Positions 1 through 64,000 of a DNA stretch of 64,000 nucleotides are shown piece after piece. The stretch comes from a virus (lineage: Duplodnaviria; Caudoviricetes), in the IMG/VR virus record IMGVR_UViG_3300032295_000548, positions 32,001-96,000 of that record; one strand, 5' to 3'. The notes under the pieces are model-generated. The model worked only from the letters and a program-made list of their open reading frames with translations. It was not told the origin of the DNA and did no database searches. The position numbers and the translations under genes were made by a program. How positions within the stretch are numbered: the first letter of the stretch is position 1; each line of letters begins with the position of its first letter.

Positions 1-3000
1 GAAGTGTATGTTAATAATGTCACAGTTCCTCATGATGAATATACTGTGGTAGTTGGCCCGGACACAACTACAGTAACTTTAACTACAGATCCAATAATAG
101 AAACAGTCATTCAAATTTTAGTATTGAGTGACCAAGTAAGTCAAACAGCGTATTATTCTATACCTGTTAACTTAAACAACAACCCATTGAATGCAGATAT
201 CACTGTTGCAAACTTAGGTGATATTCGTGGCCAGTATCAAAGTATATTTTACAATAACCCAAATACAACCGGTGAAGTATTTGGTCCAAACAACTACCGT
301 GATCTAGGTAATATGGTACCGTGGGGCGATAGGATTATTCAAAATAGTGCTAGCATGGTTTTACCAGGAGCATTCTTACGTAAACAAGAACATAACCTGT
401 TCAATGCATTAATGTTTAACAGCAGAGAATATGTCAAGTTTAAAAACCTATTGGCATATACTGTACAAAATAGTGACTATACGCAACGTTATGATCCAGC
501 TACATTATTAGATGATGCGTTGGATCAAATCACTGCATCAAAGAACGACAGTCAACCATTCTTTTGGTCTGATATGCTACCAAACAAAGCGGCGTATGTT
601 TCTAATACCTACTCATTTGCAAACAGTTTGGATGTAAGTATCTATCCATTGACAAGAGTATATGATTATACTACTGCAAATTACTACGGGGTATTAGTGT
701 ACTTGACACGCACAGCCCTAGGCGTAACAACAACACAGCAATTAATTAAAGGACAGGACTATACCATTAGCACTACTGCACCTTCGTTAACTGTTTCATT
801 AGACTTGCTACCGGGTGACGTAATTACAATTAAAGAGTATAATCAAACTTATGGCTCTTACGTACCAAACACACCAACTAAGTTAGGGTTGTATCCTGCT
901 TATACACCTGAAGTAATACTAGATAGTAATTACAGCACTCCTACTTATTTCATTCGTGGTCACGATGGATCATACACAAAACTATACGGTGAATATGATG
1001 CATTGACTGGATTACTAACTGATTTTAGAGATCAAACTAGTTTGGAATTCGAACTACGTGTATACAACAACTTAAAGATTAGTTCTGTTATACCTATCAA
1101 GGAATATGAAGTTGTTCCTGGTTTCTTTAGAGAAATTGACTATACTTACGAACAATGGTTGTCTATTTATAGCTCTGGTTTCTTAAACTGGGTAGGTCAA
1201 AATCGTTTGAATTATAAGATCCAGTTCTATAACAGCAATGATAACTATTCTTACAACTACTATCAAAGCGGAAATGCAATCAACAAGGCACCTATATCAC
1301 AGGGCTATTGGAGAGGTATATATCAGTATTTCTATGATACTACAACACCGAACACTACACCATGGGAAATGTTAGGATTTACTGAGATGCCATCATGGTG
1401 GACAGGTCGATATGGTCCTGCACCGTATACAAGTGATAACTTAGTTTTGTGGACTGACTTATCAGAAGGTATAGATTGGAACAACGGAGATCCAGTTGTA
1501 ATTCCACAAGCCGTTCGTGATGGCTTATTAGAAATTATACCAGTTGATTCTGCTGGAAACTTGCTACCACCGATAGATTCTGTAGTAGGTGCATACAATC
1601 AAAGATTATTCCAACGTGATTGGAAAGTTGGTGATGGTGCACCAGTTGAATTTAGCTACCGTCGTTCTAGTTCATATCCATTTGATCTAATGAGAATAAT
1701 GGCGTTGACTAAGCCAGCACAATTCTTCAATTTAGGAGTTGATGTAGACCATTACAAATACAATGCAGAATTTAATCAATACTTGGTAAACAACCGTAGT
1801 CACTTGAGAATGAGTGATATCGATGTGTATGGATCAGGCACACCAGTTACTAGTTATGTAAACTGGGTTGTTGACTATGAAAAACAAGTCGGCATAAACG
1901 CCACAACAAACATTACAGAAATGTTTAACAACATGGATGTTCGTTTAGTTTATAGAGTAGCCGGCTTCACTGACAAATCACTATTGAAGTTTTATGTTGA
2001 AAAAGGTACACCAAACAGTAGAAATGCTAGTTTGTTGATACCTGATGAAAGCTACAGCGTATTGTTGTATGATAACCAACCATTCAATAGAATTGTTTAT
2101 TCAGGTGTTATCGTTCAAATTAACAGTACAGGTGGATATAACATATTTGGTAATTCACAAACTAATGCTTACTTCAAAACTTTAAAACCAAAATACGCAG
2201 GAAAATATGATACAATAGAAGTTGAAGGGTTGTCTGTTAAAGTAACACCTGAACACTATTCAACTGAACAACTTATACCTTATAATACTACATTATACAC
2301 AGCACAAGAAGTTTCGCAATTCTTAGCTGATTACGGTGCATACTTAATTAGTTTAGGTATGAAGTTTGAAGATACTGAAAGCGGTCTAGAAATTAACTGG
2401 GCTCAGATGATTGCTGAGTTCTTGTATTGGGCACAAACCGGATGGGCACCTGGCAGTATCGTTACATTGAATCCATCTGCTAAGAAATTGACTATTGACA
2501 AAGATAGCAATATTGTGCAACCATTGACAATACAACAGTCTAACTTTGTATTGAATCAAAACTTATACCCAATACAAACAAATGATCTTTCTATTGTTCG
2601 TGAGGGAACTGCATTCAGCGCAACAGCATTGAATGATGGAGATACTATTTCGTATGGACAGTTCAATTTGAGCAACTTTGAACATGGTATTGTTTTTGAT
2701 AACGTTACCTTGTTTGGGGATATTATCTATAACTTGACAACTGGATTACGTCAGAATCGTATTGCATTGCGTGGTACAAAGAGTGCTGATTGGAATGGTA
2801 CAGTTAACGCAGCCGGCTTTATCTATAATCAAGATAATATCAAAGAATGGAACCGTACAGTTAAGTATACCAAAGGTGAAATTGTTAAGTACAAGAACAA
2901 GTACTGGATCGCTACTAAAATTATCCAAGCAAGCGAAATATTCAAAGAAGCTGATTGGAAACGAACAGATTACGATGAGGTTCAAAAAGGTCTGTTACCT

Positions 3001-6000
3001 AACTCAAGTACACGTAGTTATGAAAGTTCATTGTACTACGACATTGACAGGGCTAACCTAGAGAATGATGCAGACTTATTGAGTTTCAGTTTGATTGGAT
3101 ATAGACCACGTGACTACATGGCTCTTGCAGATTTGACTGATATTACTCAAGTCAACGTGTACAAGAACATGATTAAAAACAAAGGTACATTGAATGCAGC
3201 CTCTGCATTCAGAGGTGCAAACTTGCCACAAGGCGGGATTGATTATGAAATCTTTGAAAACTGGGCTATTAAAGCAGGTGAGTTTGGCGGTGTACTAAAC
3301 AACAACTTTGTTGAATTTAGAGTTAATGAAAAGAACATGACAGGTAATCCTGCAATCGTAGGATTGACTGACGGAGTATACAATGTAGGCGTACAACAAG
3401 AAGTACCATTGTATTCATTGTTTAACTACGGAAGACCTATCACAAATGTTGACGTATTGCCCACAAATGAAGTCGATACTCCAAATACAATTTATCCAGA
3501 TGCAGGTTATGTAAATTACAACGATGTAAAAATGTCTGCATTCTTCTATTCTCAATTGGGAGTAGCAGTTGACAAGAACGGTTCTATCGTACCTATTGAA
3601 GATTTCTTTGTTCGTGATTATGTATGGCTAGCTAATTACCTAGAGCGTTGGGAAGTATATACTCCTGTTGCTATGGGTCAAGTAGTATCAGCAAGAAATA
3701 ACTTGAATGAAACAGTAACAATTACGTTCAACAAACCACATAACCTAAGACAATATCAACCGTTTGCAATTGTAAACTTTGATTTAGCTATCGATGGTTA
3801 CTACCTAGCAACTATTGTTATTGACCAATACAGAGTGTTAGTAAACAGAACACTAGACACAAGCATCAAGACTATTACAGGTCAAGGCGTTGCAATGAAG
3901 TTTAGTTCTCAACGTGTTGCTACACCTGCTGAAATAGCAGACTTGCCACTAACTGACGCTGAGTTTAGAAAAAATACAGTATGGGTAGACACTAATGGTT
4001 CTGGTTCTTGGGGAGTTTATCGTAAAGGTATTAACTACACATTAACTAGCCAAGTAACAAAAACTTCTAGCCAATCGTTAGGTAGTGCGGTTGCGGTTGG
4101 TGATCAATTGGGTTACTTAATAAGTGACGCTGACCTAGGTCAAGTGTATCGTTACACCTACAACGATCTATCACAATCATATGAATTAGTTCAGACTATT
4201 ACCGGCAGTGCATCTTTTGGTAGCACTATTAGCTATGCCGGTGACGTTTATGCAATTGCACAAACTACGGGTGGTTCTAGAACTGTTAAACTATATCAAC
4301 TACAGAATACAACTACTAGTGACGATTTGGTATTGATACAAACTATACCATATGAAACAGGTGCAACTACTTGGGGAACATCTATTGCAATGTCTGGAAA
4401 TCTAGATTGGATCTATATATCTGACATTGACAACAACACGGTTCACGTATACCAACGTTCTAATATATCAACGACCGCTGGCAATTTTGAATCTACAGAA
4501 ACATACGTTATCAATGAAATAGGTACTACCGATTTTACTTTGATTGGTGCAACATCTAACGATGTTGGTGTGAAGTTTATTGCAACTGGTGTAGGAACAG
4601 GCACTGGTGTAGCTACTAAGATTACATACAATGTGGTAACTATTATTGATGGTGATGCATTGGGTTTAACGAACCCTGGTGACAGATTTGGTTACTCAAT
4701 TTCTACGGACTATGACGGTGATGAAATTGTCATAGGAGCTCCGTACAAAGATTACGGTGCTTATGATAAATGGGGCCAGTCATATGTATTTCAAAAGTTG
4801 TATCAGAATATAGAAATTCAGTACAACACAATTGCACCTACATCACAAACATTGCAGTTAGCATGGACACCTGATACAACACAATTTACAGTTACTGCAA
4901 CTAATGCTACTACAGATAGAATTACATTGACTGTAGCAATGGATCCAATAGCAGATTTAGATAAACCAATCATATTTTCGGGTTCAGGATTTGGGGGAAC
5001 AGAAATTGTCACTGAAAAAGTTTATTATGTTTCTACTATTTCAGGATCTAATATTACTATCAAGCAAACCAGAGAAAGCACAACTGATGTTGCACTAAGC
5101 ACGGCTGCCGGATTAACCAACACATATGCTTATCTACAAGACGATACTCTATTTGTATCTAAGAATGGTACATTAGTTCAGGATAACAATTATGCTGTAA
5201 TCAATGATACATTGATTTACACTAACTCTTTAGATGCCGGAGATATTTTAAATGTAAGTGGTCATTTCATTACTATAGTTCAGACTCTTACTACTGAACA
5301 GACTCCTCAGACCGGAGCACAATTTGGCACTAGTGTTGCTACCAATATACATGCTAGTGAAATACTAGTAGGTGCTCCGTATCAATTGAATACACAAGTT
5401 TCTGAAGGTGTTGTTTATCGTTACACTGATCCAGGAGTAGTTTATGGAATATACACTGGTACTACAGATTGTAATGTCACTACTACTAGAAAATTACTAA
5501 TCAATGGATTCTTAACTTACATACCTGCAGGCGACGCAAGTGATGCCGCTGATGCTATTAATTCTGCACAGATTACTAATGTGGCTGCAACTAACATTGA
5601 TGGTAAATTGGCTATCTTCTTAATAGATAGTGATCTTGCACCTGCTTTTGAGAAATTATTCATAGGTGTAACTGACGATCAAACACTAACTGAATTGGGT
5701 ATTCAAACATATACGTTGACACAAGAAATTTTGTGTCCACACACTGAAGGCCCCACACAATTTGGTACAGTAATAAAATTCAACGAATATGGTAGCTTTG
5801 TTGCAAGTGCTCCGGTAGGAACACGATTCAGTGCAACTACATTTGATTTCATTGATGATGAAAATCAAGACAATGATACATTGTTTGACAACAATGCAAC
5901 TAATTGGATAGACGAATCTCCTAACTTTGGTGCTGTTTACATGTTTGATTACATTTCACAGTACAATGAAAGTTTAGCTAATATTGGTAAGTTTGTTTAT

Positions 6001-9000
6001 GCACAAAGCGTCAACTCACCTAATTTAGTGTATACTCCGTTTAATACGTATGACCAAGAAACTGACGTAACATCAAGTAATCAACCTCGTTACGGTACTG
6101 CATTAGACTTTAATAACTACGGTGTCATTGTAGGTACTCCTGGTGATGTTGGCGCTACTACTGGTACTGAGTATGCAGGGTCTGCGACAGTGTACAACAA
6201 CAGTTTGCGTGTCAAAGATTGGTCACTATACAGATATTCTGCTCCTATAGTAGATATCAATAAACTGTTCAACATACAATTGTTTAGTGCCGAAACTAAT
6301 CAAACACTAATCAATTTGGATTACATTGATCCATTGCAAGGAAAAATATTAGGTGCGGTTAGAGAAAACATTGACATAGTATCAAATGTTGATCCGGCAT
6401 CATATAATAATACAGCAACTGTTAATGGTAATCTAGTATGGGGTGCAGATTATGTTGGTAAGATTTGGTTGAACACTAAAAACATGCGTTATGTGAACTA
6501 TCATCAAAACGATGATGTGTCATATAACAGTCAATATTGGGCAACATTGTTCCCAGGTAGTGATGTTGCAGTTTATAGTTGGGTTGCAAGTAACGTATTG
6601 CCTAGTAGCTATCAAGGACCAGGAATTCCTCTAAGCATCAACTCATACTCAATACAATATGTAATAAATGAATCAGGTGCTCTGACTCCTGTATATTATT
6701 TCTGGGCTAGAAACACTAATATCATTAATGATAGTAAAACATTGTCTGACAGTATCATTGCGTCATACATTGAAAATCCTAAAGCATCTGGTATTAGTTA
6801 TTTCAGTCCTATACTACCTAGCGTTTATGGATTATACAATTCAAATGAATACATCAATGCAAATGATAGCGTATTGCACATTGGTTTTGCAACCGGAACA
6901 AACAATGATGTTTCACACGAACAATTCAATTTGATACGTGCTGGATTTGCAAGTGATTTCTTACCTGGAGTTCCATTGTTGTCTAACGAAGCTCCTGACA
7001 GTTTATATGATAGATTACTAGACAGCTTGTGCGGTGTAGATGAAACTGGTGCAATTGTTCCTAACCCATATTTACCAAAAGCAGTTCAAACTGGTATATT
7101 GGCTAGACCTCGTCAAAGCTTCTTCTTTAATCGCTATACTGCGTTAAAGAATTACCTACAGTATGCAAACAGTATATTGGCTCAATTTCCAATCACTGAG
7201 ATTCGTCAATCATCATTCTTAAATTCGAATGGTATTTTTTACGACACTGCTGACTATTGGGAATATATTAATTGGTGGTCTACTGGCTATGACAACAATA
7301 CTAAGTCTGCACTACAAGTTTTAAATTATGCAGATTTATCTACACTGTCTGTAGTAACAGGTACGATTGTATCAGTTACATCAAATAGTAACGGTAGAAC
7401 AGAAACGTATGTATATGAATCCAGTGGTAACTGGAGACGTATTGGCCTAGAGAATGGTACTATTAGATTCAAAACATCATTGTGGGATTATGAATCAGTT
7501 CGTTTGGGATTTGGTGATAATTTCTTTGACACTGATCTTTATGATATTTACCCAAGCGAAGAAACACGTAAAATTGTCCGTGCATTGAACGAACAAATTT
7601 ACACTGATGACCTTTTAGTATACAGAAACCGTAGTTTAATTTTGTTGTTTGAATACATTCAAAGTGAAACTACTGAAAATCAAAACTACTTGCCATGGTT
7701 GAATAAAACATCATTCATTGATGTTGCTCATACTATTCGTGAACTACGTCCTATTGAAGTATTCCAAAGTGATAACCAAGATTTCTTATCCGGTTACATG
7801 AATGAAATTAAACCATACCACGTAGTTATTAAAGAATTCTTATTCAAATATACAGGTGAAGAAGTTTATGGTGGTAATATCACTGACTTTGACTTACCTT
7901 CAAAATATAGTGCGGCTCAAGCGCAGTTCATAACACCTCAGTTAGTATACGCTAATTCTAATGGTGTAAATCAGTTCACACCTGATGATCCTATATGGGA
8001 AGAGCAAGAATATTCGCAATGGTTTGAGAATCATGGATTATCAATAACTGGTGAAAATGAAGTGCAGATGACCACATTAGCTTCATACCTTTCATTGAAC
8101 ACGAACTCATTTGCAGTAGATAATGCACAGGGTTTCCCTATCAATGGTATACTAACAATTGGTACAGAGCAAATAGGATATTCATCTGTTGATAGAGCAT
8201 TGAATGTTTTATCTGGTTTGACTCGAGGTGTAAACGGAACTACAATAGCACAGCATATTCCAGGTCAATTGATCTATATGAATTTACCGGCTGTTCTATT
8301 GTTAGATGGTGGTAGAGGATATGTAGAACCGCCTAAAGTAACAGCGTACATAGATACTACATTGTATCCTGCTCCAACTGTACCTGCTGTACTGACTGCT
8401 GTTATGAATTTGGATAGTGTATTAAGAGTTGACGTAGTTAATCCTGGCCAAGGGTATGCAGTATTGCCTAAGATCATAATTGATCCAGCAATAACAGTAC
8501 CGTTTACCAGTGCAGATGTAAACATCTTCTCTAACACAATTCAAGTATATGCTCCATTATTGCAAACAGGTGATCTTGTTCAATACAAGGTAGGAACTGA
8601 CAGTACTGCTATTGGCGGGCTAGAAAATAATCAATGGTATTATATTAATGTTTTAGAAACAGTACCATCAGTTGTTATTGGATTTTACGATAACTACGCT
8701 GATTGTATAGATAATCATGATAGATTAAGATTGTTTGATGCAGGTACAGGTTCAAATCACACGATAAATCAAGGTGCAAAAGCAAGCGCAATTTCTACGT
8801 CTGCCCCGGTTAGAGAGAATGACATTGTTTTGAGATTCGACAGAACCACATACGATTCTCAAGTTTTAGAATGGTTAGCAGGAAGATACTATGGTGCTTT
8901 CTATGCTGGTACTTACTCAAATAGTGAGTCAGTATCCAGTTCATCTATATCGCTACAAAGCACACAACCTCCAATCGCAGATATATTGGCAAGTGCTCAA

Positions 9001-12000
9001 GGTGTTGCGTTTGAAATCACTGACCTTAGAAATGAACGTGTAGTAAATTACAGTTCATTCATACGTTATGTTGATAGCACATACGCCGCAAATGAAGTCA
9101 TAAGACTAGAACTACAAGACGATGGTTCAGGTAATCCAAACGCATCAGGTGGTACTATTGGTTTCTATGTTGGAATGCCGATCAAGTTCACAGGTGATGT
9201 TGGATCTAGTGGTATTATTACTAATCAAGTTTACTACGTAAACAGCATCATCAACCAAACTGATTTTACTATATCTGAAAGCAGTACAGGTAGTCCAATC
9301 AAAGTATTGTCTAACTGGACAGTAGGTCCTGCAGGATTACAATGTTACGTTGGTGAAGTAACTGATACTGCGGTTATTACGGTTAACTATCCGGGCATTT
9401 TAAATGTAACTGCAACTCAATCAACTGTAAACAAATTGACAGTGCCATTGAATGTTACTGGTTCAGGTGGTACTGAAGGATTCTATATCAATCTACCAAT
9501 CTTCTTTACAGGCACAGATTCTAATTTACCACAAAACGGTGTGTTTGGTGGTATTGTAGAAAACGAAGTATACTATGTTACAACAGTGGTCGACAACCAA
9601 ACGTTCACCATGTCTGAGGAGAAAGACCCACAAACATTTAATGTAACTGCAACGGTTGCTTCTACTGATACTGTTGTAATAGATGGTGACACCTCAAAGT
9701 TAACAGTAAATGAACCTATAATCTTCAACACAATGGTTGTTGCAGGAACAGAAACATCTTCATTTGGTGGATTAGTTTCAGGAACTACATATTACGTATC
9801 GTCTATTGTAAGCCCAAGTTCATTCACTATTTCTACATCAATTAACGGGGCAATAGTTGCATTGTCTAATGTATCGGCTGCATCTAACACCTCTGCTCTA
9901 TGCACAAGTCAGAAAAATACCTTAGCATTAACAACTACAACAGGTAATAACATGGTTGTCAACGTTAGCTTGCCAGTAAGCCCAGGACAAGTTAATGGTC
10001 AGTTGTTCACCCTATATGAAACTTCAGGGCAATATCCGAGTCTAGACGGCACTGATGGTAATTTGATTACTAGGGGATTAGCCGCATTGATAGGTCAAAG
10101 AACTATTGATAGTGTAGTAGTTGATGTTAACGCAATTGTATTAACTAACTTTAATCCAGGCGATACAGTAGCATTGGGATTGACAAACATTTACATCAAC
10201 ATGCCAATTGAAATTTCAAATGACTTGTTCTATAACAACGTACTAGTTCCTGGAACTACATATTACGTAGTAGAAAAAGATACAATTGAAATTGAAGTCA
10301 CAAACACATCATCTTCAACTAATGAGTTGACTTGCGATACTACTGAGCTATTATTCGCTGATATGCCAATCATATTCTCGGGCGCTGGTATTGGTGGTGC
10401 TGAAATTGATGTTGAATATTGGGTTAAGGAAGTTGTAAGTGATACTAGATTCACTATTACTAATACACCAGGTGGTTTAGAACTAACCTTATCTACTGCT
10501 AGTGGATTGATGACAGGTACTGGATTACCTTATATTAAGGTTGCTACCAATATTGGAGATCCTGCAATATTCCCAGGTAACACACAGCAAAGTGCTTCTA
10601 TCAGCGCCGCAAATCCAGCTGTAATTACAGTCAGTGGAGCACCTACAGACGGTGACACTGTTATTTTCAGAAATGGTGAAGCTCCTGCAGGTATGGCGTT
10701 GAACACAACCTACTATGTACGTAACGCAACCAACACTACATTTAACATTTCGTTAACATCTACAGGCTCGCTAATAAACACTTCGGCTGGTGTAGCTAAA
10801 ACGTCAACAATGGTTATAACTGAGACAACTACAATAGATCAAACTCCACTAACAGTTCCTCAATTTGATGTCAGCTACATCTTAGGTGGCTATAGAGTAT
10901 TGATTACCAATCAAGGATCAGGATATGCAGTTGATAATACAATTGTGATCCCGGGCACTGATATGGGAGGAACCACTACATTAAACGACTTGACGTTAAC
11001 TGTAAACACAATTGATAGTGAAGGTGAAATTTTAAGTGTTATTTGTTCAGGTACAGTGCCAGGTGACAGTAATCAATATTACTTGAAAGTTATTTCTTCT
11101 ACAGAATTTGAATTGTATGCAAATCAGTTGATGACAGTTCCTGTTAGTGGATTGAACTTACCATATGTAGGTATTACTGAAACTACTGTTACAGCAACAC
11201 AATCATCGACAGATATTATTACAGTGTCAAGTACATCAGGATTTAGTGTAAATGATGCAGTAGTCTTTACTGGAAGTAGTTCAGGTGGAATGGTTCAAGG
11301 TCAAACATATTACATATTGGACAATATTAATTTTACTGCAACTACATTGCAAGTTAGTGAAACCCCAAATGGTTCTGTATTTCAGTTAACAACTGCGGTC
11401 TCTCAAAATTATACAATGGCTAAGTTTGGTTCAGTTGCGTTGTTACCGGAACCATTCATATTCAATCAGAGCATTGTTAAGTATAACAACCGTGTTTATG
11501 TTTGTGTTGTATCAAATAACGACCAAGAGTTTGTATTTGGTAAGTGGGAACTATTAACTAGTGGTGATCGTAGACTAAATGCAATGGATCGTGTAATGGG
11601 TTATTATCAGCCTACCGTAAATATGCCTGGCAAAGACTTGTCACAGTTGTTTGAAGGGGTAACATATCCAAATAGCACATACTTAGGTAATCCATTCGCA
11701 CCGGATCAACAATATGCAGTAGATACTATTTTACAAGATCAAGCGTTCTATCCTACTGATGTAGATATACATGCTGTAGTTTGGGACGGCACTAGATATA
11801 TTGCTGCCGCGGATATGTCTACATATTCAAGTGTGTTGTCTAGTTTAACTACTGATGAATGGGCTATACAAAAACTAGCAAACACTCCGATCAATACAAC
11901 GGATATGATTTATGCTGGTGGTTATTATTTGTTAACTACAAATAACTCTGCAACACCTATCTTCAGAAGTGAAAATGGCATTACATGGACAACAAACGGT

Positions 12001-15000
12001 TACTTTACTCCATGGGGTTCAGTACCATATGACACTACAACATATGACTTCACCGCACTAAGCATATCTTCATTGAATCTAAATTCAGTAGGATATAGAA
12101 ATGGAATATGGGTATCAGTAGGAGATGGCGTAATATCTAGTGATGATACTTACATTTGGAGACAACGTTTTACATTTGGTAATCCTCTACTAACTAATAT
12201 ACTATACGGTGTAAATGGTATTGATATTACTGCATTCCAAGGCTTCATTGCAGTGGGTAAAGGTCAACAGATGGATTACTCTAGTGGCATTGGAGTTACA
12301 ATCAATGTAAGCATTATATTAACTAGCACTGACGGAATTACATGGAATCAATTAGCACCAGTAAGTTCTAAAGGATTGTACGGAATAACACACAACGGTA
12401 CAAACGCATTAGCAGTCGGTGAAGATGGTGTAATCTATATTTCTAATAACGGTGGCAATTGGTTAGGCGTAAATGAAGTAACTGTTATTAGCGTCAACGC
12501 ATCATCAAACTACCTAAACGTAACTAGCACAACTGGATTCGCAGTAAACGATCAAGTAGTATTCTCTACCTCGTTTAACGTGTTTACTGCAGGAACAACA
12601 TACTATGTTAAGACTATTGTTTCTGGCACTCAATTACAATTGAGCACTACATTAGGAGGCTCAGTCGTCACATTAACTGCGGCAGATCCTTCTACAACCA
12701 CATACATGTCAGCTATTGCTACACATGATTTAGTAGACGTTCTTTATGCTAATGGTGTTTATGTTGCTGTGGGCGATAACGGTTACGTTATAACGTCAAT
12801 GAATGGTTATGATTGGGCACAAAGAACGACAGGTACATCAGAAAACTTGAATGGCATAGCATACAATGCAGATGATGATATATGGATTGCAGTTGGTGAG
12901 AACAATACAATTCTAGTAAGTTATAATGACGGTACTGATTGGACTAGTTCTTCTGTCTTTGCCCCTCAAACAACAACATATGATGTTCAGGGCGCAGAAT
13001 TTACATATGGTTACGGTCCAGAAGAACTGGTGCCAGGTGTTGTAACTGACAACATTACTATGACTGTTGCTACACGTCCTGGTACTAATTGGGACGAAAC
13101 GATTTATCAACATGTTGGTTATAATGTTGTAAGTATTGAATTAACTCCTACATCAGGTACACAAACTTTATACAGCTTTGACGTTGGCAACTTGTACAAC
13201 ATACAAAATCCAGCACAAATAGCAGTTTATGAAATCAATGGTTCTACTGGTTTAGGTACTGCTATTTACAACACAGTAGACTACACAATAAATTGGGTAG
13301 ATTTTTCTATTACGTTGAACAGTCCTCTACCATTCACACCAGTGACAAATAAGCTACGTGTTGATATCTATGAAGTAGGTAACGGAAATCAATTAGTCAA
13401 GGCTAGCACCAAGACTGATCCAATTCGTATGCACGAAAATACTGGTTGGAATGAAATTTATGTAAACTGTAACTATTCTGGACAAATCTATCAAGGTTCA
13501 GGTGTTATAAGACCTGATACTAATCCAGTTGACGTAGAAGCCACCGAAACAGATTCAACCTCTAACACTATATTGTGTGCAAGTGTTAAAGATTTCTTCT
13601 TGAACGAACCTATCACATTCCAAGGTGCAGTGTTTGGTGGTCTAGCAGAAGATACAACGTATTACGTTAAAACTATTAGTTACGTAACCAATAGAATCAC
13701 AGTGTCTACGACTATCAATGCAGGCACCGGCACAGCAGGACCTACATTGGCATTGACTGATGCTACCGGTTCTATGAATATTATTATTAAAGTTGGTTAT
13801 GGTGAAGTATGGACTACTCCAATCATTTATCACAATGGTAACAAACTATTATTGGGCACCACTAGCACTGTTACTAGAACAAAAGCTAGCAACAATGCAG
13901 TGACAACCAATACGACCGGTGGAATGATTGTAGGCGAACGAATTGTGTTTAGTGATACTATGTTTGGTCCAGTATTGGCTCCGCAGACAACATACTATGT
14001 CAAAACTATTATAGATGCAAATGAATTTACAGTATCTGCGACATTAGGTGGACCTGTCTTAGCATTAACTGATGCAACAGGCGGTGCAGAATTCATTACT
14101 AATGATTATGCATTTGGTATTGCGGAGAATGGAATAACTGCATCTATCATATTTGCTACAGGTGACTATGATGATAATGTAGACTACATAACTTACACAT
14201 TGTTTGGTGAAACAACACCTACACAATATGGTTATACAATACCTGAAACTCAGTTGATTACTGCTGATGGTACAGTAGGTCCGTTCAGCTTAGATAATTA
14301 TGTTTCTGATAACAACCCAACTAATGCGGTTGTAGAACTTAATGGTCTTCGTTTGATTAATACCACTGATTATACTATTGATGACAACACCAATGAAATT
14401 ACATTCACTAGTGCACCAACATTAGGTGATGTAATAGCAGTGACTACATACAACCAAACAGATCGCCAATACTTGAATACACAATATGGTATCACCGGTA
14501 TTACTGTTTCAGACATTGTAGACATTAACAATACTATCACACCTTACTCCGCAACTACTAACTGTACTAATACTACTTCAGGTACAAATCGTATTACATG
14601 TGTATCAACCGGCGGATTCGCTGTTGGTCAAACAGTAGAGTTCAAAGGTGCAACTGCATTTGGTGGTCTTGCTATTGACGGTACTGTATACTATATCAGA
14701 AGTATTGTTAGTGGTACACAATTTACTATCGAAGATGAAGATGGTAACATTGTAACATTGTCAACTGCAACTGGTTTAGTCATAGCTTACGTAGGTGGTC
14801 AACAGGCAGTACGAGTTATTACTGGATCTGCCCACAACCTCAGCGAAGGTGATCTTGTAAGAATTGATGGAACAGTTGGTTCTGTACAATTGAACAACAA
14901 TACATACTATGTTCATGTTATTAACTCCACCGAAGTAGATTTATACTTAGATCAACCATATAACTCGGGATTGGCAGCAATTAACTATCCAGTTACTAAT

Positions 15001-16122
15001 ATTTCTTCATATGTATCCGGTGGATATATATGGGCAAACAATTCATACACACTACAGAACTTAGAAGTAACTGATACTACAAATGATCCTATCTTAGGTA
15101 ATTATTTAACTGTCAGTTCGGTTGACCAATTAGTAGTAGGTACTCCTGTAGTGTTTACTGGTACCGTATTTGGTGGGGTATCTACTGATACTACGTACTA
15201 CATTAAATCTTTGGTAAGTGCTACAGAATTTTCTATATCACTTGTGCGTTATGGTGATGAAGTAGTGTTAACAACTGCATCAGGATCTATGTATGTTACG
15301 CAGTGGGAACAGGACAATGTTGATAGATTATGGGTAACGGTAAACGGTTATCGTGTACCTTCAGCTAGCTTGAGATTAAATCCCAACAATGAAGTCAGTA
15401 TATTAACAACCATTGCTTCTGCTGATGATGTTATCATAACAAGTATGATGCCAAGTGCAACACCTAACGAAGAGGTATTCTTAATCAACGTTAACCAACA
15501 AGGATCGGGTGTTGCTTATCGTGCAAATACTCAAACTAGAACTTGGTTAGTAGCTCCATTGAGCAACACCGATACTATCATTTATGTAGATGACGTTACT
15601 AAACTTACTGACGTAGTTACGCAAGTTGAAACAGTTCCTGCAGTTGAAGATGGATATTTCTATATTGGTCTAGAAGCAGATAAGAGAATTATCTCTAGTG
15701 TTACTGTTTACAACAATACTACTAGTCAGACTATCTCTAGCAGTAACTATGAAATAGTGATAGAAAATCTATCTCCGGTATTGAAGATTACTGCAGGGGC
15801 ATATATAACCGCAGGAAATTCACTGACAATCACTGTGCTTGAAGGAAACTTGTTATACGTCAACGGAGAACAAATTAAGTTTAGTTCAGTAGACCTTGCA
15901 AATAATGCAGTTACCGGATTACAGCGTGGTACTAATGGTACCGGAGAACAAACGTTTATTCCGTTATATTCAGAGGTTTTTAGTATATTGTCTAACAACC
16001 AAATGTCAAGTGTGGACTATTCTGACACTTGGAATTCTGCGGTCTATAATACCGTTGAGGGTGACCCATTACAGATTAGTACTACGGAGTCAGCAATTTT
16101 CTTGCGAGGCGATGTTAACTGA
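1..16122 (+). CDS. Giant virion structural protein (baseplate/tail-associated), 5'-truncated, >5370 aa
   Basis: The frame is open from base 1. It has ~15 copies of a beta-rich module (F..G.PI.F.G..FGGL..G.TYYV), FG-GAP-like repeats (GDRFGYSIS..IVIGAPY; AQFGTSVA..ILVGAPY) and Asp-box-like propeller repeats (S.DG.TW). It lies next to tail genes. Confidence 0.75.
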   Translation, partial: EVYVNNVTVPHDEYTVVVGPDTTTVTLTTDPIIETVIQILVLSDQVSQTAYYSIPVNLNNNPLNADITVANLGDIRGQYQSIFYNNPNTTGEVFGPNNYRDLGNMVPWGDRIIQNSASMVLPGAFLRKQEHNLFNALMFNSREYVKFKNLLAYTVQNSDYTQRYDPATLLDDALDQITASKNDSQPFFWSDMLPNKAAYVSNTYSFANSLDVSIYPLTRVYDYTTANYYGVLVYLTRTALGVTTTQQLIKGQDYTISTTAPSLTVSLDLLPGDVITIKEYNQTYGSYVPNTPTKLGLYPAYTPEVILDSNYSTPTYFIRGHDGSYTKLYGEYDALTGLLTDFRDQTSLEFELRVYNNLKISSVIPIKEYEVVPGFFREIDYTYEQWLSIYSSGFLNWVGQNRLNYKIQFYNSNDNYSYNYYQSGNAINKAPISQGYWRGIYQYFYDTTTPNTTPWEMLGFTEMPSWWTGRYGPAPYTSDNLVLWTDLSEGIDWNNGDPVVIPQAVRDGLLEIIPVDSAGNLLPPIDSVVGAYNQRLFQRDWKVGDGAPVEFSYRRSSSYPFDLMRIMALTKPAQFFNLGVDVDHYKYNAEFNQYLVNNRSHLRMSDIDVYGSGTPVTSYVNWVVDYEKQVGINATTNITEMFNNMDVRLVYRVAGFTDKSLLKFYVEKGTPNSRNASLLIPDESYSVLLYDNQPFNRIVYSGVIVQINSTGGYNIFGNSQTNAYFKTLKPKYAGKYDTIEVEGLSVKVTPEHYSTEQLIPYNTTLYTAQEVSQFLADYGAYLISLGMKFEDTESGLEINWAQMIAEFLYWAQTGWAPGSIVTLNPSAKKLTIDKDSNIVQPLTIQQSNFVLNQNLYPIQTNDLSIVREGTAFSATALNDGDTISYGQFNLSNFEHGIVFDNVTLFGDIIYNLTTGLRQNRIALRGTKSADWNGTVNAAGFIYNQDNIKEWNRTVKYTKGEIVKYKNKYWIATKIIQASEIFKEADWKRTDYDEVQKGLLPNSSTRSYESSLYYDIDRANLENDADLLSFSLIGYRPRDYMALADLTDITQVNVYKNMIKNKGTLNAASAFRGANLPQGGIDYEIFENWAIKAGEFGGVLNNNFVEFRVNEKNMTGNPAIVGLTDGVYNVGVQQEVPLYSLFNYGRPITNVDVLPTNEVDTPNTIYPDAGYVNYNDVKMSAFFYSQLGVAVDKNGSIVPIEDFFVRDYVWLANYLERWEVYTPVAMGQVVSARNNLNETVTITFNKPHNLRQYQPFAIVNFDLAIDGYYLATIVIDQYRVLVNRTLDTSIKTITGQGVAMKFSSQRVATPAEIADLPLTDAEFRKNTVWVDTNGSGSWGVYRKGINYTLTSQVTKTSSQSLGSAVAVGDQLGYLISDADLGQVYRYTYNDLSQSYELVQTITGSASFGSTISYAGDVYAIAQTTGGSRTVKLYQLQNTTTSDDLVLIQTIPYETGATTWGTSIAMSGNLDWIYISDIDNNTVHVYQRSNISTTAGNFESTETYVINEIGTTDFTLIGATSNDVGVKFIATGVGTGTGVATKITYNVVTIIDGDALGLTNPGDRFGYSISTDYDGDEIVIGAPYKDYGAYDKWGQSYVFQKLYQNIEIQYNTIAPTSQTLQLAWTPDTTQFTVTATNATTDRITLTVAMDPIADLDKPIIFSGSGFGGTEIVTEKVYYVSTISGSNITIKQTRESTTDVALSTAAGLTNTYAYLQDDTLFVSKNGTLVQDNNYAVINDTLIYTNSLDAGDILNVSGHFITIVQTLTTEQTPQTGAQFGTSVATNIHASEILVGAPYQLNTQVSEGVVYRYTDPGVVYGIYTGTTDCNVTTTRKLLINGFLTYIPAGDASDAADAINSAQITNVAATNIDGKLAIFLIDSDLAPAFEKLFIGVTDDQTLTELGIQTYTLTQEILCPHTEGPTQFGTVIKFNEYGSFVASAPVGTRFSATTFDFIDDENQDNDTLFDNNATNWIDESPNFGAVYMFDYISQYNESLANIGKFVYAQSVNSPNLVYTPFNTYDQETDVTSSNQPRYGTALDFNNYGVIVGTPGDVGATTGTEYAGSATVYNNSLRVKDWSLYRYSAPIVDINKLFNIQLFSAETNQTLINLDYIDPLQGKILGAVRENIDIVSNVDPASYNNTATVNGNLVWGADYVGKIWLNTKNMRYVNYHQNDDVSYNSQYWATLFPGSDVAVYSWVASNVLPSSYQGPGIPLSINSYSIQYVINESGALTPVYYFWARNTNIINDSKTLSDSIIASYIENPKASGISYFSPILPSVYGLYNSNEYINANDSVLHIGFATGTNNDVSHEQFNLIRAGFASDFLPGVPLLSNEAPDSLYDRLLDSLCGVDETGAIVPNPYLPKAVQTGILARPRQSFFFNRYTALKNYLQYANSILAQFPITEIRQSSFLNSNGIFYDTADYWEYINWWSTGYDNNTKSALQVLNYADLSTLSVVTGTIVSVTSNSNGRTETYVYESSGNWRRIGLENGTIRFKTSLWDYESVRLGFGDNFFDTDLYDIYPSEETRKIVRALNEQIYTDDLLVYRNRSLILLFEYIQSETTENQNYLPWLNKTSFIDVAHTIRELRPIEVFQSDNQDFLSGYMNEIKPYHVVIKEFLFKYTGEEVYGGNITDFDLPSKYSAAQAQFITPQLVYANSNGVNQFTPDDPIWEEQEYSQWFENHGLSITGENEVQMTTLASYLSLNTNSFAVDNAQGFPINGILTIGTEQIGYSSVDRALNVLSGLTRGVNGTTIAQHIPGQLIYMNLPAVLLLDGGRGYVEPPKVTAYIDTTLYPAPTVPAVLTAVMNLDSVLRVDVVNPGQGYAVLPKIIIDPAITVPFTSADVNIFSNTIQVYAPLLQTGDLVQYKVGTDSTAIGGLENNQWYYINVLETVPSVVIGFYDNYADCIDNHDRLRLFDAGTGSNHTINQGAKASAISTSAPVRENDIVLRFDRTTYDSQVLEWLAGRYYGAFYAGTYSNSESVSSSSISLQSTQPPIADILASAQGVAFEITDLRNERVVNYSSFIRYVDSTYAANEVIRLELQDDGSGNPNASGGTIGFYVGMPIKFTGDVGSSGIITNQVYYVNSIINQTDFTISESSTGSPIKVLSNWTVGPAGLQCYVGEVTDTAVITVNYPGILNVTATQSTVNKLTVPLNVTGSGGTEGFYINLPIFFTGTDSNLPQNGVFGGIVENEVYYVTTVVDNQTFTMSEEKDPQTFNVTATVASTDTVVIDGDTSKLTVNEPIIFNTMVVAGTETSSFGGLVSGTTYYVSSIVSPSSFTISTSINGAIVALSNVSAASNTSALCTSQKNTLALTTTTGNNMVVNVSLPVSPGQVNGQLFTLYETSGQYPSLDGTDGNLITRGLAALIGQRTIDSVVVDVNAIVLTNFNPGDTVALGLTNIYINMPIEISNDLFYNNVLVPGTTYYVVEKDTIEIEVTNTSSSTNELTCDTTELLFADMPIIFSGAGIGGAEIDVEYWVKEVVSDTRFTITNTPGGLELTLSTASGLMTGTGLPYIKVATNIGDPAIFPGNTQQSASISAANPAVITVSGAPTDGDTVIFRNGEAPAGMALNTTYYVRNATNTTFNISLTSTGSLINTSAGVAKTSTMVITETTTIDQTPLTVPQFDVSYILGGYRVLITNQGSGYAVDNTIVIPGTDMGGTTTLNDLTLTVNTIDSEGEILSVICSGTVPGDSNQYYLKVISSTEFELYANQLMTVPVSGLNLPYVGITETTVTATQSSTDIITVSSTSGFSVNDAVVFTGSSSGGMVQGQTYYILDNINFTATTLQVSETPNGSVFQLTTAVSQNYTMAKFGSVALLPEPFIFNQSIVKYNNRVYVCVVSNNDQEFVFGKWELLTSGDRRLNAMDRVMGYYQPTVNMPGKDLSQLFEGVTYPNSTYLGNPFAPDQQYAVDTILQDQAFYPTDVDIHAVVWDGTRYIAAADMSTYSSVLSSLTTDEWAIQKLANTPINTTDMIYAGGYYLLTTNNSATPIFRSENGITWTTNGYFTPWGSVPYDTTTYDFTALSISSLNLNSVGYRNGIWVSVGDGVISSDDTYIWRQRFTFGNPLLTNILYGVNGIDITAFQGFIAVGKGQQMDYSSGIGVTINVSIILTSTDGITWNQLAPVSSKGLYGITHNGTNALAVGEDGVIYISNNGGNWLGVNEVTVISVNASSNYLNVTSTTGFAVNDQVVFSTSFNVFTAGTTYYVKTIVSGTQLQLSTTLGGSVVTLTAADPSTTTYMSAIATHDLVDVLYANGVYVAVGDNGYVITSMNGYDWAQRTTGTSENLNGIAYNADDDIWIAVGENNTILVSYNDGTDWTSSSVFAPQTTTYDVQGAEFTYGYGPEELVPGVVTDNITMTVATRPGTNWDETIYQHVGYNVVSIELTPTSGTQTLYSFDVGNLYNIQNPAQIAVYEINGSTGLGTAIYNTVDYTINWVDFSITLNSPLPFTPVTNKLRVDIYEVGNGNQLVKASTKTDPIRMHENTGWNEIYVNCNYSGQIYQGSGVIRPDTNPVDVEATETDSTSNTILCASVKDFFLNEPITFQGAVFGGLAEDTTYYVKTISYVTNRITVSTTINAGTGTAGPTLALTDATGSMNIIIKVGYGEVWTTPIIYHNGNKLLLGTTSTVTRTKASNNAVTTNTTGGMIVGERIVFSDTMFGPVLAPQTTYYVKTIIDANEFTVSATLGGPVLALTDATGGAEFITNDYAFGIAENGITASIIFATGDYDDNVDYITYTLFGETTPTQYGYTIPETQLITADGTVGPFSLDNYVSDNNPTNAVVELNGLRLINTTDYTIDDNTNEITFTSAPTLGDVIAVTTYNQTDRQYLNTQYGITGITVSDIVDINNTITPYSATTNCTNTTSGTNRITCVSTGGFAVGQTVEFKGATAFGGLAIDGTVYYIRSIVSGTQFTIEDEDGNIVTLSTATGLVIAYVGGQQAVRVITGSAHNLSEGDLVRIDGTVGSVQLNNNTYYVHVINSTEVDLYLDQPYNSGLAAINYPVTNISSYVSGGYIWANNSYTLQNLEVTDTTNDPILGNYLTVSSVDQLVVGTPVVFTGTVFGGVSTDTTYYIKSLVSATEFSISLVRYGDEVVLTTASGSMYVTQWEQDNVDRLWVTVNGYRVPSASLRLNPNNEVSILTTIASADDVIITSMMPSATPNEEVFLINVNQQGSGVAYRANTQTRTWLVAPLSNTDTIIYVDDVTKLTDVVTQVETVPAVEDGYFYIGLEADKRIISSVTVYNNTTSQTISSSNYEIVIENLSPVLKITAGAYITAGNSLTITVLEGNLLYVNGEQIKFSSVDLANNAVTGLQRGTNGTGEQTFIPLYSEVFSILSNNQMSSVDYSDTWNSAVYNTVEGDPLQISTTESAIFLRGDVN

Positions 16123-16126
16123 AAGA

Positions 16127-16136
16127 TAAATAAATA
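16127..16136 (+). promoter_or_regulatory. Putative late promoter (overlapping TAAATA boxes)
   Basis: TAAATAAATA in the intergenic gap; the motif recurs in most gaps and resembles the T4 late promoter TATAAATA. Confidence 0.45.
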
Positions 16137-16138
16137 AT

Positions 16139-16291
16139 ATGAGCAATAAATCCACAGAAACTACAGAAAAAACACACAAAAAGCCTGAATCCAAGCCTAA
16201 TGAGCATGGGGGCTTTTACTTTTCTTCACATCTAAATATTTTTGATCCAAACACCAAACAAGTTTTAGTTCAAAAAAGAGGCGATAACTAA
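16139..16291 (+). CDS. Small 50-aa protein resembling the N-terminus of the downstream gene (not in ORF track)
   Basis: MSNKSTETTEKTHKKPESKPNEHGGFYFSSHLNIFDPNTKQVLVQKRGDN*. It fills the gap and has a TAATG overlap with the next ATG. Confidence 0.75.
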   Translation: MSNKSTETTEKTHKKPESKPNEHGGFYFSSHLNIFDPNTKQVLVQKRGDN

Positions 16292-16911
16292 TGTCAGGAA
16301 TACAAATAACATATCAGATTGAAGGTTTTCTTAAAATCCATGACCCCAATACCGGGGAAATTTTAGTGGATAAGAAAAATGCTATCAATTACGAGAATAT
16401 GTCGGAAGCAATTGCTGACACATTAAGCAGTCGTGGTTACGGTGAAATTTATGAAATGGCCTTCGGAAACGGTGGCGCAAGCGTAGACGAAACCGGTGTT
16501 ATTACATATCTGCCGCCCAATACAACGGGTCAAAATGCAGCCTTGTATAATCAAACCTATACAAAAATTGTTGATGACACTAGTGTTTTCAACTTAGATC
16601 CTACACGTAACAAAATGACAGTTTCTCATACAACAGGGAAAGTTTATACTGACATTTTGGTTCAATGTTTGCTAGATTACGGTGAGCCTGCAGGGCAAGC
16701 CGCGTTTGATAATAGTACTCAAACGGATGGTGAGTATGTCTTTGACGAACTTGGATTATTAGCCAATTACGGCACGGACAACGACGGGAATGTTATAACC
16801 AGACTATTAACGCATGTTATTTTTCACCCCGTTCAAAAGTCTCTAAACAGACAAATTCAGATAGATTACACGGTTAGAATTCAAGCACTAACTAACTTGG
16901 TAACTATATAA
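16291..16911 (+). CDS. Tail/baseplate protein (tail-collar/fibre-attachment-like)
   Basis: 206 aa with a FDELGL...LLTHVIFHPVQKS...IDYTVRI pattern like tail-fibre attachment proteins; structural context. Confidence 0.55.
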   Translation: MSGIQITYQIEGFLKIHDPNTGEILVDKKNAINYENMSEAIADTLSSRGYGEIYEMAFGNGGASVDETGVITYLPPNTTGQNAALYNQTYTKIVDDTSVFNLDPTRNKMTVSHTTGKVYTDILVQCLLDYGEPAGQAAFDNSTQTDGEYVFDELGLLANYGTDNDGNVITRLLTHVIFHPVQKSLNRQIQIDYTVRIQALTNLVTI

Positions 16912-16913
16912 GA

Positions 16914-16919
16914 TAAATA
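16914..16919 (+). promoter_or_regulatory. Putative late promoter TAAATA
   Basis: Lies in a 32-bp gap upstream of the GGAG RBS of the tail-fibre gene. Confidence 0.4.
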
Positions 16920-16943
16920 AGAAGAATATCGGAGTGATTTGAA

Positions 16944-18161
16944 ATGGCATATACAATTGTTAAAAGTGATGGGACAGTTTTAACGACAATACCTGACGGT
17001 ACAATTAATACAACCAGCACATCTATCGGCCTTCCTGGCAGAAACTATGCTGGTTATGGACAAACTTTGGATACAAACTTTGTTCACCAATTAGAGAATT
17101 TTGCGGATACTACACCCCCATCTAATCCATTACGCGGTCAACTTTGGTATAACACAAATAATAGTACATTATATGTTTGTCCTACTGACGGTGAAGCAAA
17201 TGCTTTAGCTTGGTTAGCACTAACATCAACTAGTTCAGGTGGTACAACTACTTTTGGTGCATTAACTGTTACAGGAAACGTTCAAGCAAATAATTTGGCT
17301 GCAACCAACAATATTACAGGTAATGCGGCATCATTGAATTATCTTACAGTGTCAGCAAATGCTAATATTGCAGATGGAAATCTAACGACAGCAAACATAG
17401 GTACACTACGCACGACTACAATTACTACTGGAGCAAATTCTACTGCCGGTACGATAACAGGTACGTGGACAGCAAACGGTGGATTATCGGGCAACGCCAT
17501 CATTATAACTAATGGTAACTTGTTTATAGGTAATAGTGCAGGTGCAAACTTATACGGTGTTAGAACAGACAAGTATATGTATGCTAACGGTGATCCTATC
17601 AGTTTTGCAGGTACATATAGTAACAGTAACGTTGCTAGTTACATGCCTGTTTACAACGGCGCAATTCTTACTACAACTACACAAGCAACTACATTGACAA
17701 CAGGTGCAAATACTACACCAGGTACAATTACTGGTAACTGGACATTAAGTGCAGGTTCAAGGTTCAATGCTACATACGCCGACTTGGCCGAACGTTTTGC
17801 GGCTGATAGTGTATATGATGCAGGTACTGTTGTTGAATTGGGCGGTACGGAAGAAATTACTGCCGTTCAGTATGAACTAAGTGAAGATGTTTTTGGTGTT
17901 ATTTCTGATACTGCTGCCTATCTAATGAACGCAGGAGCAGGTAGTGACAAAACTCACCCGCCCGTTGCAGTTTCAGGACGAGTAAAAGTCAAAGTTACAG
18001 GCATAGTTAAAAAGGGTGAGCGATTAGTTAGTGCAGGCAATGGTATCGCACGTGCGGCAAAAGCAGGTGAAGCAAATGCATTCAACACTATTGGTAGATC
18101 ACTTGAAGAAAAAACAACAACAGACACTGGCACAGTTGAAGCTATTGTTATTATAAGATAA
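16944..18161 (+). CDS. Tail fibre/spike protein with C-terminal intramolecular chaperone (peptidase G2-like) domain
   Basis: T/N/G-rich beta-stranded body; C-terminal YADLAERF...GTVV..GG..EIT...FGVIS...PVAVSGRVKVKV. Confidence 0.7.
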   Translation: MAYTIVKSDGTVLTTIPDGTINTTSTSIGLPGRNYAGYGQTLDTNFVHQLENFADTTPPSNPLRGQLWYNTNNSTLYVCPTDGEANALAWLALTSTSSGGTTTFGALTVTGNVQANNLAATNNITGNAASLNYLTVSANANIADGNLTTANIGTLRTTTITTGANSTAGTITGTWTANGGLSGNAIIITNGNLFIGNSAGANLYGVRTDKYMYANGDPISFAGTYSNSNVASYMPVYNGAILTTTTQATTLTTGANTTPGTITGNWTLSAGSRFNATYADLAERFAADSVYDAGTVVELGGTEEITAVQYELSEDVFGVISDTAAYLMNAGAGSDKTHPPVAVSGRVKVKVTGIVKKGERLVSAGNGIARAAKAGEANAFNTIGRSLEEKTTTDTGTVEAIVIIR

Positions 18162-18170
18162 GGATAAAAG

Positions 18171-19121
18171 ATGAGTTACGCACAATTTGGTTTAATTGAA
18201 GCCACAGACTTCAACAATCTTGTTGGTGGTAACCCTGTAACTTCAAGCGGTAAATTGAATACTGTTTGGGCGACTGGTGGTACAAACGCAGGATATGGGC
18301 AGACCGCGGTTGCCAACGTTACAGTGGGCGGTACTGTTGCTGCCACAGATTGGGCTAACCTTGTTAACAGAACTTCAAACTCTGCAAGCCATCAAGGAAC
18401 AAGCATTACATCTGTTACAGCACCAAGTGCTGGAGGAACAGTTACATATTTGTCAGCTATTCCTACTAACCTAACTACTATATACACTAGTAGATTAAAT
18501 GCTGCCGCACAGGGTTCAACTACATCAAACACTGCAACTTATGCAACTACTTGGAGTTCAGCACTAACATTTACACATACCGCTACATTTGCTAACGGTG
18601 ACGCCGCACGTTATTTCTTTAATGCTGGTGGTCAACTAGCGATAACTTGTTCGCATCCAAGTGGCACTGGTATCAATTTGTTATTGAATAACCTTGCAAG
18701 TAACGTTGGCACTGTAGTTTTAAGTAGCCCAACATCGGGTACAGTAACGATTGCTGGTACTAGTTATAATGGTATAACTAAAGTGGGCGGCGGTGGAAAC
18801 TCTCCAACTACATCACCAAATACTGGTTACTTTGCACTAACAACATCTAACGCTACTGTCTTTACTCAAACTGCAAGTACAGGTCCAAGTGGTTATCTAA
18901 GTACTTTCATTCGTGTACTTGTTAGAAGTAATGGTACTCAAGGATCAAACGGCGACGCCGGATCTGTTATTACTATCTCTACTATTTGGGATGAAGTTCC
19001 CGATGGTCTAACTGCGGCTGCCAACTCAGCAACTACCTTAACAGTTCGTCCACCAGCAACTACACACATAGCTAACACTTGGGGTGCAATTACCCTAGCT
19101 GGTACATCAACCGGATCATAA
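18171..19121 (+). CDS. Thr/Ser/Gly-rich virion structural protein
   Basis: 316 aa, low charge, ARYFFNAGG motif, in the tail module. Confidence 0.6.
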   Translation: MSYAQFGLIEATDFNNLVGGNPVTSSGKLNTVWATGGTNAGYGQTAVANVTVGGTVAATDWANLVNRTSNSASHQGTSITSVTAPSAGGTVTYLSAIPTNLTTIYTSRLNAAAQGSTTSNTATYATTWSSALTFTHTATFANGDAARYFFNAGGQLAITCSHPSGTGINLLLNNLASNVGTVVLSSPTSGTVTIAGTSYNGITKVGGGGNSPTTSPNTGYFALTTSNATVFTQTASTGPSGYLSTFIRVLVRSNGTQGSNGDAGSVITISTIWDEVPDGLTAAANSATTLTVRPPATTHIANTWGAITLAGTSTGS

Positions 19122-19147
19122 TTTTTAATCAAGTGCTTGTGTCTATC

Positions 19148-19153
19148 TAAATA
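19148..19153 (+). promoter_or_regulatory. Putative late promoter TAAATA heading the glycan operon
   Basis: Intergenic, upstream of the AGGAG RBS of the 19170 ORF. Confidence 0.4.
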
Positions 19154-19169
19154 CTCTTAGGAGTGATCT

Positions 19170-19475
19170 ATGGACACAAAAACTTTAATTAGCGAAGCTA
19201 AAGCCCGATTTAGCCACAACGCAGCCAAATCATATCTAAAGGAAAAATATGAAACTCGGTTGATAGTTGCCGAGCAAGGCGGGCTTTGGAGAGCAAATCT
19301 CCAAACAATCAATTTTTTAAACAATTCTCAATCAGATACTGTCATTCTTGTTGATAGTTTTGAGAATCCGGTACAAGTAAACCGTGCAGAATTACTAGCC
19401 AAACTCAATGAAACATATGAATCTGTTATGGGCGAATGGCTAACCGAATGGGCAGAACTAGAGAAGAAACGATGA
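19170..19475 (+). CDS. Hypothetical protein (possible fibre assembly chaperone)
   Basis: 101 aa, AGGAG RBS, ATGA overlap with the next gene. Confidence 0.6.
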   Translation: MDTKTLISEAKARFSHNAAKSYLKEKYETRLIVAEQGGLWRANLQTINFLNNSQSDTVILVDSFENPVQVNRAELLAKLNETYESVMGEWLTEWAELEKKR

Positions 19476-20281
19476 GTAGAGGAGCACTACTCTTTGCCTT
19501 CAACTCACCCAAATACAATTACTACGCAATGGCGGAGTATACCGCAAAGAGAATCAATCATTTTTTGGGCATGCCTGTAACCATAGTTACAGATAAATCC
19601 AGTATACCTAATAATCCATCTTACAAGTTTGACAATACTATTGTTGTTGAACCCGATAAGAATAACATTCGTGATTATATGGTTTGGATTAACAAGGGTA
19701 GATACCAAGCGTATGAACTTAGTCCATACGATGAAACCCTATTACTAGATACAGACTACATGGTTAACAGTGATAGTTTGTTGAAAACATTTGATATATG
19801 TGAAGATTTTTGCTGTCACGATACAACGTCATTCTTGATGCATCCCAAAGCACCTCAAGAAGTATTGAGCGCATATAGCTTCAAAACACTGTGGGCTACA
19901 GTAATTACATTTAAAAAGACACCTCGAGCAAAACAAATCTTTGAATGTCTAGAAATGGTTCAGAAAAACTATGAACACTATGCTAACATTCATAGTTTTA
20001 TTGCTGGCGTATATCGCAATGATTATGCATTGACACTGGCATTACGCATTGCTAATGGACACCTTATAGATCATAGTGATATTATCCCGTGGAATTTAGT
20101 TCACGTTGGTAAGAACACCTCAGTATATTCAGATACTGACAATGAATTCAACACAGAATATACAGTGATGTTTGATAACTGGCAACGAGGTAAGATTCGC
20201 AAAGAATATATTAGTCTCAAAGGTACAGATTTTCATGTGATGAACAAAGAAAACTTTATGGAGTTAATTAAAAATGGATAA
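19472..20281 (+). CDS. GT-A fold glycosyltransferase (GT8-like)
   Basis: ELSPYDETLLLDTDY (DxD) and YRNDYAL motifs. Start moved to ATG 19472 because of the ATGA overlap. Confidence 0.65.
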   Translation: MSRGALLFAFNSPKYNYYAMAEYTAKRINHFLGMPVTIVTDKSSIPNNPSYKFDNTIVVEPDKNNIRDYMVWINKGRYQAYELSPYDETLLLDTDYMVNSDSLLKTFDICEDFCCHDTTSFLMHPKAPQEVLSAYSFKTLWATVITFKKTPRAKQIFECLEMVQKNYEHYANIHSFIAGVYRNDYALTLALRIANGHLIDHSDIIPWNLVHVGKNTSVYSDTDNEFNTEYTVMFDNWQRGKIRKEYISLKGTDFHVMNKENFMELIKNG

Positions 20282-21077
20282 AGGGTTCGTTATTATTTCA
20301 CAAGATGGTGGAACTTTAGACACATATCAAAAATGTGCAGAAGCATTAGCAAAGAGCATAAAACGCACAATGCCAGATGCAAAAGTGTCTATCATCACTA
20401 ACAACAAAATTAAAAATACATCGCTGTATGACAAAATCATTCCATTGCCGTACGGTGACCAAGCACCTAAAAGCTATTGGAAACTAAACAACGACTGGCA
20501 AGTATATGATGCTAGTCCATATGAATACACTATAAAATTAGAAGCAGATATCTATCTTCCTCGTTCGATAGATCATTGGTGGGATGGATTGAAGCATCGT
20601 GATTTGGTAATATCTACAAAGATAAGAGATTTCAAACAGGACATTAGCCCATCACGTGTATATCGTAGATTCATTGATGACAACAAATTACCTGATATGT
20701 ATAACGCAATCACATACTTTAAGAAGTCTGATACTGCTAAACGGTTTTTTGAAATGGTTCGTTATGTATTTGAAAATTGGTCTGACATTAGAGCTACTTT
20801 GAAAGGTAGTCCATATGAAGAAGCAACCACTGATTGGGTATATTCATATGTAGCACATGTCATGGGTGTTGAAAATTGCACGTTGCCCGGATTTGACGAA
20901 ATGAGTATGGTACATATGAAGCGACTTATCAACAATCTCCCTACTGAAGATTGGACTGATGCCTTAGTGTATGAGATACTTCCACATACATTGCGTATCA
21001 ATTCTTGTCCACAGCTTTACCCTTTCCACTATCATATAAAGACTTTTTCTAATAAAATACTACAAGCCTATGACTGA
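20274..21077 (+). CDS. GT-A fold glycosyltransferase-like protein, paralog of the upstream gene
   Basis: ASPYEYTIKLEADI (ExD variant), AITYFKKS..AKRFFE, TDWVYS; motifs collinear with 19472. Confidence 0.6.
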   Translation: MDKGFVIISQDGGTLDTYQKCAEALAKSIKRTMPDAKVSIITNNKIKNTSLYDKIIPLPYGDQAPKSYWKLNNDWQVYDASPYEYTIKLEADIYLPRSIDHWWDGLKHRDLVISTKIRDFKQDISPSRVYRRFIDDNKLPDMYNAITYFKKSDTAKRFFEMVRYVFENWSDIRATLKGSPYEEATTDWVYSYVAHVMGVENCTLPGFDEMSMVHMKRLINNLPTEDWTDALVYEILPHTLRINSCPQLYPFHYHIKTFSNKILQAYD

Positions 21078-21423
21078 AATTAATCAAGATGATGAAATAT
21101 TAATTCTTTGGGAAGCACCAAAGATTGAGATACCTGAGTTCCGTTTGTACTATGATGAAGATACTGGTAGGGTTATTTGCTACTCCTGCGAAAAGCTAGA
21201 AGGTAAATACATTGTCATTGACTCACTAACTTATGCTCAAGCTAGACCAGACGTTCGAATTATTAATGGTAAGATTTCAACTGCAAGTAATCATGCAATT
21301 GTATCTAAATTAATGCCACATCCTACTAAAGGTCAGATATGTGAAGAGGAAGATATAAGCGTTATATCAGTCGAAGGTAATAACACTATCAGATGGAAGT
21401 TAAACACATATGAACTCAAGTAA
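21070..21423 (+). CDS. Hypothetical protein
   Basis: 117 aa, overlaps both neighbours. Confidence 0.6.
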   Translation: MTEINQDDEILILWEAPKIEIPEFRLYYDEDTGRVICYSCEKLEGKYIVIDSLTYAQARPDVRIINGKISTASNHAIVSKLMPHPTKGQICEEEDISVISVEGNNTIRWKLNTYELK

Positions 21424-22363
21424 TATTGTAGATGTTGCAGACTTAGACTGTATCTATCTCAGTTACGATGAACCGCAGAAAGAAGAATTCTGGCTAAAGA
21501 TTAAGAACATGGTGCCTTGGGCAAAGCGTGTCGATGGCGTCAAGGGTTCAGACGCCGCACACAAAGCCGCAGGTGAAGCAAGCGAGACAGAACGATTTAT
21601 TCTTATTGACGGGGATAACATGCCCGACGAATCTTTCTTCAATATGCAACTCGACTTTACAGGAAAAGATTCTACTTATCAATTGGCACAATTTCGTTGG
21701 AAGGCAGTAAATGCTATCAACGGACTACGTTACGGTAATGGTGGCATGAGTTCTTGGACAAAGAGTTATGTCCGTAACATGCAAACGCACGAAGCACAGA
21801 AAAGCGGCGACAGTTCACGTATTGCTGACTTCTGTTTAGACAGTAAAGACAACTTGTATTGGGCAATGTATGATTGCTATTCAACTACATATCCCAATCA
21901 TACTCCGTTTCAAGCATGGCGTGCAGGTTTTCGTGAGGGTGTCAAGATGGTTCTTGACAAAGGCGAGAAGCCTGATGCTACTGAGTTCAAAGAACGTGTA
22001 GCAAGTCGCAATCTAAATAACTTGACGATTTGGCAAAACGTTGGTGCCGATGTTGAGAACGGCATCTGGGCTATATATGGTGCTCGACTTGGAACATACA
22101 TGACAATGCTTACTGAGTGGGATTGTCATAATGTACAATGGTTTGATAACTATCCTGTACTATGGGAAGAACATGAATTCAGAGATCCAATAGTGCAATC
22201 AGAATTGCTTGGTGAGGCATTACATGACAAGTTGGGATTACCAATGTGTACACTAAGTGCCGAACAGTCAAAGTTCTTCAAACGTCACTATCAGTCTGAC
22301 TATCACAATCAAGGCCCATTAGTTACTGAGATGGAAGTCATTCGTAGAATCGAAGGATGGTAA
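21410..22363 (+). CDS. GT-A-like glycosyltransferase
   Basis: YLSYDEP, RVDGVKGSDAAHKAA, FILIDGD (DxD), AWRAGFREGVK; homologous to the C-terminal domain of the 49013 protein. Confidence 0.6.
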   Translation: MNSSNIVDVADLDCIYLSYDEPQKEEFWLKIKNMVPWAKRVDGVKGSDAAHKAAGEASETERFILIDGDNMPDESFFNMQLDFTGKDSTYQLAQFRWKAVNAINGLRYGNGGMSSWTKSYVRNMQTHEAQKSGDSSRIADFCLDSKDNLYWAMYDCYSTTYPNHTPFQAWRAGFREGVKMVLDKGEKPDATEFKERVASRNLNNLTIWQNVGADVENGIWAIYGARLGTYMTMLTEWDCHNVQWFDNYPVLWEEHEFRDPIVQSELLGEALHDKLGLPMCTLSAEQSKFFKRHYQSDYHNQGPLVTEMEVIRRIEGW

Positions 22364-23772
22364 TGAGCGAAAGCCACGAACAAAAACGAATCAAAGAGAT
22401 TAGGATCAAAGTCGAAAACGAAGTTGGTCCTACGTTCTGCCTTGCAAAATGGCATCACGTAACTATGTACTTGCAATCAGGAGAGACACATAGTTGCTAT
22501 CACCCTCAACCTCATAAGATTCCCTTAGAAGAATTATATGACAATCCTTCTGCGTTGCATAATACACAGCAGAAGAAAGAAGAACGTAAACTAATGCTCG
22601 ACGGTGGCAAGCCTACCGGCTGTCAGTACTGCTGGAATATTGAAGCAATGGGTCCTGATTATATCAGCGACCGACACATTCGTAACGCAAGTATCTTTAC
22701 TGAAGAACGATATGAACAAACCGCAAAGGGTCCGTGGAATCAAAACATCAACCCCGAGTACATCGAAATCAACTTCGGTAATGAGTGTAACTTCAAGTGT
22801 GGCTACTGCCACCCTAAGTATAGCACAAGCTTCTACAAAGAGATTGAACAGAACGGTCCGGTTACTAACGTAAAGAATCATCGCTGTGATATCGATTGGA
22901 TGAAGTTATATCAACGTGAAGATGATAACCCATATGTTGACGCATTTTGGGAGTGGTGGCCTGAGATGCGTAAGACATTGAATATCATGCGTGTCACTGG
23001 TGGCGAACCTACACTACACAAGAGTACATGGACATTGCTTGAAAAGATTGAAGAAGATCCTATGCCATGGTTAGAGTTGAATATCAACAGTAACTTGGGG
23101 ACTAAGCCTATTCTTATTGAGCGTCTTGCTGAGAAAGTAAAGAAACTCACAGATGATGGTAAAATCAAAAACTTCAAGTTGTTTACTAGCTTGGATACAT
23201 GGGGTGAACGTGCTGAGTATATTCGTACAGGTCTTGACTTAGAGTTGTGGGAAAAGAACTTCCACACATATCTTAAAGGCACTGACAGCCCAATCACATT
23301 TATGATTACGTTCAACATCTTTAGTGTAACTACGTTTAAGAGTTTCCTAGAGAAGTTTATTGAATGGCGCAAGATATATGGATGGTATGATGACCCAGTC
23401 AATCCGCAACATCGTGTTCGTTTTGATACACCATACTTGCGTGACCCGATTCAGTATGACATGAACATTCTTCCCAAAGAAGAATTCATGCCTTACATGT
23501 ATGAAGCATTGAAGTACATGGAAGAAAATACTGATGATAAACGCAGTGACGCCTTTAGCAGTATCGAATATGAAAAGTTCAAGCGTGTAGTAGATTACAT
23601 GGCTGAAACTGTTTATCCTGAAGAAAAACTAATCGAAGGTCGCAGAGACTTCTATAATTGGTTCAATGAATTAGACGAGCGCCGAGAAGCAGACATGCTA
23701 TCAGTGTTCCCTGAGATGCTGGGCTTCTACAGACTGTGCCAAGAAACAAATCAACTGAACCCATTTAAATGA
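22363..23772 (+). CDS. Radical SAM protein with N-terminal twitch-like Cys domain
   Basis: CNFKCGYC, TGGEP; N-terminal FCLAKW..SC..CQYC. Likely start is ATG 22363 (TAATG overlap). Confidence 0.85.
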   Translation: MSESHEQKRIKEIRIKVENEVGPTFCLAKWHHVTMYLQSGETHSCYHPQPHKIPLEELYDNPSALHNTQQKKEERKLMLDGGKPTGCQYCWNIEAMGPDYISDRHIRNASIFTEERYEQTAKGPWNQNINPEYIEINFGNECNFKCGYCHPKYSTSFYKEIEQNGPVTNVKNHRCDIDWMKLYQREDDNPYVDAFWEWWPEMRKTLNIMRVTGGEPTLHKSTWTLLEKIEEDPMPWLELNINSNLGTKPILIERLAEKVKKLTDDGKIKNFKLFTSLDTWGERAEYIRTGLDLELWEKNFHTYLKGTDSPITFMITFNIFSVTTFKSFLEKFIEWRKIYGWYDDPVNPQHRVRFDTPYLRDPIQYDMNILPKEEFMPYMYEALKYMEENTDDKRSDAFSSIEYEKFKRVVDYMAETVYPEEKLIEGRRDFYNWFNELDERREADMLSVFPEMLGFYRLCQETNQLNPFK

Positions 23773-24998
23773 ACAAAGACCACCTACTAAACGACAGTAA
23801 AACATTTTGCATGTTCCCTTGGCTTCACTTAAATGTGACACCTAAGGGCGACATATACCCTTGTTGTTCAAATGACTACACAAAGCCCTTTGGTAACACA
23901 AAAGAGATTACACTACACAAAGCATTCAACAGTACTCAAATGAAAGAGTTGCGTTTGGATATGTTGAATGAACGCAAGAATGAAATCTGTAAGTTCTGTT
24001 ATCAGCATGAAGAAGCAGGCCCACACAGCTTTCGTAACTATAGCAAAGAACACTTTGGTAAGTACTTTGATGACGTTGTGCCCACTACCCAAGAAGATGG
24101 AACAGTAGATGACTTTAAGATGCGGTACTTTGACATTCGCTTCAGTAACATTTGCAACTTCAAGTGCAGAACATGCGGATCAGAATTCTCTAGTCAATGG
24201 GGACTAGAAATGAATAAGAATTATGATAGCAAGCATCCTATTCTTATACATGCTGATGACGATAAGGGTAACTTATTAGAAGAAGTATTGGAACACGTTG
24301 AGCACATCGACCTAGCGTACTTTGCGGGCGGAGAGCCCTTGATTACAGAAGAACACTATGTTATACTAGAAGAAATGATTCGTAAGGGTCGCACTGATGT
24401 AACACTACGCTATAATACAAATGCTAGCAATATCAAGTACAAGAACCATGATGTACTTGATCTTTGGAAGCACTTTAAAAAGGTTGAATTAAGTTGTTCT
24501 ATAGATCACTATGGTGAACGTGCTGAATTATTGCGTAGTGGAACAGATTGGGGTAAAGTTGAGAGTAACCTATTATTGTTTAGAGACTTAGACTACGTTA
24601 GTTTCCAAATGAATACCGTGTTCTCAATCTTTAATTATTTGACAATTGGTGAATTCTATCAGTATCTCAAAGACAAGAATATTATACGTAGAGAAGATTG
24701 GTATCACAGTTTGTATCTAGCAGTACATCCGTTGTATTACAGTGCAAAGAGTTTACCAAAATCATTAAAGCCATTAGCGCAAGAAAAAGCATTGAAATGG
24801 GCTGATGCTAATGACAATGATGGAACTAGCCTATCACGTTTGGTACGTGATGCAGTGAACTTTGCGAATGATGGCGATGGTTGGAGTGATGTGCATAAGC
24901 AGTTTTTGGGTCACACTAAATCATTAGACAGAATACGTGAGGAAAGTTTCTGGAAAACATTCCCCGAGTTAAATAAATTATCTGAATTATTGGAGTAA
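23769..24998 (+). CDS. Radical SAM protein with N-terminal twitch domain
   Basis: FCMFPW...PCC...CKFC, CNFKCRTC, AGGEP. Confidence 0.88.
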   Translation: MNKDHLLNDSKTFCMFPWLHLNVTPKGDIYPCCSNDYTKPFGNTKEITLHKAFNSTQMKELRLDMLNERKNEICKFCYQHEEAGPHSFRNYSKEHFGKYFDDVVPTTQEDGTVDDFKMRYFDIRFSNICNFKCRTCGSEFSSQWGLEMNKNYDSKHPILIHADDDKGNLLEEVLEHVEHIDLAYFAGGEPLITEEHYVILEEMIRKGRTDVTLRYNTNASNIKYKNHDVLDLWKHFKKVELSCSIDHYGERAELLRSGTDWGKVESNLLLFRDLDYVSFQMNTVFSIFNYLTIGEFYQYLKDKNIIRREDWYHSLYLAVHPLYYSAKSLPKSLKPLAQEKALKWADANDNDGTSLSRLVRDAVNFANDGDGWSDVHKQFLGHTKSLDRIREESFWKTFPELNKLSELLE

Positions 24999-25001
24999 TC
25001 G

Positions 25002-26273
25002 ATGGATAAAGTAACAGTAGAGAACCTGGTTAAACACGGAAAGCATTTCTGTGTATTGCCCTGGGTTCATTTTCACAGCTGGCCAGATGGTAGAGTTATG
25101 CCATGCTGTGTCGCAGACAGCAACATGCCTGTAGCCGACTTGAAAGACGGTGAGTCTATCATCAACATGATGAACAGCACAGACTACAAAAAGCTAAGAA
25201 CAGCAATGATGAATGACGAGCCGGTAGAAGCTTGCAAGCGTTGCTATGACTTAGAGTTAATGGGTACATGGACAATGCGTCAAAGTCATAACAAGCGCAA
25301 AGGTCTAGAGTACGTCAAATACATAGCAGAAAACACAATGGAAGACGGAAGCCTCATTGACTTTGAAATGAAGTACATGGACTTGCGTTTCAGTAGTATC
25401 TGTAACATGAAATGTCGTAGTTGTGGCCCAGGCTGTTCAAGTCAATGGGCACAAGAGTTTGTCGACCGTGTTGGTATGGACAACTACGAGAAGTATTTTA
25501 AGACAACTAAGATTGTCATTAACTCAGCAGAAGAAATGGGATTCATGGCTAAACTAAAGCCATATCTCAAAGACGTTACAGAAGTTTACTTTGCAGGTGG
25601 AGAGATTATTATCACACCTGAGCATTATGAATGCTTAGACTATTGGATCGAAAACGGATTGACGGATCAAGTAGAACTGACTTATACAACAAACTTTAGT
25701 AGCTTGAAGTATAAGAAAGACGTTGACTTGATTGCGTATTGGAAGAAATTCCCTAAACTGAAGATTTGGGCATCACTTGACGCACACGGTGATGTAGCTG
25801 AATGTATCAGAAAGGGTACAGATTGGGATCGTATTGTTAGTAATATCAAGTTAGTAAAAGAGCAAGTACCGCATGCTGAATTTCAGATTACTCCAACCAT
25901 CAGTATTTGGAATGTGTTTACTTTCCCTGACTTCTTTGACTACATGGTCAATGAGGGATTCATTGATACTAAATCTAGCCCACGCTTTAACTTAGCTACC
26001 AACCCCTGGTATGCTAACATTATGATCCTACCCGCTAGTGTAAAACGCAGACTCGCTGAATTGTATCGTGTCTACCAAAATCGTTACAAAGATAACATTG
26101 ATATCTATAACGGATTCAAGATGATTATCTATAACTTGACAGTTGGTGATGAGAACAAAGGTGGCATCCAAGAGTTTATCAAGTTCAATGAAGAACTAGA
26201 TGACTTTAGAGATGAGAAATTAGAAGAAATTATTCCAGAACTTAAAGAGGTGTTTGATTGGGCAAGAAACTAA
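25002..26273 (+). CDS. Radical SAM protein with N-terminal twitch domain
   Basis: FCVLPW...PCC...CKRC, CNMKCRSC, AGGE. Confidence 0.88.
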   Translation: MDKVTVENLVKHGKHFCVLPWVHFHSWPDGRVMPCCVADSNMPVADLKDGESIINMMNSTDYKKLRTAMMNDEPVEACKRCYDLELMGTWTMRQSHNKRKGLEYVKYIAENTMEDGSLIDFEMKYMDLRFSSICNMKCRSCGPGCSSQWAQEFVDRVGMDNYEKYFKTTKIVINSAEEMGFMAKLKPYLKDVTEVYFAGGEIIITPEHYECLDYWIENGLTDQVELTYTTNFSSLKYKKDVDLIAYWKKFPKLKIWASLDAHGDVAECIRKGTDWDRIVSNIKLVKEQVPHAEFQITPTISIWNVFTFPDFFDYMVNEGFIDTKSSPRFNLATNPWYANIMILPASVKRRLAELYRVYQNRYKDNIDIYNGFKMIIYNLTVGDENKGGIQEFIKFNEELDDFRDEKLEEIIPELKEVFDWARN

Positions 26274-27250
26274 TAGCTATTGAAGCACCGCAACCCTATC
26301 TTGCAGTTACATGGCAAGTTAACAACTTCTGTAACTACAAGTGCAGTTATTGCAATCCAGGCAACTGGGGAGGCACAGACCGCAACGAAGGTAACTTAGA
26401 CATATACCTAGCTAACCTAGAAACTATTATCAATCGTTACAAGAGTGCAGGATATAAGAACTTTAAGTTCTTCTTCAGCGGTGGAGAACCTACAGCATGG
26501 AGTAATTTCATTCCTATCTGTGAATGGATCTATGAAAAGTTACCACGTGCTACTCTAGCAGTTAATACGAACTTGAGCCGCCCATTAGCTTGGTGGCAAA
26601 AACACTATCATCTATTTGATGATGTTGTTGCAAGCTTCCATATTGAATTTGCTGACAAGAAGCGTTATGAGGAAAACTCTATCTTCTTGTGTGATAAGGT
26701 AAACTATCTCTCAACCAAGATGTTAATGCATGAAGAACGATTCTGGGAAGTAGTTGAGTTTGGCAATCACATGAAATCAGTAATGCCAAACTACTTTTTA
26801 GAGTGGACACCGTTGTTTGATGAAATGTCAGTCAACACAGGTCCATGGCACTATAAAGACCCTACAAAAGAAGCTTGGTTACGTGAGCATACTACAGAGA
26901 TTCAGCAGACTAAGCGCAAACCTATGAAGCGTACTACATTGACAGTAAGTTACAATAAGTATGAAGATGGTTCTACTGAAGTATGTAACAGCAACGAAGT
27001 AATCGTTGCAGGTAACAATTTCTTCAATGGTTGGAACTGTAACGTAGGCGATTGTATCTTTATTAACCCTGTGGGTGAGATGAGTCTTGCAAGTTGCGGT
27101 ATGGGTGGCTATGTAGGTCACATACTAGATGATATTAATCGTGTAGGCCCTAAGCAAATCGTATGTGAGAAAGAACATTGTCATTGCGGTACTGATATTA
27201 TTATTCCTAAATTTGATGGTGATTGGTTAGATAAAAATGCAGTTAAATGA
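26258..27250 (+). CDS. Radical SAM protein with C-terminal SPASM/twitch-like domain
   Basis: CNYKCSYC, SGGEP, C-terminal WNC..G...SC...C...CHC. Confidence 0.85.
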   Translation: MGKKLIAIEAPQPYLAVTWQVNNFCNYKCSYCNPGNWGGTDRNEGNLDIYLANLETIINRYKSAGYKNFKFFFSGGEPTAWSNFIPICEWIYEKLPRATLAVNTNLSRPLAWWQKHYHLFDDVVASFHIEFADKKRYEENSIFLCDKVNYLSTKMLMHEERFWEVVEFGNHMKSVMPNYFLEWTPLFDEMSVNTGPWHYKDPTKEAWLREHTTEIQQTKRKPMKRTTLTVSYNKYEDGSTEVCNSNEVIVAGNNFFNGWNCNVGDCIFINPVGEMSLASCGMGGYVGHILDDINRVGPKQIVCEKEHCHCGTDIIIPKFDGDWLDKNAVK

Positions 27251-28577
27251 AAATGATCCGTTAAAGATTGTATACAGCTGGATAGGACCAAGAGGTCCTA
27301 TCGTTAACACAGAGTTGCCTAACATTATGAGTTATGCAAGTGTAGGACAAAGTACAGATGCACATGGAAGTAACTTCTTCTGGGCAGATGATATCTATTG
27401 GCGTGTATTCATGCACAATGGCAATCATCCATTAAGTTCGACATTTGGTTTAGAAGAACACGATGCATTCATATATCCATACACATTAGCATGGCGTATA
27501 CAGTTTCAGAACTATTTCTTGAACGGTGGCGGTCTATTTGAATTTAGTCACACTCCGGATCATATTGTACATCAAGTTAGGGATCGTAATGGTTTCTTCT
27601 TGATTGACTATGCGCCTGAAGCATGGGTACAAGACGGTCAGTTACGTGCGATGCATGCCTACTTTGGTCATTATAATCGCATCCCAATGGGTAAGGTCAT
27701 ATACATCACAGGATGCATGAATGCAGTAGAATTATATAATAACTGGTGTGATCGTAACGGTATCCCCGATGATCCTATGCATCGTATGATTATGGTTCCG
27801 TTCCCTATATCACAGCACTCATTATCACAACAACTAGTACATGCTCCGGAAGCAACTTATAATCCTAACACTATCCCTGAAAAACTATTTCTGTGTTGGA
27901 ATCGTAGATTCAGATCACATCGTACACATTTAGCATTAGCACTAGACAAAGCCGGTATTGTTGACCGTAGTTATTATAGCATGAATCTAACAGACCCTGA
28001 AATGAACAGTGTTCATTTTAAAACTACTGTTGATTTATATTCTAACCCATTGTTACAAATAGGTAACAAAGACGTTCAAAACTTTATGGCTAAGTTGCCA
28101 TTAGAAATTGATGGCGAGACTGAAATTCAGCGTATGTGTGGTGACTTTGATGCGGCAGCTAGACCGTTCTATCAGAATAGCTTAGTCAGTATTATTACTG
28201 AGACTAACTTTGAACTAACAGAGTTGACAGCTACTGAAAAGACATGGAAGCCTGCTAAAGAAAAGCACCCGTTTATCATGGTAGGAACAGCCGGAGCATT
28301 ACGAACATTGCGTGAGTTTGGATTTCAAACTTTCGATGAGTTTTGGGATGAGTCTTATGATGAGATCGAAGACCCTAAGCGCCGATTGTATGAAATTATC
28401 AAGGTGTGTAAAGATATTGCTAGTTGGACGCCCGAACAAATATTAGATTTTAAACGTAGAGTTCAACCTATTCTAGAACATAATTACAAAGTGTTGACAA
28501 CAGACACATCAAAAACAGTTGCTAATCGTATACGTAATGAAGTATCTAAACGTTTACGAGATGCACCAAAGGATTAA
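27237..28577 (+). CDS. GT10/fucosyltransferase-like glycosyltransferase
   Basis: IITETNF..TATEKTWKP...HPFI..G, GFQTFDEFWDESYD; resembles the GT10 EN...YITEK motif. Confidence 0.55.
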   Translation: MQLNENDPLKIVYSWIGPRGPIVNTELPNIMSYASVGQSTDAHGSNFFWADDIYWRVFMHNGNHPLSSTFGLEEHDAFIYPYTLAWRIQFQNYFLNGGGLFEFSHTPDHIVHQVRDRNGFFLIDYAPEAWVQDGQLRAMHAYFGHYNRIPMGKVIYITGCMNAVELYNNWCDRNGIPDDPMHRMIMVPFPISQHSLSQQLVHAPEATYNPNTIPEKLFLCWNRRFRSHRTHLALALDKAGIVDRSYYSMNLTDPEMNSVHFKTTVDLYSNPLLQIGNKDVQNFMAKLPLEIDGETEIQRMCGDFDAAARPFYQNSLVSIITETNFELTELTATEKTWKPAKEKHPFIMVGTAGALRTLREFGFQTFDEFWDESYDEIEDPKRRLYEIIKVCKDIASWTPEQILDFKRRVQPILEHNYKVLTTDTSKTVANRIRNEVSKRLRDAPKD

Positions 28578-28578
28578 T

Positions 28579-29559
28579 ATGAAAAAGATTTTAGTATGTG
28601 GAGCAGGTGGATTCATTGGGTCTCACTTAGTAAACAAGTTAAAAAGTGAAGGTCACTACGTAGTTGGTGCAGATTTGAAGCAGCCTATCTACGAAGAAAC
28701 TACAGCAGATGAATTCTACCAAGTAGATTTGCGTGAACAAACCAATGTCCGTAGCTTAATGAAAACAGTAAAATTCGATGAAGTATATCAATTAGCGGCT
28801 GACATGGGCGGCGCAGGATATATCTTCACAGGAGAACATGATGCAGATATCATGCACAACAGTGTATTGATTAACCTCAATATTTTAGATAGCATGAGAC
28901 AAGAGGGCATCAGTAAGGTTTTCTATAGTTCTAGCGCATGTATGTACCCTGAACACAATCAACTAGACCCTGACAATCCATTACTGAGTGAAGATAGTGC
29001 ATACCCTGCGAATCCAGACAGTGAATATGGATGGGAGAAGTTATTTAGTGAACGACTATATCTAACTTATGCTAAAAACTATAACATGGATGTGCGAATC
29101 GCCCGATTCCATAATGTATTTGGTCCCTATGGATCATGGAACAACGGCAAAGAAAAAGCTCCAGCCGCATTGTGTCGAAAGGTTGCAACTGTCGAGCCCG
29201 GCGGAACAATTGAAATATGGGGTCCGGGCACTCAAACACGTAGCTTTTTATTCATTGATGAATGCTTAGATGGAGTAGAAAGACTAATGAACAGTGACTT
29301 CACTGGTCCGGTTAATCTAGGTAGTGAACGCATGATATCTATTAACAATCTAGTGTATCTAATTGCAGGCCTTGTTAACAAATCAGTAACTATTAAAAAT
29401 ATACCCGGGCCAATGGGCGTAATGGGTCGCACTAGCGATAACAGATTAATTCGTGAGAAATTAAATTGGTCTCCTACTGAAAACCTGGAGCAAGGATTGA
29501 TGAAGACATACAATTGGATCAGTGAACAGATCAGCAGAGGTCAAAAGGACTTTGAATGA
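28579..29559 (+). CDS. GDP-mannose 3,5-epimerase-like NAD-dependent epimerase
   Basis: GAGGFIG, LAADMGG, SSAC.YP, YGWEK, RFHN.FGP.G.W..GKEKAPAA.CRK, QTRSF.FIDEC: the GME signature set. Start moved to ATG 28579. Confidence 0.85.
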   Translation: MKKILVCGAGGFIGSHLVNKLKSEGHYVVGADLKQPIYEETTADEFYQVDLREQTNVRSLMKTVKFDEVYQLAADMGGAGYIFTGEHDADIMHNSVLINLNILDSMRQEGISKVFYSSSACMYPEHNQLDPDNPLLSEDSAYPANPDSEYGWEKLFSERLYLTYAKNYNMDVRIARFHNVFGPYGSWNNGKEKAPAALCRKVATVEPGGTIEIWGPGTQTRSFLFIDECLDGVERLMNSDFTGPVNLGSERMISINNLVYLIAGLVNKSVTIKNIPGPMGVMGRTSDNRLIREKLNWSPTENLEQGLMKTYNWISEQISRGQKDFE

Positions 29560-30674
29560 TTAAAGTTTATTTAATTGGATTAGGCACCAAAGATACCCGG
29601 GGTAATGGTCAATGGGATGGTATAGTGGAGGAAATTAAAAATATCAATCCTGATAAAATATTATGCATAGGTAATGAAGAAGGATGGCCGTGTTTTTGGT
29701 TTGATAATGATTTACTTGATAAGTTATGGCCGTGGTTAGAAGAACAAAACAAAGTCATTAATTTAATTGGTGGGTTTTCGGATCAAATTGATAATTACTA
29801 TCACCCTAGGGTACAAGCTAAAATTATACATGAAGAATCAGTGGGTTGTTTATTTTGGAATCCTGGCTCTTTGTATGAACACCAACGTGAATCCGTGGAA
29901 CTAGATAAAACAACCAAATTGTTTACATGCTACAATCGTTCTCACAAACTACATAGAGTAATAATGGTAGATGAATTAGTTAGGTATAATTTATTAAATG
30001 ATGGTGTAGTAACAATGCATGATCCTGATCTATATGTCAATGAAGGCGGCCGCCTATATTTTAAGACACCCAGTTCAAAATATGTATGGAAATATCATGA
30101 TGGATCAAAATTAATTGATGAAGAAAACTTTTCATTGCCTTGCCGGCATGGAACCAATCTTATCCCTAAAAGTTATAATCAGGGTTTTTTTGATTTGATT
30201 ACTGAAACTTGTTATGAACCGAATCAGTTTCTTATAACTGAAAAAACACTAAGAGCAATTGGTATGACTAAACCATTTATTGTATTATCGTGCAAAGGGT
30301 ATCATGCATATTTACGTGATAAATTTGGATTTGAATTCTATGATGAAATGTTTGACTATAGTTTTGACCAATGTGATAAATTAGAGGATCGCATTAATGG
30401 TATAATACATAATGTATTACGATTAAAAAATATTTTAACTTCTGAAACAGAAAAAGCTAATCTGTATAATATACTAAAACCAAAACTTAATAGAAATTTA
30501 GAACGCAGAGATGATGTAACTTGGGATACTGATATAGTTATACCTAATAGTATGAGATTTTTATTAGAAGATACTAATTGTAAAGTATACGGAGAACGGA
30601 ACATTGCAATGGTAGACCGTATACATGAAATATTAAATAAAAATGGACATAGTTTGAATTGGGCAGAAATATGA
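29556..30674 (+). CDS. GT10-like glycosyltransferase (variable cassette A)
   Basis: LITETC..FLITEKT...KPFI, GFEFYDEMFDYSFD. Confidence 0.55.
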   Translation: MIKVYLIGLGTKDTRGNGQWDGIVEEIKNINPDKILCIGNEEGWPCFWFDNDLLDKLWPWLEEQNKVINLIGGFSDQIDNYYHPRVQAKIIHEESVGCLFWNPGSLYEHQRESVELDKTTKLFTCYNRSHKLHRVIMVDELVRYNLLNDGVVTMHDPDLYVNEGGRLYFKTPSSKYVWKYHDGSKLIDEENFSLPCRHGTNLIPKSYNQGFFDLITETCYEPNQFLITEKTLRAIGMTKPFIVLSCKGYHAYLRDKFGFEFYDEMFDYSFDQCDKLEDRINGIIHNVLRLKNILTSETEKANLYNILKPKLNRNLERRDDVTWDTDIVIPNSMRFLLEDTNCKVYGERNIAMVDRIHEILNKNGHSLNWAEI

Positions 30675-30754
30675 AAAAGAAATACATCGTGGGTATACAT
30701 AAAACATATAACTGGATAGTCAAACAAATTGAGTCAGGCAATAATGATCTATGA
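30671..30754 (+). pseudogene. 27-codon chimeric remnant: start of the SGNH gene fused to the end of the epimerase gene
   Basis: MKKKYIVG|IH|KTYNWIVKQIESGNNDL*. Compare MSKKKYIVGLG (31823) and KTYNWISEQISRGQKDFE* (epimerase C-terminus). Confidence 0.75.
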
Positions 30755-31821
30755 CCCGCGCTTATATAGTTCAGCACTTTCGAGGCAGGGACGAAACCTA
30801 TGACATAGTAGTCAATGATATAAAGAATGTAAACCCTGATATGATTGTAGTCATATCATTAGGGGAAATTAACGTTGAGTATATTTTTCAAACGTTATTT
30901 GATGGGATAGAAAACTGGCTCATAGAACATAACAAATACATGTATGTTTTATGGGCCGGCCCTGATTTGTCAATAAGACAGAATATCAAATGTGTGAATA
31001 CATTAGGAAGCGCATATGGTAACTATGCATGTACAGAGGGTGTAAGTCTATCTAATACCATCGATTTATTAGCTACTGATAAGTTATTTACCTCATACAA
31101 TAACAATGCAAAATACGAGCGTAAATACTTTGTTGACAAGTGTGTTGAAGCTGATTTGATTAAAGAGGGCATTGTAACATATCGATATCCTAATGTACCC
31201 GTCGACCCTAATTATGATTGGCAACATCATGATGGTTCTGTGTTATCAGATGAAGTTGATTTTGTACTGAACAGTTCTAGTCAATTTTCAGCAGGCACAT
31301 TACCTAAAAGCTATCATCGTGGATTCATAGACATAGTTATAGAGACTGATTCACGCAACGGATATTATATTCCAACTGAAAAGAACGCAAAACCTTGGGG
31401 TGCAATGAAACCCTTTCTAACCATATCAAGTCAATATTATCATAAATGGTTGTGTGAAGAATATGATATGGTTCTATACGATGAATTGTTTGATTATACT
31501 TTTGACAATGAAGTAATATTAGAAGCTAGAATTCACGGAGTCATACAGAATCTACTGTCTATCAGAGATAAGTTCAACAGTAATCCTGAATTTAAAAATG
31601 AAATGTATGAGAAAATCAAGCCTAAACTGATTCATAACAGAGAAAAGGCTCTTAGTGTATTTCACACACTAAAAAGAAAAAACAAATTAATTCCTGAGTG
31701 CTTGTCATTCATAACTAAAGAAGATAACTATGAATTAGTAGGGGAAGTCTATAACAATAGAGGCAACTTGCACTTCATAACAAACAAAAGTTGGCATTTA
31801 AATCCTAGATTAGGCATATAA
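30751..31821 (+). CDS. GT10-like glycosyltransferase (variable cassette B)
   Basis: IVIETD..IPTEK..KPFL, LYDELFDYTFD; shares KLFT.YN, W..HDGS.L.DE and PKSY..GF with 29556. Confidence 0.55.
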   Translation: MTRAYIVQHFRGRDETYDIVVNDIKNVNPDMIVVISLGEINVEYIFQTLFDGIENWLIEHNKYMYVLWAGPDLSIRQNIKCVNTLGSAYGNYACTEGVSLSNTIDLLATDKLFTSYNNNAKYERKYFVDKCVEADLIKEGIVTYRYPNVPVDPNYDWQHHDGSVLSDEVDFVLNSSSQFSAGTLPKSYHRGFIDIVIETDSRNGYYIPTEKNAKPWGAMKPFLTISSQYYHKWLCEEYDMVLYDELFDYTFDNEVILEARIHGVIQNLLSIRDKFNSNPEFKNEMYEKIKPKLIHNREKALSVFHTLKRKNKLIPECLSFITKEDNYELVGEVYNNRGNLHFITNKSWHLNPRLGI

Positions 31822-31822
31822 C

Positions 31823-32698
31823 ATGAGTAAGAAAAAATATATTGTTGGGTTGGGTTGTAGTTGGACTCAAGGCGAAGGTGGATATCCAGAAGAAATATGG
31901 AATCAATACAACGGTAGAGTACAACTACGGGGAGTTCCTGACTTTCATTTACGTAAGTATGAGCATGAAAACAGTTGGGTAAACCAATTATGTGTCAATC
32001 ATTTCCCTGAATATACTCCCATGAATTTAGGTGTACGGGGCATAGGAAACACTGCTGCCGTTAATCAACTACACTTCTGCGATAGAATTGATTGGAACAA
32101 CAGCGAAGGATATATCATTCTAATGCTCAGTGGGTTTGAAAGATTCGACTTCTTTCAGCAACATCCTAAGCGTAGAGAGAATCAAGACGACGGTTACAGT
32201 CATGGAGAATACGCACACTATAAGTGGAGAACAGCATGGCCTATTGCAGGTGAAGGTGGCGCAGAAGAACCACTTTGGGCTACATATGGCAAAATGTTAT
32301 GGAGCGAACAGTTTGTAGCAAATACCGCATTAATGGCACTGTTAAATCTACAATCATTTGCTAAAGCCCACGGGTTTAAAGTCGTGGTAGCTAATGCTTT
32401 TAACCAATCGCCGGGCGGGTCCGTAACTAAGTACCTACTAGAAAACACCGGACGAATGTTTACTAAGTTTGATTGGACTACTTATTTGCATAATGACACT
32501 AAGTACGGTGCTATCGTACAGCGTTTTGTTGAACTAGACGGATTGATGAACCCTAAAGATTGGGGCGGCCACTATGAGTTTTACAGTAAGAGGGCATGGC
32601 CTGCTAAATACTTAACTAATTGTATCCATCCAACGGTGGAGGGGTATAAGTTCATAGCCAAAGAATTGGCCACGTTCATCAATAATAAATATGCCTAA
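31823..32698 (+). CDS. SGNH/GDSL-fold protein (acyl esterase/transferase-like)
   Basis: Block I GCSWTQG, block II NLGVRG.GN, block V IHPT.EGY..IA. Confidence 0.65.
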   Translation: MSKKKYIVGLGCSWTQGEGGYPEEIWNQYNGRVQLRGVPDFHLRKYEHENSWVNQLCVNHFPEYTPMNLGVRGIGNTAAVNQLHFCDRIDWNNSEGYIILMLSGFERFDFFQQHPKRRENQDDGYSHGEYAHYKWRTAWPIAGEGGAEEPLWATYGKMLWSEQFVANTALMALLNLQSFAKAHGFKVVVANAFNQSPGGSVTKYLLENTGRMFTKFDWTTYLHNDTKYGAIVQRFVELDGLMNPKDWGGHYEFYSKRAWPAKYLTNCIHPTVEGYKFIAKELATFINNKYA

Positions 32699-34622
32699 AA
32701 AAATAATAAGTTTCGTCAGTCCTAATTTTCAGCAAGGCCCTAAAGAATTAAACGCCTATTATTTACCTTATAGTCCGGGCATCCTTTGGAGCTATGTAAA
32801 CCAGTTCCCTGAAATTAATCAACACTATGAACTAGGGGAATTCATTTGGCGCCGGGAAGACATTGATGATGCAGTAGAGATATTAAAAGATAGTGATGTA
32901 ATTGGCTTTAGTACATATATCTGGAATCGTAGTTACACTAAAGAATTGGGGAAAGCACTTAAACTAGCTAACCCTAATCTATTCATTATTGGTGGCGGTC
33001 CTGAATTCCCTATTGAGAAAGAAGATATCTTTGAACAGTACCCCTTTCTAGACATTTGCGTAAAACTTGAGGGCGAGAAAACATTCCGTGCCGTACTTGA
33101 AGAACACTTAAAAGATACCCCTGACTATAAATCCATTAAAGGTATGTTAGTTAATGACAACGGTGTAGCATTTAGTACCGGTGACACTGTACGTATCGAT
33201 GACTTAGATACAATACCTAGCCCATATTTGACAGGTGTGTTTGACAAATTGATAGCTAAACATCCTGAGATACGTTGGAACGGAACCATCGAAACAAATC
33301 GTGGATGTCCCTATGCATGTACATTCTGTGACTGGGGAAGTTTAACGTACAATAAAGTTAAAGTATTTGAATTAGAGCGTGTGTTTGCTGAATTAGAATG
33401 GATGGGCAGAAATCAATTCGACTTTATTAGTTTTACTGACGCTAATTTCGGTATCTTTGCCGAACGTGATAGTTTAATTGCTGACAAATTAATTGCTGTA
33501 CAGAAAGAATACGGCATGCCACGTGCATATACAATTGCCTGGGCGAAGAATCAAAAGAAAGAAGTTGTTGATATCGTTAAGAAATTAATCTATGAAGGTG
33601 GCGCAAAGATTGGATTAAACTTATCTGTACAGACAATGGATGAGAACACATTAGAGATTATTAAACGTACCAACTTAGATACTAACAAGATTGAAGAAGT
33701 ATTTGAGATGTGCGAAGAAGCTAACATTCCATTGTATACTGAGTTAATCCTAGGCCTGCCGGGTGAAACACTTACAAGTTGGAAAGAAAACTTCTATAGA
33801 CTGTACAAAGCAGGTAACCATACAGGTATCACTATCTATCAAGCACAGTTACTAGAAAACGCTGAAATGAATTTAACTCAGCGTAAGATGTATAAACTCA
33901 AAGGACAAGTTGTATATGACTACTTAGTAGGATCAAACAACGAAAAGAATCTACGTGAGGGTGTTGAAATTGTAGTAAGCACCAGAGATTTAACCCCTGA
34001 GAAAATGCTTGACGCACAGTTACACAGTTGGTATCAAAACACATTTCACATTAATGGAATGACCAATTATATTAGCCGTGTGTTATACAAGTTAAAGGGC
34101 GTAGAATATAGAGATTTCTACGAGAAATTATACAAGTATATAGAAAAAGATCCATGGTTAAACAGTGAAATTCAACGTATTGGTAAACACTATGGATTAT
34201 GGGGTGAGAAGGGTATGATTGACCATCCATTACTTCAGGGTATGCAGATTCACGGGTGGAACTTAGTACACAGTACCATTATCATGTTACAAAGTGAGAA
34301 TAAGCATAAGCATGTTTTCGATCTTATTGAGCAGTTTATGTTGAATGAGTACCCATTGCCCAAAGATTTACATGATGAGTTAATGACAATTCAACGTAAC
34401 TACTTGATCGATTATACACAGTGCGGTACATATCCAAAAGTCATTGATTTCAAACATGATATATTTGGTTATCTACAGAATCAAAACGAATTAGAAGTTC
34501 CTGCACGTTATGAGTTTGATTTCCCTGAGGATAAAGACATGACACTAGAGAAATTCTGTGAGCAGATTTTCTTTGCAAGACGTAGAAACTTTGGAAAAGC
34601 CTGGGTTACAAGAGCAAAATGA
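32691..34622 (+). CDS. B12-binding radical SAM enzyme (class B methyltransferase-like)
   Basis: N-terminal cobalamin-binding Rossmann domain (GFSTYIWN, GGGP, EGE), ETNRGCPYACTFC, LGLPGET. Confidence 0.85.
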   Translation: MPKKIISFVSPNFQQGPKELNAYYLPYSPGILWSYVNQFPEINQHYELGEFIWRREDIDDAVEILKDSDVIGFSTYIWNRSYTKELGKALKLANPNLFIIGGGPEFPIEKEDIFEQYPFLDICVKLEGEKTFRAVLEEHLKDTPDYKSIKGMLVNDNGVAFSTGDTVRIDDLDTIPSPYLTGVFDKLIAKHPEIRWNGTIETNRGCPYACTFCDWGSLTYNKVKVFELERVFAELEWMGRNQFDFISFTDANFGIFAERDSLIADKLIAVQKEYGMPRAYTIAWAKNQKKEVVDIVKKLIYEGGAKIGLNLSVQTMDENTLEIIKRTNLDTNKIEEVFEMCEEANIPLYTELILGLPGETLTSWKENFYRLYKAGNHTGITIYQAQLLENAEMNLTQRKMYKLKGQVVYDYLVGSNNEKNLREGVEIVVSTRDLTPEKMLDAQLHSWYQNTFHINGMTNYISRVLYKLKGVEYRDFYEKLYKYIEKDPWLNSEIQRIGKHYGLWGEKGMIDHPLLQGMQIHGWNLVHSTIIMLQSENKHKHVFDLIEQFMLNEYPLPKDLHDELMTIQRNYLIDYTQCGTYPKVIDFKHDIFGYLQNQNELEVPARYEFDFPEDKDMTLEKFCEQIFFARRRNFGKAWVTRAK

Positions 34623-36658
34623 CAACATCATATATAAGTCAATTAGATGAGCCTACACTAGATGATTTTATTAAAGTAATAGAAAACGAAAGACCAAGCA
34701 CAATTGTATTATTGTGTGAGACTGAATGGCATGTTAGAGAACTAACACCTGAATTAGCCAATCTATTAAACAGTAATAATATCAAATTAATAGTTACTAT
34801 TGGTTCATACCCAAGTGATTATTATAAAGAACTAACCAGTCCATTTAATAACATTGAAATAGTTCACTGGCATACATATTGGATCAATTGGGCTATGATG
34901 TGCAGTAATCATTTAGACTTTGATAGAACATATTATGACTTCAAATATCCTTATATCTGCCTAAATAATAAAAATTGGACTCATCGCTGTATGCTAGTGG
35001 ATGAGTTAACTGGTCAGGGTATACTGGATAAGGGTATAGTAACTTGGAATAGATTCCCTGCAAGAAATCCTAGTCTATATAACTTCAAATATTATAACGA
35101 TGATATTAGGTTACTATCAGATGACTTTGAAACTATACTAGATTCATTCTTGATTGCCGAAGAATACCATGAGTCATTCTTGCATATTATAGGTGAAGCC
35201 ACAACTACTGTTACATTAATCAGTGAAAAAACCTGTTTACCTATACTGTTTAAGAAGCCATTTGTTGTTATGGCAGATCAATACTTTCATCAGAAGTTAG
35301 TTGATTTAGGCTTTGAATTGTATGACGAGATTATAGACTACAGTTTTGACAGTGAACCAGACATGTTAAAACGTGCTGAGGCTATCGCTAGAAACGTAAA
35401 GCAAATAACAGAACAAGATACAACAGTGTTGTATCACAAAATCAAAGCTAAGGCACAGCGTAATTACGACAATTATATACGTATACTAACCAGCCTGGAT
35501 CATATTCCTAAAGTTATTTTGGATCGCATACACATGTTGCGTAATGATTCAACTATAGTTAGAAATTCTACTGATGACCGTTATTTGACAATGTATCAGG
35601 ACATAACCACAGTTGATTTTAACATATGGGATAACCAAATACAAGAAAAGTTAGACAAATTGTATAGTAATCCTAAATCAGTAACCAGAGTCATATACAA
35701 TGGAGTGTTAGAATTTGATTCAGCAAGGATACTAGGGTCCAAAAAAAAGTTTGTTGAACTGATTGAATTCTGTAAAAAACACAATATTGAATTATTCTTA
35801 CTAACCGGCACCCATAATCACTATCAGATAGTTAATGATGATTATGTTAAAGTAAATTACTTTCCTACGTTTTGGTTAACATTAGCATTGAATAGATTAT
35901 TAGTCAGCCCTAACTATCAAATGAATAATGGTATATGTTTGGATGTGGAGAACATTCGTGTAGGTGAAAAGATCCCTATCAAGTATCCATATATCAGTAT
36001 GAATAAAGCACCGAAACAACATCGTGCTATAATGATGGATATGTTAGCTAAACATGATATTATTGACAAGGGTGTAGTTATATGGAGAGAGCGTAACGAA
36101 ACATATCCATTTGAATATTGGAATCAAAAGATAATGTTACGTGACCAAGTAGACGGGTTCAAACATCAAGAGATACTTCCAATGGAATATGCATTGTCTT
36201 TTATGCAAGTAGTACCTGAAACAGATGAAACCATATTTACATTGAGCGAAAAAGCGTCAATGCCTTTGCTATTCAATAAACCTTTCTTAGTAGCAGGATC
36301 GCCGCAGTATCATCAAAAGCTCAAAGACATGGGTTTTAAACTATATGATGAATTGTTTGACTATTCGTTTGATGATGAAGCCAACGATAAAAAACGTTAT
36401 GAAATGATTGCTGAAAACGTAAAAAGGTATACGGACAAAACACCAAGTGAATTGCAAGAAATATATAATAGTGTTTTTGAGAAATGTGTATATAATAAAC
36501 GAATGGCATTACATATAGCAACAAACTCTGAGGTAATACCTGGGTTGTGGCAGTTATTATTGAGACATCATTTGTACCACAATATATCAGATTACCCTGA
36601 GACTATAAACAACTTTATAAAAACAAATGCACAACAATATAGATTTAAAGAAGTATAA
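34619..36658 (+). CDS. Tandem two-domain GT10-like glycosyltransferase
   Basis: Two copies of KYPYI..N...HR...E..(I/L)SEK..P.LF.KPF...GF.LYDE..DYSFD. Confidence 0.55.
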   Translation: MTTSYISQLDEPTLDDFIKVIENERPSTIVLLCETEWHVRELTPELANLLNSNNIKLIVTIGSYPSDYYKELTSPFNNIEIVHWHTYWINWAMMCSNHLDFDRTYYDFKYPYICLNNKNWTHRCMLVDELTGQGILDKGIVTWNRFPARNPSLYNFKYYNDDIRLLSDDFETILDSFLIAEEYHESFLHIIGEATTTVTLISEKTCLPILFKKPFVVMADQYFHQKLVDLGFELYDEIIDYSFDSEPDMLKRAEAIARNVKQITEQDTTVLYHKIKAKAQRNYDNYIRILTSLDHIPKVILDRIHMLRNDSTIVRNSTDDRYLTMYQDITTVDFNIWDNQIQEKLDKLYSNPKSVTRVIYNGVLEFDSARILGSKKKFVELIEFCKKHNIELFLLTGTHNHYQIVNDDYVKVNYFPTFWLTLALNRLLVSPNYQMNNGICLDVENIRVGEKIPIKYPYISMNKAPKQHRAIMMDMLAKHDIIDKGVVIWRERNETYPFEYWNQKIMLRDQVDGFKHQEILPMEYALSFMQVVPETDETIFTLSEKASMPLLFNKPFLVAGSPQYHQKLKDMGFKLYDELFDYSFDDEANDKKRYEMIAENVKRYTDKTPSELQEIYNSVFEKCVYNKRMALHIATNSEVIPGLWQLLLRHHLYHNISDYPETINNFIKTNAQQYRFKEV

Positions 36659-37448
36659 ACGCATTTTTGCGTTTGGATGCAGTTTTACTGCATATGGCTG
36701 GCCTACATGGGCGGATATCATTGCAGTAGAAGCTAAAACAATTAGAACTGAACCTTACGGGTCTCAGTATTTTAACTATGGAGTATCAGGATTGGGTAAT
36801 CTAGGCATTATGGCTAGAATAGCAGAGGCAAATGCTAGATATAGATTCAATCAAGATGATTTAGTCATGGTCATGTGGTCTACATATAGTCGTGAAGATC
36901 GTTGGCTTAATGACGGATGGTATGCAATGGGTAATGTTTGGAATAGTCCATATCCTGATGAATGGGTTAAAGACTTTTGTGATCCAGTTGGACATATGAT
37001 TCGTGACCATGCTATTATTAATCATACTAACAAAATGTTAAAAGAATCTAAAGCTGATTCATTGATATTGCGTAGTGTACCCTTTAAACACAGCGATGCC
37101 ATTGAACTGGATGATCCAGAAAGAATTGAAACATTGTCTTTATTGTATCAACGTGAATATGATGATTTACCCATGTCTTTATATGATTTCTTAGGTCGTG
37201 ATTGGAGTAGAGATCCAGTTCCTTTTATAAATCACACTGGAAAATTACATAATGATTCGCACAGTAAACCAATAGTTTACTATGACTATTTGGAAGCATG
37301 TGGAATAGAACTTAGTAAATCTACATATGAATATGCTTTGGATAGCACTAATCTATTGGCTCGATGCAAAACACATCATGACATAAGAAATACTTTTGAA
37401 CTTCCGAATAGAAACTTATTAAGCAAAAACTTTCATCCATTGTTATGA
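36627..37448 (+). CDS. SGNH-fold protein
   Basis: AFGCSFT..GWPTW, NYGVSG.GN, late DSH. Confidence 0.6.
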   Translation: MHNNIDLKKYKRIFAFGCSFTAYGWPTWADIIAVEAKTIRTEPYGSQYFNYGVSGLGNLGIMARIAEANARYRFNQDDLVMVMWSTYSREDRWLNDGWYAMGNVWNSPYPDEWVKDFCDPVGHMIRDHAIINHTNKMLKESKADSLILRSVPFKHSDAIELDDPERIETLSLLYQREYDDLPMSLYDFLGRDWSRDPVPFINHTGKLHNDSHSKPIVYYDYLEACGIELSKSTYEYALDSTNLLARCKTHHDIRNTFELPNRNLLSKNFHPLL

Positions 37449-38542
37449 AATACATTTATATTCGAAGTGGTCAACTGTTAACAACTAATGACAATATTAG
37501 CCAGGACGCTATTGATAGTTCTAGGAATTACTTTAATGATGCACTATTGTCTCAAAATTTCGAAACCGGGGACACTATAATATTCACGTTAATAGTAGAA
37601 AAACTTAGCTCAATTTTCAAAGAAGTATTAGAGAACATGATTAATCTATGTGAAATGCATGCCAAATCAGTGAATGCACCTTGTCATTTTCTATTTCATG
37701 ATACAGCAAGAATGTTTAACATCAAAAAAGATAACTTACATTATATAGATACGTGGGCTTGGGTTACTTATAAACATAGTAAAAACGCACATAGAAAAAG
37801 ATGGTATCCAAATTCAGATAAAGCATTGTTCTTAGTAGGTAAGCCCCTAAGACTACATCGAATTGGTCTATTAGCTGAATTCAATAAACACAATATACTA
37901 GACTATTTGGACTTTACTTTTCATCTTCCACCCACTGTTGAAAATATAAATTCTATTAAGTTAATGGGCATTGCTGGATTAGATGATGACACCTATATAC
38001 ATAAACTGTTGGTTGACTTGCAAAGACCTAGTCTAGACCTTAACTTGGAGAAGCAAGCAATCCACACTGGGTTTGAATACACTGGCTTTCCTACTAACCT
38101 TAAATATTATAGAAATACTTGCATGAGCGTAGTAAGTGAGAATAGTTTTGAAATGCAACCCTATCACTTTACTGAAACGTATTCTACGCCCTATCTTACA
38201 GAAAAAATATTCCGTTCTATAATCAATCATCACCCGTTTATATTAATAGGTGATGTTGGTATCGATGAATATGTTGAGAGTTGTGGGTATAAAACATTCA
38301 ATAAGTTCTTTTTACCAATCACTGATTCATCTAGAAAACTTGCAGAAAACATTTTGACTTGGGCCGCAACGAGTGTAAAACACTTTATCGAACACAAACA
38401 TAAACATATAGATGAAATCAACGATATAGTAGAACATAATTATCAAGTGTTCATGTCTAAAGTACCAGCAGAAATTGATAATTTACAAACGAAGTTTCCC
38501 AAAATTGATTTAAATCACACTGAAATGTTTGGGCCACTATAA
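37445..38542 (+). CDS. GT10-like glycosyltransferase
   Basis: VVSENSF...YLTEKIFR...HPFI.IG; closest of the set to the GT10 ENS...YITEK motif. Confidence 0.55.
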   Translation: MKYIYIRSGQLLTTNDNISQDAIDSSRNYFNDALLSQNFETGDTIIFTLIVEKLSSIFKEVLENMINLCEMHAKSVNAPCHFLFHDTARMFNIKKDNLHYIDTWAWVTYKHSKNAHRKRWYPNSDKALFLVGKPLRLHRIGLLAEFNKHNILDYLDFTFHLPPTVENINSIKLMGIAGLDDDTYIHKLLVDLQRPSLDLNLEKQAIHTGFEYTGFPTNLKYYRNTCMSVVSENSFEMQPYHFTETYSTPYLTEKIFRSIINHHPFILIGDVGIDEYVESCGYKTFNKFFLPITDSSRKLAENILTWAATSVKHFIEHKHKHIDEINDIVEHNYQVFMSKVPAEIDNLQTKFPKIDLNHTEMFGPL

Positions 38543-38569
38543 AATCTTTTTAGGCATGATCCTATCAAA

Positions 38570-38575
38570 TAAATA
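38570..38575 (+). promoter_or_regulatory. Putative late promoter TAAATA
   Basis: In the 55-bp gap before the GAGG RBS of 38598. Confidence 0.4.
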
Positions 38576-38597
38576 TTAGGTATACATGAGGTATTAA

Positions 38598-41500
38598 ATG
38601 AAAAAAGTAGCAATGATTGGTGTAGGTAAATTGGGTCAAGATTGTGCAGAAGTTATGGCTGATGCAGGCTATGACGTTGTTGGTTATGACGTAGTGCCTA
38701 GGACACCAGCATTTCAAATGCGTAGTACAATAGCTGAAGCAGTTAGTGATAGAGATATCATTTTTATTGCCGCACCTACTCCGCATGATCCTATCTATGG
38801 TGGCGAAACCCCAACAAGCCATCTTCCAAACAAAGACTTTGACTATACGATAGTCACTGATATTTTAAAAGAGGTCAATAGACACGTTAATAGAAGTCAA
38901 TTAGTTGTCCTCATCAGTACAGTGCTACCCGGAACAGTTCGAAACATCCTAGAGCCTTGTATCACTAACGCAAGATTCATTTACAACCCTTACCTTATTG
39001 CTATGGGTACCGTAAAATGGGACATGATAAACCCAGAAATGGTAATTATCGGTACAGACGATGGTAGCCTTACAGGTGATGCTAGTGAATTAATTGACTT
39101 CTATAAAGTGTTTATGCAAAATGAACCACGTTATGAAGTTGGTACATGGGACGAAGCCGAGTCTATCAAAATCTTCTATAACACATTTATCAGTACTAAG
39201 CTTGCACTTGTCAACATGATCCAAGACGTTGCCGAAACTAACGGCAATATCAATGTTGACGTTGTATCTAATGCACTTGCAAAATCTACACATCGCATCA
39301 TGGGTCCTGCTTATATGAAAGCCGGGCTCGGGGATGCAGGAGCCTGTCACCCTAGAGACAATATTGCTCTGCGTTATCTAGCAGAACGTTTGGACTTGGG
39401 TTATGACTTGTTTGATTCAATCATGACCGCACGTGAAGTACAAGCTGAACGTATGGCATTGCGTTGCTTAAAGAATGGTCGTAACGTTACTATTATTGGT
39501 AAAGCGTACAAACCCGCAGTTCCTTATACAAATGGTTCTGCTAGTATGCTTATTGGCTACTACATTGAAAAGCATGGTGGCAACTTAAATTATTATGATC
39601 CTAATACGGATGACCACGATCTGCGTGAAGATTGGACTCATGTTTATCTAATTGGTTATTGGGAGAGTTGGGTCGAGAACATCAAATTTAAAGAGCCGGG
39701 GGTAGTAGTTATCGATCCATGGAGAAAGATAACTACTAACCAACATAGCGGTGAAATTATACATTATGGTGACACACGACTTAAACACAAGTACGAAGTC
39801 CCTGCAACTACTGTTGACACAATGATGCGTCAAGTGTTTGAAATGTTTCCGGACATTCGTCAGTATGAAAATAGTATTCACTTAATTGATGCTACAATCA
39901 ACTTTGAAACAATGTTTGTACGTAGACCAACTGAGGACATTGTTAAAGAAATGCGTGAAGCTAAAAAGAACGGCAAAAGCAAGTTTATATTCTTTGCGGC
40001 TACTGAAGCATTCATGACTCACGTACAAAGCAAGATTCAACGTATTGCTAATATTGTAGATGACATCATACCCGAAGAAGATATTATTGTAATTACCGGT
40101 GTTATAGACGCTGACCAAATATACAATAGATTAATAGATGAAAATGGTTGGAATAAACGTGTTACGTTAATGAATTGCCACTTCTTTAATTACATTACTA
40201 CAACATATGCTCAAGGATATGAGTACATAGGTGGTTATGATATACGTTTCCGTGGCAAAGTATTTACATGTTTCAATAAATTAAATCGTGAACACAGAAT
40301 GGTTCTTATGGAACGTATGTTGCGTGAGCATTTAGTTGACAAAGCTTGGTATAGTTTTGAGGGTGATTTCGACTTTGTAGAAAAGATACCTGGATTAAGT
40401 GATGTGCAATTTCCTTTCATTAAAATGAATGCAGGTCTTTTCCCTATGAGATTGAATATCACAAAAGATAGACATAATCCAGTGGACATACAACCTGATG
40501 ATTTGCAATATTATAAGGACAGTTATTTCAGTCTCATTACAGAGACATTATTCTATGACAAGGCTAAACCAAATCAACATCACAGACCTTTTGTCGAGGA
40601 TAGTTTATTCTTGACAGAAAAGACTTATCGTTGTTTTGCACTATTGCATCCATTTCTATTAATGGCTAGACCATATTGTTTGCGTGAATTACGTAGACAA
40701 GGTTATAAGACATTCAGTCCTTTCATTGATGAATCATATGATAATATAGAGAATGATGACTTGCGTTTTGAAGCTATTGTAAAAGAAACCAAACGTCTAT
40801 GTAACTTGACAGGTAATGATTGGGAAATATGGCAAACAGGAATTAAAGAAATTGTTGAATTCAATCAACAACATTTCCATAGTAATAAAGACTTTGCAAT
40901 AACCAAAGACTATCAATCGTTGTTTAGTAATGTAACAAGTACACCTGTTATTAACAAACCAATTGTTCAAGCACCAGTGGTGCAACCAATAGTTGTTCAG
41001 TCTAGTCCTATCGTAGAAGATTTACCTCCACCAAACTTAGATTTTAATACTGTTAAACCAGTAACTATTCTTGATGAATCTAGACAAGATCAGTTAGATT
41101 GGTCTAAGACAGAACACACATACGAGAACGGATTTGTATTACAATATCCTACACATATGGATGGCGGCGGATATGAGTTAAAAGATGAAATATTTTCATT
41201 GATTGATCGTACAGGTAAAGAACATTATGGTCGTGCATTAGAATGGTGTTCGGGTGTAGGTCCGCTTGGCTATGATTTATTGGATAGAAAGTATGTAGAC
41301 AGTGTTGCTTTTGTTGACTCTCACGGTCCTTCAATCAAAGCATGTCTAGCCAACGCAACATCTAATCGTATGTCAGACCGTGTTTCAGCATATGTATGTG
41401 ACAAGGTTATGCAAATACCGTCACAGGAAAGATTTGATATCGTTGTAGCAAATCCACCGCATAGTGGTGATAGACAAGCGTTTATTGATTCATTGGAACA

Positions 41501-41735
41501 TTTAAACTGTGTAGACAATACTTGCCGTTTAATAGTAGACGAAGGGTATGAAGCACTACAAGATTTCTATGCTAACATCAGAGATTATCTAAACCCCGGC
41601 GCTGATATATACATTACTACTGGTAGTAATCAAGAACATTATATTACATGGGCGGCAAAAGGTGGATTAAGATTTATGGGCTTTAGCCCCATGTCAAACA
41701 ACCCACATTGTGGCATCTATCATTTTAAGGTCTAA
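38598..41735 (+). CDS. Fusion: UDP-glucose/GDP-mannose dehydrogenase + GT10-like domain + class I SAM methyltransferase
   Basis: IGVGKLG, PTP, STVLPGT, KIFYNTF, GACHPRD; middle ITET...LTEK..HPF; P/V/Q linker; C-terminal EWCSGVG and ANPPH. Confidence 0.8.
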   Translation: MKKVAMIGVGKLGQDCAEVMADAGYDVVGYDVVPRTPAFQMRSTIAEAVSDRDIIFIAAPTPHDPIYGGETPTSHLPNKDFDYTIVTDILKEVNRHVNRSQLVVLISTVLPGTVRNILEPCITNARFIYNPYLIAMGTVKWDMINPEMVIIGTDDGSLTGDASELIDFYKVFMQNEPRYEVGTWDEAESIKIFYNTFISTKLALVNMIQDVAETNGNINVDVVSNALAKSTHRIMGPAYMKAGLGDAGACHPRDNIALRYLAERLDLGYDLFDSIMTAREVQAERMALRCLKNGRNVTIIGKAYKPAVPYTNGSASMLIGYYIEKHGGNLNYYDPNTDDHDLREDWTHVYLIGYWESWVENIKFKEPGVVVIDPWRKITTNQHSGEIIHYGDTRLKHKYEVPATTVDTMMRQVFEMFPDIRQYENSIHLIDATINFETMFVRRPTEDIVKEMREAKKNGKSKFIFFAATEAFMTHVQSKIQRIANIVDDIIPEEDIIVITGVIDADQIYNRLIDENGWNKRVTLMNCHFFNYITTTYAQGYEYIGGYDIRFRGKVFTCFNKLNREHRMVLMERMLREHLVDKAWYSFEGDFDFVEKIPGLSDVQFPFIKMNAGLFPMRLNITKDRHNPVDIQPDDLQYYKDSYFSLITETLFYDKAKPNQHHRPFVEDSLFLTEKTYRCFALLHPFLLMARPYCLRELRRQGYKTFSPFIDESYDNIENDDLRFEAIVKETKRLCNLTGNDWEIWQTGIKEIVEFNQQHFHSNKDFAITKDYQSLFSNVTSTPVINKPIVQAPVVQPIVVQSSPIVEDLPPPNLDFNTVKPVTILDESRQDQLDWSKTEHTYENGFVLQYPTHMDGGGYELKDEIFSLIDRTGKEHYGRALEWCSGVGPLGYDLLDRKYVDSVAFVDSHGPSIKACLANATSNRMSDRVSAYVCDKVMQIPSQERFDIVVANPPHSGDRQAFIDSLEHLNCVDNTCRLIVDEGYEALQDFYANIRDYLNPGADIYITTGSNQEHYITWAAKGGLRFMGFSPMSNNPHCGIYHFKV

Positions 41736-41746
41736 TGTCCAATTAC

Positions 41747-41776
41747 ATTGTACTACCTGTATAAGGGTAGTACAAT
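41747..41776. repeat. 11-bp perfect inverted repeat in the intergenic gap
   Basis: ATTGTACTACC-tgtataag-GGTAGTACAAT, with no U-tract. Confidence 0.7.
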
Positions 41777-41797
41777 AGTAGAAAATAGGAGTACATT

Positions 41798-44068
41798 TTG
41801 GATTTCACATTAAGATCATTGGCTGTTGACGAATTAAAGCCTAAGGAACGCCCCACAGAGGACATTGCTGATGCACGCCATCGTAGTATGATGGAAGCAA
41901 TCGCACCTTATGCTAAAGCAACAGTACAAAAGAACTTAACTCCTGTATATGTTGATTACAAGACAAGAAACACTAAGTTGGTTCTTGTACTATGTCCTGA
42001 ATGGTCACCCTATATGCCTCCGTTTAGTCTTGCACGATTAAGCGGTGTTGCTAAAAGTGCAGGATATGAGACACACATCATAGACTTGAATGTTAAAGCG
42101 TATAACGCATTTAAGAAAGACTGGTGGCCTAAGCAAAGAATCCCATTCAGACTATGGGATCCTAGTAGTTCTTGGCATTGGATGGGTGATACTTACATGA
42201 ATGATATTCACCCATTGTTAGGCCCTGAGGTACTAAGCCCGGCAGTAGATAAAATCATTGAAATGAATCCTGATGTAGTAGGCTTTAGTGTTTACTATAT
42301 TAGCGAAGAACCTACTAAGTGGATGTGTCAAGAAATTAAGCGTAGAGCACCTCACATTAAGATTGCTGTAGGTGGACCTAACGTACACAAGAGTTGGTTC
42401 GCAACACATCCATATTATGACTATGTTGTAGTAGGAGAAGGTGAGCAGAACTTGCTTGTCATGCTTGACGAGATAGAAGAAAAGAAAGAAGTAGAATTCC
42501 CACGTTATCTTACACAGCCTGAAGATCAACGTATCAACATTAATGGTTTGCCGATGCCTGACTATGAATCAATTGATTTTAGTCAGTATGAATTGCCTAA
42601 CGGAGTTAATAGTGAAATCAGTAGAGGTTGCACTGCTAAGTGTACATTCTGTGAAGAAACACACTTCTGGAAGTATCGTCAACGTCAAAGCGTTGACCTT
42701 ATCACCGAAGTCGAGTGGTTGTACTACAATAAGGGAACGGATATTATCTGGTTCATTGACAGTCTTATCAATGGTAACCCTAAAGAACTACGAGCTTTTG
42801 CTCTGGCACTAAAAGAAAAAGACTTGAAAGTTAAGTGGACAGGATACGCACGTTGCGATGGTCGAATGGATTTAGAATATCTACAAGACTTAGCAGCCGG
42901 TGGTGCAATCATGTTTAACTTTGGTATTGAATCAGGTTCACAGAAAGTACTTGATGACATGGCTAAGGGTGTTACTATCAAGGAGATGGAACAGAACTTT
43001 ATTGACTGTAAGAAAGTAGGCATCTGGGCCGCAACTAACTGGATCGTTGGATTCCCCACAGAAGACTACCAAGATTATAGTGACACTATGACATTCTTCT
43101 GGCGTATGCGTAACAATAACATTAACAATGCAGGATTGGGTGTTGGTTATGGTATGGGGCCTGAGACTATTGTAGGACAGAATCCACATAAGTTTAACAT
43201 CAGTTGGCACAAATATCAGGGTCATTGGATACGTAACGACTTTACGTTCGGTGGCACACACTTGATGATTCGTGTTAAGACCTGGCACATGTTTGCTGAC
43301 TTCTTACGTGGAGTAACTGATGTACCCATCAGTTATCCTGTGCGTCATGCATTAGAGAAAGAACACTATAAGATCAAACTTAATCATACAAACATGGCAA
43401 GAGACATTGAGTATGAGAAGTTTGACTACAATATCATCAAGCCTAACATCAATCCATTTGCTGATGCACTTGTAAACGAGATGTGGCCTTTCTTACGTAT
43501 GCTATGGAAGTGTCGTGGTGGATACGAAGCAGAGATACATTACAACCCTGATATTGATTTGAAAGAGTTTGGTACACAGTTTGGACCTGGCATGTTTAAT
43601 GCTGTCTATAAGTTTAAGATTAGTGACAGTGGCAAGTGGGAAGCAGACTTTGATATGAAGTTTGAACAGATTGATAACCCATTTGATGATAGAGAGCGCC
43701 CACCGTTAGGACGTAAAGGTCCGTTCTATGCACAAGATTACTCACGTATGATGAGCAACACGGCACTACGAGCCCGCAAACTTGCAAAGCCTACATGGAG
43801 TGACGCTGAAGGTCGTGATGGTCAAGACTTTAGTGATTTGTTGGACGAAGAAGCAGAATTAAACAAGAATGTAGATTTCAGCTTTGACTATCATTACATT
43901 GGTTATGGTAATTGGGGTAACTACAAAGACTTTGAAGTTGCAGTGTCTGATACTTCACGTGAAGTAATTCCTGAGAAGGAAGCAATGTCAGCACTTGATT
44001 TTGCTAAACAATCACAACCTATAACTATTTCTGTTGATAGTATCAAACGCAAGAAAGACAACGCATGA
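41798..44068 (+). CDS. B12-binding radical SAM enzyme
   Basis: AGGAG RBS with TTG start; PP.SLARL, GFSVY, VGGP, GEGE, EISRGCTAKCTFC, GIESGSQKVL..M.KG, IVGFPTE. Confidence 0.85.
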   Translation: MDFTLRSLAVDELKPKERPTEDIADARHRSMMEAIAPYAKATVQKNLTPVYVDYKTRNTKLVLVLCPEWSPYMPPFSLARLSGVAKSAGYETHIIDLNVKAYNAFKKDWWPKQRIPFRLWDPSSSWHWMGDTYMNDIHPLLGPEVLSPAVDKIIEMNPDVVGFSVYYISEEPTKWMCQEIKRRAPHIKIAVGGPNVHKSWFATHPYYDYVVVGEGEQNLLVMLDEIEEKKEVEFPRYLTQPEDQRININGLPMPDYESIDFSQYELPNGVNSEISRGCTAKCTFCEETHFWKYRQRQSVDLITEVEWLYYNKGTDIIWFIDSLINGNPKELRAFALALKEKDLKVKWTGYARCDGRMDLEYLQDLAAGGAIMFNFGIESGSQKVLDDMAKGVTIKEMEQNFIDCKKVGIWAATNWIVGFPTEDYQDYSDTMTFFWRMRNNNINNAGLGVGYGMGPETIVGQNPHKFNISWHKYQGHWIRNDFTFGGTHLMIRVKTWHMFADFLRGVTDVPISYPVRHALEKEHYKIKLNHTNMARDIEYEKFDYNIIKPNINPFADALVNEMWPFLRMLWKCRGGYEAEIHYNPDIDLKEFGTQFGPGMFNAVYKFKISDSGKWEADFDMKFEQIDNPFDDRERPPLGRKGPFYAQDYSRMMSNTALRARKLAKPTWSDAEGRDGQDFSDLLDEEAELNKNVDFSFDYHYIGYGNWGNYKDFEVAVSDTSREVIPEKEAMSALDFAKQSQPITISVDSIKRKKDNA

Positions 44069-44667
44069 AAGAAGTTCAGCAATTTGAAAGAATCATTGCT
44101 GACTATTACAATGCTCCATACGCTGTTGCTGTAGATTGCTGTACGCATGGTATAGAGTTAGCATTACGCTATACTAAGTTTGATAATGTAACATGCCCAT
44201 CTAACACATATCTAAGCGTTCCTATGACGTTTGAGAAACTAAACTTAGATTGGAGTTTCAATCAACAATATTGGAGTGACTATTATTACATAGGCAACAC
44301 AAATATCATTGATGCCGCAGTGTATTGGAAGAAGAACGGGTACATACCCAACACGTTTATGTGCCTTAGCTTTCAATATCGCAAACATTTGAATGTTGGT
44401 CGTGGTGGTATGATTCTAGTAGAACATGACTATGAATATGTTGCACTAAAGAAAATGAGTTATGATGGTCGTGTACCTGATACTCTCTGGGCCGAACAAG
44501 ACATAGATATGTTGGGATACCATTACTATATGACCCCAGAGACAGCAGCCTTAGGTATGATTAGATTCAATGACGTAAAGGATACTGATCCAAAACAATG
44601 GTCATATAAAGACTACCCTGACATAAGCAAGATGAAGGTTTTCAATGAACAAAATTCAAGTAAGTAA
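44065..44667 (+). CDS. Short DegT/DnrJ/StrS-type PLP aminotransferase
   Basis: YAVAVDCCTHG..LAL, IIDAA, LSFQYRKHL..GRGGMI (PLP Lys), GYHYYM..E.AA.G; only 200 aa. Confidence 0.75.
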   Translation: MKEVQQFERIIADYYNAPYAVAVDCCTHGIELALRYTKFDNVTCPSNTYLSVPMTFEKLNLDWSFNQQYWSDYYYIGNTNIIDAAVYWKKNGYIPNTFMCLSFQYRKHLNVGRGGMILVEHDYEYVALKKMSYDGRVPDTLWAEQDIDMLGYHYYMTPETAALGMIRFNDVKDTDPKQWSYKDYPDISKMKVFNEQNSSK

Positions 44668-45622
44668 GAATGAGTGGGATCCGCTAAAGAAAGTAATCGT
44701 AGGTCTAGCAGACTTTGCACGTATTCCTAATATGGATAAAAGTTTACGTACAGTAAACTATAGTCACGTTAAAGATGATAAAGACTTGCCGTCTGGTGGC
44801 TTATATCCAGTGCAAGTTATACAAGAAGCGAATGAAGATTTAGATAGATTATCAGAAGAACTAACCAAACTAGGAGTTGAAGTTGTTCGTCCAATGAATC
44901 GCCCCACTGATTACTATAACTATTGTCCTAGAGATTTAGCAACAATCATTGATACAAAGGCAATCGTTGCTCCTATGAGTTTGCAGTCACGTAAAGATGA
45001 TTACAAAAACATTGAGAGTGAATTAAAGAATATCTATTATGTCCCAAACGATCAAGGTGATAGTAACTATAACTTAGGTAGTATCGGTGACAAAGACACA
45101 TTAGCATTGCACGAAATTTATCCAAAGTTTGATGCGGCTAATTTGATTCGTGCTAACGATGACATACTTTATCTTGTTAGTAACTCCGGTAATCGTAAAG
45201 GAGCATATTACTTACAAGAGTTATTAGGTAGTAAGTACAGAGTACATCTATTAGAAGGTGTGTATAGTTACATGCACATTGATAGCACTGTTGCGTTCTT
45301 GCGTGAGGGCCTGATGCTATTGAACCCTGCTAGAATTCCTGATAAAAGCATACTACCTGCTCCCTTTAATACATGGGACGCAATCTATGCCCCCGAGCCA
45401 GTCGATATCGGTCACTTTCATGGCTTCAACAATGCTAGCCCTTGGGTTAGTGTCAATCTACTGTCTATCAATCCTAACTTGGTTGTATTAGAAGAACGGC
45501 AAACTAACCTAGCAAAAGAATTAAATAAGTACGGAATAGAATCATTGATGTTACCAATGAGACATGCTAGAACATTGGGCGGGTGCTTTCACTGTGTAAC
45601 ATTGGATTTGGTTAGAGGATAA
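44645..45622 (+). CDS. Amidinotransferase (glycine/inosamine-phosphate amidinotransferase family)
   Basis: NEWDPLK.VIVG, CPRD, FDAAN, HIDST, LGGCFHCVTLD (Asp/His/Cys triad). Confidence 0.9.
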   Translation: MNKIQVSKNEWDPLKKVIVGLADFARIPNMDKSLRTVNYSHVKDDKDLPSGGLYPVQVIQEANEDLDRLSEELTKLGVEVVRPMNRPTDYYNYCPRDLATIIDTKAIVAPMSLQSRKDDYKNIESELKNIYYVPNDQGDSNYNLGSIGDKDTLALHEIYPKFDAANLIRANDDILYLVSNSGNRKGAYYLQELLGSKYRVHLLEGVYSYMHIDSTVAFLREGLMLLNPARIPDKSILPAPFNTWDAIYAPEPVDIGHFHGFNNASPWVSVNLLSINPNLVVLEERQTNLAKELNKYGIESLMLPMRHARTLGGCFHCVTLDLVRG

Positions 45623-45624
45623 GA

Positions 45625-47400
45625 ATGAAACAAAAATGGACTAGGGGCCACATCAGTAGATTTTGGAATATAGATGATGTAAAGAAATTAGATTACGTCA
45701 GACAACCTATCATGGATTCTGAAATTGAAGAATGGAAAACTAAAGGCTATGACTATGTAAAAAGTTTTTCAGGGTCTATGTACGACAGTCGTAATCCTAT
45801 GCCGGAGTGGGTAAAAAGGTTTGACAACATATTTGACTTTAAAAATATGACGTATAATTTTTACAAGATGAGCCAACTAGAAATTATGCCAACTCACGTA
45901 GATCACTTTCAAACCTACATGAGGTTATTCAATGTCGAATATGAAAATGCAGTACGAATTCTTGTTATGTTGGAAGACTGGAAGCCTGGACATTATTTAG
46001 AAGTAGATGGTGTAGGCATTGTCAATTGGGTAGCAGGTGATTACTTCATGTGGGACAGCGATGTTCCACATGCCGCTAGTAACATTGGCACAGAAGATAG
46101 ATACACATTACAGATTACAGGTACAAAGATTACCTTTAATGATATTTCTAGTTTACATTGGTACAACATTCCTGATTTAAAAACTAAAAAAGAATCATTG
46201 GATGCACCCATAATGGCTAATATGTATAAGGCCATGAAAAAAACTACTCCCTATTACGTCTATATGTACAACAGGGAAATCACAGAACTAGAAAACATCA
46301 AGCATGATCCTGAAACTGTAAAAAAGTTAAATGAAACAGGAGTCGAGATTTATCTATATGAGCCATTGTGTTCTTATAGATCAACCGATACTCAACAGTA
46401 TCCTCCTCATGGTACAGTTCATTCATTGTTATTTTATAGCGAGTTTCACTATGACCAAGTCCAACGCAAATTTGATTTACGAGCGGTTGAACTAGACAGT
46501 ATTGAGAAATACATCGATAACAACGGGTTGAAGAACGTTACTGTAAAGTCATGTGATTATAATATTCAAAAATTCTACCTATATTATAGAGCAAAAATGC
46601 GTTTGGAAGCAGATGATTTGTTTGTCAAGTTTTTTGACATTAATGAATTTGAACAACTAGACGACAACAAAACCGGAGACTTTACTAAAAAGTTCATCAA
46701 CATGAATTGGCGATATGCCCCGCATCGTCAATTAGTGTCAGCTTATTTGGCTAACTATGAAGTAGATTCGTATCTAACTTGGTACTTTAAATCCGACATG
46801 AGTGTAGTTAGTGTAGAGCCATGGTATAGTATACATCATTGGTTGCAGAAGAATCCAAATGCATTTCAGAAGATGATTACCGGGTTTAATAAATTGAATT
46901 CTAAGTCACCTTGGAACATCGATTTGAAAGTCAAAGAACATACATTGATATCTCATAGCTACTTCAAAAAAATGTTTCCTGTAGGTATGATATTCGATCA
47001 CAAACTTCAAAACTTTGGTGATAACAAAGACCGATTGAAAACAGCATATGCTGATATTTTTGTTGATATTGTGAACGAATCTAGGTTTGCACAACCTACA
47101 GCAAACTACAGTGAAAAAGTTTATAGACCTATGTTCTATAAAAAACCATTTGTATTAGTGGCTCCCCCGCATACGTTGCACTATCTCAAAGAACAAGGGT
47201 TCGAAACATTTGGTGATTTTTGGGATGAATCATATGATGCACTGGAAGATCATGAATCCAGACTCTTTGCTATATTTGATATCATAGATCATATCAACAA
47301 CATGTCAATAGGTGATCTAAAGATTATCTACAATAAAATGTTGCCCATTTTAGAACACAATAAAAAGATTTTGTTAGAAAAATGTCCTAGTAGGTACTGA
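45625..47400 (+). CDS. Fusion: cupin/2OG-Fe(II) oxygenase-like domain + GT10-like domain
   Basis: N-terminal PTHVD...PHAASN.G...RYTLQ (HxD...H...R); C-terminal VNES..YSEK..KPFV, GFETF.DFWDESYD. Confidence 0.6.
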   Translation: MKQKWTRGHISRFWNIDDVKKLDYVRQPIMDSEIEEWKTKGYDYVKSFSGSMYDSRNPMPEWVKRFDNIFDFKNMTYNFYKMSQLEIMPTHVDHFQTYMRLFNVEYENAVRILVMLEDWKPGHYLEVDGVGIVNWVAGDYFMWDSDVPHAASNIGTEDRYTLQITGTKITFNDISSLHWYNIPDLKTKKESLDAPIMANMYKAMKKTTPYYVYMYNREITELENIKHDPETVKKLNETGVEIYLYEPLCSYRSTDTQQYPPHGTVHSLLFYSEFHYDQVQRKFDLRAVELDSIEKYIDNNGLKNVTVKSCDYNIQKFYLYYRAKMRLEADDLFVKFFDINEFEQLDDNKTGDFTKKFINMNWRYAPHRQLVSAYLANYEVDSYLTWYFKSDMSVVSVEPWYSIHHWLQKNPNAFQKMITGFNKLNSKSPWNIDLKVKEHTLISHSYFKKMFPVGMIFDHKLQNFGDNKDRLKTAYADIFVDIVNESRFAQPTANYSEKVYRPMFYKKPFVLVAPPHTLHYLKEQGFETFGDFWDESYDALEDHESRLFAIFDIIDHINNMSIGDLKIIYNKMLPILEHNKKILLEKCPSRY

Positions 47401-47402
47401 GT

Positions 47403-47410
47403 TATAAATA
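47403..47410 (+). promoter_or_regulatory. Late promoter, exact T4-type TATAAATA
   Basis: Intergenic, 22 bp before a small ORF. Confidence 0.55.
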
Positions 47411-47432
47411 CTTAGGATTTAAAGGGCAAACT

Positions 47433-47531
47433 ATGTTTATTATCAGATTTTTCAAAAACTTAATCAAAGAATACAAATACCGCAAGCGCATCAAAGAACT
47501 ACGTAAACGTGATCCATTTATCTATAAGTGA
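47433..47531 (+). CDS. 32-aa basic peptide upstream of the carbamoyltransferase (not in ORF track)
   Basis: MFIIRFFKNLIKEYKYRKRIKELRKRDPFIYK*; fills the gap and ends 2 nt before the next ATG. Confidence 0.65.
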   Translation: MFIIRFFKNLIKEYKYRKRIKELRKRDPFIYK

Positions 47532-47533
47532 TT

Positions 47534-49012
47534 ATGAACTACGTAGGAATCAGTAACGGCTTCCACGATGCCGGCATCTCTGTCGTTGGTCCCAATGGTG
47601 ATATCTTATTTGCAGGTCACAGCGAACGTTATAGCAAGCACAAACATGATAAAGACTTGTGCTTGTCCTTAGCACAGGATGCAAAAGCAAATATACAGGG
47701 TGAATCTGAGATTCACTACTACGAACGCCCTTTAGTAACAGCATTACGTCAGTTACGTGCGGCGCAACCTGTTAAGTTTGAAACAGCAAAATCACGCATT
47801 GGTAAAGAAATACTAAAAGAGTTTAATAATCCTAAGGTCGTTACTCATGAGCATCACTTGAGCCATGCGGCAGCAGGATTTCAAACAAGCCCATATGACG
47901 AAGCTACTGTCGTAATCATTGATGCGATTGGTGAGTTTGATTGTATCAGTATTTGGAATGCTTGGTATGACAACAAAGGTTATGCACAATACAAAAAGTT
48001 ATGGTCTAAAAAATACCCACACAGCATTGGTTTATATTACAGTGCAATGACTCAACATGTGGGCCTAAAGCCATTGGACGAAGAATATATTCTAATGGGT
48101 ATGGCTGCATATGGACAACCCATATACTTCAACAAGATTGAAGGGCAACTGTTAGAAAGTTCTACTAACTTAGAGTTCAAAGAGAACCTACATATTGGTG
48201 TACCTGAAGGATTCTTAGAAGGTGCTAACGAAATGGACGTTGCCGCAAGCGCACAAGCACTTGTAGAATACCTTATCAACACCGTTATGGGCAAGGCTCG
48301 TATGTTAGGTAAGAGTCGTAATTTAGTATATGGTGGTGGTGTAGCATTGAATTGTCTTGCTAATAGAAACTTAGGAGACTATTTCAGTGAGATGTGGATT
48401 GTTCCTAACCCCGGTGATTGCGGATCAAGCTTAGGTGCAGCCGCATTGGGTTACGGTAAGAAATTAAACTGGGTCGATGCTTTCTTAGGACACAACATTC
48501 CAGGCAATTATCCCAGTAATCGTATCATTGACGAACTAGTTAAGACTAAAATAGTAGGTGTAGCCTCAGGTCGTGCAGAGTTCGGTCCACGTGCATTGGG
48601 TAATAGGTCATTGCTTGCAGACCCCAGAGGTGATACAATAAAGGATACTGTAAATGAAATTAAACGCAGACAAAAATTCAGACCATTTGCGCCCATTATT
48701 TTGGAGGAGTATGTTCATGATTATTTTGATATGCCTCGTAACTGGCGTGATAGTAGGTATATGCAAGTCATCGCTACTTGCCGGCATCCTGACTTATTTC
48801 CTGCTATCGTTCACGCTGACGGCACTAGTCGGGTACAGACTGTTCCAAAAGATGGAAGTGGAGTCAGAGAACTCCTAGAAAAGTGGTATGTCTTGACTGG
48901 ATGTCCTATACTGTTAAACACCTCGCTTAATATCAGAGGCGAGCCAATGGTAAATGATAGGTCTGATGCTGATAGATTTGAAACCCTGTACAATGTTAAA
49001 GTGATATCGTAA
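47534..49012 (+). CDS. O-carbamoyltransferase (NodU/CmcH/TobZ family)
   Basis: GFHDA, ER.S..KHD, HHLSHAA, DAIGE, EY.LMGMAAYG, GGVALNC, EFGPRALGNRS, RPFAP, LNTSLN..GEP. Confidence 0.92.
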   Translation: MNYVGISNGFHDAGISVVGPNGDILFAGHSERYSKHKHDKDLCLSLAQDAKANIQGESEIHYYERPLVTALRQLRAAQPVKFETAKSRIGKEILKEFNNPKVVTHEHHLSHAAAGFQTSPYDEATVVIIDAIGEFDCISIWNAWYDNKGYAQYKKLWSKKYPHSIGLYYSAMTQHVGLKPLDEEYILMGMAAYGQPIYFNKIEGQLLESSTNLEFKENLHIGVPEGFLEGANEMDVAASAQALVEYLINTVMGKARMLGKSRNLVYGGGVALNCLANRNLGDYFSEMWIVPNPGDCGSSLGAAALGYGKKLNWVDAFLGHNIPGNYPSNRIIDELVKTKIVGVASGRAEFGPRALGNRSLLADPRGDTIKDTVNEIKRRQKFRPFAPIILEEYVHDYFDMPRNWRDSRYMQVIATCRHPDLFPAIVHADGTSRVQTVPKDGSGVRELLEKWYVLTGCPILLNTSLNIRGEPMVNDRSDADRFETLYNVKVIS

Positions 49013-52000
49013 ATGCTAAGAGATGTTTTTTATTTCGGAAATAAACCTAATGTTCACCCAAGAGAGCAACATGCAACAAGTTTAACAGACGCTAGAAGAA
49101 AAGCGTCAACAGAACATTTTTGGATTATTAACGAGTTCTGCGACTATACTAATTTTGATTGGGATTTTGATTTTGAATTCCTACCAGACGCAGACGTATG
49201 GGCAGAAGAACACAACAACGTATGGCCTAGCTATCATCAAAAGGATAGCGGTACATGGCTATGTCCAAAGAAACTAAGTGACGTTATTGTTTATCGTGCA
49301 GATGTTGATTCACTGAAACGAAAGAATAGCATCAATGACAACTGGAAGTTGTTAGATAATATTGATGTTACTAAGTGGGACTTTAGTTGGCATCCTGATC
49401 CAAGTGACCCTCCCTACATTTATAAGTGGGGTTCAAAGTATGCACCTGTTGAATTAAAATCGTGCATTGAATATCATGCTCCGGACGCTACTCAAATAAA
49501 ATACATGAACACTACAGTAGAATTGCTTCCTAATTGGGATTGCATTGTAGAGGTTCAGAAAGTAAATTACAATCATTGGGATATGAGTTGGAGACCAGAC
49601 CCACTCGATCCTCCCTTCATTTACGTATGGGGTAACAAATACATTGATGGACGTTTACGTTCAACACTAGAGTATCATGTGCCTGGAGCTACTGAAAAGA
49701 AATACATGAATGAGTTAGTACCTGTACTTCCTGAATGGGATCGTTGGGTACTAATACATGACATTGACAAAACATCATTTGACTTCTCTTGGAGACCAGA
49801 TCCAAGAGAGCCTGATTTTATATATGTGTTTGGTAATGAACAATATGAAGGTGGTGTAATGCCTACGATTGAATATCGTATGCCTGATGCTACTGAGAGA
49901 AAATATCTTCATGATATGAAGGCTAGACTTTCTCCTCATCCTGAAAAATTCGAACACTTAGAGAAAGCAGATAATATTGATTACAGTTGGGTTCCAGACC
50001 CAACTGCACCTCCTTATATCTATGTTTGGGGCAATCAATGGAACAAGCCAGAAGATAAGATTAGTATTCAATACGTAGTTGAAGGTGCAACAGAATACAA
50101 ATACATGGAAGAACGTTCAAAACGTAAACCATGCATGGATAATTGGGAAGTACCTGATGATGTTGATACTACTGGATTTGATTTTTCTTGGGAACCTAGT
50201 CCTGCTGATCCTGCATACATCTATGAGTTTGGTACTCAGTGGCAAAAGACAGGTGGACCTCGTTATGTAGTAGAAGGTGCCACAGAAATCAAATATGTAA
50301 GTACAATGAAAGTAACTAAGTTAGCAGACAAATCTAAGTTTGCTATCTTAGGCAATTTAAAAATTGCTAACTTTGATTATTCATGGCATCCTGACAGCAC
50401 AGAAGAACCATACATTTATGTCTTTGGTAATAACTTCTATCCGGGCGAAATTATGCCCACAATTGAATATGCAATGTCAGGCGCTACTAAAATCAAATAT
50501 GTAGAAAACGCAGTTGCAACATTAGGTATTGATAAAATTAATTGGGAAGTACCCAACAATGTTGATGCGTCATCGGTAGATTTTAGTTGGAAGCCTAATC
50601 CTAAAGACCCTCCCTACATCTATCAGTATGGTACACAACATCAAAAATCAGGAGGACCTCGTTACGTAGTTCCTGAGGCAACTGAAGTAAAGTATGTTGA
50701 TGTAAAAGCTAAAGCACTGCCACAACAAGACAAATTTACAGTGTTAGATGGTATCGTAGTTGACGAGTTTGATTACTCATGGCATCCAGATGATACCGAA
50801 GAAGCGTACATCTATCAATTCGGAAATAATCAGTATCCTGCTGAAATTATGCCCACTGTTGAGTATGCAATGCCTGGTGCTACTCAGATCAAATATGTAC
50901 ACGAAGTAGTAGCCAAGCTTGGTGTTGATATGACTAACTGGACAACACCTGATAACATTGATGCTACTGGTTTTGATTATAGTTGGAAGCCAAATCCCAA
51001 AGACCCCGCTTATATCTATGAGTTTGGTACTCAATGGCAAAAGACAGGTGGACCTCGTTACTTAGTAGAGGGCGCTGATGAAGTTAAGTATGTAACTACT
51101 CAAAGTGTTAAGGTTTTACCTACAACAGACAACTGGACTATTCCTACTAATTGCGATGTAACTGGCTTTGACTTTAGCTGGCATCCAGATGCAACTAGCC
51201 CACCGTATATCTATCACTTTGCTACTCAATGGGCATTGACAGGTGGACCTGTATATACAATGGATGGTGCTACTGAAATCAAGTACGTAGAACATCCAAG
51301 TGCAGTTGCACTTCCTAATCGTGATAACTGGGAAATACCCAAACACATAGATAGTGATGCGTTTGACTTCTCATGGCATCCATACGTAGAAGATCAACCT
51401 TACGTTTATATCTTTGGCACACAACATCAAAAGACAGGTGGACCTAAGTACATAACACCCGGTGTAATACCTACAAGCCCAGTCAAATATATTGACACAC
51501 GTATCATACGTGCGATACGTAAACCTAGCAAGAAAAACTTTGCAGTATTAAACAATTACAAAATTAAAGATTTTGATTGGTCATGGCATCCAGACGAAAC
51601 CGACGAGCCATACATCTATGTGTTTGGTAATACTCAGTATCCTGCTGAAATCATGCCGACTATTGAGTACGTAGTTCCTGGAGCAACACAGATTAAGTAT
51701 GTGACTGATGTTGTAGCAACATTAGACATTGACATGGCAAATTGGGAAGTTTCTAACAATACAGATGTAAGTAGTTTTGACTTTAGTTGGAAACCTAACC
51801 CTAAAGACCCACCTTTCATATATCAATTTGGTACTCAACATCAAAAGACAGGTGGACCTCGTTACGTAGTGGCTGATGCAGATGAAGTAAAGTATGTGAC
51901 TACTCAACAAGCAGTAGCACTACCTACTACTGAAAATTGGACTGTGCCCAATTATGTAGACACATCAGGATTCGATTTTAGTTGGCATCCAGATGACACA

Positions 52001-55000
52001 AGCCCTCCATATATCTATCACTTTGCTACTCAGTGGGCACTGACAGGTGGTCCTGTGTATACAGTACAAGGTGCTAATGAAACAAAGTATTTGGAAGAAC
52101 CATGTGCAGTTGCTTTGGAGAATAAAGAAAACTGGGAAATACCTAAAGATATCGATGAAGCTTTATTTGACTTCTCATGGCATCCATACGTGGAAGATCA
52201 GCCTTATGTATATGTGTTTGGTACGCAACATCAAAAGACAGGCGGACCTAAGTACGTAACACCAGGTGTTATCCCTTCAAGCCCAATCAAATACATTGAC
52301 ACACGTATTCTTAAAGCAGTAAAGAAGCCTAGTAAGAAAAACTTTGCAATACTGAATAACTACAAGATTAAAGATTTTGATTGGTCATGGCATCCAGACG
52401 AAACCGACGAGCCATACATCTATGTGTTTGGTAACAATCAATACTCGGCTGAGATTATGCCTACGATTGAGTACGTTGTGCCGGGCGCAAAGCAGATCAA
52501 ATACGTCAGTGATGTTATAGCAACGTTAGATGTTGACATGACTAACTGGGAAATTCCCGATAACATTGATGCTGAAGGCTTTGACTTTAGTTGGAAACCT
52601 AATCCTAAAGACCCGCCTTTCATATATCAATTTGGTACTCAATGGCAAAAGACAGGCGGCCCTCGCTATGTTGTGCCAGGTGCTGACGAAGTAAAGTATG
52701 TAACTACTCAACAAGTTAAATCATTGTCATCAATGACCAATTGGACTATTCCAACGCATATTGATACAACTGGATTTGATTTTAGTTGGCACCCGGATGA
52801 CACAAGCCCTCCTTATATCTATCACTTTGCCACTCAATGGGCACTGACAGGTGGACCTGTATACACTGTTGAGGGTGCAACGGAAACAAAATACTTAGAA
52901 GAACCTAGTGCAATTGCATTAGTAAATAAAGAAAATTGGGAAATACCTTCTGACATTGATGATAGTGAGTTTGATTTTTCTTGGCATCCATATGTAGAAG
53001 ATCAGCCTTATGTGTATGTCTTTGGTACTCAATGGCAAAAGACTGGTGGACCTAAGTACATAACACCTGGTGTTATTCCTTCAAGTCCTATCAAGTATAT
53101 TGATACACGTATTCTTAAGGCTAAGAAATTGGCTAATAAAAAGAACTTTGCCATACTCAATAATTATAAGATTAAAGATTTTGATTGGTCATGGCATCCA
53201 GACGAAACTGATGAGCCATATATCTATGTGTTCGGTAACAATCAATACTCGGCTGAGATTATGCCAACTATTGAATATACAGTTCCGGGTGCAAAACAAA
53301 TCAAGTACGTACATGATGTAGTAGCAACGTTAGATGTTGACATGTCAAATTGGGAAGTGCCTAAGAATGTAGATTCTACTGGATTTGACTTCAGTTGGAA
53401 ACCTAACCCTAAAGATCCTGCATATATCTATGAGTTTGGTACTCAGTGGCAAAAGACAGGTGGCCCTCGCTATGTTGTGCCTGACGCAGAAGAAGTTAAG
53501 TACGTATCTACACAACAAGTCAAAGTACTTGCTAATCATGACAATTGGACTATACCTCCTAACATCGATGTTAGTGATTTTGATTTTAGCTGGCACCCTG
53601 ATGCTACAAGTCCACCATATATCTATCACTTTGCCACTCAGTGGGCATTGAGCGGTGGCCCGATCTACAAGATGGATAAGGCTATTGCTACTAAGTATAT
53701 GGATCAGCCTGTTGCTAAAGCATTGCCTAATAAAACTAATTGGGAGATACCGGATGATATTGATGCAGTAGATTTTGATTTCTCATGGCATCCGTATGTT
53801 GAAGATGATCCGTTTGTTTATCAGTTCGGTACTCAATGGCAAAAGACAGGTGGACCTCGTTATGTCACACCGGGTGCAAAGAGAAGTTTACCAGTCAAGT
53901 ACATTGACACTCGTATTCTTAAATCTAAAAAGTTACCTAACAAAGATAAGTTTACTGTATTAAACAATTTAACAATTGCATCGTTTGATTGGTCATGGCA
54001 TCCAGATGAGACTGACGGTGAATTTGTATATGTGTTTGGCAACACACAGTATCCTGCTGAAGTTATGCCTACGATTGAATATCGTTCAAGTCCCTACGCA
54101 GAAAAGATAAAGTATATCAACGATTTTAAGGCTGTACTAGCAACGGATCTTAAGGATTGGGACATACCTACTAACATTGATGTTAGTGAGTTTGATTTTA
54201 GTTGGAAACCAAATCCAAATGACCCTCCATTCATTTATCAGTTCGGTACTCAATGGCAAAAGACAGGAGGCCCTCGTTATAAAGTAGAAGGCGCAACCGA
54301 AGTCAAATATGTTGAAGGGTCTAAAGCAAAAGCAATTGCTAGTAAAAAACAATGGATAGTACCGACAACTATTGATAGTGCAAACTTTGACTACAGTTGG
54401 CATCCAGACGAAACTGAAGAACTTTACGTTTATCAATTTGGTACTCAATGGCAAAAGACAGGTGGCCCTCGTTATATAACGTCTGGATCAACTAGTGATA
54501 CTCCTGTAAAATACTGTGATGATGTTAAAGCAAGACAATTGCCTAACAAAAAGAATTTTAACTGTTTAGTAGAGCATGAGATAAAAGACTTTGACTATTC
54601 ATGGCATCCAGATGATACTGATAAGCCATACATTTATGTGTTTGGTAATAAACAGTATTCTGCTGAAATTATGCCTACAATAGAATATAAAGTGGCAGGG
54701 GCAGTTCAGGTCAAGTACGTACATGATGTTGTAGCTACACTGAACAACAACAAAAAAAACTGGGAGATACCTAAAGATATCACTACTGAGAGTTTTGACT
54801 TTAGCTGGTTGCCTCACCCTAAGGATCCTCCTTATGTATATCAATTTGGTACACAACATCAAAAGACAGGTGGACCTCGTTATGTAGTTCCTACAGCTAC
54901 TGATATAAAATACATCGATGGCTTGGTTGCTAAACGCAAACAAGCTATGACCAACTGGGTAGTACCTGAAGGAGTTGATGTATCTAATTTTGATTTTAGT

Positions 55001-57154
55001 TGGCATCCTGATGAACTAGCACCACCGTACATTTATCAGTTCGGTACAGTTGCTGACGACAAAGACGGTCCTAAATATGTTCCATCTATCAATAACGGTG
55101 AAGTAGTATTCAAGCAAAGAATAAGCAAACCAATACAAGATGACATAATCGAAGAAGTTTTCATTGGACAATACTATATTGAGACTACACTAGAAGATTT
55201 GGTTAACAAACACCCTGATGAAATTTTCTGGGCATTGAATTCTAGTATTGATTACACAAACTTTGACTTCACTTGGAGGCCTGAGATTATTCATATTGCA
55301 TGGGAATCTTCATACGTTAATGTATTTGGTTCTCCTGACAGTCCATTGACACAAACATACTTTGTCAATGCAAAATCATACTTGGCTGGAAATAAAGACT
55401 TTAAGTTTGTTGAGAACGTAAAATTAAGTGAAGAATACCTATCAACTCTTTTTGTTAAGCCTGACATGTTTTTTGTTGACAGAGGAAACAGTGAATCATC
55501 TGCAAGATTTGAAATGCTGAAAACTAAGTTTGGAAACATTCAAAAGACACGATATCTAAACAGTTGGGTCGATACCATCAACCGTTGTATCAATCGTAGT
55601 ACAACTGAATTATGCTGGATACTGAACAGTGAATTAGATTACTCTGATTTTGACTTTAACTATTATCCTAACCCTTGGCAGATGAAGATGGTTCATGTGT
55701 TTGGTACTCAATGGAGTCATTGGGGAACTACGTTCATGGTTAATCGTGAAGCATTCTCTACTGACACCAAGTACATTAAGATTATAGAACACTTGAGTAA
55801 TCTTAACTTTGTCAAGACTCGTACTGCAAAGGCAACAAATGTCTTGTATGACGTATACTACATAGATCATGGCAACGCTACTAACTTGCCAAACGCAAAT
55901 GTTGTACCATATGATACTGATTATCTAACTACATTTAAGAACATACTATCTAAGTTGCCTGAAAAGAAAGAGCATTACATTTGGATAGCAAGTACAGTGT
56001 GTGATTATGACAGTTTTGATTTCACGTACATTTGTGATCCATTCGCACGTGAACAATTGCATGTGTTCCCAAGTAGCAGTCAGAAGTTTGGTGATACATT
56101 TTTAGTGAATGTGAACAAGTTACGTGAGTTAGTTAGTGATATGGAGTCATTGAAAGACTATGACAAAATTAACTTCAACCAACATCAGCGTACTAAACGT
56201 TTGACCCCTCCTACAATTGTTACAGAGTTTGATTCTCATGTTGCTACTGTAATGCAAGATTTTGATTTCCCCTACGCTGTATTTGTCACTGAGGATAACA
56301 AAGATATAGTTGCAGTTGAAGAAGAACCAATGAGTCTATGGGATCAAGAATCTAAAAACATTCTTGTTACCAGTACTGGTGGCACACGTATCATCGTTCC
56401 AAAAGAAGCAAAGCAATATGTTGAGACACAGTTGTATGACTATCCGTACATCAAAACTGCGCCTCGTTTAGCTAAGAGTAATCCATTAGACATTGTTTAC
56501 TTGAGCAATGGTGAAAGTTGTGCAGATGAAAATTATGAACATCTATTGAAAGCGACAAAGGGTCTTCCTAACAAAATCGTTCGTGTAGATGGTGTTAATG
56601 GTCGTGTTGAAGCATATCATGCCGCGGCAAAAGCAAGTAACACGCCTTGGATGTTCACTGTGTTTGCGAAATTGAAAGTCAACACTAAGTTTGACTTTAA
56701 CTGGCAACCAGATAGACTGCAAATTCCTAAGCACTATATGTTCTTAGCAAAGAACCCTGTCAATGGATTAATTTATGGTCACCAAGGTATGATTGCGTAC
56801 AACAAAGAAATGACATTGAATAATCCAGGTTACGGTCTAGACTTTACATTAGATAGTCCTCACGAAACTATTGAATTGTTATCAGGTATAGCAACATACA
56901 ACACAGACGAATGGTCAACATGGCGTACTGCATTCCGTGAAGTTATCAAGTTGAAGAAAGAAAATTCTGAAATTAGCTTGAAGCGTTTAGAAGCATGGAT
57001 GACTAAAGCTGAAGGTGATTTTGCAGAATATTCGATAGACGGTGCTATAGATGGTATCGCATACTACAATGAAGTAGAAGGCAAAACAGATAAACTACGC
57101 TTGAGTTACGAATGGGCGTGGTTGCGTGAAAGATTTGACAGGAAGCACAAGTGA
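49013..57154 (+). CDS. Giant 2713-aa repeat protein with degenerate GT-A-like terminal domains
   Basis: ~29 repeats of ~65-70 aa (W.IP..ID...FDFSW.P....PYIY.FG.Q...TGGP.Y...GA.E.KY). The C-terminal DIVYLSNGE..RVDGVNG...AYHAAA...TWRTAFREVIK is homologous to 21410. Confidence 0.8.
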   Translation: MLRDVFYFGNKPNVHPREQHATSLTDARRKASTEHFWIINEFCDYTNFDWDFDFEFLPDADVWAEEHNNVWPSYHQKDSGTWLCPKKLSDVIVYRADVDSLKRKNSINDNWKLLDNIDVTKWDFSWHPDPSDPPYIYKWGSKYAPVELKSCIEYHAPDATQIKYMNTTVELLPNWDCIVEVQKVNYNHWDMSWRPDPLDPPFIYVWGNKYIDGRLRSTLEYHVPGATEKKYMNELVPVLPEWDRWVLIHDIDKTSFDFSWRPDPREPDFIYVFGNEQYEGGVMPTIEYRMPDATERKYLHDMKARLSPHPEKFEHLEKADNIDYSWVPDPTAPPYIYVWGNQWNKPEDKISIQYVVEGATEYKYMEERSKRKPCMDNWEVPDDVDTTGFDFSWEPSPADPAYIYEFGTQWQKTGGPRYVVEGATEIKYVSTMKVTKLADKSKFAILGNLKIANFDYSWHPDSTEEPYIYVFGNNFYPGEIMPTIEYAMSGATKIKYVENAVATLGIDKINWEVPNNVDASSVDFSWKPNPKDPPYIYQYGTQHQKSGGPRYVVPEATEVKYVDVKAKALPQQDKFTVLDGIVVDEFDYSWHPDDTEEAYIYQFGNNQYPAEIMPTVEYAMPGATQIKYVHEVVAKLGVDMTNWTTPDNIDATGFDYSWKPNPKDPAYIYEFGTQWQKTGGPRYLVEGADEVKYVTTQSVKVLPTTDNWTIPTNCDVTGFDFSWHPDATSPPYIYHFATQWALTGGPVYTMDGATEIKYVEHPSAVALPNRDNWEIPKHIDSDAFDFSWHPYVEDQPYVYIFGTQHQKTGGPKYITPGVIPTSPVKYIDTRIIRAIRKPSKKNFAVLNNYKIKDFDWSWHPDETDEPYIYVFGNTQYPAEIMPTIEYVVPGATQIKYVTDVVATLDIDMANWEVSNNTDVSSFDFSWKPNPKDPPFIYQFGTQHQKTGGPRYVVADADEVKYVTTQQAVALPTTENWTVPNYVDTSGFDFSWHPDDTSPPYIYHFATQWALTGGPVYTVQGANETKYLEEPCAVALENKENWEIPKDIDEALFDFSWHPYVEDQPYVYVFGTQHQKTGGPKYVTPGVIPSSPIKYIDTRILKAVKKPSKKNFAILNNYKIKDFDWSWHPDETDEPYIYVFGNNQYSAEIMPTIEYVVPGAKQIKYVSDVIATLDVDMTNWEIPDNIDAEGFDFSWKPNPKDPPFIYQFGTQWQKTGGPRYVVPGADEVKYVTTQQVKSLSSMTNWTIPTHIDTTGFDFSWHPDDTSPPYIYHFATQWALTGGPVYTVEGATETKYLEEPSAIALVNKENWEIPSDIDDSEFDFSWHPYVEDQPYVYVFGTQWQKTGGPKYITPGVIPSSPIKYIDTRILKAKKLANKKNFAILNNYKIKDFDWSWHPDETDEPYIYVFGNNQYSAEIMPTIEYTVPGAKQIKYVHDVVATLDVDMSNWEVPKNVDSTGFDFSWKPNPKDPAYIYEFGTQWQKTGGPRYVVPDAEEVKYVSTQQVKVLANHDNWTIPPNIDVSDFDFSWHPDATSPPYIYHFATQWALSGGPIYKMDKAIATKYMDQPVAKALPNKTNWEIPDDIDAVDFDFSWHPYVEDDPFVYQFGTQWQKTGGPRYVTPGAKRSLPVKYIDTRILKSKKLPNKDKFTVLNNLTIASFDWSWHPDETDGEFVYVFGNTQYPAEVMPTIEYRSSPYAEKIKYINDFKAVLATDLKDWDIPTNIDVSEFDFSWKPNPNDPPFIYQFGTQWQKTGGPRYKVEGATEVKYVEGSKAKAIASKKQWIVPTTIDSANFDYSWHPDETEELYVYQFGTQWQKTGGPRYITSGSTSDTPVKYCDDVKARQLPNKKNFNCLVEHEIKDFDYSWHPDDTDKPYIYVFGNKQYSAEIMPTIEYKVAGAVQVKYVHDVVATLNNNKKNWEIPKDITTESFDFSWLPHPKDPPYVYQFGTQHQKTGGPRYVVPTATDIKYIDGLVAKRKQAMTNWVVPEGVDVSNFDFSWHPDELAPPYIYQFGTVADDKDGPKYVPSINNGEVVFKQRISKPIQDDIIEEVFIGQYYIETTLEDLVNKHPDEIFWALNSSIDYTNFDFTWRPEIIHIAWESSYVNVFGSPDSPLTQTYFVNAKSYLAGNKDFKFVENVKLSEEYLSTLFVKPDMFFVDRGNSESSARFEMLKTKFGNIQKTRYLNSWVDTINRCINRSTTELCWILNSELDYSDFDFNYYPNPWQMKMVHVFGTQWSHWGTTFMVNREAFSTDTKYIKIIEHLSNLNFVKTRTAKATNVLYDVYYIDHGNATNLPNANVVPYDTDYLTTFKNILSKLPEKKEHYIWIASTVCDYDSFDFTYICDPFAREQLHVFPSSSQKFGDTFLVNVNKLRELVSDMESLKDYDKINFNQHQRTKRLTPPTIVTEFDSHVATVMQDFDFPYAVFVTEDNKDIVAVEEEPMSLWDQESKNILVTSTGGTRIIVPKEAKQYVETQLYDYPYIKTAPRLAKSNPLDIVYLSNGESCADENYEHLLKATKGLPNKIVRVDGVNGRVEAYHAAAKASNTPWMFTVFAKLKVNTKFDFNWQPDRLQIPKHYMFLAKNPVNGLIYGHQGMIAYNKEMTLNNPGYGLDFTLDSPHETIELLSGIATYNTDEWSTWRTAFREVIKLKKENSEISLKRLEAWMTKAEGDFAEYSIDGAIDGIAYYNEVEGKTDKLRLSYEWAWLRERFDRKHK
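50767..54040 (+). repeat. Higher-order tandem repeat, exact 804-bp (268-aa, 4-module) period
   Basis: The equivalent FD(W/Y)SWHPD-coding sequence occurs at 50767, 51571, 52375, 53179 and 53983. Confidence 0.85.
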
Positions 57155-58206
57155 AATATATTACACATAACCAATGGTCAGGTGACCATAAGTTTGTTGA
57201 GTTCTACAATCGTGTAATCAGTGAAGATTTTGACAAGATCATAATCTTCTGTCAGAACGAATGGGAATGGTATAACCACGAACCCGAACATTGGCAGTTA
57301 CTACAAGATTATTGTAAGAAAATCAACAAGACAATTCATATAGTTGTTGGTGCCGCAGAAAAAGATTTCCCGGTACACATTGATAACGTTGACGTTTCAT
57401 ATTGGCCTACTTCATGGTTTGGTAGAACGTACATAAATTCAATGAGGATGAACAAAAGTCTATTCATAGATCCAAATGTTACCGTTGATTATGAACATCA
57501 CTTCTTTAACTTTAATCACAGACCAAAATCACATAGATGCAAAGTTATAGACCAACTAGCAAAGCATGATTTATTCAAGCATGGTGCTGTATCAATACAT
57601 GGTACAGAAGTTTATTCAGGAACAACGCATGAGGGATGGGAAATATTTCCATGGAAGCATTTTAAATACAAACCCATGTCATTGGATACTGCTGAATTCA
57701 CCAAAGATGCACACGGGCAGATGTTCGTAGTTACAGATATACATAGAAAGTCATTTTGTCAACTAGTTAGTGAAACAACAGATAGGTCATACTTTATAAG
57801 TGAAAAAACTATAATGCCCTTGTGTGCAGGTAAACCGTTTTTAGTAGCATCAAGACAAGGCTTTCACCAATTGCTGAAAGACATGGGGTTTGAGTTATAC
57901 GATGAAATCTTTGATTACTCATTTGATTCTATTGTTGATGAAGATAGACGTTACGAAATGCTAGTAGATAATTACAAAAGATTGTGTGAAATACCATTGA
58001 ATGAACTACCGGCATTAACAAAACAAATACATGAAAAGTTATTGCACAATAAGAATAGAGTAAAAGAGATTGTATATGAGCGAGGCAACTATCCGATGTT
58101 GTTGCAAGAGGTATTGAAGCATTACAAGACTACCAAAGAAGAAGTAGATCACTTGTTTTGTTCGTTGTATGAAGAAGAGGAAATGTTTGCATATCATGAG
58201 TGGTAA
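57151..58206 (+). CDS. GT10-like glycosyltransferase
   Basis: NHRP..HR, LVSETT..FISEKT.MP...KPFL, GFELYDEIFDYSFD. Confidence 0.55.
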   Translation: MKYITHNQWSGDHKFVEFYNRVISEDFDKIIIFCQNEWEWYNHEPEHWQLLQDYCKKINKTIHIVVGAAEKDFPVHIDNVDVSYWPTSWFGRTYINSMRMNKSLFIDPNVTVDYEHHFFNFNHRPKSHRCKVIDQLAKHDLFKHGAVSIHGTEVYSGTTHEGWEIFPWKHFKYKPMSLDTAEFTKDAHGQMFVVTDIHRKSFCQLVSETTDRSYFISEKTIMPLCAGKPFLVASRQGFHQLLKDMGFELYDEIFDYSFDSIVDEDRRYEMLVDNYKRLCEIPLNELPALTKQIHEKLLHNKNRVKEIVYERGNYPMLLQEVLKHYKTTKEEVDHLFCSLYEEEEMFAYHEW

Positions 58207-59236
58207 AAATTTAAACTACATTGGTCATAACCAATGGAATGGCCTTAACTTTCAAAATTTTTATGAGAAAGTGATTAACGGCAACTATGACAAAGTAATA
58301 TTATTTTCACAGAATGAGTGGGCACATCACCATCACAATCCTGAATATTTTCCTTTGCTACAAGAGCATATGAAAAGAATAGGTAAGCCCCTACATATCA
58401 TTACTTCGGCACATAAACATTTGTACCCAGTTGAACTAGAAAATACTCAAGTACATTGGTATGATACATATTGGATGTGCAAAACGTATGGACAATTATT
58501 ACACGTTAGTAAAGGTAATAAGATATCAATTGATCCCTACGAAACGGTAGATTACAAATATCATTATCTTTCTATGAACCACAGGCCCCATCTGCATCGT
58601 TGTTTGTTAATTGATTTGTTGGCTAAACACGATTTGATGAAGTATGGTGCTATATCATTACACAATGCACCAGTACCTGAACTGTATCAATGGAAATATT
58701 TTGATTACAAACCACTAATATTAGATCAACAATACTCCACTGAAAAAAATTATAACCTTGTACCTGACCAATATTATGAATCGTTCGTACAACTGATAAG
58801 TGAAGCTTCAGGTGATACTATAATGATGTCTGAAAAAACAGCAATACCGTTATTGTTAGGTAAACCTTTCTTAGTTGCTAGTCAGATGCATTTCCATAAG
58901 TTCTTGAAAGGACTAGGATTTGAGCTATATGATGAAATATTTGACTACAGTTTTGATGACGAACCGAACGAAGAAAAAAGATATGAAATGCTTTTGGAAA
59001 ACTTCAAGAGATTGTGTCAAATACCGTTAAACGAACTAACTCAATTACAACAACGCATAGCTAACAAAGTATTGTTTAATAAGAAACATGCCAAATCATT
59101 GGTATTTGACACTACAACATGCCCAGAACTAGCTATGGAAGTTATCAATTACTACAAAGATACCGGAACTATCATAGACAAGCACTTGATAGATGACTAC
59201 GAAAACTGTATAATGTACAAAGACCATGAGATTTGA
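58196..59236 (+). CDS. GT10-like glycosyltransferase, close paralog of 57151
   Basis: Shares YI.HNQW.G, FY..VI...DK.I.F.QNEW, NHRP.HRC and SEKT..P...KPFLVAS. Likely start is ATG 58196. Confidence 0.55.
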   Translation: MSGKNLNYIGHNQWNGLNFQNFYEKVINGNYDKVILFSQNEWAHHHHNPEYFPLLQEHMKRIGKPLHIITSAHKHLYPVELENTQVHWYDTYWMCKTYGQLLHVSKGNKISIDPYETVDYKYHYLSMNHRPHLHRCLLIDLLAKHDLMKYGAISLHNAPVPELYQWKYFDYKPLILDQQYSTEKNYNLVPDQYYESFVQLISEASGDTIMMSEKTAIPLLLGKPFLVASQMHFHKFLKGLGFELYDEIFDYSFDDEPNEEKRYEMLLENFKRLCQIPLNELTQLQQRIANKVLFNKKHAKSLVFDTTTCPELAMEVINYYKDTGTIIDKHLIDDYENCIMYKDHEI

Positions 59237-59261
59237 CATAAATACTGAAAGGTGATACAAT
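59233..59261 (+). promoter_or_regulatory. sigma70 promoter TTGACA-17-TACAAT
   Basis: Near consensus, 17-bp spacer containing TAAATA. Confidence 0.8.
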
Positions 59262-59268
59262 CATGATT

Positions 59269-59376
59269 ATGAATAAAGTTTTGGCACTAAAAGGATTACT
59301 AGCACTATTGGGCTTATACATAGCCTATAAGTTAGGACTTGAACTTTGGTGTATTGCGTATGGATTGTTAATGTAA
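59269..59376 (+). CDS. 35-aa hydrophobic membrane peptide, probably leaderless (not in ORF track)
   Basis: MNKVLALKGLLALLGLYIAYKLGLELWCIAYGLLM*; ATG 8 nt after the -10 box; the stop overlaps the AAGGAG of the next gene. Confidence 0.55.
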   Translation: MNKVLALKGLLALLGLYIAYKLGLELWCIAYGLLM

Positions 59377-59385
59377 GGAGCGTAT

Positions 59386-59610
59386 ATGAAACGTCTTATT
59401 GGTGCTATTGTTGTTTTGGGTAGTCTTGTTGGTTGTGCAACACCTCAGCAAACTGCCGCACTGACAGGTGCAGTAGTCGGAGCCGCGGTAATGAGTTCAG
59501 TGTACGCACACCCTGCACCTAGACCGTTGCATTGCTACACCACTAGAAGTGTAATTGGATATGATATCTATAACCGTCCGTTGTACCAACATCGTCAGGT
59601 TTGTAGATAA
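59386..59610 (+). CDS. Small lipoprotein
   Basis: AAGGAG RBS; MKR + hydrophobic stretch + LVGC lipobox; glycine-zipper-like GAVVGAA. Confidence 0.7.
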   Translation: MKRLIGAIVVLGSLVGCATPQQTAALTGAVVGAAVMSSVYAHPAPRPLHCYTTRSVIGYDIYNRPLYQHRQVCR

Positions 59611-59615
59611 AAGTT

Positions 59616-59945
59616 AAGACTGTATGAAGTAGACAGAAAAGGATTCAAGACCCGGGGGCAGTTCCCGGCAGGTCCACCAAAAGGAGATATGATGAAGCCA
59701 GCTTATGTGATAGCAGTAGTACTATTAATAGGATTGATTTACTTTCATGTCTATTTTTGATGGGCCTGACATAGATTTCGATTGGGTCAAGAGTATTGAA
59801 ATGGACAGTCCGGCAATGTAGAAGCCGTTAGGATTGGGGTAACCCGGTCGAAGAAGCAAAACAAAGTAAACGCAAACGACTCACAGTTCGCATTAGCTGC
59901 CTAAACTCAGCTTAGGGTAAGACATACCTCGTAACAGAAACTCTA
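59616..59945 (+). ncRNA. ssrA: Circularly permuted (two-piece) tmRNA; acceptor piece ~59616-59679, coding piece 59762-~59945
   Basis: T-arm CCGGG-GGCAGTT-CCCGG followed by CAGGTCC-ACCA (ends 59679). This pairs with downstream GGGCCTG (59762), including a G3:U Ala determinant. TTGGGTC pairs with GATTCAA and ACAGTC with GACTGT. Tag ANDSQFALAA* at 59872-59904. Confidence 0.93.
59689..59760 (+). CDS. 23-aa hydrophobic peptide inside the tmRNA intervening segment
   Basis: AAGGAG at 59681; MMKPAYVIAVVLLIGLIYFHVYF*; the stop ends 1 nt before the tmRNA coding piece. Confidence 0.55.
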   Translation: MMKPAYVIAVVLLIGLIYFHVYF

Positions 59946-59946
59946 G

Positions 59947-59970
59947 AAAGCCCACTTCGGTGGGCTTTTT
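59947..59970 (+). terminator. Intrinsic terminator after the tmRNA
   Basis: AAAGCCCAC-TTCG-GTGGGCTTTTT. Confidence 0.9.
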
Positions 59971-59981
59971 ACCATATAGTA

Positions 59982-60010
59982 TTGCTTATTGAGTAAACAC
60001 TACGTATACT
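59982..60010 (+). promoter_or_regulatory. Putative sigma70 promoter TTGCTT-17-TATACT
   Basis: Correct spacing, upstream of the porin. Confidence 0.55.
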
Positions 60011-60064
60011 TTACTTTATGAATTAATTTATTTGATAGGTTTTTATCAAGTAAATATTATTCTA

Positions 60065-60090
60065 GCCTGTTGAAAGACAGGCTTTTTATT
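60065..60090 (+). promoter_or_regulatory. Terminator-like hairpin in the porin leader
   Basis: AGCCTGTT-GAAA-GACAGGCT-TTTTATT, just after TAAATA (60051). Confidence 0.65.
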
Positions 60091-60103
60091 AAAGGAAAAT
60101 TTT

Positions 60104-60985
60104 ATGAAGAAAATCGTAATGGCAACATTATTTATGGCAGCTACAGGTTTAGCTAGTGCTCAAGTATCCCTATCAGGAAAGGTCAGCGAGTTCGTTGATT
60201 CTTCTAAGGTGGCCGGCAACAAAAGCACTCAGTTGGTTACAGCACCAACTAGTAACTTTGCTTTGTCTGTCAATGAAAAATTGGGCGGTGGTCTAACTGC
60301 ACGTGCTGTAGTCGAAACTTCACTAAGTGGTAACACCATTGATGGTGTTGGTACTAAGTTGGGTGATCGTCAAGGTACTGTAGGTCTGTCAAGCAAGCTT
60401 GGTAGCGTTGATCTAGGTCGCAATGTTCATAGCCATTTCTTAGCAATCACAAACAACGATACTTTCAGTACATTGTTTGGTAGTGTTGCAGGTGATGTTC
60501 ACAATCTACGTAATCTACGTTTAGGTGATGCAGTGTTCGTTAACGTAACTCCTGTTAAAAACTTAGCAGTTGCTTATGAGCGTTCACAAGTTGCTGTTGG
60601 CCAAGAGGCTACAGTAGTTGCAGGTTCTACTAAAGTAATGGGTGTGAATGCATCTGTTGCTCGTTTCGAACAAGGTACTGAAAAGAGTACTGTTGTTGGA
60701 TTGAACACAACCATTCTAGGTAACAAGGTTACATATACTCATAGCGATGACCAAGGTCTAGTAAAGAGTAAGGGCGACTTGGTTGGTGTTGCACGTGATT
60801 TTGGTGCTATCACTGCTAAGGCAAGCTATGGTACTACAAACACAGACGTTAAAGCATATGCATTAGGTGCTGATTATAATTTCAGCAAGCGTACTGCATT
60901 GACTGTTGCATATCGCAATGTCAACAAGACAGGTTCAGCACATGACGTTGAACAAGTAGGTGTAGGTTTGACACATCGTTTCTGA
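60104..60985 (+). CDS. Gram-negative outer-membrane porin (betaproteobacterial type)
   Basis: Signal peptide (ASA/QV), E.LGGGL.A...E, DRQ..VGL...GSV.LGR, ADYNFSKRT, C-terminal VGLTHRF. Confidence 0.88.
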   Translation: MKKIVMATLFMAATGLASAQVSLSGKVSEFVDSSKVAGNKSTQLVTAPTSNFALSVNEKLGGGLTARAVVETSLSGNTIDGVGTKLGDRQGTVGLSSKLGSVDLGRNVHSHFLAITNNDTFSTLFGSVAGDVHNLRNLRLGDAVFVNVTPVKNLAVAYERSQVAVGQEATVVAGSTKVMGVNASVARFEQGTEKSTVVGLNTTILGNKVTYTHSDDQGLVKSKGDLVGVARDFGAITAKASYGTTNTDVKAYALGADYNFSKRTALTVAYRNVNKTGSAHDVEQVGVGLTHRF

Positions 60986-61001
60986 TAAGATCGACCTCAA
61001 T

Positions 61002-61024
61002 AAAAGGCTCTTCGGAGCCTTTTT
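61002..61024 (+). terminator. Intrinsic terminator after the porin
   Basis: AAAAGGCTC-TTCG-GAGCCTTTTT. Confidence 0.9.
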
Positions 61025-61031
61025 CCATGGC

Positions 61032-61060
61032 TTGACAATAAATAGGATGTAAGATATAAT
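61032..61060 (+). promoter_or_regulatory. Perfect sigma70 promoter TTGACA-17-TATAAT
   Basis: Exact consensus; ATG 7 nt downstream. Confidence 0.9.
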
Positions 61061-61066
61061 ACACAC

Positions 61067-61321
61067 ATGGATATAAAAACGGCATTAGACGGTAGAGAAG
61101 TTTGTGACAAGTTACATAGTGACTTGAGTAAGCTTCGGTACAACCCTGATTTACATAAGATGTTGAAAAATATCAATAATATGGTCACGGAAGTTTCTAA
61201 ACTTGAAGTTATCTGCCGGCGTACTGTAAGTCAAGTGATACTTGAAAGACCGCTTAAGGAATTAAATGATGCGGTTACACACTTGCAAAAACTAATACTA
61301 GTTGCACAACTAATGGAATAA
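61067..61321 (+). CDS. Hypothetical helical protein, probably leaderless
   Basis: 84 aa, no RBS, ATG at the expected transcription start. Confidence 0.65.
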   Translation: MDIKTALDGREVCDKLHSDLSKLRYNPDLHKMLKNINNMVTEVSKLEVICRRTVSQVILERPLKELNDAVTHLQKLILVAQLME

Positions 61322-61322
61322 C

Positions 61323-61523
61323 ATGAAATTTATTTTAATATCACTGATTCTGTCAAATGGATGGGCTGTTGAATTCGATTCACTGTCTGCCTGTCAGAAT
61401 GCGGTTCGGGAAATCTATGCACAACGGGTCAATCCCCCAGGGCAACGATTGAAAGAACTTGAGCAAACCATCGACCTACAAGTTAAGACTTCCAAAGAAT
61501 ACCTTTGCGTGAAAAAGGGTTGA
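61323..61523 (+). CDS. Hypothetical small protein
   Basis: 66 aa, hydrophobic N-terminus, two Cys. Confidence 0.55.
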   Translation: MKFILISLILSNGWAVEFDSLSACQNAVREIYAQRVNPPGQRLKELEQTIDLQVKTSKEYLCVKKG

Positions 61524-61548
61524 CAATAAATCCAAAGTATAGTATACT
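61520..61548 (+). promoter_or_regulatory. sigma70 promoter TTGACA-17-TATACT
   Basis: Near consensus. Confidence 0.8.
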
Positions 61549-61569
61549 ATGGGTAATAAGGAGTTAGTT

Positions 61570-61980
61570 ATGGAAATCAAAGTCGAAGGTAGTCGCAGGA
61601 ATAAAAAGTTTGTTGAAGCAATGTTGCCTTCGATGATTAGCCAACTGAAACTTGAAAACTGCCGCAAAGGACTGTTGATTCGCATATATGATGAATGCGA
61701 GGACAATCAAGGTGTGACACTAGACCTGACCAAAGCAACGGGTTGCTATCTTGTTGTCATCAAGCCTACTAGATACCTCAAAGATATCGGTATGACCCTT
61801 GCACATGAATTGGTGCATGTCAAACAAATGGCAAAGGGCATACTAAAGTCTACAAAAAATGGTGCTCAGATTTGGGCTGGCAAAAAGTACTCAAAACGTA
61901 CTAAGTATCTTGATCGACCCTGGGAAATTGAAGCATTTTCCAAGCAAGAACTAATTCTCCGTCGTGCGTTTGAGGATTAA
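61570..61980 (+). CDS. HExxH zinc metallopeptidase-like protein
   Basis: TLAHELVHVKQ...RPWEIEA. Start moved to ATG 61570 (AAGGAG RBS; ATG 61549 abuts the -10 box). Confidence 0.7.
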   Translation: MEIKVEGSRRNKKFVEAMLPSMISQLKLENCRKGLLIRIYDECEDNQGVTLDLTKATGCYLVVIKPTRYLKDIGMTLAHELVHVKQMAKGILKSTKNGAQIWAGKKYSKRTKYLDRPWEIEAFSKQELILRRAFED

Positions 61981-61985
61981 AAAGG

Positions 61986-62014
61986 TTGACGATAAATGGA
62001 TTTGGGTATATAAT
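61986..62014 (+). promoter_or_regulatory. sigma70 promoter TTGACG-17-TATAAT
   Basis: Near consensus. Confidence 0.8.
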
Positions 62015-62046
62015 CATTACATAGACAGTTAACTAAAGGACTCGAA

Positions 62047-62319
62047 ATGTCAGCACTCACAGAATACACCCTGGAAATCTACAAATCAGACAAGCGTACC
62101 AAAGAAGGTAAACGATTGATTGCCAAGCAAGATTTTGCTCCTAGTACTAAAGACTACATTAATGCTGTTGTCGAAGGTAAGCGTCGGTTGGGCTTGATTG
62201 TTGAAGTTTTTGAGACTTATGTTACCCGTAAAAACTCAATGTCAGGTCGTGACTTCCAAGAGCGTTACGACACCCCTTATTTCTGTTCTCCTTCTAGCGA
62301 ATCGTATTGGAGCATGTAA
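62047..62319 (+). CDS. Hypothetical phage protein
   Basis: 90 aa, AAGGA RBS, C-terminal DTPYFCSPSSESYWSM. Confidence 0.7.
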   Translation: MSALTEYTLEIYKSDKRTKEGKRLIAKQDFAPSTKDYINAVVEGKRRLGLIVEVFETYVTRKNSMSGRDFQERYDTPYFCSPSSESYWSM

Positions 62320-62321
62320 TC

Positions 62322-62630
62322 ATGGCACTCACACCATTGACCGAACGCCAAAAGGCATTGATTGTTTCTAACCTTGTTAAGGCATGTCGCAATATTGACA
62401 ACCTGAACAAGACTGGTTACAAGTACATCAATCTTTGCAGTGGTTTCATTGCACACTATGACCTGTATGGTTTCATTTCAGCATACAGTGAACCTAATTC
62501 TCTCAAGCGTGATATCATCTCCTATGCTGGTCAGAATCAATGGCGCAACTTTCGCCCAGGCGAATGTGACTACGACTATTACATGAGCAAGGCTGATGTG
62601 TACAATCGTATTGTTGCCCAAATCATCTAA
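62322..62630 (+). CDS. Hypothetical phage protein
   Basis: GGAG RBS before ATG 62322; ~102 aa. Confidence 0.65.
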   Translation: MALTPLTERQKALIVSNLVKACRNIDNLNKTGYKYINLCSGFIAHYDLYGFISAYSEPNSLKRDIISYAGQNQWRNFRPGECDYDYYMSKADVYNRIVAQII

Positions 62631-62636
62631 ATAAAT

Positions 62637-62665
62637 TTGACGGTAATTCAAATCTCTGTTAAACT
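62637..62665 (+). promoter_or_regulatory. sigma70 promoter TTGACG-17-TAAACT (extended -10 TG)
   Basis: Correct spacing, upstream of the ATPase. Confidence 0.65.
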
Positions 62666-62707
62666 ACAGTTTCTTTCTTTTAACACACTTTCTTTATAGG
62701 ATAACAC

Positions 62708-63808
62708 ATGTCTAAAGTTTCTGACAATCTCACAATCACTAGCGTTCAAGCCCGCAAGGCTGTTCTCAAAGCTTTTCAAGCAAAGCGCCCTGTTTTCTTG
62801 TGGGGCCCTCCCGGCATCGGCAAGTCTGAGGTTGTTCAAGAAATTTCCGATGAACTCGGTGGTTTCGTTATTGACTTGCGTATGGCGCAAATGGAGCCTA
62901 CTGATATTCGAGGCATCCCTTACTTCAACAAAGATATCAACAAGATGGATTGGGCCGCACCCGTCGATTTGCCCGATGAAGAATTCGCAAGTCAATACCC
63001 CGTTGTTGTTCTGTTCCTCGATGAAATGAACTCTGCACCTCCTGCTGTGCAAGCGGCTGGTTATCAACTTATTCTGAACCGTCGTGTAGGTAAGTATAAA
63101 CTCCCTGACAATGTTGTTATCGTTGCGGCAGGTAACCGTGATAGTGACAAAGGTGTGACATATCGCATGCCAATGCCCCTCGCTAATCGTTTCTTGCACT
63201 TGGAAATGCGAGCCGACTTTACTGCATGGCAGAACTGGGCTGTTGACAAAGGCATTCATAAGGACGTGGTTGGTTATTTGTCTTTTGCAAAACAAGACTT
63301 GTACGAATTTGATTCTAAGTCTGCATCACGTGCGTTTGCTACTCCTCGCTCTTGGGTATTCGTGTCTGACTTGTTGAAAGACGAGGACGTTGACACTGAC
63401 ACATTGTTCAACTTGGTTGCAGGTGCTGTTGGTGAAGGTCTTGCTGTTAAGTTTATGGCCCACCGCAAAGTTGCAGGTCGTATGCCAGAACCCTCTGACA
63501 TTCTTTCTGGTAAGGTCAAGGACCTCTCTGTCAAAGAAATCTCGGCTATGTACTCACTGACTGTTTCTATGTGCTACGAATTGCGTGATGCACTTGAGAA
63601 CAAGAAGGTGAACAACAAAGAATTTCATGAAATGGCAAAGAACTTCTTTGAGTACATCATGAAGAACTTTGAAACTGAATTGGTAGTTATGGGTGCTAAG
63701 ATTGCACTCAAGACTTACAAACTTCCAATCGAACCCAGCTTGCTTGGTACTTCGTTTGACGAATTTCACAAGAAGTACGGTAAGTACATTGTGGAAGCTG
63801 GCAACTGA
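62708..63808 (+). CDS. MoxR-like AAA+ ATPase
   Basis: Walker A GPPGIGKS, Walker B LFLDE, AAGN sensor 1, LANRF Arg finger, TPRSW. Confidence 0.88.
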   Translation: MSKVSDNLTITSVQARKAVLKAFQAKRPVFLWGPPGIGKSEVVQEISDELGGFVIDLRMAQMEPTDIRGIPYFNKDINKMDWAAPVDLPDEEFASQYPVVVLFLDEMNSAPPAVQAAGYQLILNRRVGKYKLPDNVVIVAAGNRDSDKGVTYRMPMPLANRFLHLEMRADFTAWQNWAVDKGIHKDVVGYLSFAKQDLYEFDSKSASRAFATPRSWVFVSDLLKDEDVDTDTLFNLVAGAVGEGLAVKFMAHRKVAGRMPEPSDILSGKVKDLSVKEISAMYSLTVSMCYELRDALENKKVNNKEFHEMAKNFFEYIMKNFETELVVMGAKIALKTYKLPIEPSLLGTSFDEFHKKYGKYIVEAGN

Positions 63809-63854
63809 TCCTAAGAGACAGTTGTTTACTCCCGGGGTAGAAATACCCTGTTAC

Positions 63855-63883
63855 AGGGTGGGAGTAACATCTCACCCTTTTTT
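63855..63883 (+). terminator. Intrinsic terminator with competing upstream pairing
   Basis: AGGGTGGGA-gtaaca-TCTCACCCT-TTTT. Confidence 0.6.
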
Positions 63884-63896
63884 ATAAGGTAATGTT

Positions 63897-64000
63897 ATGA
63901 GTGGTAAAAAGTATTTTTACGCATTGGGTCAAAGTGCCCGAGCACGTGGATTGACAAAGGATCAAGGTATTGAATTGTACAAACTTCAATCTGCCCTACC
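63897..64000 (+). CDS. Hypothetical protein, 3'-truncated
   Basis: AAGGT RBS; MSGKKYFYALGQSARARGLTKDQGIELYKLQSALP..., open to the window end. Confidence 0.5.
   Translation, partial: MSGKKYFYALGQSARARGLTKDQGIELYKLQSAL

Follow-up and report, generated by a model that had tools for sequence, protein, structure and literature searches.

The window analysed here is a stretch of 64,000 nucleotides (positions 32,001 to 96,000 of IMG/VR record IMGVR_UViG_3300032295_000548) from an uncultured giant phage from a lake. A block of about 40 kb within it, at 19436-59236, consists of 26 ORFs of at least 100 amino acids each, all on the plus strand and mostly overlapping (17 of the 25 junctions, counted from ORF coordinates), and no other real genes interrupt it. 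The block, termed the island below, lies directly 3' of baseplate and fibre genes and in the same orientation. The first-pass annotation had described about 27 co-oriented genes from 19472 onward, right after the tail-fibre genes, and this description holds with the boundaries given here. The features are listed below, with the island ORFs lettered A to Z.

1-16122, plus strand: 3' part of a giant virion protein of 6494 aa, adjoining the baseplate genes (context, outside the island)
16291-16911, plus strand: conserved jumbo-phage protein (phrog_11259, PHROG match E 2e-69; context)
16944-18161, plus strand: fib1, tail-fibre-like (N-terminus matches PHROG 'virion structural protein', 4e-11)
18171-19121, plus strand: fib2, fibre-like, travels with the core module
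19170-19475, plus strand: 101-aa ORF with homologues between fib2 and gene A in five loci
19436-20281, plus strand: A, GT8-like GT-A transferase, paralogue of B
20274-21077, plus strand: B, GT8-like GT-A transferase by profile (phrog_1903), paralogue of A
21070-21423, plus strand: C, 117-aa ORF, no family assigned
21410-22363, plus strand: D, GT-A-fold transferase with DxD, from an AF2 model and fold matches
22357-23772, plus strand: E, radical SAM, N-terminal twitch domain (N_Twi_rSAM; NF033640, E 3.8e-94)
23769-24998, plus strand: F, radical SAM, N-terminal twitch/SPASM (N_Twi_rSAM; NF033640, E 8.6e-111; SPASM; Radical_SAM)
25002-26273, plus strand: G, radical SAM, paralogue of F (SPASM, E 4e-7)
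26258-27250, plus strand: H, radical SAM (Radical_SAM, E 4e-6, slightly below the Pfam cut-off)
27237-28577, plus strand: I, N-terminal extension and GT-B family domain
28519-29559, plus strand: J, GDP-mannose 3,5-epimerase (E 8e-100 against solved GMEs; Pfam Epimerase, 2e-45), true start likely 28579
29556-30674, plus strand: K, GT-B family transferase, variable cassette
30751-31821, plus strand: L, GT-B family transferase, variable cassette
31823-32698, plus strand: M, SGNH-like esterase or acyltransferase with conserved Ser, Gly, Asn and His blocks
32691-34622, plus strand: N, B12-binding radical SAM (B12-binding, 4e-11; Radical_SAM, 3e-13)
34619-36658, plus strand: O, two tandem GT-B family domains
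36627-37448, plus strand: P, SGNH-like, homologue of M (invariant S19, G55, N58, D210, H212)
37445-38542, plus strand: Q, divergent GT-B family domain
38598-41735, plus strand: R, fusion of NDP-sugar 6-dehydrogenase, GT-B family domain and methyltransferase
41798-44068, plus strand: S, B12-binding radical SAM, by domain matches
44065-44667, plus strand: T, 200-aa mini DegT-like PLP protein (DegT, 5e-16)
44645-45622, plus strand: U, StrB1-type amidinotransferase (E 1.2e-63 against inosamine-phosphate amidinotransferase, full length)
45625-47400, plus strand: V, weakly cupin/Asp-Arg-hydroxylase-like N-terminus (cupin, E 1e-3) and GT-B family domain (C-terminal half at least)
47528-49012, plus strand: W, NodU/TobZ-type carbamoyltransferase (Carbam_trans_C, 6e-48; Carbam_trans_N, 6e-37)
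49013-57154, plus strand: X, 2713-aa repeat protein
57151-58206, plus strand: Y, GT-B family transferase
58169-59236, plus strand: Z, GT-B family transferase

Atu_ph07, Phosso and RsoM2USA (ORF361) have giant structural proteins homologous to the 6494-aa protein, whose ORF begins at contig position 28638. The phrog_11259 protein has counterparts in 93 Rak2/Atu_ph07-type phages, at 45-52% identity, and in related contigs, at 65-90%. Both ends of fib1 are homologous to the gene in the same position in Phosso and Atu_ph07, and its C-terminus gives a weak Peptidase_G2 chaperone match. In distant contigs, fib2 homologues (28-34% identity) lie directly 5' of A-B-D-E, and another is ORF355 of RsoM2USA. 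From the fibre genes to the island, terminators and promoters were not in excess; strong sigma-70-like promoters start only past 59233. At 0.9 kb beyond the 3' end of the island is a phage porin gene, so envelope genes are carried nearby.

No island ORF received a glycosyltransferase name from Pfam, NCBIfam or PHROGs, and thus the transferase calls rest on folds, profiles and motifs. Fourteen transferase domains were counted, comprising the GT-A enzymes A, B and D, ten GT-B paralogues and a DxD-less GT-A copy at the end of X; the first three are the GT-A-like enzymes that had been proposed, and the copy in X is a fourth. The A family profile matched glycogenin (E 1.3e-4) across the DxD region, where D92 is invariant and D90 near-invariant. 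Glycogenin, the best solved match of this GT8-like profile, is self-glycosylating, a weak lead towards a protein acceptor. The Atlas neighbours of B are nucleotide-diphospho-sugar transferase/GT8 clusters. The AF2 model of D (pLDDT 85, pTM 0.86) matched RmlT (1.3e-4) and the PBCV-1 capsid glycosyltransferase A64R (6.5e-4) in Foldseek and reached a VIA Z of up to 9.6 over about 142 residues, and its DxD is invariant (D67 and D69 conserved).

The ten remaining domains had been called GT10-like. They do form a ten-copy paralogous family, unnamed and almost purely viral, and modelling supports a GT-B fold, with GT10 membership putative. E212, E222, K223, P233, F234, D263 and N304 are invariant, and all ten copies keep an E-x9-EK motif. 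Gene Z was the member chosen for modelling (AF2, pLDDT 75.7, pTM 0.78). Its first match in VIA was T4 beta-glucosyltransferase (Z 11.6), a likeness at fold level only given 6% identity, and below it came over 40 GT-B enzymes with Z >8; T4 alpha-glucosyltransferase and a phage HY126 glycosyltransferase also matched. In Foldseek every PDB match was GT-B, the best being the cytoplasmic protein glycosyltransferases EarP, GtfC and SdgB (weak, E ~1e-3), and the BFVD matches include Mimivirus L138. These Foldseek and BFVD matches of gene Z, and the likeness of D to the PBCV-1 enzyme, are further weak leads towards a protein acceptor, and the first VIA match, being a DNA glucosyltransferase, counts against a virion one.

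X carries about 29 repeats of about 68 aa each, rich in Trp, Tyr and Pro, followed by fuller GT-A-like units without DxD. Residues 2492-2653 resemble D, with VFAK in place of the VDGD of D. A folded GT-A sub-domain is the source of the repeats, in which cysteine is almost absent (0.5%). X had no match in Pfam, and its homologues fall into more than 333 clusters of 1499-3330 aa, which share the C-terminal 674 aa at 61-94% identity among the 120 matches listed. Read from its sequence, X is probably a pseudo-transferase, and it may act as a scaffold or glycan-binding partner.

The enzymes that would supply and modify sugars are mostly assigned by family matches. All six radical SAM enzymes (ORF starts 22357, 23769, 25002, 26258, 32691 and 41798) are supported, two as N_Twi_rSAM and two as B12-binding proteins. 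E is 97% identical in L045 and 38% in RsoM2USA, H is 94-96% identical in the closest relatives and S 96-97% in relatives, while G and F share 32% identity. Weak secondary matches to the peptide maturases DynA (2e-4) and WgkB (4e-3) also came up. For J, the next-best family after the GMEs scored only 97 bits. The N-terminus of R is an NDP-sugar dehydrogenase (TIGR03026, 9e-42) and its C-terminus a HemK/RsmD-type methyltransferase; U has an FHC motif at its C-terminus. M has only weak best PDB profile matches (E 0.06-0.3), all of them GDSL proteins, and its family and that of P align with an hhalign probability of 96.7%. Thus the epimerase, dehydrogenase, radical SAM, amidinotransferase, carbamoyltransferase, methyltransferase and two SGNH assignments of the first-pass annotation were all sustained. 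Its aminotransferase was sustained in part, as T is DegT-like and retains the SF..K motif with the PLP lysine, but roughly half of the fold is missing, including about 50 core residues and the C-terminal domain. Its oxygenase comes down to the cupin match of V, which is under the Pfam cut-off; this N-terminus had no match in the PDB search, and V further holds at least the C-terminal half of a GT-B family domain. For C, neither a family match nor a homologue was detected.

None of the 26 island products contains a membrane segment, with a maximum 19-residue hydropathy below 1.6 in every ORF. In addition, searches with PF02397, PF00953, PF01061 and PF01943 found no WbaP-type or WecA-type initiating transferase, Wzx flippase or ABC-2 exporter in the contig or in a 93%- and a 71%-complete relative, while positive control genomes were matched. 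The lack of membrane anchors and of a flippase had both been noted earlier and agrees with these results. It is well supported that the island encodes a wholly soluble, cytoplasmic pathway for building and tailoring a glycan, fused to the tail module, and to this extent the earlier interpretation stands. Cytosolic transferases of LPS and capsule synthesis likewise have no membrane segments. The phage might, in principle, rely on the host for the lipid carrier and for export, which weighs against a virion target.

The synteny across related jumbo phages that had been proposed as a check was found, as dozens of jumbo-phage contigs in IMG/VR share the gene order of the island, and baseplate/fibre genes are upstream of it in every contig with both. 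In four related contigs and in RsoM2USA, as here, it follows them directly and in the same orientation. In the closest relatives the tailoring genes are 81-98% identical (radical SAM genes 94-98%), whereas the transferase cassettes are swapped and only 32-67% identical, with a GC of 0.31-0.35 in comparison with 0.37-0.43. For example, K has a GC of 0.31 and only paralogue-level matches in the closest relatives. This conserved tailoring framework with swapped low-GC transferase cassettes suggests that an exposed glycan is selected for structural variety. The full system is absent among 50,697 GenBank phages; the core module is present in the cultured Ralstonia phage RsoM2USA, in which ORF361, ORF359 and ORF356, upstream of the module, are in virions by mass spectrometry (ORF361: PMC8504454). 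The island also corresponds to what has been published as the 'host recognition cluster' in pelagi- and cyanomyophages. It is the form taken in jumbo phages by the glycan and radical-SAM island found beside aquatic-myophage tail-fibre genes. The novelty implied by the first-pass annotation was too high, since aquatic phages were already known to carry such islands.

In the overall explanation we propose, which is about as likely as not, J would convert host GDP-mannose to GDP-L-galactose or GDP-L-gulose, R would convert an NDP-hexose to a uronic acid, and the fourteen transferase domains would assemble an oligo- or polysaccharide. The radical SAM enzymes would edit the chain or its precursors, probably by C-methylation, epimerisation or dehydration/oxidation, with further edits by amination (T), guanidinylation (U), carbamoylation (W) and N- or O-methylation (R), while M and P would acylate or de-acylate the chain or precursors. 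The product would be a heavily decorated, partly cationic glycan. The best single guess for its target is a virion protein, as the first-pass annotation had held; that the acceptor is a phage particle protein of the same late operon, either the neighbouring fibre proteins or the 6494-aa giant, is a tentative proposal that falls slightly on the doubtful side. On this reading the glycan would be attached in the cytoplasm, ahead of virion assembly. Mycobacteriophage virion glycosylation, cited in PMC12619734, offers a precedent.

It is rather unlikely, although it deserves weight, that the soluble enzymes instead build or alter an O-chain, capsule or other glycan on a host lipid-carrier primer and use the host exporter, so that the infected-cell surface is changed, for example to block superinfection or re-adsorption of progeny to debris. 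GT8, UGDH and GME are typical of LPS and capsule synthesis, the low-GC cassette mosaic resembles O-antigen loci, and the porin gene is close by. The published readings are also of this type, namely host O-chain modification for the host recognition cluster (PMC7029224) and host envelope remodelling for cyanophage 'cell wall' genes (PMC12801897). However, an initiating phosphoglycosyl transferase, flippase, ABC-2 exporter and membrane segment were all unfound even in the 93%-complete relative, the island lies within a late structural operon, its core travels with the fibre gene across distant phages, and host export machinery would have to recognise the glycan specifically. The linkage to fibre genes would be left unexplained if the island made a free metabolite, a soluble aminoglycoside-like or oligosaccharide guanidino- and carbamoyl-sugar compound acting on the host, competitors or rival phages. 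The tailoring set does recall streptomycin, tobramycin and gentamicin biosynthesis (StrB1-type, TobZ/NodU-type, B12 radical SAM, DegT-like and twitch radical SAM enzymes), but no cyclitol or other scaffold synthase was found among the 26 ORFs, neither an exporter nor a resistance gene turned up, and fourteen transferase domains far exceed the needs of a small molecule. This reading is improbable.

More improbable still is a role for the radical SAM part in maturing a peptide or protein instead of in sugar chemistry. The SPASM/twitch enzymes would then introduce cross-links or epimerise residues in a fibre protein or in X, with glycosylation as another modification apart from this one. Peptides are frequent substrates of SPASM/twitch enzymes, and the DynA and WgkB matches and the 29 aromatic-rich repeats of X fit this reading. 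Against it, the X repeats come from a folded sub-domain and hold almost no cysteine, genes for sugar-nucleotide enzymes lie in between the radical SAM genes, and in a bacterial MAG the same GT-B family is surrounded by five radical SAM genes, where no evident precursor peptide was noted. Lastly, glycosylation of modified bases of phage DNA against restriction is disfavoured as the least probable reading, although T4 beta-glucosyltransferase tops the structural matches of the GT-B family, with the T4 alpha and HY126 enzymes also among them, and phages can attach as many as three sugars to cytosine derivatives (PMC13326640). The known pathways that this paper describes need a ThyA-family hydroxymethylase or hydroxylase, and in mapped Straboviridae their genes lie in the DNA-metabolism region (PMC13326640). 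The contig has one ThyA-family gene, which encodes a canonical thymidylate synthase (353 bits to Pfam; ThyA in all the best PDB matches), and the 93%-complete relative, which has the module, lacks any gene of this family. The island is instead in a structural operon, the T4 likeness does not extend beyond the fold, and fourteen transferase domains with bulky cationic tailoring are ill-suited to a packaged genome.

The short length of T is conserved in relatives (194-200 aa), and ORF305 of cyanophage S-SCSM2R is similarly short (588 nt) and occupies the matching place in its cassette. In S-SCSM2R the T-U cassette lies far from structural genes, which counts against a virion target.

The island is shown here to encode a soluble set of enzymes that make sugar donors, transfer sugars and tailor them. 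It comprises 26 ORFs of at least 100 aa (19436-59236), labelled A to Z in map order, all on the + strand and overlapping at 17 of their 25 junctions, much as the first-pass annotation had described this co-oriented, mostly overlapping gene block. The block begins at 19436, right behind the fibre-like genes (16944-19121), and the same arrangement is found in four related contigs and in the cultured phage RsoM2USA.

Features of the island and its flanks, in map order (a single coordinate is the start of an ORF)
16944-18161, fib1, fibre-like gene
18171-19121, fib2, fibre-like gene
19170-19475, 101-aa ORF preceding A
19436, + strand, A, paralogue of B, GT8-like by profile
21410, + strand, D, predicted GT-A fold
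22357, + strand, E, first radical SAM gene
26258, + strand, H, last of the radical SAM genes E to H
28519, + strand, J, GDP-mannose 3,5-epimerase (GME)
31823, + strand, M, homologue of P
36627, + strand, P, homologue of M
38598, + strand, R, three-domain fusion
44065-44667, + strand, T, minimal DegT-like protein
44645, + strand, U, amidinotransferase
45625, + strand, V, GT-B family domain (clearly only the C-terminal half of that domain)
47528, + strand, W, carbamoyltransferase
49013, + strand, X, giant repeat protein
57151, + strand, Y, GT-B family domain
58169, + strand, Z, GT-B family domain
59567-59971, tmRNA
60104-60985, porin
62708-63808, MoxR/AAA-type ATPase

Pfam, NCBIfam and PHROGs name no glycosyltransferase among the unknown ORFs of the island, so the transferase claim was tested through folds and profiles. 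All-against-all BLAST of the island identified one paralogous domain of ~330 aa in ten copies: I, K, L, O (two copies), Q, the middle of R, V (clearly only the C-terminal half), Y and Z. The residues E212, E222, K223, P233, F234, D263 and N304 (ORF Z numbering) are kept in all ten copies. The E212-x9-E222-K223 motif, likewise invariant in 10/10, is one that we take to resemble the FEN...TEK (FEN...Y.TEK) motif of GT10. The PDB profile search of this family returned no match. A GT-B fold is supported by the AF2 model of ORF Z (pLDDT 75.7, pTM 0.78), whose Foldseek PDB list consists almost wholly of GT-B glycosyltransferases. Against structure representatives the model matched T4 beta-glucosyltransferase best (Z 11.6, rmsd 4.0 over 256 residues), and 47 chains, almost all GT-B enzymes, reached Z >=8 with 220-280 residues aligned. 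FUT9, FUT11, FUT13 and H. pylori FucT reached 8.6-8.9 and were not top-ranked; T4 beta-glucosyltransferase and many GT4-type enzymes scored equal to or above the GT10 structures.

The first-pass annotation had called these domains GT10-like. The ten copies and the GT-B fold were recovered, but the GT10 profile PF00852 matched none of three family members at E <=5 and nothing in the whole contig at E <=10. In the Atlas, PF00852 is carried by every one of the nearest clusters that have a name, with scores (0.78-0.79) that count as leads. In BFVD, the close matches of the model are unnamed proteins of uncultured phages and of one Mimivirus-like virus, and the weaker matches are giant-virus transferases, Mimivirus L138 and GT10-labelled proteins among them. 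"GT10-like" is a reasonable label for the nearest family, the membership profile being unmatched. The GT-B fold is common to the island family and to the CAZy GT10/PF00852 alpha-1,3-fucosyltransferases, and the GME encoded by J would supply GDP-L-galactose, the 6-hydroxy analogue of GDP-L-fucose (compare the GT10 fucosyltransferases).

The GT-A-like enzymes claimed from the sequence also held up. The model of D has a GT-A fold (pLDDT 85), with Foldseek matches to RmlT (1.3e-4) and to the PBCV-1 A64R capsid glycosyltransferase (6.5e-4) and with VIA Z up to 9.6. Across 20 sequences, conservation of its DxD residues, D67 and D69, is at least 90%; the PDB profile search of D returned no match. A and B are paralogues, and their family profile (A3) matched glycogenin-1 and -2 (GT8) at E 1.3e-4 to 1.4e-3 in a region that includes the DxD, an alignment that was accepted as GT8-like and that covers profile positions 6/14-103, the N-terminal half only. 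Atlas leads for A and B are PF01501 and PF03407. In a profile comparison, the GT-A and GT8 family profiles were unrelated at the sequence level.

X is a protein of 2713 aa: ~29 Trp/Tyr/Pro-rich units of ~68 aa (core motif FDFSW.P....PYIY.FG) come first, and more complete GT-A-like units stand behind them. The final domain is similar to D and lacks a DxD because VFAK replaces the VDGD of D; the domain is probably inactive or metal-independent. Homologues of X form at least 333 protein clusters of 1499-3330 aa, and over the last 674 residues the 120 listed have 61-94% identity. Given this spread of lengths and these similar C-termini, the number of repeats varies and the end of the protein is constant. 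Tandem Repeats Finder detected no DNA-level repeat in X, where divergence has left the repeats recognisable only from the protein sequence. Among GenBank phages there is no X-type protein.

J is an SDR epimerase by library search and a GME by PDB sequence search (E 8e-100), with a full-length, family-specific match of 337 bits to GME and 97 bits to the next SDR family. R is a fusion of an NDP-sugar dehydrogenase, the middle domain of the GT-B family and a HemK/RsmD-type methyltransferase. Six radical SAM genes were identified by library search: E to H lie in succession, two of them matching N_Twi_rSAM strongly, and N and S are of the B12-binding type. The PDB sequence search showed U to be an amidinotransferase of StrB1 type (residues 8-324, E 1.2e-63); this match and its C-terminal FHC motif, which aligns with that of StrB1, place it in the StrB1/AGAT family. 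W is a carbamoyltransferase matching both halves of its family. M and P are homologues by hhalign (96.7%), with Ser/Gly/Asn/His blocks in common; the PDB profile matches of M are weak and to GDSL proteins only, and that search returned no match for P. Pfam and NCBIfam detected no cyclitol scaffold synthase among the 26 ORFs.

Two of the proposed tailoring enzymes fared less well. The oxygenase assigned to V has only a sub-threshold cupin match, and the PDB profile search of the V N-terminus returned no match. The aminotransferase, T, is DegT-like and keeps the PLP-lysine motif but is a protein of only 200 aa without about half of the fold. Its residues 4-60 and 99-171 align with chain positions 35-88 and 181-256, and with no C-terminal domain T falls short of the complete fold-type I PLP domain (~370 aa) of the DegT/DnrJ/EryC1 family. 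T is not a broken gene, because its length (194-200 aa) is conserved in related jumbo phages and cyanophage S-SCSM2R carries a similarly short counterpart (ORF305, 588 nt) at the matching place. Since the PLP-lysine motif is kept while the C-terminal domain is absent, T may need a partner or have a different activity.

The absence of obvious membrane anchors was confirmed, in that every 19-residue window of every island ORF is below 1.6 in Kyte-Doolittle hydropathy; the highest 19-residue value in the window (1.54) comes from the downstream signal-peptide porin. The lack of a flippase was likewise upheld. None of the components looked for (initiating transferases of WbaP and WecA type, permeases of ABC-2 exporters, Wzx flippases) had a match in the contig or in two relatives, one of 330 kb and rated 93% complete, the other of 244 kb; the same searches gave matches in 10 to 14 of 14 control genomes. 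Thus, without initiating transferase, flippase, exporter or membrane proteins, the island does not have the makeup of a lipid-carrier (Wzx/Wzy or ABC) envelope locus. Simple scans detected no excess of promoters or terminators within the island or between the fibre genes and A, which is weakly consistent with one long late transcript common to both. Strong sigma-70-like promoters begin only at the island end (~59186/59233 on), before the tmRNA, the porin and several small genes. The near-consensus sites (11-12 of 12 matches) lie at 59186, 59233, 61032, 61520 and 61986, in a run that spans 59186-62014. From this run, a long late operon seems to give way to genes read by host polymerase.

The window comes from a linear viral contig of 139,446 bp that has no terminal repeat and is ~40% complete (CheckV). 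Its left part holds the end of a 6494-aa ORF, then a phrog_11259 protein, then the two fibre-like genes. The left-flank genes are homologous to those that follow the baseplate wedge genes in Atu_ph07 (Agrobacterium), Phosso (Sinorhizobium), Rak2-type phages and RsoM2USA (Ralstonia), and on this gene homology the contig is taken to be a fragment of an uncultured jumbo phage of the Rak2/Atu_ph07/RsoM2USA type. The so-called Moraphages (PMC12619734) were set aside because they belong to a different lineage. Directly after the island lies a permuted (two-piece) tmRNA (59567-59971), which Rfam detects (RF04321, 104 bits, E 4e-21) and for which ARAGORN made no call. The Betaproteobacteria tmRNA model scores 79.7 bits at the same site, just below its gathering score of 84, and this near-threshold score hints at a betaproteobacterial host. 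The phage-encoded Gram-negative porin that follows (60104-60985; Porin_4, E 2e-18) has a signal-peptide-like N-terminal segment and is preceded by a sigma-70-like promoter and a terminator (60064-60083). The MoxR/AAA-type ATPase (62708-63808) is 80-86% identical in many related contigs and is the constant right-hand neighbour of the W-X-Z end of the island. Farther along, ~3.6 kb past the right end of the window, lies a canonical thymidylate synthase gene (contig positions C1:99624-100517; locus L084, 1486-2394), with 353 bits in Pfam and with best PDB matches that are all ThyA (E ~1e-79).

Phosso (L001 22635-30784) and Atu_ph07 (L002 23433-30171) carry a different cluster of ~8 kb at the same position behind the fibre gene. 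It is annotated as three radical SAM genes and an oxidoreductase in Phosso, and the Atu_ph07 counterparts are all annotated as hypothetical. The idea of a single ancestral cluster was rejected because neither tblastn (both phages) nor hhalign (three Phosso genes) detected homology with the island. The site behind the fibre gene looks like a hotspot for radical SAM cargo.

When 79 viral loci were mapped with all window proteins, two architectures were observed. The long form is collinear with the island from E through Z and ends with the same AAA ATPase. The compact form (~15 kb) opens with fib1, fib2, the 101-aa ORF and the genes A, B, D and E; V, U, P and T follow in opposite orientation, and it closes with O and R, a D-like gene, and H and F. 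Compact-form contigs of 85-99 kb were rated 23-28% complete by CheckV, and therefore genomes of ~350 kb are estimated. The module lies a few kb downstream of the phrog_11259 marker in every contig that has both. Individual genes differ widely in conservation. In comparison with the closest relatives, the contigs L045 and L031, identities are 94-98% for E, F, G, H, N and S, 92-93% for M, 90% for I, 82-83% for R, 81% for J, 66-67% for O, 61-64% for P and 47-48% for Q; K has only paralogue-level matches in both, and L is absent from L045 and 63% identical in L031. T is 94% identical with L031 and 72% with a third contig, L032, and U is 58% identical with L031 and 92% with L032. Overall, transferase cassettes are 32-67% identical while the flanking radical SAM genes are 94-98% identical, and the variable genes have a GC content of 0.31-0.35 versus 0.37-0.43 in the conserved genes. 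Exposed glycan loci such as O-antigen clusters combine a conserved tailoring framework with exchanged, low-GC transferase cassettes. By analogy, the mosaic pattern of the island would be that of an exposed glycan locus.

The closest published parallel is the host recognition cluster (HRC) of pelagimyophages and cyanomyophages, a variable island of 34-45 kb in the structural region that contains tail fibres, glycosyltransferases (GT8 commonest), UDP-glucose 6-dehydrogenase (UGDH) and radical SAM cassettes (Zaragoza-Solas et al. 2020, PMC7029224). The island matches this kind in position (in the structural region, adjoining tail-fibre genes), in content (GT8, a UGDH-type sugar-nucleotide enzyme, radical SAM cassettes) and in variability, being mosaic and hypervariable between related phages in its compact and long forms. 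However, it is larger, belongs to a different phage lineage and has features not described there. HRCs are carried by T4-like phages of ~150-250 kb, between VrlC and gp14 (PMC7029224), whereas the island sits on an Atu_ph07/Phosso/Rak2/RsoM2USA-type backbone of ~350 kb (estimated), flanked by fibre genes and a tmRNA/porin/AAA ATPase block. The ten-copy GT-B family, X, the GME and the amidino/carbamoyl set are absent from the HRC description. Beyond PMC7029224 and PMC12801897, no literature description of this enzyme combination in phages was found.

Two cultured phages carry pieces of the system. In RsoM2USA (MG752970), ORF355-ORF348, all annotated as hypothetical, are 29-41% identical to their counterparts here and stand in the same order: the fibre-like gene first, then A, B, D, the N_Twi radical SAM gene E and another D-like gene. 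This is only a ~6-kb core, without the GT-B family, X or the amidino/carbamoyl tailoring. It lies downstream of the giant protein, ORF361, and of ORF359 and ORF356, three products that mass spectrometry detected in virions (PMC8504454). RsoM2USA ORF358 (L082 13585-14562) is SDR sugar-epimerase-like and 28% identical to J; it lies in the structural block, flanked by an annotated tail sheath gene and by further genes for virion proteins. In cyanophage S-SCSM2R, ORF302-310 (PQ898602) include the mini DegT gene ("AHBA synthase", 588 nt), radical SAM, glycosyltransferases, a 2OG oxygenase and an amidinotransferase 62% identical to U, in the order T, radical SAM, GT, 2OG oxygenase, U, GT2. Unlike the island, this cassette lies among auxiliary genes, a long way from the tail genes, and lacks the GT-B family; it was read as "antibiotic synthesis" and cell-wall genes (PMC12801897).

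From the enzymes encoded, the product would be a heteroglycan with L-galactose or L-gulose and a uronic acid, bearing amino, guanidino, carbamoyl, methyl and perhaps acyl groups, with further editing by radical SAM enzymes. That these enzymes act on protein and not on sugar, which concerns the chemistry and not the target, is highly improbable in our view. Of the earlier interpretation, the cytoplasmic glycan pathway stands, but the virion as its target is only plausible. A virion or fibre protein is tentatively favoured as acceptor, with somewhat less than an even chance, because of the constant linkage to fibre genes, the lack of a membrane step, viral precedents and weak fold leads to protein glycosyltransferases. 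Virus-encoded virion glycosylation is represented by the capsid and tail-tube glycans of mycobacteriophages (Freeman et al. 2023, as cited in PMC12619734). The island resembles this system and those of PBCV-1 A64R and the Mimivirus fibrils in having soluble virus-encoded transferases and sugar-nucleotide enzymes beside structural genes; the likeness is at the fold level only, and the island is much larger and is rich in radical SAM enzymes. The host envelope is a rather unlikely target, although host machinery could be borrowed and the HRC authors favour modification of the host O-chain, the published view of such islands (PMC7029224).

Two further readings start from the enzymes themselves. 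U (StrB1), W (TobZ/NodU) and the B12 (GenK-type) and twitch (BtrN-type) radical SAM enzymes form an aminoglycoside-like tailoring set, as a free metabolite would need; this product is quite improbable since the island, unlike aminoglycoside clusters, has no cyclitol scaffold synthase, has far too many transferases and lies in a phage structural context. Similarly, the phage DNA glycosyltransferases (T4 alpha- and beta-GT) are small soluble GT-B enzymes, one of which is the best structural match of the island family. Those systems lie in the replication module, however, and the known DNA-glycosylation clusters described in PMC13326640, which covers arabinosyl-5-hydroxycytosine, depend on a ThyA-family gene. 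The island has no linked ThyA-family dCMP hydroxymethylase/hydroxylase, dCTPase or kinase, the only ThyA-family gene on the contig is canonical and ~8.4 kb past the island end, and the 93%-complete relative has none. DNA is thus a very improbable target. A Tet/JBP scan was uninformative, being blank in the control genomes as well. The virion or fibre reading can be taken further. A large freshwater jumbo-phage clade would coat its fibres or the 6494-aa baseplate protein with a phage-made, cationic guanidino-/carbamoyl heteroglycan. The virus-specific GT10-like family would build it in the cytoplasm from GDP-L-galactose or GDP-L-gulose, radical SAM enzymes would edit it and X would organise it, so that the glycan, and not protein alone, would be the variable host-recognition or protective surface. 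In this coat, the variation in X repeat number (1499-3330 aa) might set spacing or length. As a whole, this scheme is distinctly unlikely.

If virions are decorated, the particles of lake and ocean phages would bear rapidly evolving sugar coats of their own making. This would change the view of host range, adsorption and particle stability in a very abundant group of large phages, and genes now labelled as "LPS" auxiliary metabolic genes would be reassigned. Since the core module is present in a phage that has been cultured, RsoM2USA, the acceptor can be approached by direct experiment.

Irrespective of the target, the island is rich in unexplored enzymes. Among them are radical SAM enzymes (N-terminal-twitch and B12) whose substrates are probably sugars, the minimal DegT-like protein, a giant protein made from an amplified transferase-fold fragment, and a still unnamed GT-B family of viruses, of which IMG/VR has at least 460 confirmed copies. 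This family is almost purely viral, with no member in 50,697 GenBank phages and only 14 in 185,579 species genomes, all 14 of which are MAGs. In a Bdellovibrionia MAG (L090, a 936-kb contig), a distant homologue of the GT-B family (7707-8681) lies among five radical SAM genes (5494-12932), and thus the pairing of this family with radical SAM enzymes reaches beyond phages.

Follow-up and report, generated by a model that had tools for sequence, protein, structure and literature searches.

The biosynthesis of streptidine is among the closest described parallels to the phage genes reported here. In this branch StsC, an L-glutamine:scyllo-inosose aminotransferase of the DegT family, is followed by StrB1 (PDB 1BWD), an L-arginine:inosamine-phosphate amidinotransferase, and the phage combines the same two families with the same order from keto group to amine to guanidine. 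Contrary to the streptidine branch, which belongs to an actinomycete gene cluster and relies on an NAD-dependent inositol dehydrogenase, the phage genes lie in a glycosyltransferase (GT)-rich operon with an Fe/2-oxoglutarate (2OG) oxygenase as the presumed oxidant, and cyclitol synthase, kinase and phosphatase were not found in the part of the phage genome examined. The Arn pathway (Ugd, ArnA, ArnB), which places L-Ara4N on lipid A, likewise joins a UDP-glucose dehydrogenase (UGDH) to a DegT aminotransferase, yielding a cationic amino sugar and a changed surface charge; here, however, there is neither an ArnA-type decarboxylase/formyltransferase nor an ArnC or ArnT membrane transferase, and the additional amidinotransferase would convert the amine further into a guanidine. 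The carbamoyltransferases TobZ, NovN, GdmN and NodU share with the phage enzyme the two-domain architecture of Kae1-like and YrdC-like parts and the HHxxH metal site, although the phage enzyme falls some 80 residues short of TobZ and is accompanied by a conserved micro-ORF for which the bacterial enzymes have no known equivalent.

Among viruses, the 'host recognition cluster' or cell-wall modification islands of pelagimyophages and cyanomyophages (Zaragoza-Solas et al. 2020, PMC7029224; S-SCSM2R, PMC12801897) resemble the locus in being large, variable and situated beside tail-fibre genes, and in carrying GTs, sugar-nucleotide enzymes, radical SAM enzymes and 2OG oxygenases. S-SCSM2R shares the cassette of half-size DegT enzyme ('mini-DegT'), oxygenase and amidinotransferase with the phage studied here, which differs from these islands in its gene order and its fused oxygenase. 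Genes of these types have been listed singly, as LPS genes (PMC7029224) or as 'antibiotic synthesis genes' (PMC12801897), and we found no account of the cassette beyond the S-SCSM2R paper. New relative to both reports are the three-gene cassette as a unit, its spread and its predicted chemistry.

The locus belongs to an uncultured freshwater jumbo phage of roughly 350 kb, of which 139 kb (about 40% of the genome) was examined; the window is a stretch of 64,000 nucleotides of this phage. The original prediction had described a set of five tailoring genes, and all five were recovered in place on the + strand with their family assignments upheld, tightly packed or overlapping and with intact catalytic motifs (Table 1). 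The DegT gene shares 4 nt with the radical SAM gene and 23 nt with the amidinotransferase gene, the latter overlap having been noted already, and only 2 nt separate the amidinotransferase stop from the start of the oxygenase fusion. A 1045-aa fusion protein is encoded directly upstream, and a 2713-aa gene begins directly after the carbamoyltransferase stop. The operon continues straight from tail-fibre genes and giant structural-type ORFs. According to domain searches, the island also codes for a UDP-sugar dehydrogenase and an NDP-sugar epimerase/dehydratase. More than 10 GT-like domains were counted in it.

Table 1. Features of the cassette operon and its upstream neighbour (window coordinates).
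Feature	Position	Strand	Basis
Fusion of UDP-glucose/GDP-mannose dehydrogenase, TEK-type domain and methyltransferase, 1045 aa	38598..41735	+	Pfam, NCBIfam, PHROG 9148
Class-B (cobalamin-binding) radical SAM enzyme, 756 aa	41798..44068	+	Pfam B12-binding and Radical_SAM
Half-size DegT-family PLP enzyme (mini-DegT), 200 aa	44065..44667	+	Pfam PF01041
StrB1-type L-arginine-dependent amidinotransferase, 325 aa	44645..45622	+	phmmer to PDB 1bwd
Fe(II)/2OG oxygenase domain, residues 1-175 of 591-aa protein	45625..46149	+	Fold matches, conserved triad
C-terminal 'TEK-motif' domain, ~400 aa, of 591-aa protein (gene 45625-47400)	46150..47400	+	Predicted model, family alignment
32-codon ORF	47433..47531	+	Ends on carbamoyltransferase start, GTGA overlap
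NodU/CmcH/TobZ-family O-carbamoyltransferase, 494 aa	47528..49012	+	Pfam Carbam_trans_N and Carbam_trans_C

The amidinotransferase matched no Pfam or NCBIfam model, whereas phmmer aligned its residues 8-324 with StrB1 (E 1.2e-63), ahead of HsvA (2.7e-38), AGAT (2.4e-30) and SxtG (6.3e-29). Residues D97, D163, H211, D213, R230 and C317, invariant across 31 viral sequences, align with D108, D179, H227, D229, R246 and C332 of StrB1, all of whose catalytic and arginine-binding residues are matched. Relatives are encoded in 201 IMG/VR stretches. The phylogeny by which the original prediction was to be checked placed the viral enzymes beside the StrB1 type, not AGAT, SxtG or HsvA: they are monophyletic (SH-aLRT 100) on a long stem of about 2 substitutions per site, and they group as sister (SH-aLRT 100) to four sequences from actinomycetes; one of the four reaches 404 bits against StrB1, and three have a carbamoyltransferase within 6 kb. 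Compared with StrB1, the viral enzymes are shorter, with loop deletions, and form this separate clade. Most cellular relatives adjoin SbnA/SbnB-like diaminopropionate enzymes and NRPS genes; the partner genes of the phage cassette are absent beside cellular relatives, and the NRPS-linked loci have neither mini-DegT nor oxygenase. The best-characterised relative of the phage enzyme acts on a phosphorylated aminocyclitol, and to our knowledge no amidinotransferase takes an amino sugar or sugar nucleotide as acceptor.

The neighbouring aminotransferase was correctly assigned to the DegT family (DegT_DnrJ_EryC1, PF01041, 59.3 bits, cut-off 19.8), but it is not full-size: at 200 aa, against about 370 aa typical of the family, it is half the size of StsC and lacks the entire C-terminal domain together with some 50 large-domain residues. 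All 44 viral homologues compared (194-203 aa) keep K107 (SFQYRK) and D83 (IIDAAV), and relatives in metagenomes form at least 7,998 clusters at 90% identity. The AlphaFold model (pLDDT 94) matches GDP-perosamine synthase, ArnB, WbpE and others over the large PLP domain only (TMq 0.65-0.72, TMt ~0.39). Substrates of characterised DegT enzymes are keto-sugar nucleotides or inososes; the mini-DegT is a predicted aminotransferase and member of the core module.

The 591-aa protein had been read as a cupin-GT fusion; it is indeed a fusion, but its 'cupin' half is an Fe(II)/2OG oxygenase and its 'GT' half belongs to the TEK-motif family, for which GT identity is weakly supported. The double-stranded beta-helix domain gave VIA-align Z scores of 13.8-14.6 with PiuC-type oxygenases, 13.3 with SnoN and about 12.5 with prolyl hydroxylases. 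Its HxD...H triad is intact, with H91-x-D93, H149 and R159 invariant in 23 homologues; the Pfam Asp_Arg_Hydrox match is sub-threshold (19.3 vs 22.6 bits). In the model of the TEK domain beta and alpha elements alternate with pLDDT mostly above 85, and all 36 members compared of this viral, multi-paralogue family, which is repeated within the island, share E and K of the (S/T)EK motif. BFVD returned uncharacterised phage proteins only, and the Pfam GT10 model matched one of the 36 members and none in this phage genome. Alignment by hhalign with a Pfam-verified phage GT10 is in register at the motif at a probability of only 20%; the domain may tentatively be regarded as a putative GT-B or GT10-like glycosyltransferase. 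Most related phages carry the oxygenase as a gene of its own (about 167 aa), and in nine loci (L006, L007, L030, L031, L033, L061, L064, L066, L068) it adjoins a separate TEK gene; the fusion in the window and in L001 suggests that tailoring is coupled to sugar transfer.

The neighbours were compared across 80 IMG/VR amidinotransferase loci, which dereplicate at 90% identity to 27 lineages. The mini-DegT occurred in 72 loci, a stand-alone oxygenase in 63 and GT-A-like 277-aa genes in 51; by lineage, and within 6 kb, mini-DegT was found in 23, oxygenase in 21 and both in 19. The StsC/StrB1-like passage from keto to amino to guanidino group, as originally proposed, is supported; aminotransferase and amidinotransferase are co-conserved, and the association with GTs on which that proposal depended was retained, with a GT-like gene within 6 kb in 25 of the 27 lineages. 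Orders ranged from DegT-oxygenase-amidinotransferase-GT-carbamoyltransferase to amidinotransferase-oxygenase-TEK and oxygenase-DegT-radical SAM-GT-GT-amidinotransferase-UGDH, and the retention of partners despite varying order points to a functional link rather than simple synteny. The conserved core is a phage-specific three-enzyme cassette of Fe(II)/2OG oxygenase, mini-DegT and amidinotransferase. The five genes originally grouped together do not form one conserved set: the third core member is the oxygenase, while the carbamoyltransferase, present within 6 kb in 6 of 27 lineages, and the B12 radical SAM enzyme of this phage, present in 7, are lineage-specific extras. One lineage (L038, L043, L062, L073) has DegT and amidinotransferase without the oxygenase. 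In six loci (L006, L007, L030, L069, L070, L072) the amidinotransferase has a UGDH gene at a distance of 9 nt to 1.3 kb, and most loci have no adjacent enzyme forming a classical 4-keto-6-deoxy sugar. In cultured cyanophage S-SCSM2R, whose amidinotransferase is 62% identical to ours, the cassette sits among annotated GTs, with GT25 and GT2/GT7C confirmed by Pfam.

Starting from these gene identities, intact catalytic residues, co-conservation and phylogenetic placement, we consider it an even chance that the cassette oxidises, transaminates and amidinates a sugar of a cytoplasmically built glycan. The step order, sugar substrate, oxygenase role and target are all predicted. The oxygenase would generate a keto (or hydroxyl) position, the mini-DegT would turn the keto group into an amine, and the amidinotransferase would transfer the amidino group of L-arginine to it with release of ornithine, giving a cationic guanidino sugar. 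As lineage-specific additions in this phage, the B12 radical SAM enzyme would C-methylate and the NodU/TobZ-type enzyme would O-carbamoylate a hydroxyl. Membrane-spanning segments were found in no island protein, and since all enzymes are soluble, the glycan would be assembled in the cytoplasm, on an acceptor that is soluble or lies at the membrane face. The position of the operon behind the tail-fibre genes modestly favours a phage structural protein as target, with a host envelope glycan nearly as likely.

The same chemistry could instead serve the host glycan, with the soluble phage GTs and tailoring enzymes remodelling LPS core, O-antigen or capsule precursors at the inner membrane face, and the resulting change of surface charge might, for example, block superinfection or keep progeny from sticking to debris; the Ugd/ArnA/ArnB route to cationic L-Ara4N on lipid A would be an analogue. 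Fibre-adjacent GT islands of pelagimyophages and cyanomyophages have been interpreted as modifying the host O-chain (PMC7029224, PMC12801897), KdsA and KdsB, which synthesize the LPS sugar Kdo, are also present in S-SCSM2R, GT25 and GT2 are types typical of LOS/LPS, and UGDH and DegT are Arn-pathway families, ArnB being one of the best structural matches to the mini-DegT. The island, however, encodes no flippase, polymerase, ligase, polyprenyl-phosphate GT or membrane protein, and the operon directly follows tail-fibre and structural-type genes; as host machinery could export the product, these objections only weaken an explanation that we consider somewhat unlikely.

Since the oxygenase fold resembles protein prolyl hydroxylases no less than sugar-tailoring enzymes (Z 12-14 in either case), it could also act on a protein residue or free amino acid in the manner of prolyl, lysyl or aspartyl hydroxylases, the PLP enzyme and amidinotransferase building or modifying a guanidino amino acid and the GTs acting separately. 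Similarity to prolyl hydroxylases, a viral collagen prolyl hydroxylase and mimivirus lysyl hydroxylase (Z 10.8-12.5), the established hydroxylation and subsequent glycosylation of protein lysines by the hydroxylase-GT fusions LH3 and mimivirus L230, and the amino-acid chemistry around most cellular amidinotransferase relatives agree with this. It is nevertheless improbable, given that StrB1-type enzymes, not the NRPS-linked clade, form the sister group of the viral enzymes, that DegT enzymes are sugar or cyclitol aminotransferases, and that both partner genes are missing from the NRPS-linked loci.

A diffusible aminoglycoside-like pseudo-oligosaccharide with guanidino, carbamoyl and methyl groups, acting as antibiotic or signal, would accord with the parallels to streptidine, tobramycin and gentamicin tailoring (StsC, StrB1, TobZ, GenK-type B12 radical SAM), with the StrB1-type sister group and with the term chosen by the S-SCSM2R authors (PMC12801897). 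We regard it as very doubtful: the 139 kb examined, about 40% of the genome, contains no cyclitol former like DHQ synthase or inositol-phosphate synthase, no GFO/IDH/MocA (inositol) dehydrogenase and no sugar nucleotidyltransferase; inosamine-phosphate kinase or phosphatase, exporter and self-resistance genes were not found; and the many GT-like domains and the site behind tail fibres better suit a polymeric glycan. Least credible is hypermodification of phage DNA by base glycosylation and cationic guanidino decoration to evade restriction, for although phages are known to use GTs, PLP and radical SAM enzymes on thymidine or cytidine and DNA glucosylation is one option mentioned for S-SCSM2R (PMC12801897), the operon has no hydroxymethylase, DNA kinase or aGPT-Pplase-type gene, the GT types concerned (GT25, GT2/GT7C and GT10/11-like) build glycans, and the operon lies among fibre genes, not replication genes.

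The radical SAM enzyme exceeds the Pfam cut-offs for B12-binding (47.1 bits) and Radical_SAM (65.2 bits) and carries the CxxxCxxC motif as C278-x3-C282-x2-C285; its nearest NCBIfam models, all sub-threshold, are RiPP, PhpK and HpnR-type methylases, and it is probably a C-methyltransferase. The carbamoyltransferase likewise exceeds the cut-offs for Carbam_trans_N (128 bits) and Carbam_trans_C (163 bits) and matches PHROG 1601 (E 7e-94), with NovN, GdmN and TobZ as best solved relatives (E 5e-49 to 5e-35) and the HHxxH motif at residue 109; its true start may be the ATG at 47534. The 128-nt 'gap' upstream of it contains the conserved 32-codon ORF, 97% identical to its L001 counterpart; in L033 and L061, longer ORFs that precede a carbamoyltransferase of the same subtype retain its C-terminal motif RI(K/E)ELR(K/R)RDPFIY(K/R)-stop.

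The Fe(II)/2-oxoglutarate (2OG) oxygenase, the half-size DegT aminotransferase (mini-DegT) and the amidinotransferase of the window are three active-looking enzymes that travel together in operons rich in glycosyltransferases (GTs). ORF calls and domain searches recovered, at 41798-49012, all five genes that the original prediction had read as an aminoglycoside-like tailoring set, the other two encoding a B12 radical SAM enzyme and a NodU/TobZ-type carbamoyltransferase. The source is a single virus record of 139,446 bases, about 40% complete according to CheckV, of which the window covers bases 32001-96000. Almost all ORFs of at least 100 aa lie on the plus strand, along which a giant ORF (>5,370 aa) and fibre-like genes are followed by a block of about 40 kb with genes for radical SAM and sugar-nucleotide enzymes and with paralogues that carry no annotation. 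The GC content of the block is even (0.33-0.41) and thus gives no hint of recent insertion. The five genes are closely spaced, with overlaps of 4 nt and 23 nt and one 2-nt gap, and the following gene begins at 49013; a promoter and terminator scan of 41000-49600 gave counts at or under the shuffled expectation and indicated no internal transcription units. A DNA-level search of the phage collection returned three short matches and nothing more. Just past the glycan island lies a gene for a porin of Gram-negative type (Porin_4, E 2e-18).

Coordinates of the cassette genes and of further features in the window and in compared loci
Feature	Sequence	Position	Strand	Description
B12 radical SAM enzyme	window	41798-44068	+	756 aa; B12-binding and Radical_SAM domains; C278-x3-C282-x2-C285
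mini-DegT	window	44065-44667	+	200 aa; DegT family, 59.3 bits
amidinotransferase	window	44645-45622	+	StrB1 (PDB 1bwd) match, E 1.2e-63
oxygenase-TEK fusion	window	45625-47400	+	two-domain protein, 591 aa
carbamoyltransferase	window	47528-49012	+	NodU/CmcH/TobZ; both Pfam domains, HHxxH metal motif
32-codon ORF	window	47433-47531	+	in the gap before the carbamoyltransferase
two radical SAM enzymes	window	23769-26273	+	N-terminal SPASM domain
porin	window	60104-60985	+	Porin_4
TEK copies	window	27237-28577, 29556-31821, 37445-38542, 40000-40900, 46150-47400, 57151-59236		40000-40900 is the middle of the 1045-aa ORF
ORF266	S-SCSM2R (L162)	27354-28247		297 aa; annotated glycine amidinotransferase
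cellular clusters (examples)	L112, L148, L122	1706-6019, 8850-9866, 7891-8928 respectively		loci within L086-L161

Comparison by tblastn of every window protein with 80 viral loci encoding the amidinotransferase revealed matches to the mini-DegT in 72 loci and to the 591-aa protein in 76, the latter mostly by virtue of a free-standing oxygenase gene (about 167 aa), while the carbamoyltransferase was matched in 33 and the window-type B12 radical SAM enzyme in 12. SPASM-type radical SAM genes accompany the amidinotransferase in 37-38 of the 80 loci; they are homologues of two window enzymes whose SPASM domain is N-terminal (Pfam, residues 14-82, ahead of the SAM core) and not C-terminal as usual. 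Since many of the loci are near-duplicates, they were dereplicated at 90% amidinotransferase identity to 27 lineages, and genes were counted within 6 kb of the amidinotransferase. Any GT-like gene was present in 25 lineages, the mini-DegT in 23, the oxygenase in 21 and the last two together in 19; the carbamoyltransferase was present in 6 and the window-type B12 enzyme in 7. The order of the genes is DegT-oxygenase-amidinotransferase-GT-carbamoyltransferase in T4-like contigs, amidinotransferase-oxygenase-TEK domain in jumbo-type contigs and oxygenase-DegT-rSAM-GT-GT-amidinotransferase-UGDH in a third type, and persistence of the partners despite such rearrangement supports a shared function better than synteny alone would.

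In nine loci the oxygenase and the TEK-motif domain are encoded by separate neighbouring genes; the window and viral locus L001 have them as a fusion, which ties the action of the oxygenase to whatever the TEK domain does. A UDP-sugar dehydrogenase gene stands directly upstream of the operon in the window; six other loci have one at a distance of 9 nt to 1.3 kb from the cassette. A comparable run of genes, which takes in ORF305, ORF308 and ORF309, occurs in S-SCSM2R, a cultured phage of Synechococcus. It consists of GT, GT25, GT, 'AHBA synthase' (195 aa), radical SAM, GT, a 2OG oxygenase of 164 aa, an amidinotransferase with 62% identity to that of the window, and GT2; the GT25 and GT2/GT7C were confirmed by Pfam.

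The amidinotransferase matched neither Pfam nor NCBIfam. Its best match in the PDB by phmmer was StrB1, over residues 8-324 against 7-339, followed by weaker matches to HsvA, AGAT and SxtG (E 1e-38 to 1e-29; AGAT 2.4e-30, SxtG 6.3e-29). Penteins of this family are marked by a catalytic Cys-His-Asp, by Asp residues that bind the guanidino group and by an Arg that grips the donor carboxylate. D97, D163, H211, D213, R230 and C317 align with StrB1 D108, D179, H227, D229, R246 and C332 and are invariant in 31 of 31 viral sequences, so that full-length similarity and catalytic residues both place the protein in the AGAT/StrB1 pentein family. With catalytic and arginine-binding residues aligned and invariant, the enzyme should be active, with L-arginine as its predicted donor.

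Viral relatives of the amidinotransferase comprise 201 IMG/VR stretches at 57-92% identity, and more than 6,500 90%-identity clusters of a large protein collection match it. The best cellular matches among 185,579 species genomes, found in a non-exhaustive scan by two conserved peptide patterns, share 37-42% identity. In a quick maximum-likelihood tree computed from 54 viral and 73 cellular sequences, one branch (SH-aLRT 100) sets all viral amidinotransferases apart, and their long stem measures 1.99 substitutions per site. In this tree, built without an AGAT/SxtG outgroup, the sister group consists of four StrB1-type actinomycete sequences (SH-aLRT 100), and the viral proteins stand beside, not within, the StrB1-type clade, StrB1 itself using scyllo-inosamine-4-phosphate as acceptor. 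One of the sister sequences, from Actinomadura (L084), scored 404 bits to StrB1 versus 230-241 bits to HsvA, SxtG and AGAT, and in three of the four a carbamoyltransferase gene stands no more than 6 kb away.

Neither mini-DegT nor oxygenase genes were seen beside cellular amidinotransferases in 80 bacterial loci. Most of the cellular relatives, mainly from Proteobacteria, have other neighbours instead, namely a gene of the ornithine-cyclodeaminase family, one for a PALP enzyme and one for an NRPS-like protein of ~1,430 aa. Because the partner genes are absent and this SbnA/SbnB-like and NRPS context takes their place, acquisition of the phage cassette as a whole from a bacterial cluster was rejected. 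Judged by its genes, the context of the cellular cluster is one of amino-acid chemistry. The cluster, with an amidinotransferase of 37-40% identity, an SbnA/SbnB-like diaminopropionate pair and the ~1,430-aa AMP-binding/PCP/hexapeptide protein, occurs in Alpha- and Gammaproteobacteria, Planctomycetes and others and probably represents an uncharacterised guanidino-amino-acid natural-product pathway.

The mini-DegT exceeds the Pfam gathering score for PF01041 (19.8). DegT proteins are usually two-domain fold type I enzymes of about 360-400 aa, and the 44 viral homologues of the mini-DegT, with spurious N-terminal ORF extensions disregarded, measure 194-203 aa each. The Schiff-base lysine K107 (SFQxxK) and the PLP-N1 aspartate D83 (DAA) are invariant in all 44, in an alignment with a mean column identity of 61%. 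The AlphaFold model (pLDDT 94) fits the large PLP domain of GDP-perosamine synthase, ArnB, WbpE, AHBA synthase and BtrR at TMq 0.65-0.72, but TMt, taken over target chains 360-390 residues long, is only about 0.39; the entire C-terminal domain is missing, as are about 50 residues of the large domain between query residues 60 and 99. Profile and cofactor residues thus assign the protein to the DegT/DnrJ/EryC1/StrS family, of which it lacks the two-domain architecture. As at least 7,998 90%-identity clusters of similar proteins (~195-200 aa) were scored, some of them on contigs of 244-360 kb, the mini-DegT is, by its distribution in sequence data, a stable and abundant form and not a truncation. 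In the tentative proposal set out below, the mini-DegT may have lost nucleotide-binding parts because its substrate would be a polymer-bound sugar, transferred beforehand.

Residues 1-175 of the 591-aa protein, labelled a cupin in the original prediction, adopt a double-stranded beta-helix fold that matches PiuC-type oxygenases best (Z 13.8-14.6, rmsd 2.6-2.9 across 145-153 residues), followed by the sugar epimerase SnoN (Z 13.3) and by prolyl hydroxylases (Z of about 12.5). The iron triad H91-x-D93, H149 together with R159 is invariant in 23 of 23 homologues, and fold and HxD...H triad identify the domain as a Fe(II)/2OG oxygenase and no generic cupin. Asp/Asn beta-hydroxylase PF05118 stayed below its cut-off in this domain (19.3 versus 22.6 bits), and the fold match to AspH (Z 10.5-10.8) was no better than that to many 2OG oxygenases.

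The remainder of the protein (residues ~185-591) belongs to the TEK family, with paralogues in the island in ORFs of 446, 372, 356, 351, 355 and 365 aa and in the middle of the 1045-aa fusion. The family is viral-only, with at least eight copies in the island whose N-terminal halves are divergent. Among 36 members, E and K of the (S/T)EK motif are invariant. Pfam GT10 matched one of the 36 (E 3.7e-4), and hhalign against a Pfam-verified phage GT10 gave a probability of 20%, with the E..(S/T)EK motif aligned in register. On the EK motif, the hhalign alignment and the single Pfam match, the TEK domain might be, at a weak level of support, a GT10-like glycosyltransferase. A protein-atlas lead from the TEK domain to GT10 fell under the trusted level (0.78-0.79), Pfam GT10 found nothing in the whole phage record or in the control genomes, and the family profile gave chance matches only (E >1) against PDB sequences. 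BFVD matches were uncharacterised phage proteins plus one from a mimivirus-like genome. Fold searches with the whole 591-aa protein (Foldseek-PDB, VIA) matched its oxygenase domain throughout and barely probed the TEK domain.

Both Pfam domains of the carbamoyltransferase scored over their cut-offs (128.4 and 163.1 bits), and the protein matched NovN, GdmN and TobZ with E 5e-49 to 5e-35. Its HHLSH (residues 109-113) aligns with HHLAH of NovN, the Kae1-like metal-binding His motif, in line with NodU/CmcH/TobZ membership. The 756-aa protein is a class B radical SAM enzyme, with a B12-binding domain followed by a SAM core with CxxxCxxC; since no NCBIfam equivalog reached its cut-off, no reaction type was assigned. 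The 128-nt gap before the carbamoyltransferase gene holds a 32-codon ORF whose stop overlaps the GTG start of that gene; L001 has this ORF at 97% identity. The motif RI(K/E)ELR(K/R)RDPFIY(K/R) at its C-terminal end is shared by 54-58-codon ORFs of viral loci L033 and L061, upstream of the same carbamoyltransferase subtype as in the window.

As a tentative proposal, and one that we regard as rather less than probable, in thousands of aquatic phage lineages the oxygenase, the stripped 200-residue PLP aminotransferase and the dedicated amidinotransferase would put guanidino groups on sugars of a phage glycan. Such chemistry has a known precedent in StsC/StrB1, and the mechanism that we propose for the cassette is, in our view, about as likely as not. 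The oxygenase would oxidise a sugar C-H or C-OH to a carbonyl; alternatively, it would hydroxylate, and the ketone would come from a BtrN-like SPASM/twitch radical SAM dehydrogenase, a type common in these islands. The mini-DegT would then aminate the keto position and the amidinotransferase would turn the amine into a guanidine, consuming arginine. Lineage-specific additions in this phage would be a probable methylation by the B12 radical SAM enzyme and O-carbamoylation. The UDP-sugar dehydrogenase beside the cassette hints, as a lead only, at a starting sugar derived from UDP-glucuronate, by analogy with the Ugd/ArnA/ArnB route. Among 33 proteins, with the whole island covered, none has a membrane-spanning segment, nor did any priming transferase or flippase come to light, so that assembly would be cytoplasmic.

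Continuity of the operon with tail-fibre genes and giant ORFs favours a virion protein as the target of the tailored glycan. Host LPS is favoured in turn by the literature on these GT islands and by KdsA and KdsB in S-SCSM2R. The weakest reading is a free aminoglycoside: clusters for aminoglycosides and aminocyclitols are marked by a DOI synthase or an inositol-phosphate synthase with an inositol dehydrogenase, and neither a cyclitol synthase, an inositol dehydrogenase or a nucleotidyltransferase nor PF01761, PF07994 or PF01408, all of which did match control genomes, was found in the 139-kb record, an absence that is no proof in a record of about 40% of the genome.

To our knowledge, guanidino sugars on a glycan are an undescribed modification in any organism, and the phrase 'guanidino sugar' is absent from the literature searched. 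If the proposal holds, a strongly basic, arginine-like group would join the repertoire of glycan decorations, abundant freshwater and marine phages would spend host arginine on it, and the modification would matter to the control of surface charge, adsorption and recognition by phages or infected cells. The 200-residue mini-DegT would be the smallest member known in the much-studied DegT family and an attractive structural target.

In the literature searched, the S-SCSM2R paper alone mentions genes of the phage amidinotransferase cassette, labelling 'AHBA synthase', amidinotransferase and a radical SAM enzyme 'antibiotic synthesis genes' without a test (PMC12801897). No earlier description therefore seems to exist of the three genes as a unit, of how widely they are spread, of the half-size DegT or of the predicted guanidinylation of a glycan, and our reading would correct the published label towards glycan tailoring. 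Since the cultured cyanophage carries the module, it is directly testable. S-SCSM2R also encodes a second protein annotated as a glycine amidinotransferase, ORF266, which has no Pfam match and lies beside KdsA, KdsB and two 2OG oxygenases. Considered as a homologue of the window amidinotransferase, ORF266 went undetected by tblastn, which matched the S-SCSM2R record at one place only, ORF309. The S-SCSM2R paper reports ORF266 from the virion proteome (PMC12801897).

Follow-up and report, generated by a model that had tools for sequence, protein, structure and literature searches.

The segment that separates the two pieces of a circularly permuted tmRNA gene in the window (the whole 64,000-nucleotide stretch of phage DNA analyzed here) probably carries a gene of its own, coding for a membrane micropeptide. 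The explanation that we favor, with good confidence, is that this spacer is an exchangeable slot for small genes, that one strand of the stem closing the spacer serves as ribosome-binding site (RBS), and that the tmRNA precursor is the messenger. Sequence comparisons indicate that the spacer ORF of the window is a real, selected gene and not an accident of T-rich DNA. It is probably translated as a micropeptide, and the spacer of a stable RNA very probably works here also as a messenger.

The window comes from a large freshwater phage and is part of an IMG/VR record of 139 kb, with an estimated completeness of ~40%. The single-strand gene layout, the presence of giant ORFs and a GC content of 38% assign it to a jumbo phage. 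Two of these ORFs are found at positions 1–16122 (>5373 codons, open at the window start) and 49013–57154 (2713 codons). The tmRNA gene matches the full Rfam model RF04321 (tmRNA_permuted; model positions 1–213) at 59618–59904 of the + strand with 104.3 bits, for a cut-off of 47 bits, and the model RF01849 with 55.1 bits, for a cut-off of 50 bits. The two-piece gene order can be read in the sequence: the 3′ strand of the acceptor stem and CCA come first, followed by the spacer and by the 5′ acceptor strand. The acceptor piece (59618–59679, + strand, delimited by the RF04321 alignment) is composed of a 5′ pairing region, the T-arm, the 3′ acceptor strand (CAGGTCC-ACCA, last base 59679) and the encoded CCA (59677–59679). 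The coding piece (59762–59946, + strand, from sequence and Rfam) begins with the 5′ acceptor strand (GGGCCTG, 59762–59768) and continues with the tag frame and a 3′ tail. The acceptor stem, read from the sequence and folded, has the G3:U70 alanine identity pair. The tag frame (59872–59904) codes for ANDSQFALAA followed by a stop, with an alanine resume codon and an ALAA-type end, and it is kept with synonymous changes among clade members. The window tmRNA gene is an intact, circularly permuted two-piece gene whose position in the genome is conserved within its own lineage. ARAGORN detected no tmRNA in the window despite the 104-bit Rfam match, and censuses of phage tmRNAs based only on this program would miss the lineage. 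No GenBank phage match to the tmRNA region was found by blastn, and no SmpB gene was found in the 139-kb partial record.

The spacer is 82 nt long (59680–59761, + strand; defined from the sequence and Rfam) and is absent from the mature tmRNA. Its Shine-Dalgarno (SD) sequence AAGGAG (59681–59686, + strand; sequence and folding) doubles as the 5′ strand of the stem that closes the spacer. The micropeptide ORF (59689–59760, + strand) comes next; it has 23 codons from the first ATG and encodes one hydrophobic helix, an assignment based on the ORF list, on hydrophobicity and on a homologous contig (L160; see below). ATG codons are found at 59689 and 59692. The second one lies 5 nt after AAGGAG, which is the better spacing, and the product has therefore probably 22 residues. 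The stop codon TGA (59758–59760) is inside a conserved TGAT leader and ends 1 nt ahead of the first tmRNA nucleotide, G1 (59762). The best 15-residue Kyte-Doolittle mean of the peptide is 2.76, a strongly hydrophobic value. A preliminary description of this DNA had proposed the same spacer boundaries, the AAGGAG followed by a hydrophobic ORF with a well-spaced second ATG, and a single transmembrane-like helix; all were reproduced here. SD motifs of this class precede 15 of the 36 gene starts of the window, against 4.4% of random 12-nt windows, which indicates that SD sites are used by this phage. The peptide matched no Pfam family at E up to 0.01, a search of low power for 23 residues, and no PHROG. 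A homing-endonuclease or other mobility gene was considered and rejected, the product being a 23-residue hydrophobic peptide with no nuclease domain (no Pfam match).

A fortuitous origin of the ORF has to be weighed, in which AAGGAG only supplies the purines of a structural stem and a T-rich stretch reads as hydrophobic by accident. The spacer is AT-rich and T-rich, and a stem formed with the U-rich RNase P leader calls for a 5′ strand rich in purines. We nevertheless regard this origin as very unlikely. The T enrichment of the ORF is confined to codon position 2 (61%, compared to 30% at positions 1 and 3), and only 0.1% of mononucleotide shuffles of its own T-rich composition were both open and equally hydrophobic. 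Among the open 23-codon stretches of the window + strand, equally hydrophobic ones amount to only 0.08%. A degenerate back-translated pattern of the peptide returned one other contig, the phage contig L160. Its 82-nt spacer differs from that of the window at three sites (59709, 59727 and 59742), all of them third codon positions with synonymous changes; the probability that three random substitutions in the ORF are all silent is ~0.01. The flanking tmRNA parts of L160 have diverged from those of the window at least as much, with paired changes in the T-arm, and the DNA upstream of its tmRNA is unrelated to that of the window. This test alone is weak to modest because there is a single homolog with only three substitutions. 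Two of them are moreover transitions that keep base pairs of a hairpin predicted inside the spacer, which would also fit an accidental ORF.

Further evidence against an accident comes from related tmRNA genes. Exact-pattern scans with 31–39 nt of T-arm/acceptor sequence over viral and metagenome contigs yielded ~40 freshwater and marine contigs (11 viral contigs with the exact 39-nt arm and 31 metagenome contigs with the exact 31-nt arm). The comparison covered 25 complete and distinct spacers, window included, that all follow an identical arm of 31 nt. An SD-like motif (xAAGGAx or similar) is present in the first 12 nt of 12 of them, and all 12 have an ORF. These ORFs have 23–122 codons and start 3–6 nt past the motif, or after a mini-ORF in L136 and L158. 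The 13 remaining spacers have no SD motif, with heads such as TAAGCACA or TAAACATA, and none has a convincing ORF; one of them shows a doubtful GTG frame with a poor spacing of 13 nt. When the spacers are collapsed by hand to ~8 coding and 11 non-coding families, the association between SD head and ORF has a P of ~1e-5 (Fisher’s exact test). SD-led ORFs that span 60% or more of the spacer were also counted, taking dinucleotide shuffles as expectation. They were found in 9 of 21 spacers of the focal clade (0.66 expected) and in 11 of 22 other AT-rich phage-type spacers (0.65 expected), an enrichment of more than 10-fold, compared to 0 of 21 GC-rich host-type spacers (0.89 expected). In three pairs of sister spacer ORFs dN/dS is 0.19, 0.23 and 0.17, with a third-position bias. 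This purifying selection is the outcome of the check that the preliminary description had called for on homologous spacers. Together with the all-synonymous L160 homolog, the SD–ORF link in the clade and the codon periodicity, it supports the proposed gene and strongly disfavors the T-rich chance ORF against which the description had itself cautioned.

The possibility that ORF-bearing tmRNAs are decaying genes was rejected. Their Rfam scores are mostly 92–113 bits, equal to or above those of ORF-less genes (81 bits for L159), and their tags are kept, and we therefore conclude that the RNA gene is not decaying. Two spacer types deserve a separate description. The 101- and 122-codon ORFs of L136/L007 and L158 lie directly behind the mini-ORF TTG AAT AAA TAC TAG, whose four codons follow the SD within the first 26 nt of the spacer and whose stop abuts the ATG. 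This arrangement looks like termination-reinitiation coupling. The two ORFs have only their first six residues in common. On its reverse strand, contig L146 (Ga0007792_10034820) carries both the acceptor piece and a membrane-peptide ORF of 42 codons, which has the SD head typical of these spacers and a TTATGAT tail. The tmRNA coding piece is absent within 400 nt after the acceptor arm and ORF, and L146 is possibly a rearranged or half tmRNA gene.

The proteins encoded in such spacers are diverse. Our sample contains ~19 ORF families, eight of them with a membrane-helix-like stretch, the window peptide being the most hydrophobic of these; the others code for soluble proteins of 30–122 residues. 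Three families are also known as free-standing genes or by a Pfam match (L154/L157, L078 and L034). The L154/L157 cargo is a 41-residue membrane peptide whose homologs, with a conserved YDW motif, are free-standing genes in L159 (7579–7731), L155 (2510–2764) and L149 (9675–9839, minus strand). In L159 the gene directly precedes an ORF-less tmRNA, and only a few tens of nucleotides separate its end from the promoter of that tmRNA. The window peptide has a hydrophobic core similar to that of the L154/L159 family (35% identity over ~19 residues), an alignment too short for us to claim homology. The 62-residue ORF of the L078 spacer has a homolog with 70% identity in the cultured phage Melnitz, gene 85, which adjoins the Melnitz ssrA gene directly upstream. 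The L034 ORF belongs to Pfam DUF6356 (E 5e-12). Most other spacer ORFs have no Pfam or PHROG match, and the 65-residue ORF of L108 has no GenBank phage match by tblastn. Melnitz itself (L161, MZ577097) has a tmRNA spacer at 1787–1968 with a frame of 54 codons headed by GGAG, 6 nt and ATG. The last ~15 codons of this ORF lie within the mature coding piece, and the GenBank annotation does not include it. These comparisons suggest that the spacer is very probably a swappable slot for small genes in this lineage of AT-rich aquatic phages. A generic slot fits better than a dedicated toxin or sensor because the cargo is diverse and several of its members have free-standing homologs.

The two ends of the spacer pair with each other. 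In RNAfold predictions the 3′ strand of the closing stem (59745–59761, + strand) is the partner of CCA and spacer positions 1–13. The pairing is found in the excised spacer and in a minimal construct, and in the precursor of 359 nt it prolongs the acceptor stem. Folding of this precursor leaves neither AAGGAG nor the two AUGs single-stranded, and the codon of His-20 (CAT, 59746–59748) is the complement of the first ATG. The burial of SD and start codon by an extended acceptor stem, as previously proposed, was thus reproduced; the idea that this stem evolved as a device for the peptide was not upheld. Stem positions 2–10 are paired in 22–25 of the 25 spacer variants, in a fixed register and with 3–5 pair types per position. 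The stem covaries and is equally kept in coding and non-coding spacers, the latter forming it without GGAG, a further argument against AAGGAG being explained by the structure. Because it is present with or without an ORF, the closing stem is part of the tmRNA precursor and not a toxin switch. In the coding variants, the sequences indicate that its purine strand doubles as the RBS.

The existence of such a switch was the central proposal of the preliminary description: a dual-function RNA whose stem gates a type-I-toxin-like membrane poison and reports the status of RNase P, tRNA processing or translation. Several features agree with it. The peptide is short and very hydrophobic, eight of the ~19 ORF families are membrane-like, translation and maturation would compete on one molecule, the stop being 1 nt from the RNase P site, and the fold-back of the 5′ on the 3′ end that buries SD and AUG resembles the fold-back inhibition of hok-type toxin mRNAs. 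We consider the switch unlikely all the same. Beyond the equal conservation of the stem in the 13 non-coding spacers, the cargo is heterogeneous, with soluble proteins and a DUF6356 member, and homologs of spacer peptides occur as ordinary free-standing genes without such a stem. The peptide has no match in Pfam, where the main type I toxin families are included. No antisense promoter overlapping the ORF was seen: a consensus scan of the minus strand gave no promoter-like site in or beside 59680–59761, although such a scan is weak for excluding one. Of the earlier proposal, the part that stands is the competition between translation and processing, which the position of the stop codon next to the RNase P site would impose; the part that does not is a stem dedicated to the peptide.

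Accessibility of the RBS was assessed from the predicted cost of opening 59681–59694. In the nascent transcript ending before 59755 this cost is 2.5–3 kcal/mol, and it rises to 11–13 kcal/mol when transcription has completed the acceptor 5′ strand (to 59768). It is 12.8 kcal/mol in the precursor, compared to 7.6 kcal/mol in the excised spacer, while the RBSs of neighboring genes require 3.7–5.3 kcal/mol. Eight other coding spacers show the same predicted trend. Taken by itself, the fold of the spacer has no unusual stability (z = −1.3). The strong burial predicted for the finished precursor could mean that this molecule is translated little or not at all.

The tmRNA appears to belong to a longer transcription unit. 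Two sigma-70-like promoter matches (11/12 each) were found by promoter scan on the + strand at 59186–59214 and 59233–59261 and are the likely source of a read-through transcript into the tmRNA. Directly ahead of the window tmRNA there is only a weak promoter match, where L160 has TTGACA-17-TATAAT; L159 likewise has a consensus promoter directly before its tmRNA. Downstream of the two promoters are a gene for a hydrophobic protein of 37 codons (59263–59376, + strand, from the ORF list) and a 74-codon lipoprotein-like gene (59386–59610, + strand) with a signal peptide, an LVGC lipobox and its own TAAGGAG, which ends 8 nt before the tmRNA. Neither product has a Pfam or PHROG match. Both genes probably share a transcript with the tmRNA. 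The unit is closed by an intrinsic-terminator-like hairpin (59947–59971, + strand) with a 9-bp stem, a TTCG loop and a T run, which was read and folded from the sequence and is not listed by the signal scan of the window.

These features fit a mechanism in which the tmRNA precursor is the messenger itself, made here probably by read-through from the 59186 and 59233 promoters. The RBS would be open in the nascent RNA and would shut once the 3′ strand of the stem and the acceptor 5′ strand have been transcribed. Translation would then be confined to a short co-transcriptional window or to molecules that ribosomes hold open. The stop codon is often supplied by the conserved TGAT leader before the tmRNA 5′ end. 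Since the stop is 1 nt before the RNase P site, the presence of a ribosome on the ORF and the formation and cleavage of the acceptor stem should be mutually exclusive on each molecule. A ribosome at the stop would cover the first bases of the coding piece, so that acceptor-stem formation and RNase P cleavage would wait; after termination the stem would close and the RNA be processed.

The messenger could instead be the excised spacer. Slight 3′ trimming would convert it into a non-stop mRNA and its product would be tagged by the tmRNA itself. The case for this is one of geometry, TGA lying at 59758–59760 and G1 at 59762. The same TGA stop is found in at least five independent families (window, L108/L088, L144/L149, L154 and L158), and the RBS is predicted to be less buried after excision, by the costs given above. 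However, the maturation of the acceptor 3′ end presumably strips the SD-bearing 5′ end of the spacer, as in the processing of tRNAs with an encoded CCA, and the geometry is not universal, the ORFs of L132, L134, L111 and Melnitz stopping earlier or entering the mature tmRNA. We find it quite improbable that the excised form is the messenger. A further reading, also doubtful but slightly less so, is that the spacer couples translation to processing by design and acts, during infection, as a self-referential sensor of the capacity for translation or rescue; the excised, near-non-stop mRNA could be tagged by the phage tmRNA. Because the RBS takes part in the processing stem as its 5′ strand and the stop directly adjoins the RNase P site, each precursor would be translated about once before folding and cleavage. 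If this were true, the amount of peptide would depend on how much tmRNA is made and on whether free ribosomes or tRNA-processing enzymes prevail.

Translation of the precursor from an exchangeable slot, the reading that we prefer, has partial parallels. The intervening sequences of Leptospira 23S rRNA carry a conserved ORF in a spacer of a stable RNA that is excised by RNase III without religation. They are alike in having an ORF-bearing excised spacer and differ in the RNA, the bacterial host and the use of RNase III; we know of no built-in RBS in the closing stem of those spacers. The hok/sok-type toxin mRNAs and SgrS/SgrT combine a tiny hydrophobic peptide, an RBS hidden by long-range pairing and a dual-function RNA. 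For the window, the consensus scan showed no antisense promoter and the peptide has no family match, and the stem pre-exists in non-coding spacers. Two-piece tmRNAs of aquatic myophages are known from the OM43 phage Melnitz and from pelagimyophages (PMC9004378). Like the window, these AT-rich aquatic phages have an alpha-type permuted tmRNA scoring above the RF04321 and RF01849 cut-offs, but the window phage belongs to a different, jumbo lineage. The Melnitz paper covers the tmRNA and its glutamine riboswitch and not a spacer gene (PMC9004378). The permuted genes of the 2025 tmRNA database have the same form as the window (acceptor piece, CCA, intervening sequence, coding piece), and a tRNA-Ala gene and a repetitive element are noted in intervening sequences; the terms “ORF” and “open reading” are absent from that paper and protein-coding spacers are not described (PMC11915505). 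It does report that the tmRNA T-loop can hold group I introns, some of them encoding LAGLIDADG homing endonucleases; these resemble the window in having a protein gene within a segment removed from the mature tmRNA (PMC11915505). Those introns are self-splicing, their exons are religated and their cargo is a mobility enzyme, whereas the spacers of the window and its clade lie between two pieces that undergo end-processing and carry diverse small accessory genes. A small-proteome paper on Sinorhizobium concerns the tmRNA tag frame and not the spacer. Text searches of the literature found no paper on genes in tmRNA spacers, and the earlier statement that no equivalent had been described stands within the literature searched. 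Permuted tmRNAs and genes nested in excised RNA segments are already known; the habit of placing genes in tmRNA spacers, which seems widespread among AT-rich aquatic phages and of which the window is one case, is apparently undescribed.

tmRNA spacers are seen as disposable and are skipped by gene callers and tmRNA annotators alike. If their ORFs are translated, the precursor of a stable RNA doubles as an mRNA, and abundant aquatic phages hold a hidden pool of micropeptides, many of them membrane-directed. The fixed frame of RBS and stop codon would then be a natural cassette system by which phages swap small genes. How ribosomes and RNase P compete for a single RNA could also be studied in this simple arrangement, with the cultured phage Melnitz as an available entry point.

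The surroundings of the tmRNA bear on the role of the peptide. Directly downstream is a complete gene for a Gram-negative porin (60104–60985; Pfam Porin_4, E 2e-18), and L144 has a 61% identical copy at the same place. The nearest bacterial relatives of the window porin are found in Betaproteobacteria, at only 26–27% identity, a weak hint of a betaproteobacterial host. The 37-codon protein, the lipoprotein, the spacer peptide and the porin look like an envelope-directed gene cluster. Since its neighbors code for a small membrane protein, a lipoprotein and a porin, our best guess is that the peptide has an envelope-directed accessory role, for example in exclusion or membrane modulation. Further downstream, 61067–63808 encodes proteins of 84 and 143 codons and a MoxR-like AAA ATPase. 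These genes are syntenic among several contigs (L144, L134, L108, L152 and L156; 43–91% identity) and the upstream genes are not, which places the tmRNA at a boundary between conserved and variable DNA. Elsewhere in the window, three tandem paralogous genes with radical-SAM domains are found at 22357–26273 (PHROG 14086, E 4e-12 to 4e-15), and 38598–41735 encodes a protein of 1045 codons in which a UDP-glucose dehydrogenase (PHROG 9148, E 4e-96) makes up the first 350 residues and is fused to additional domains.
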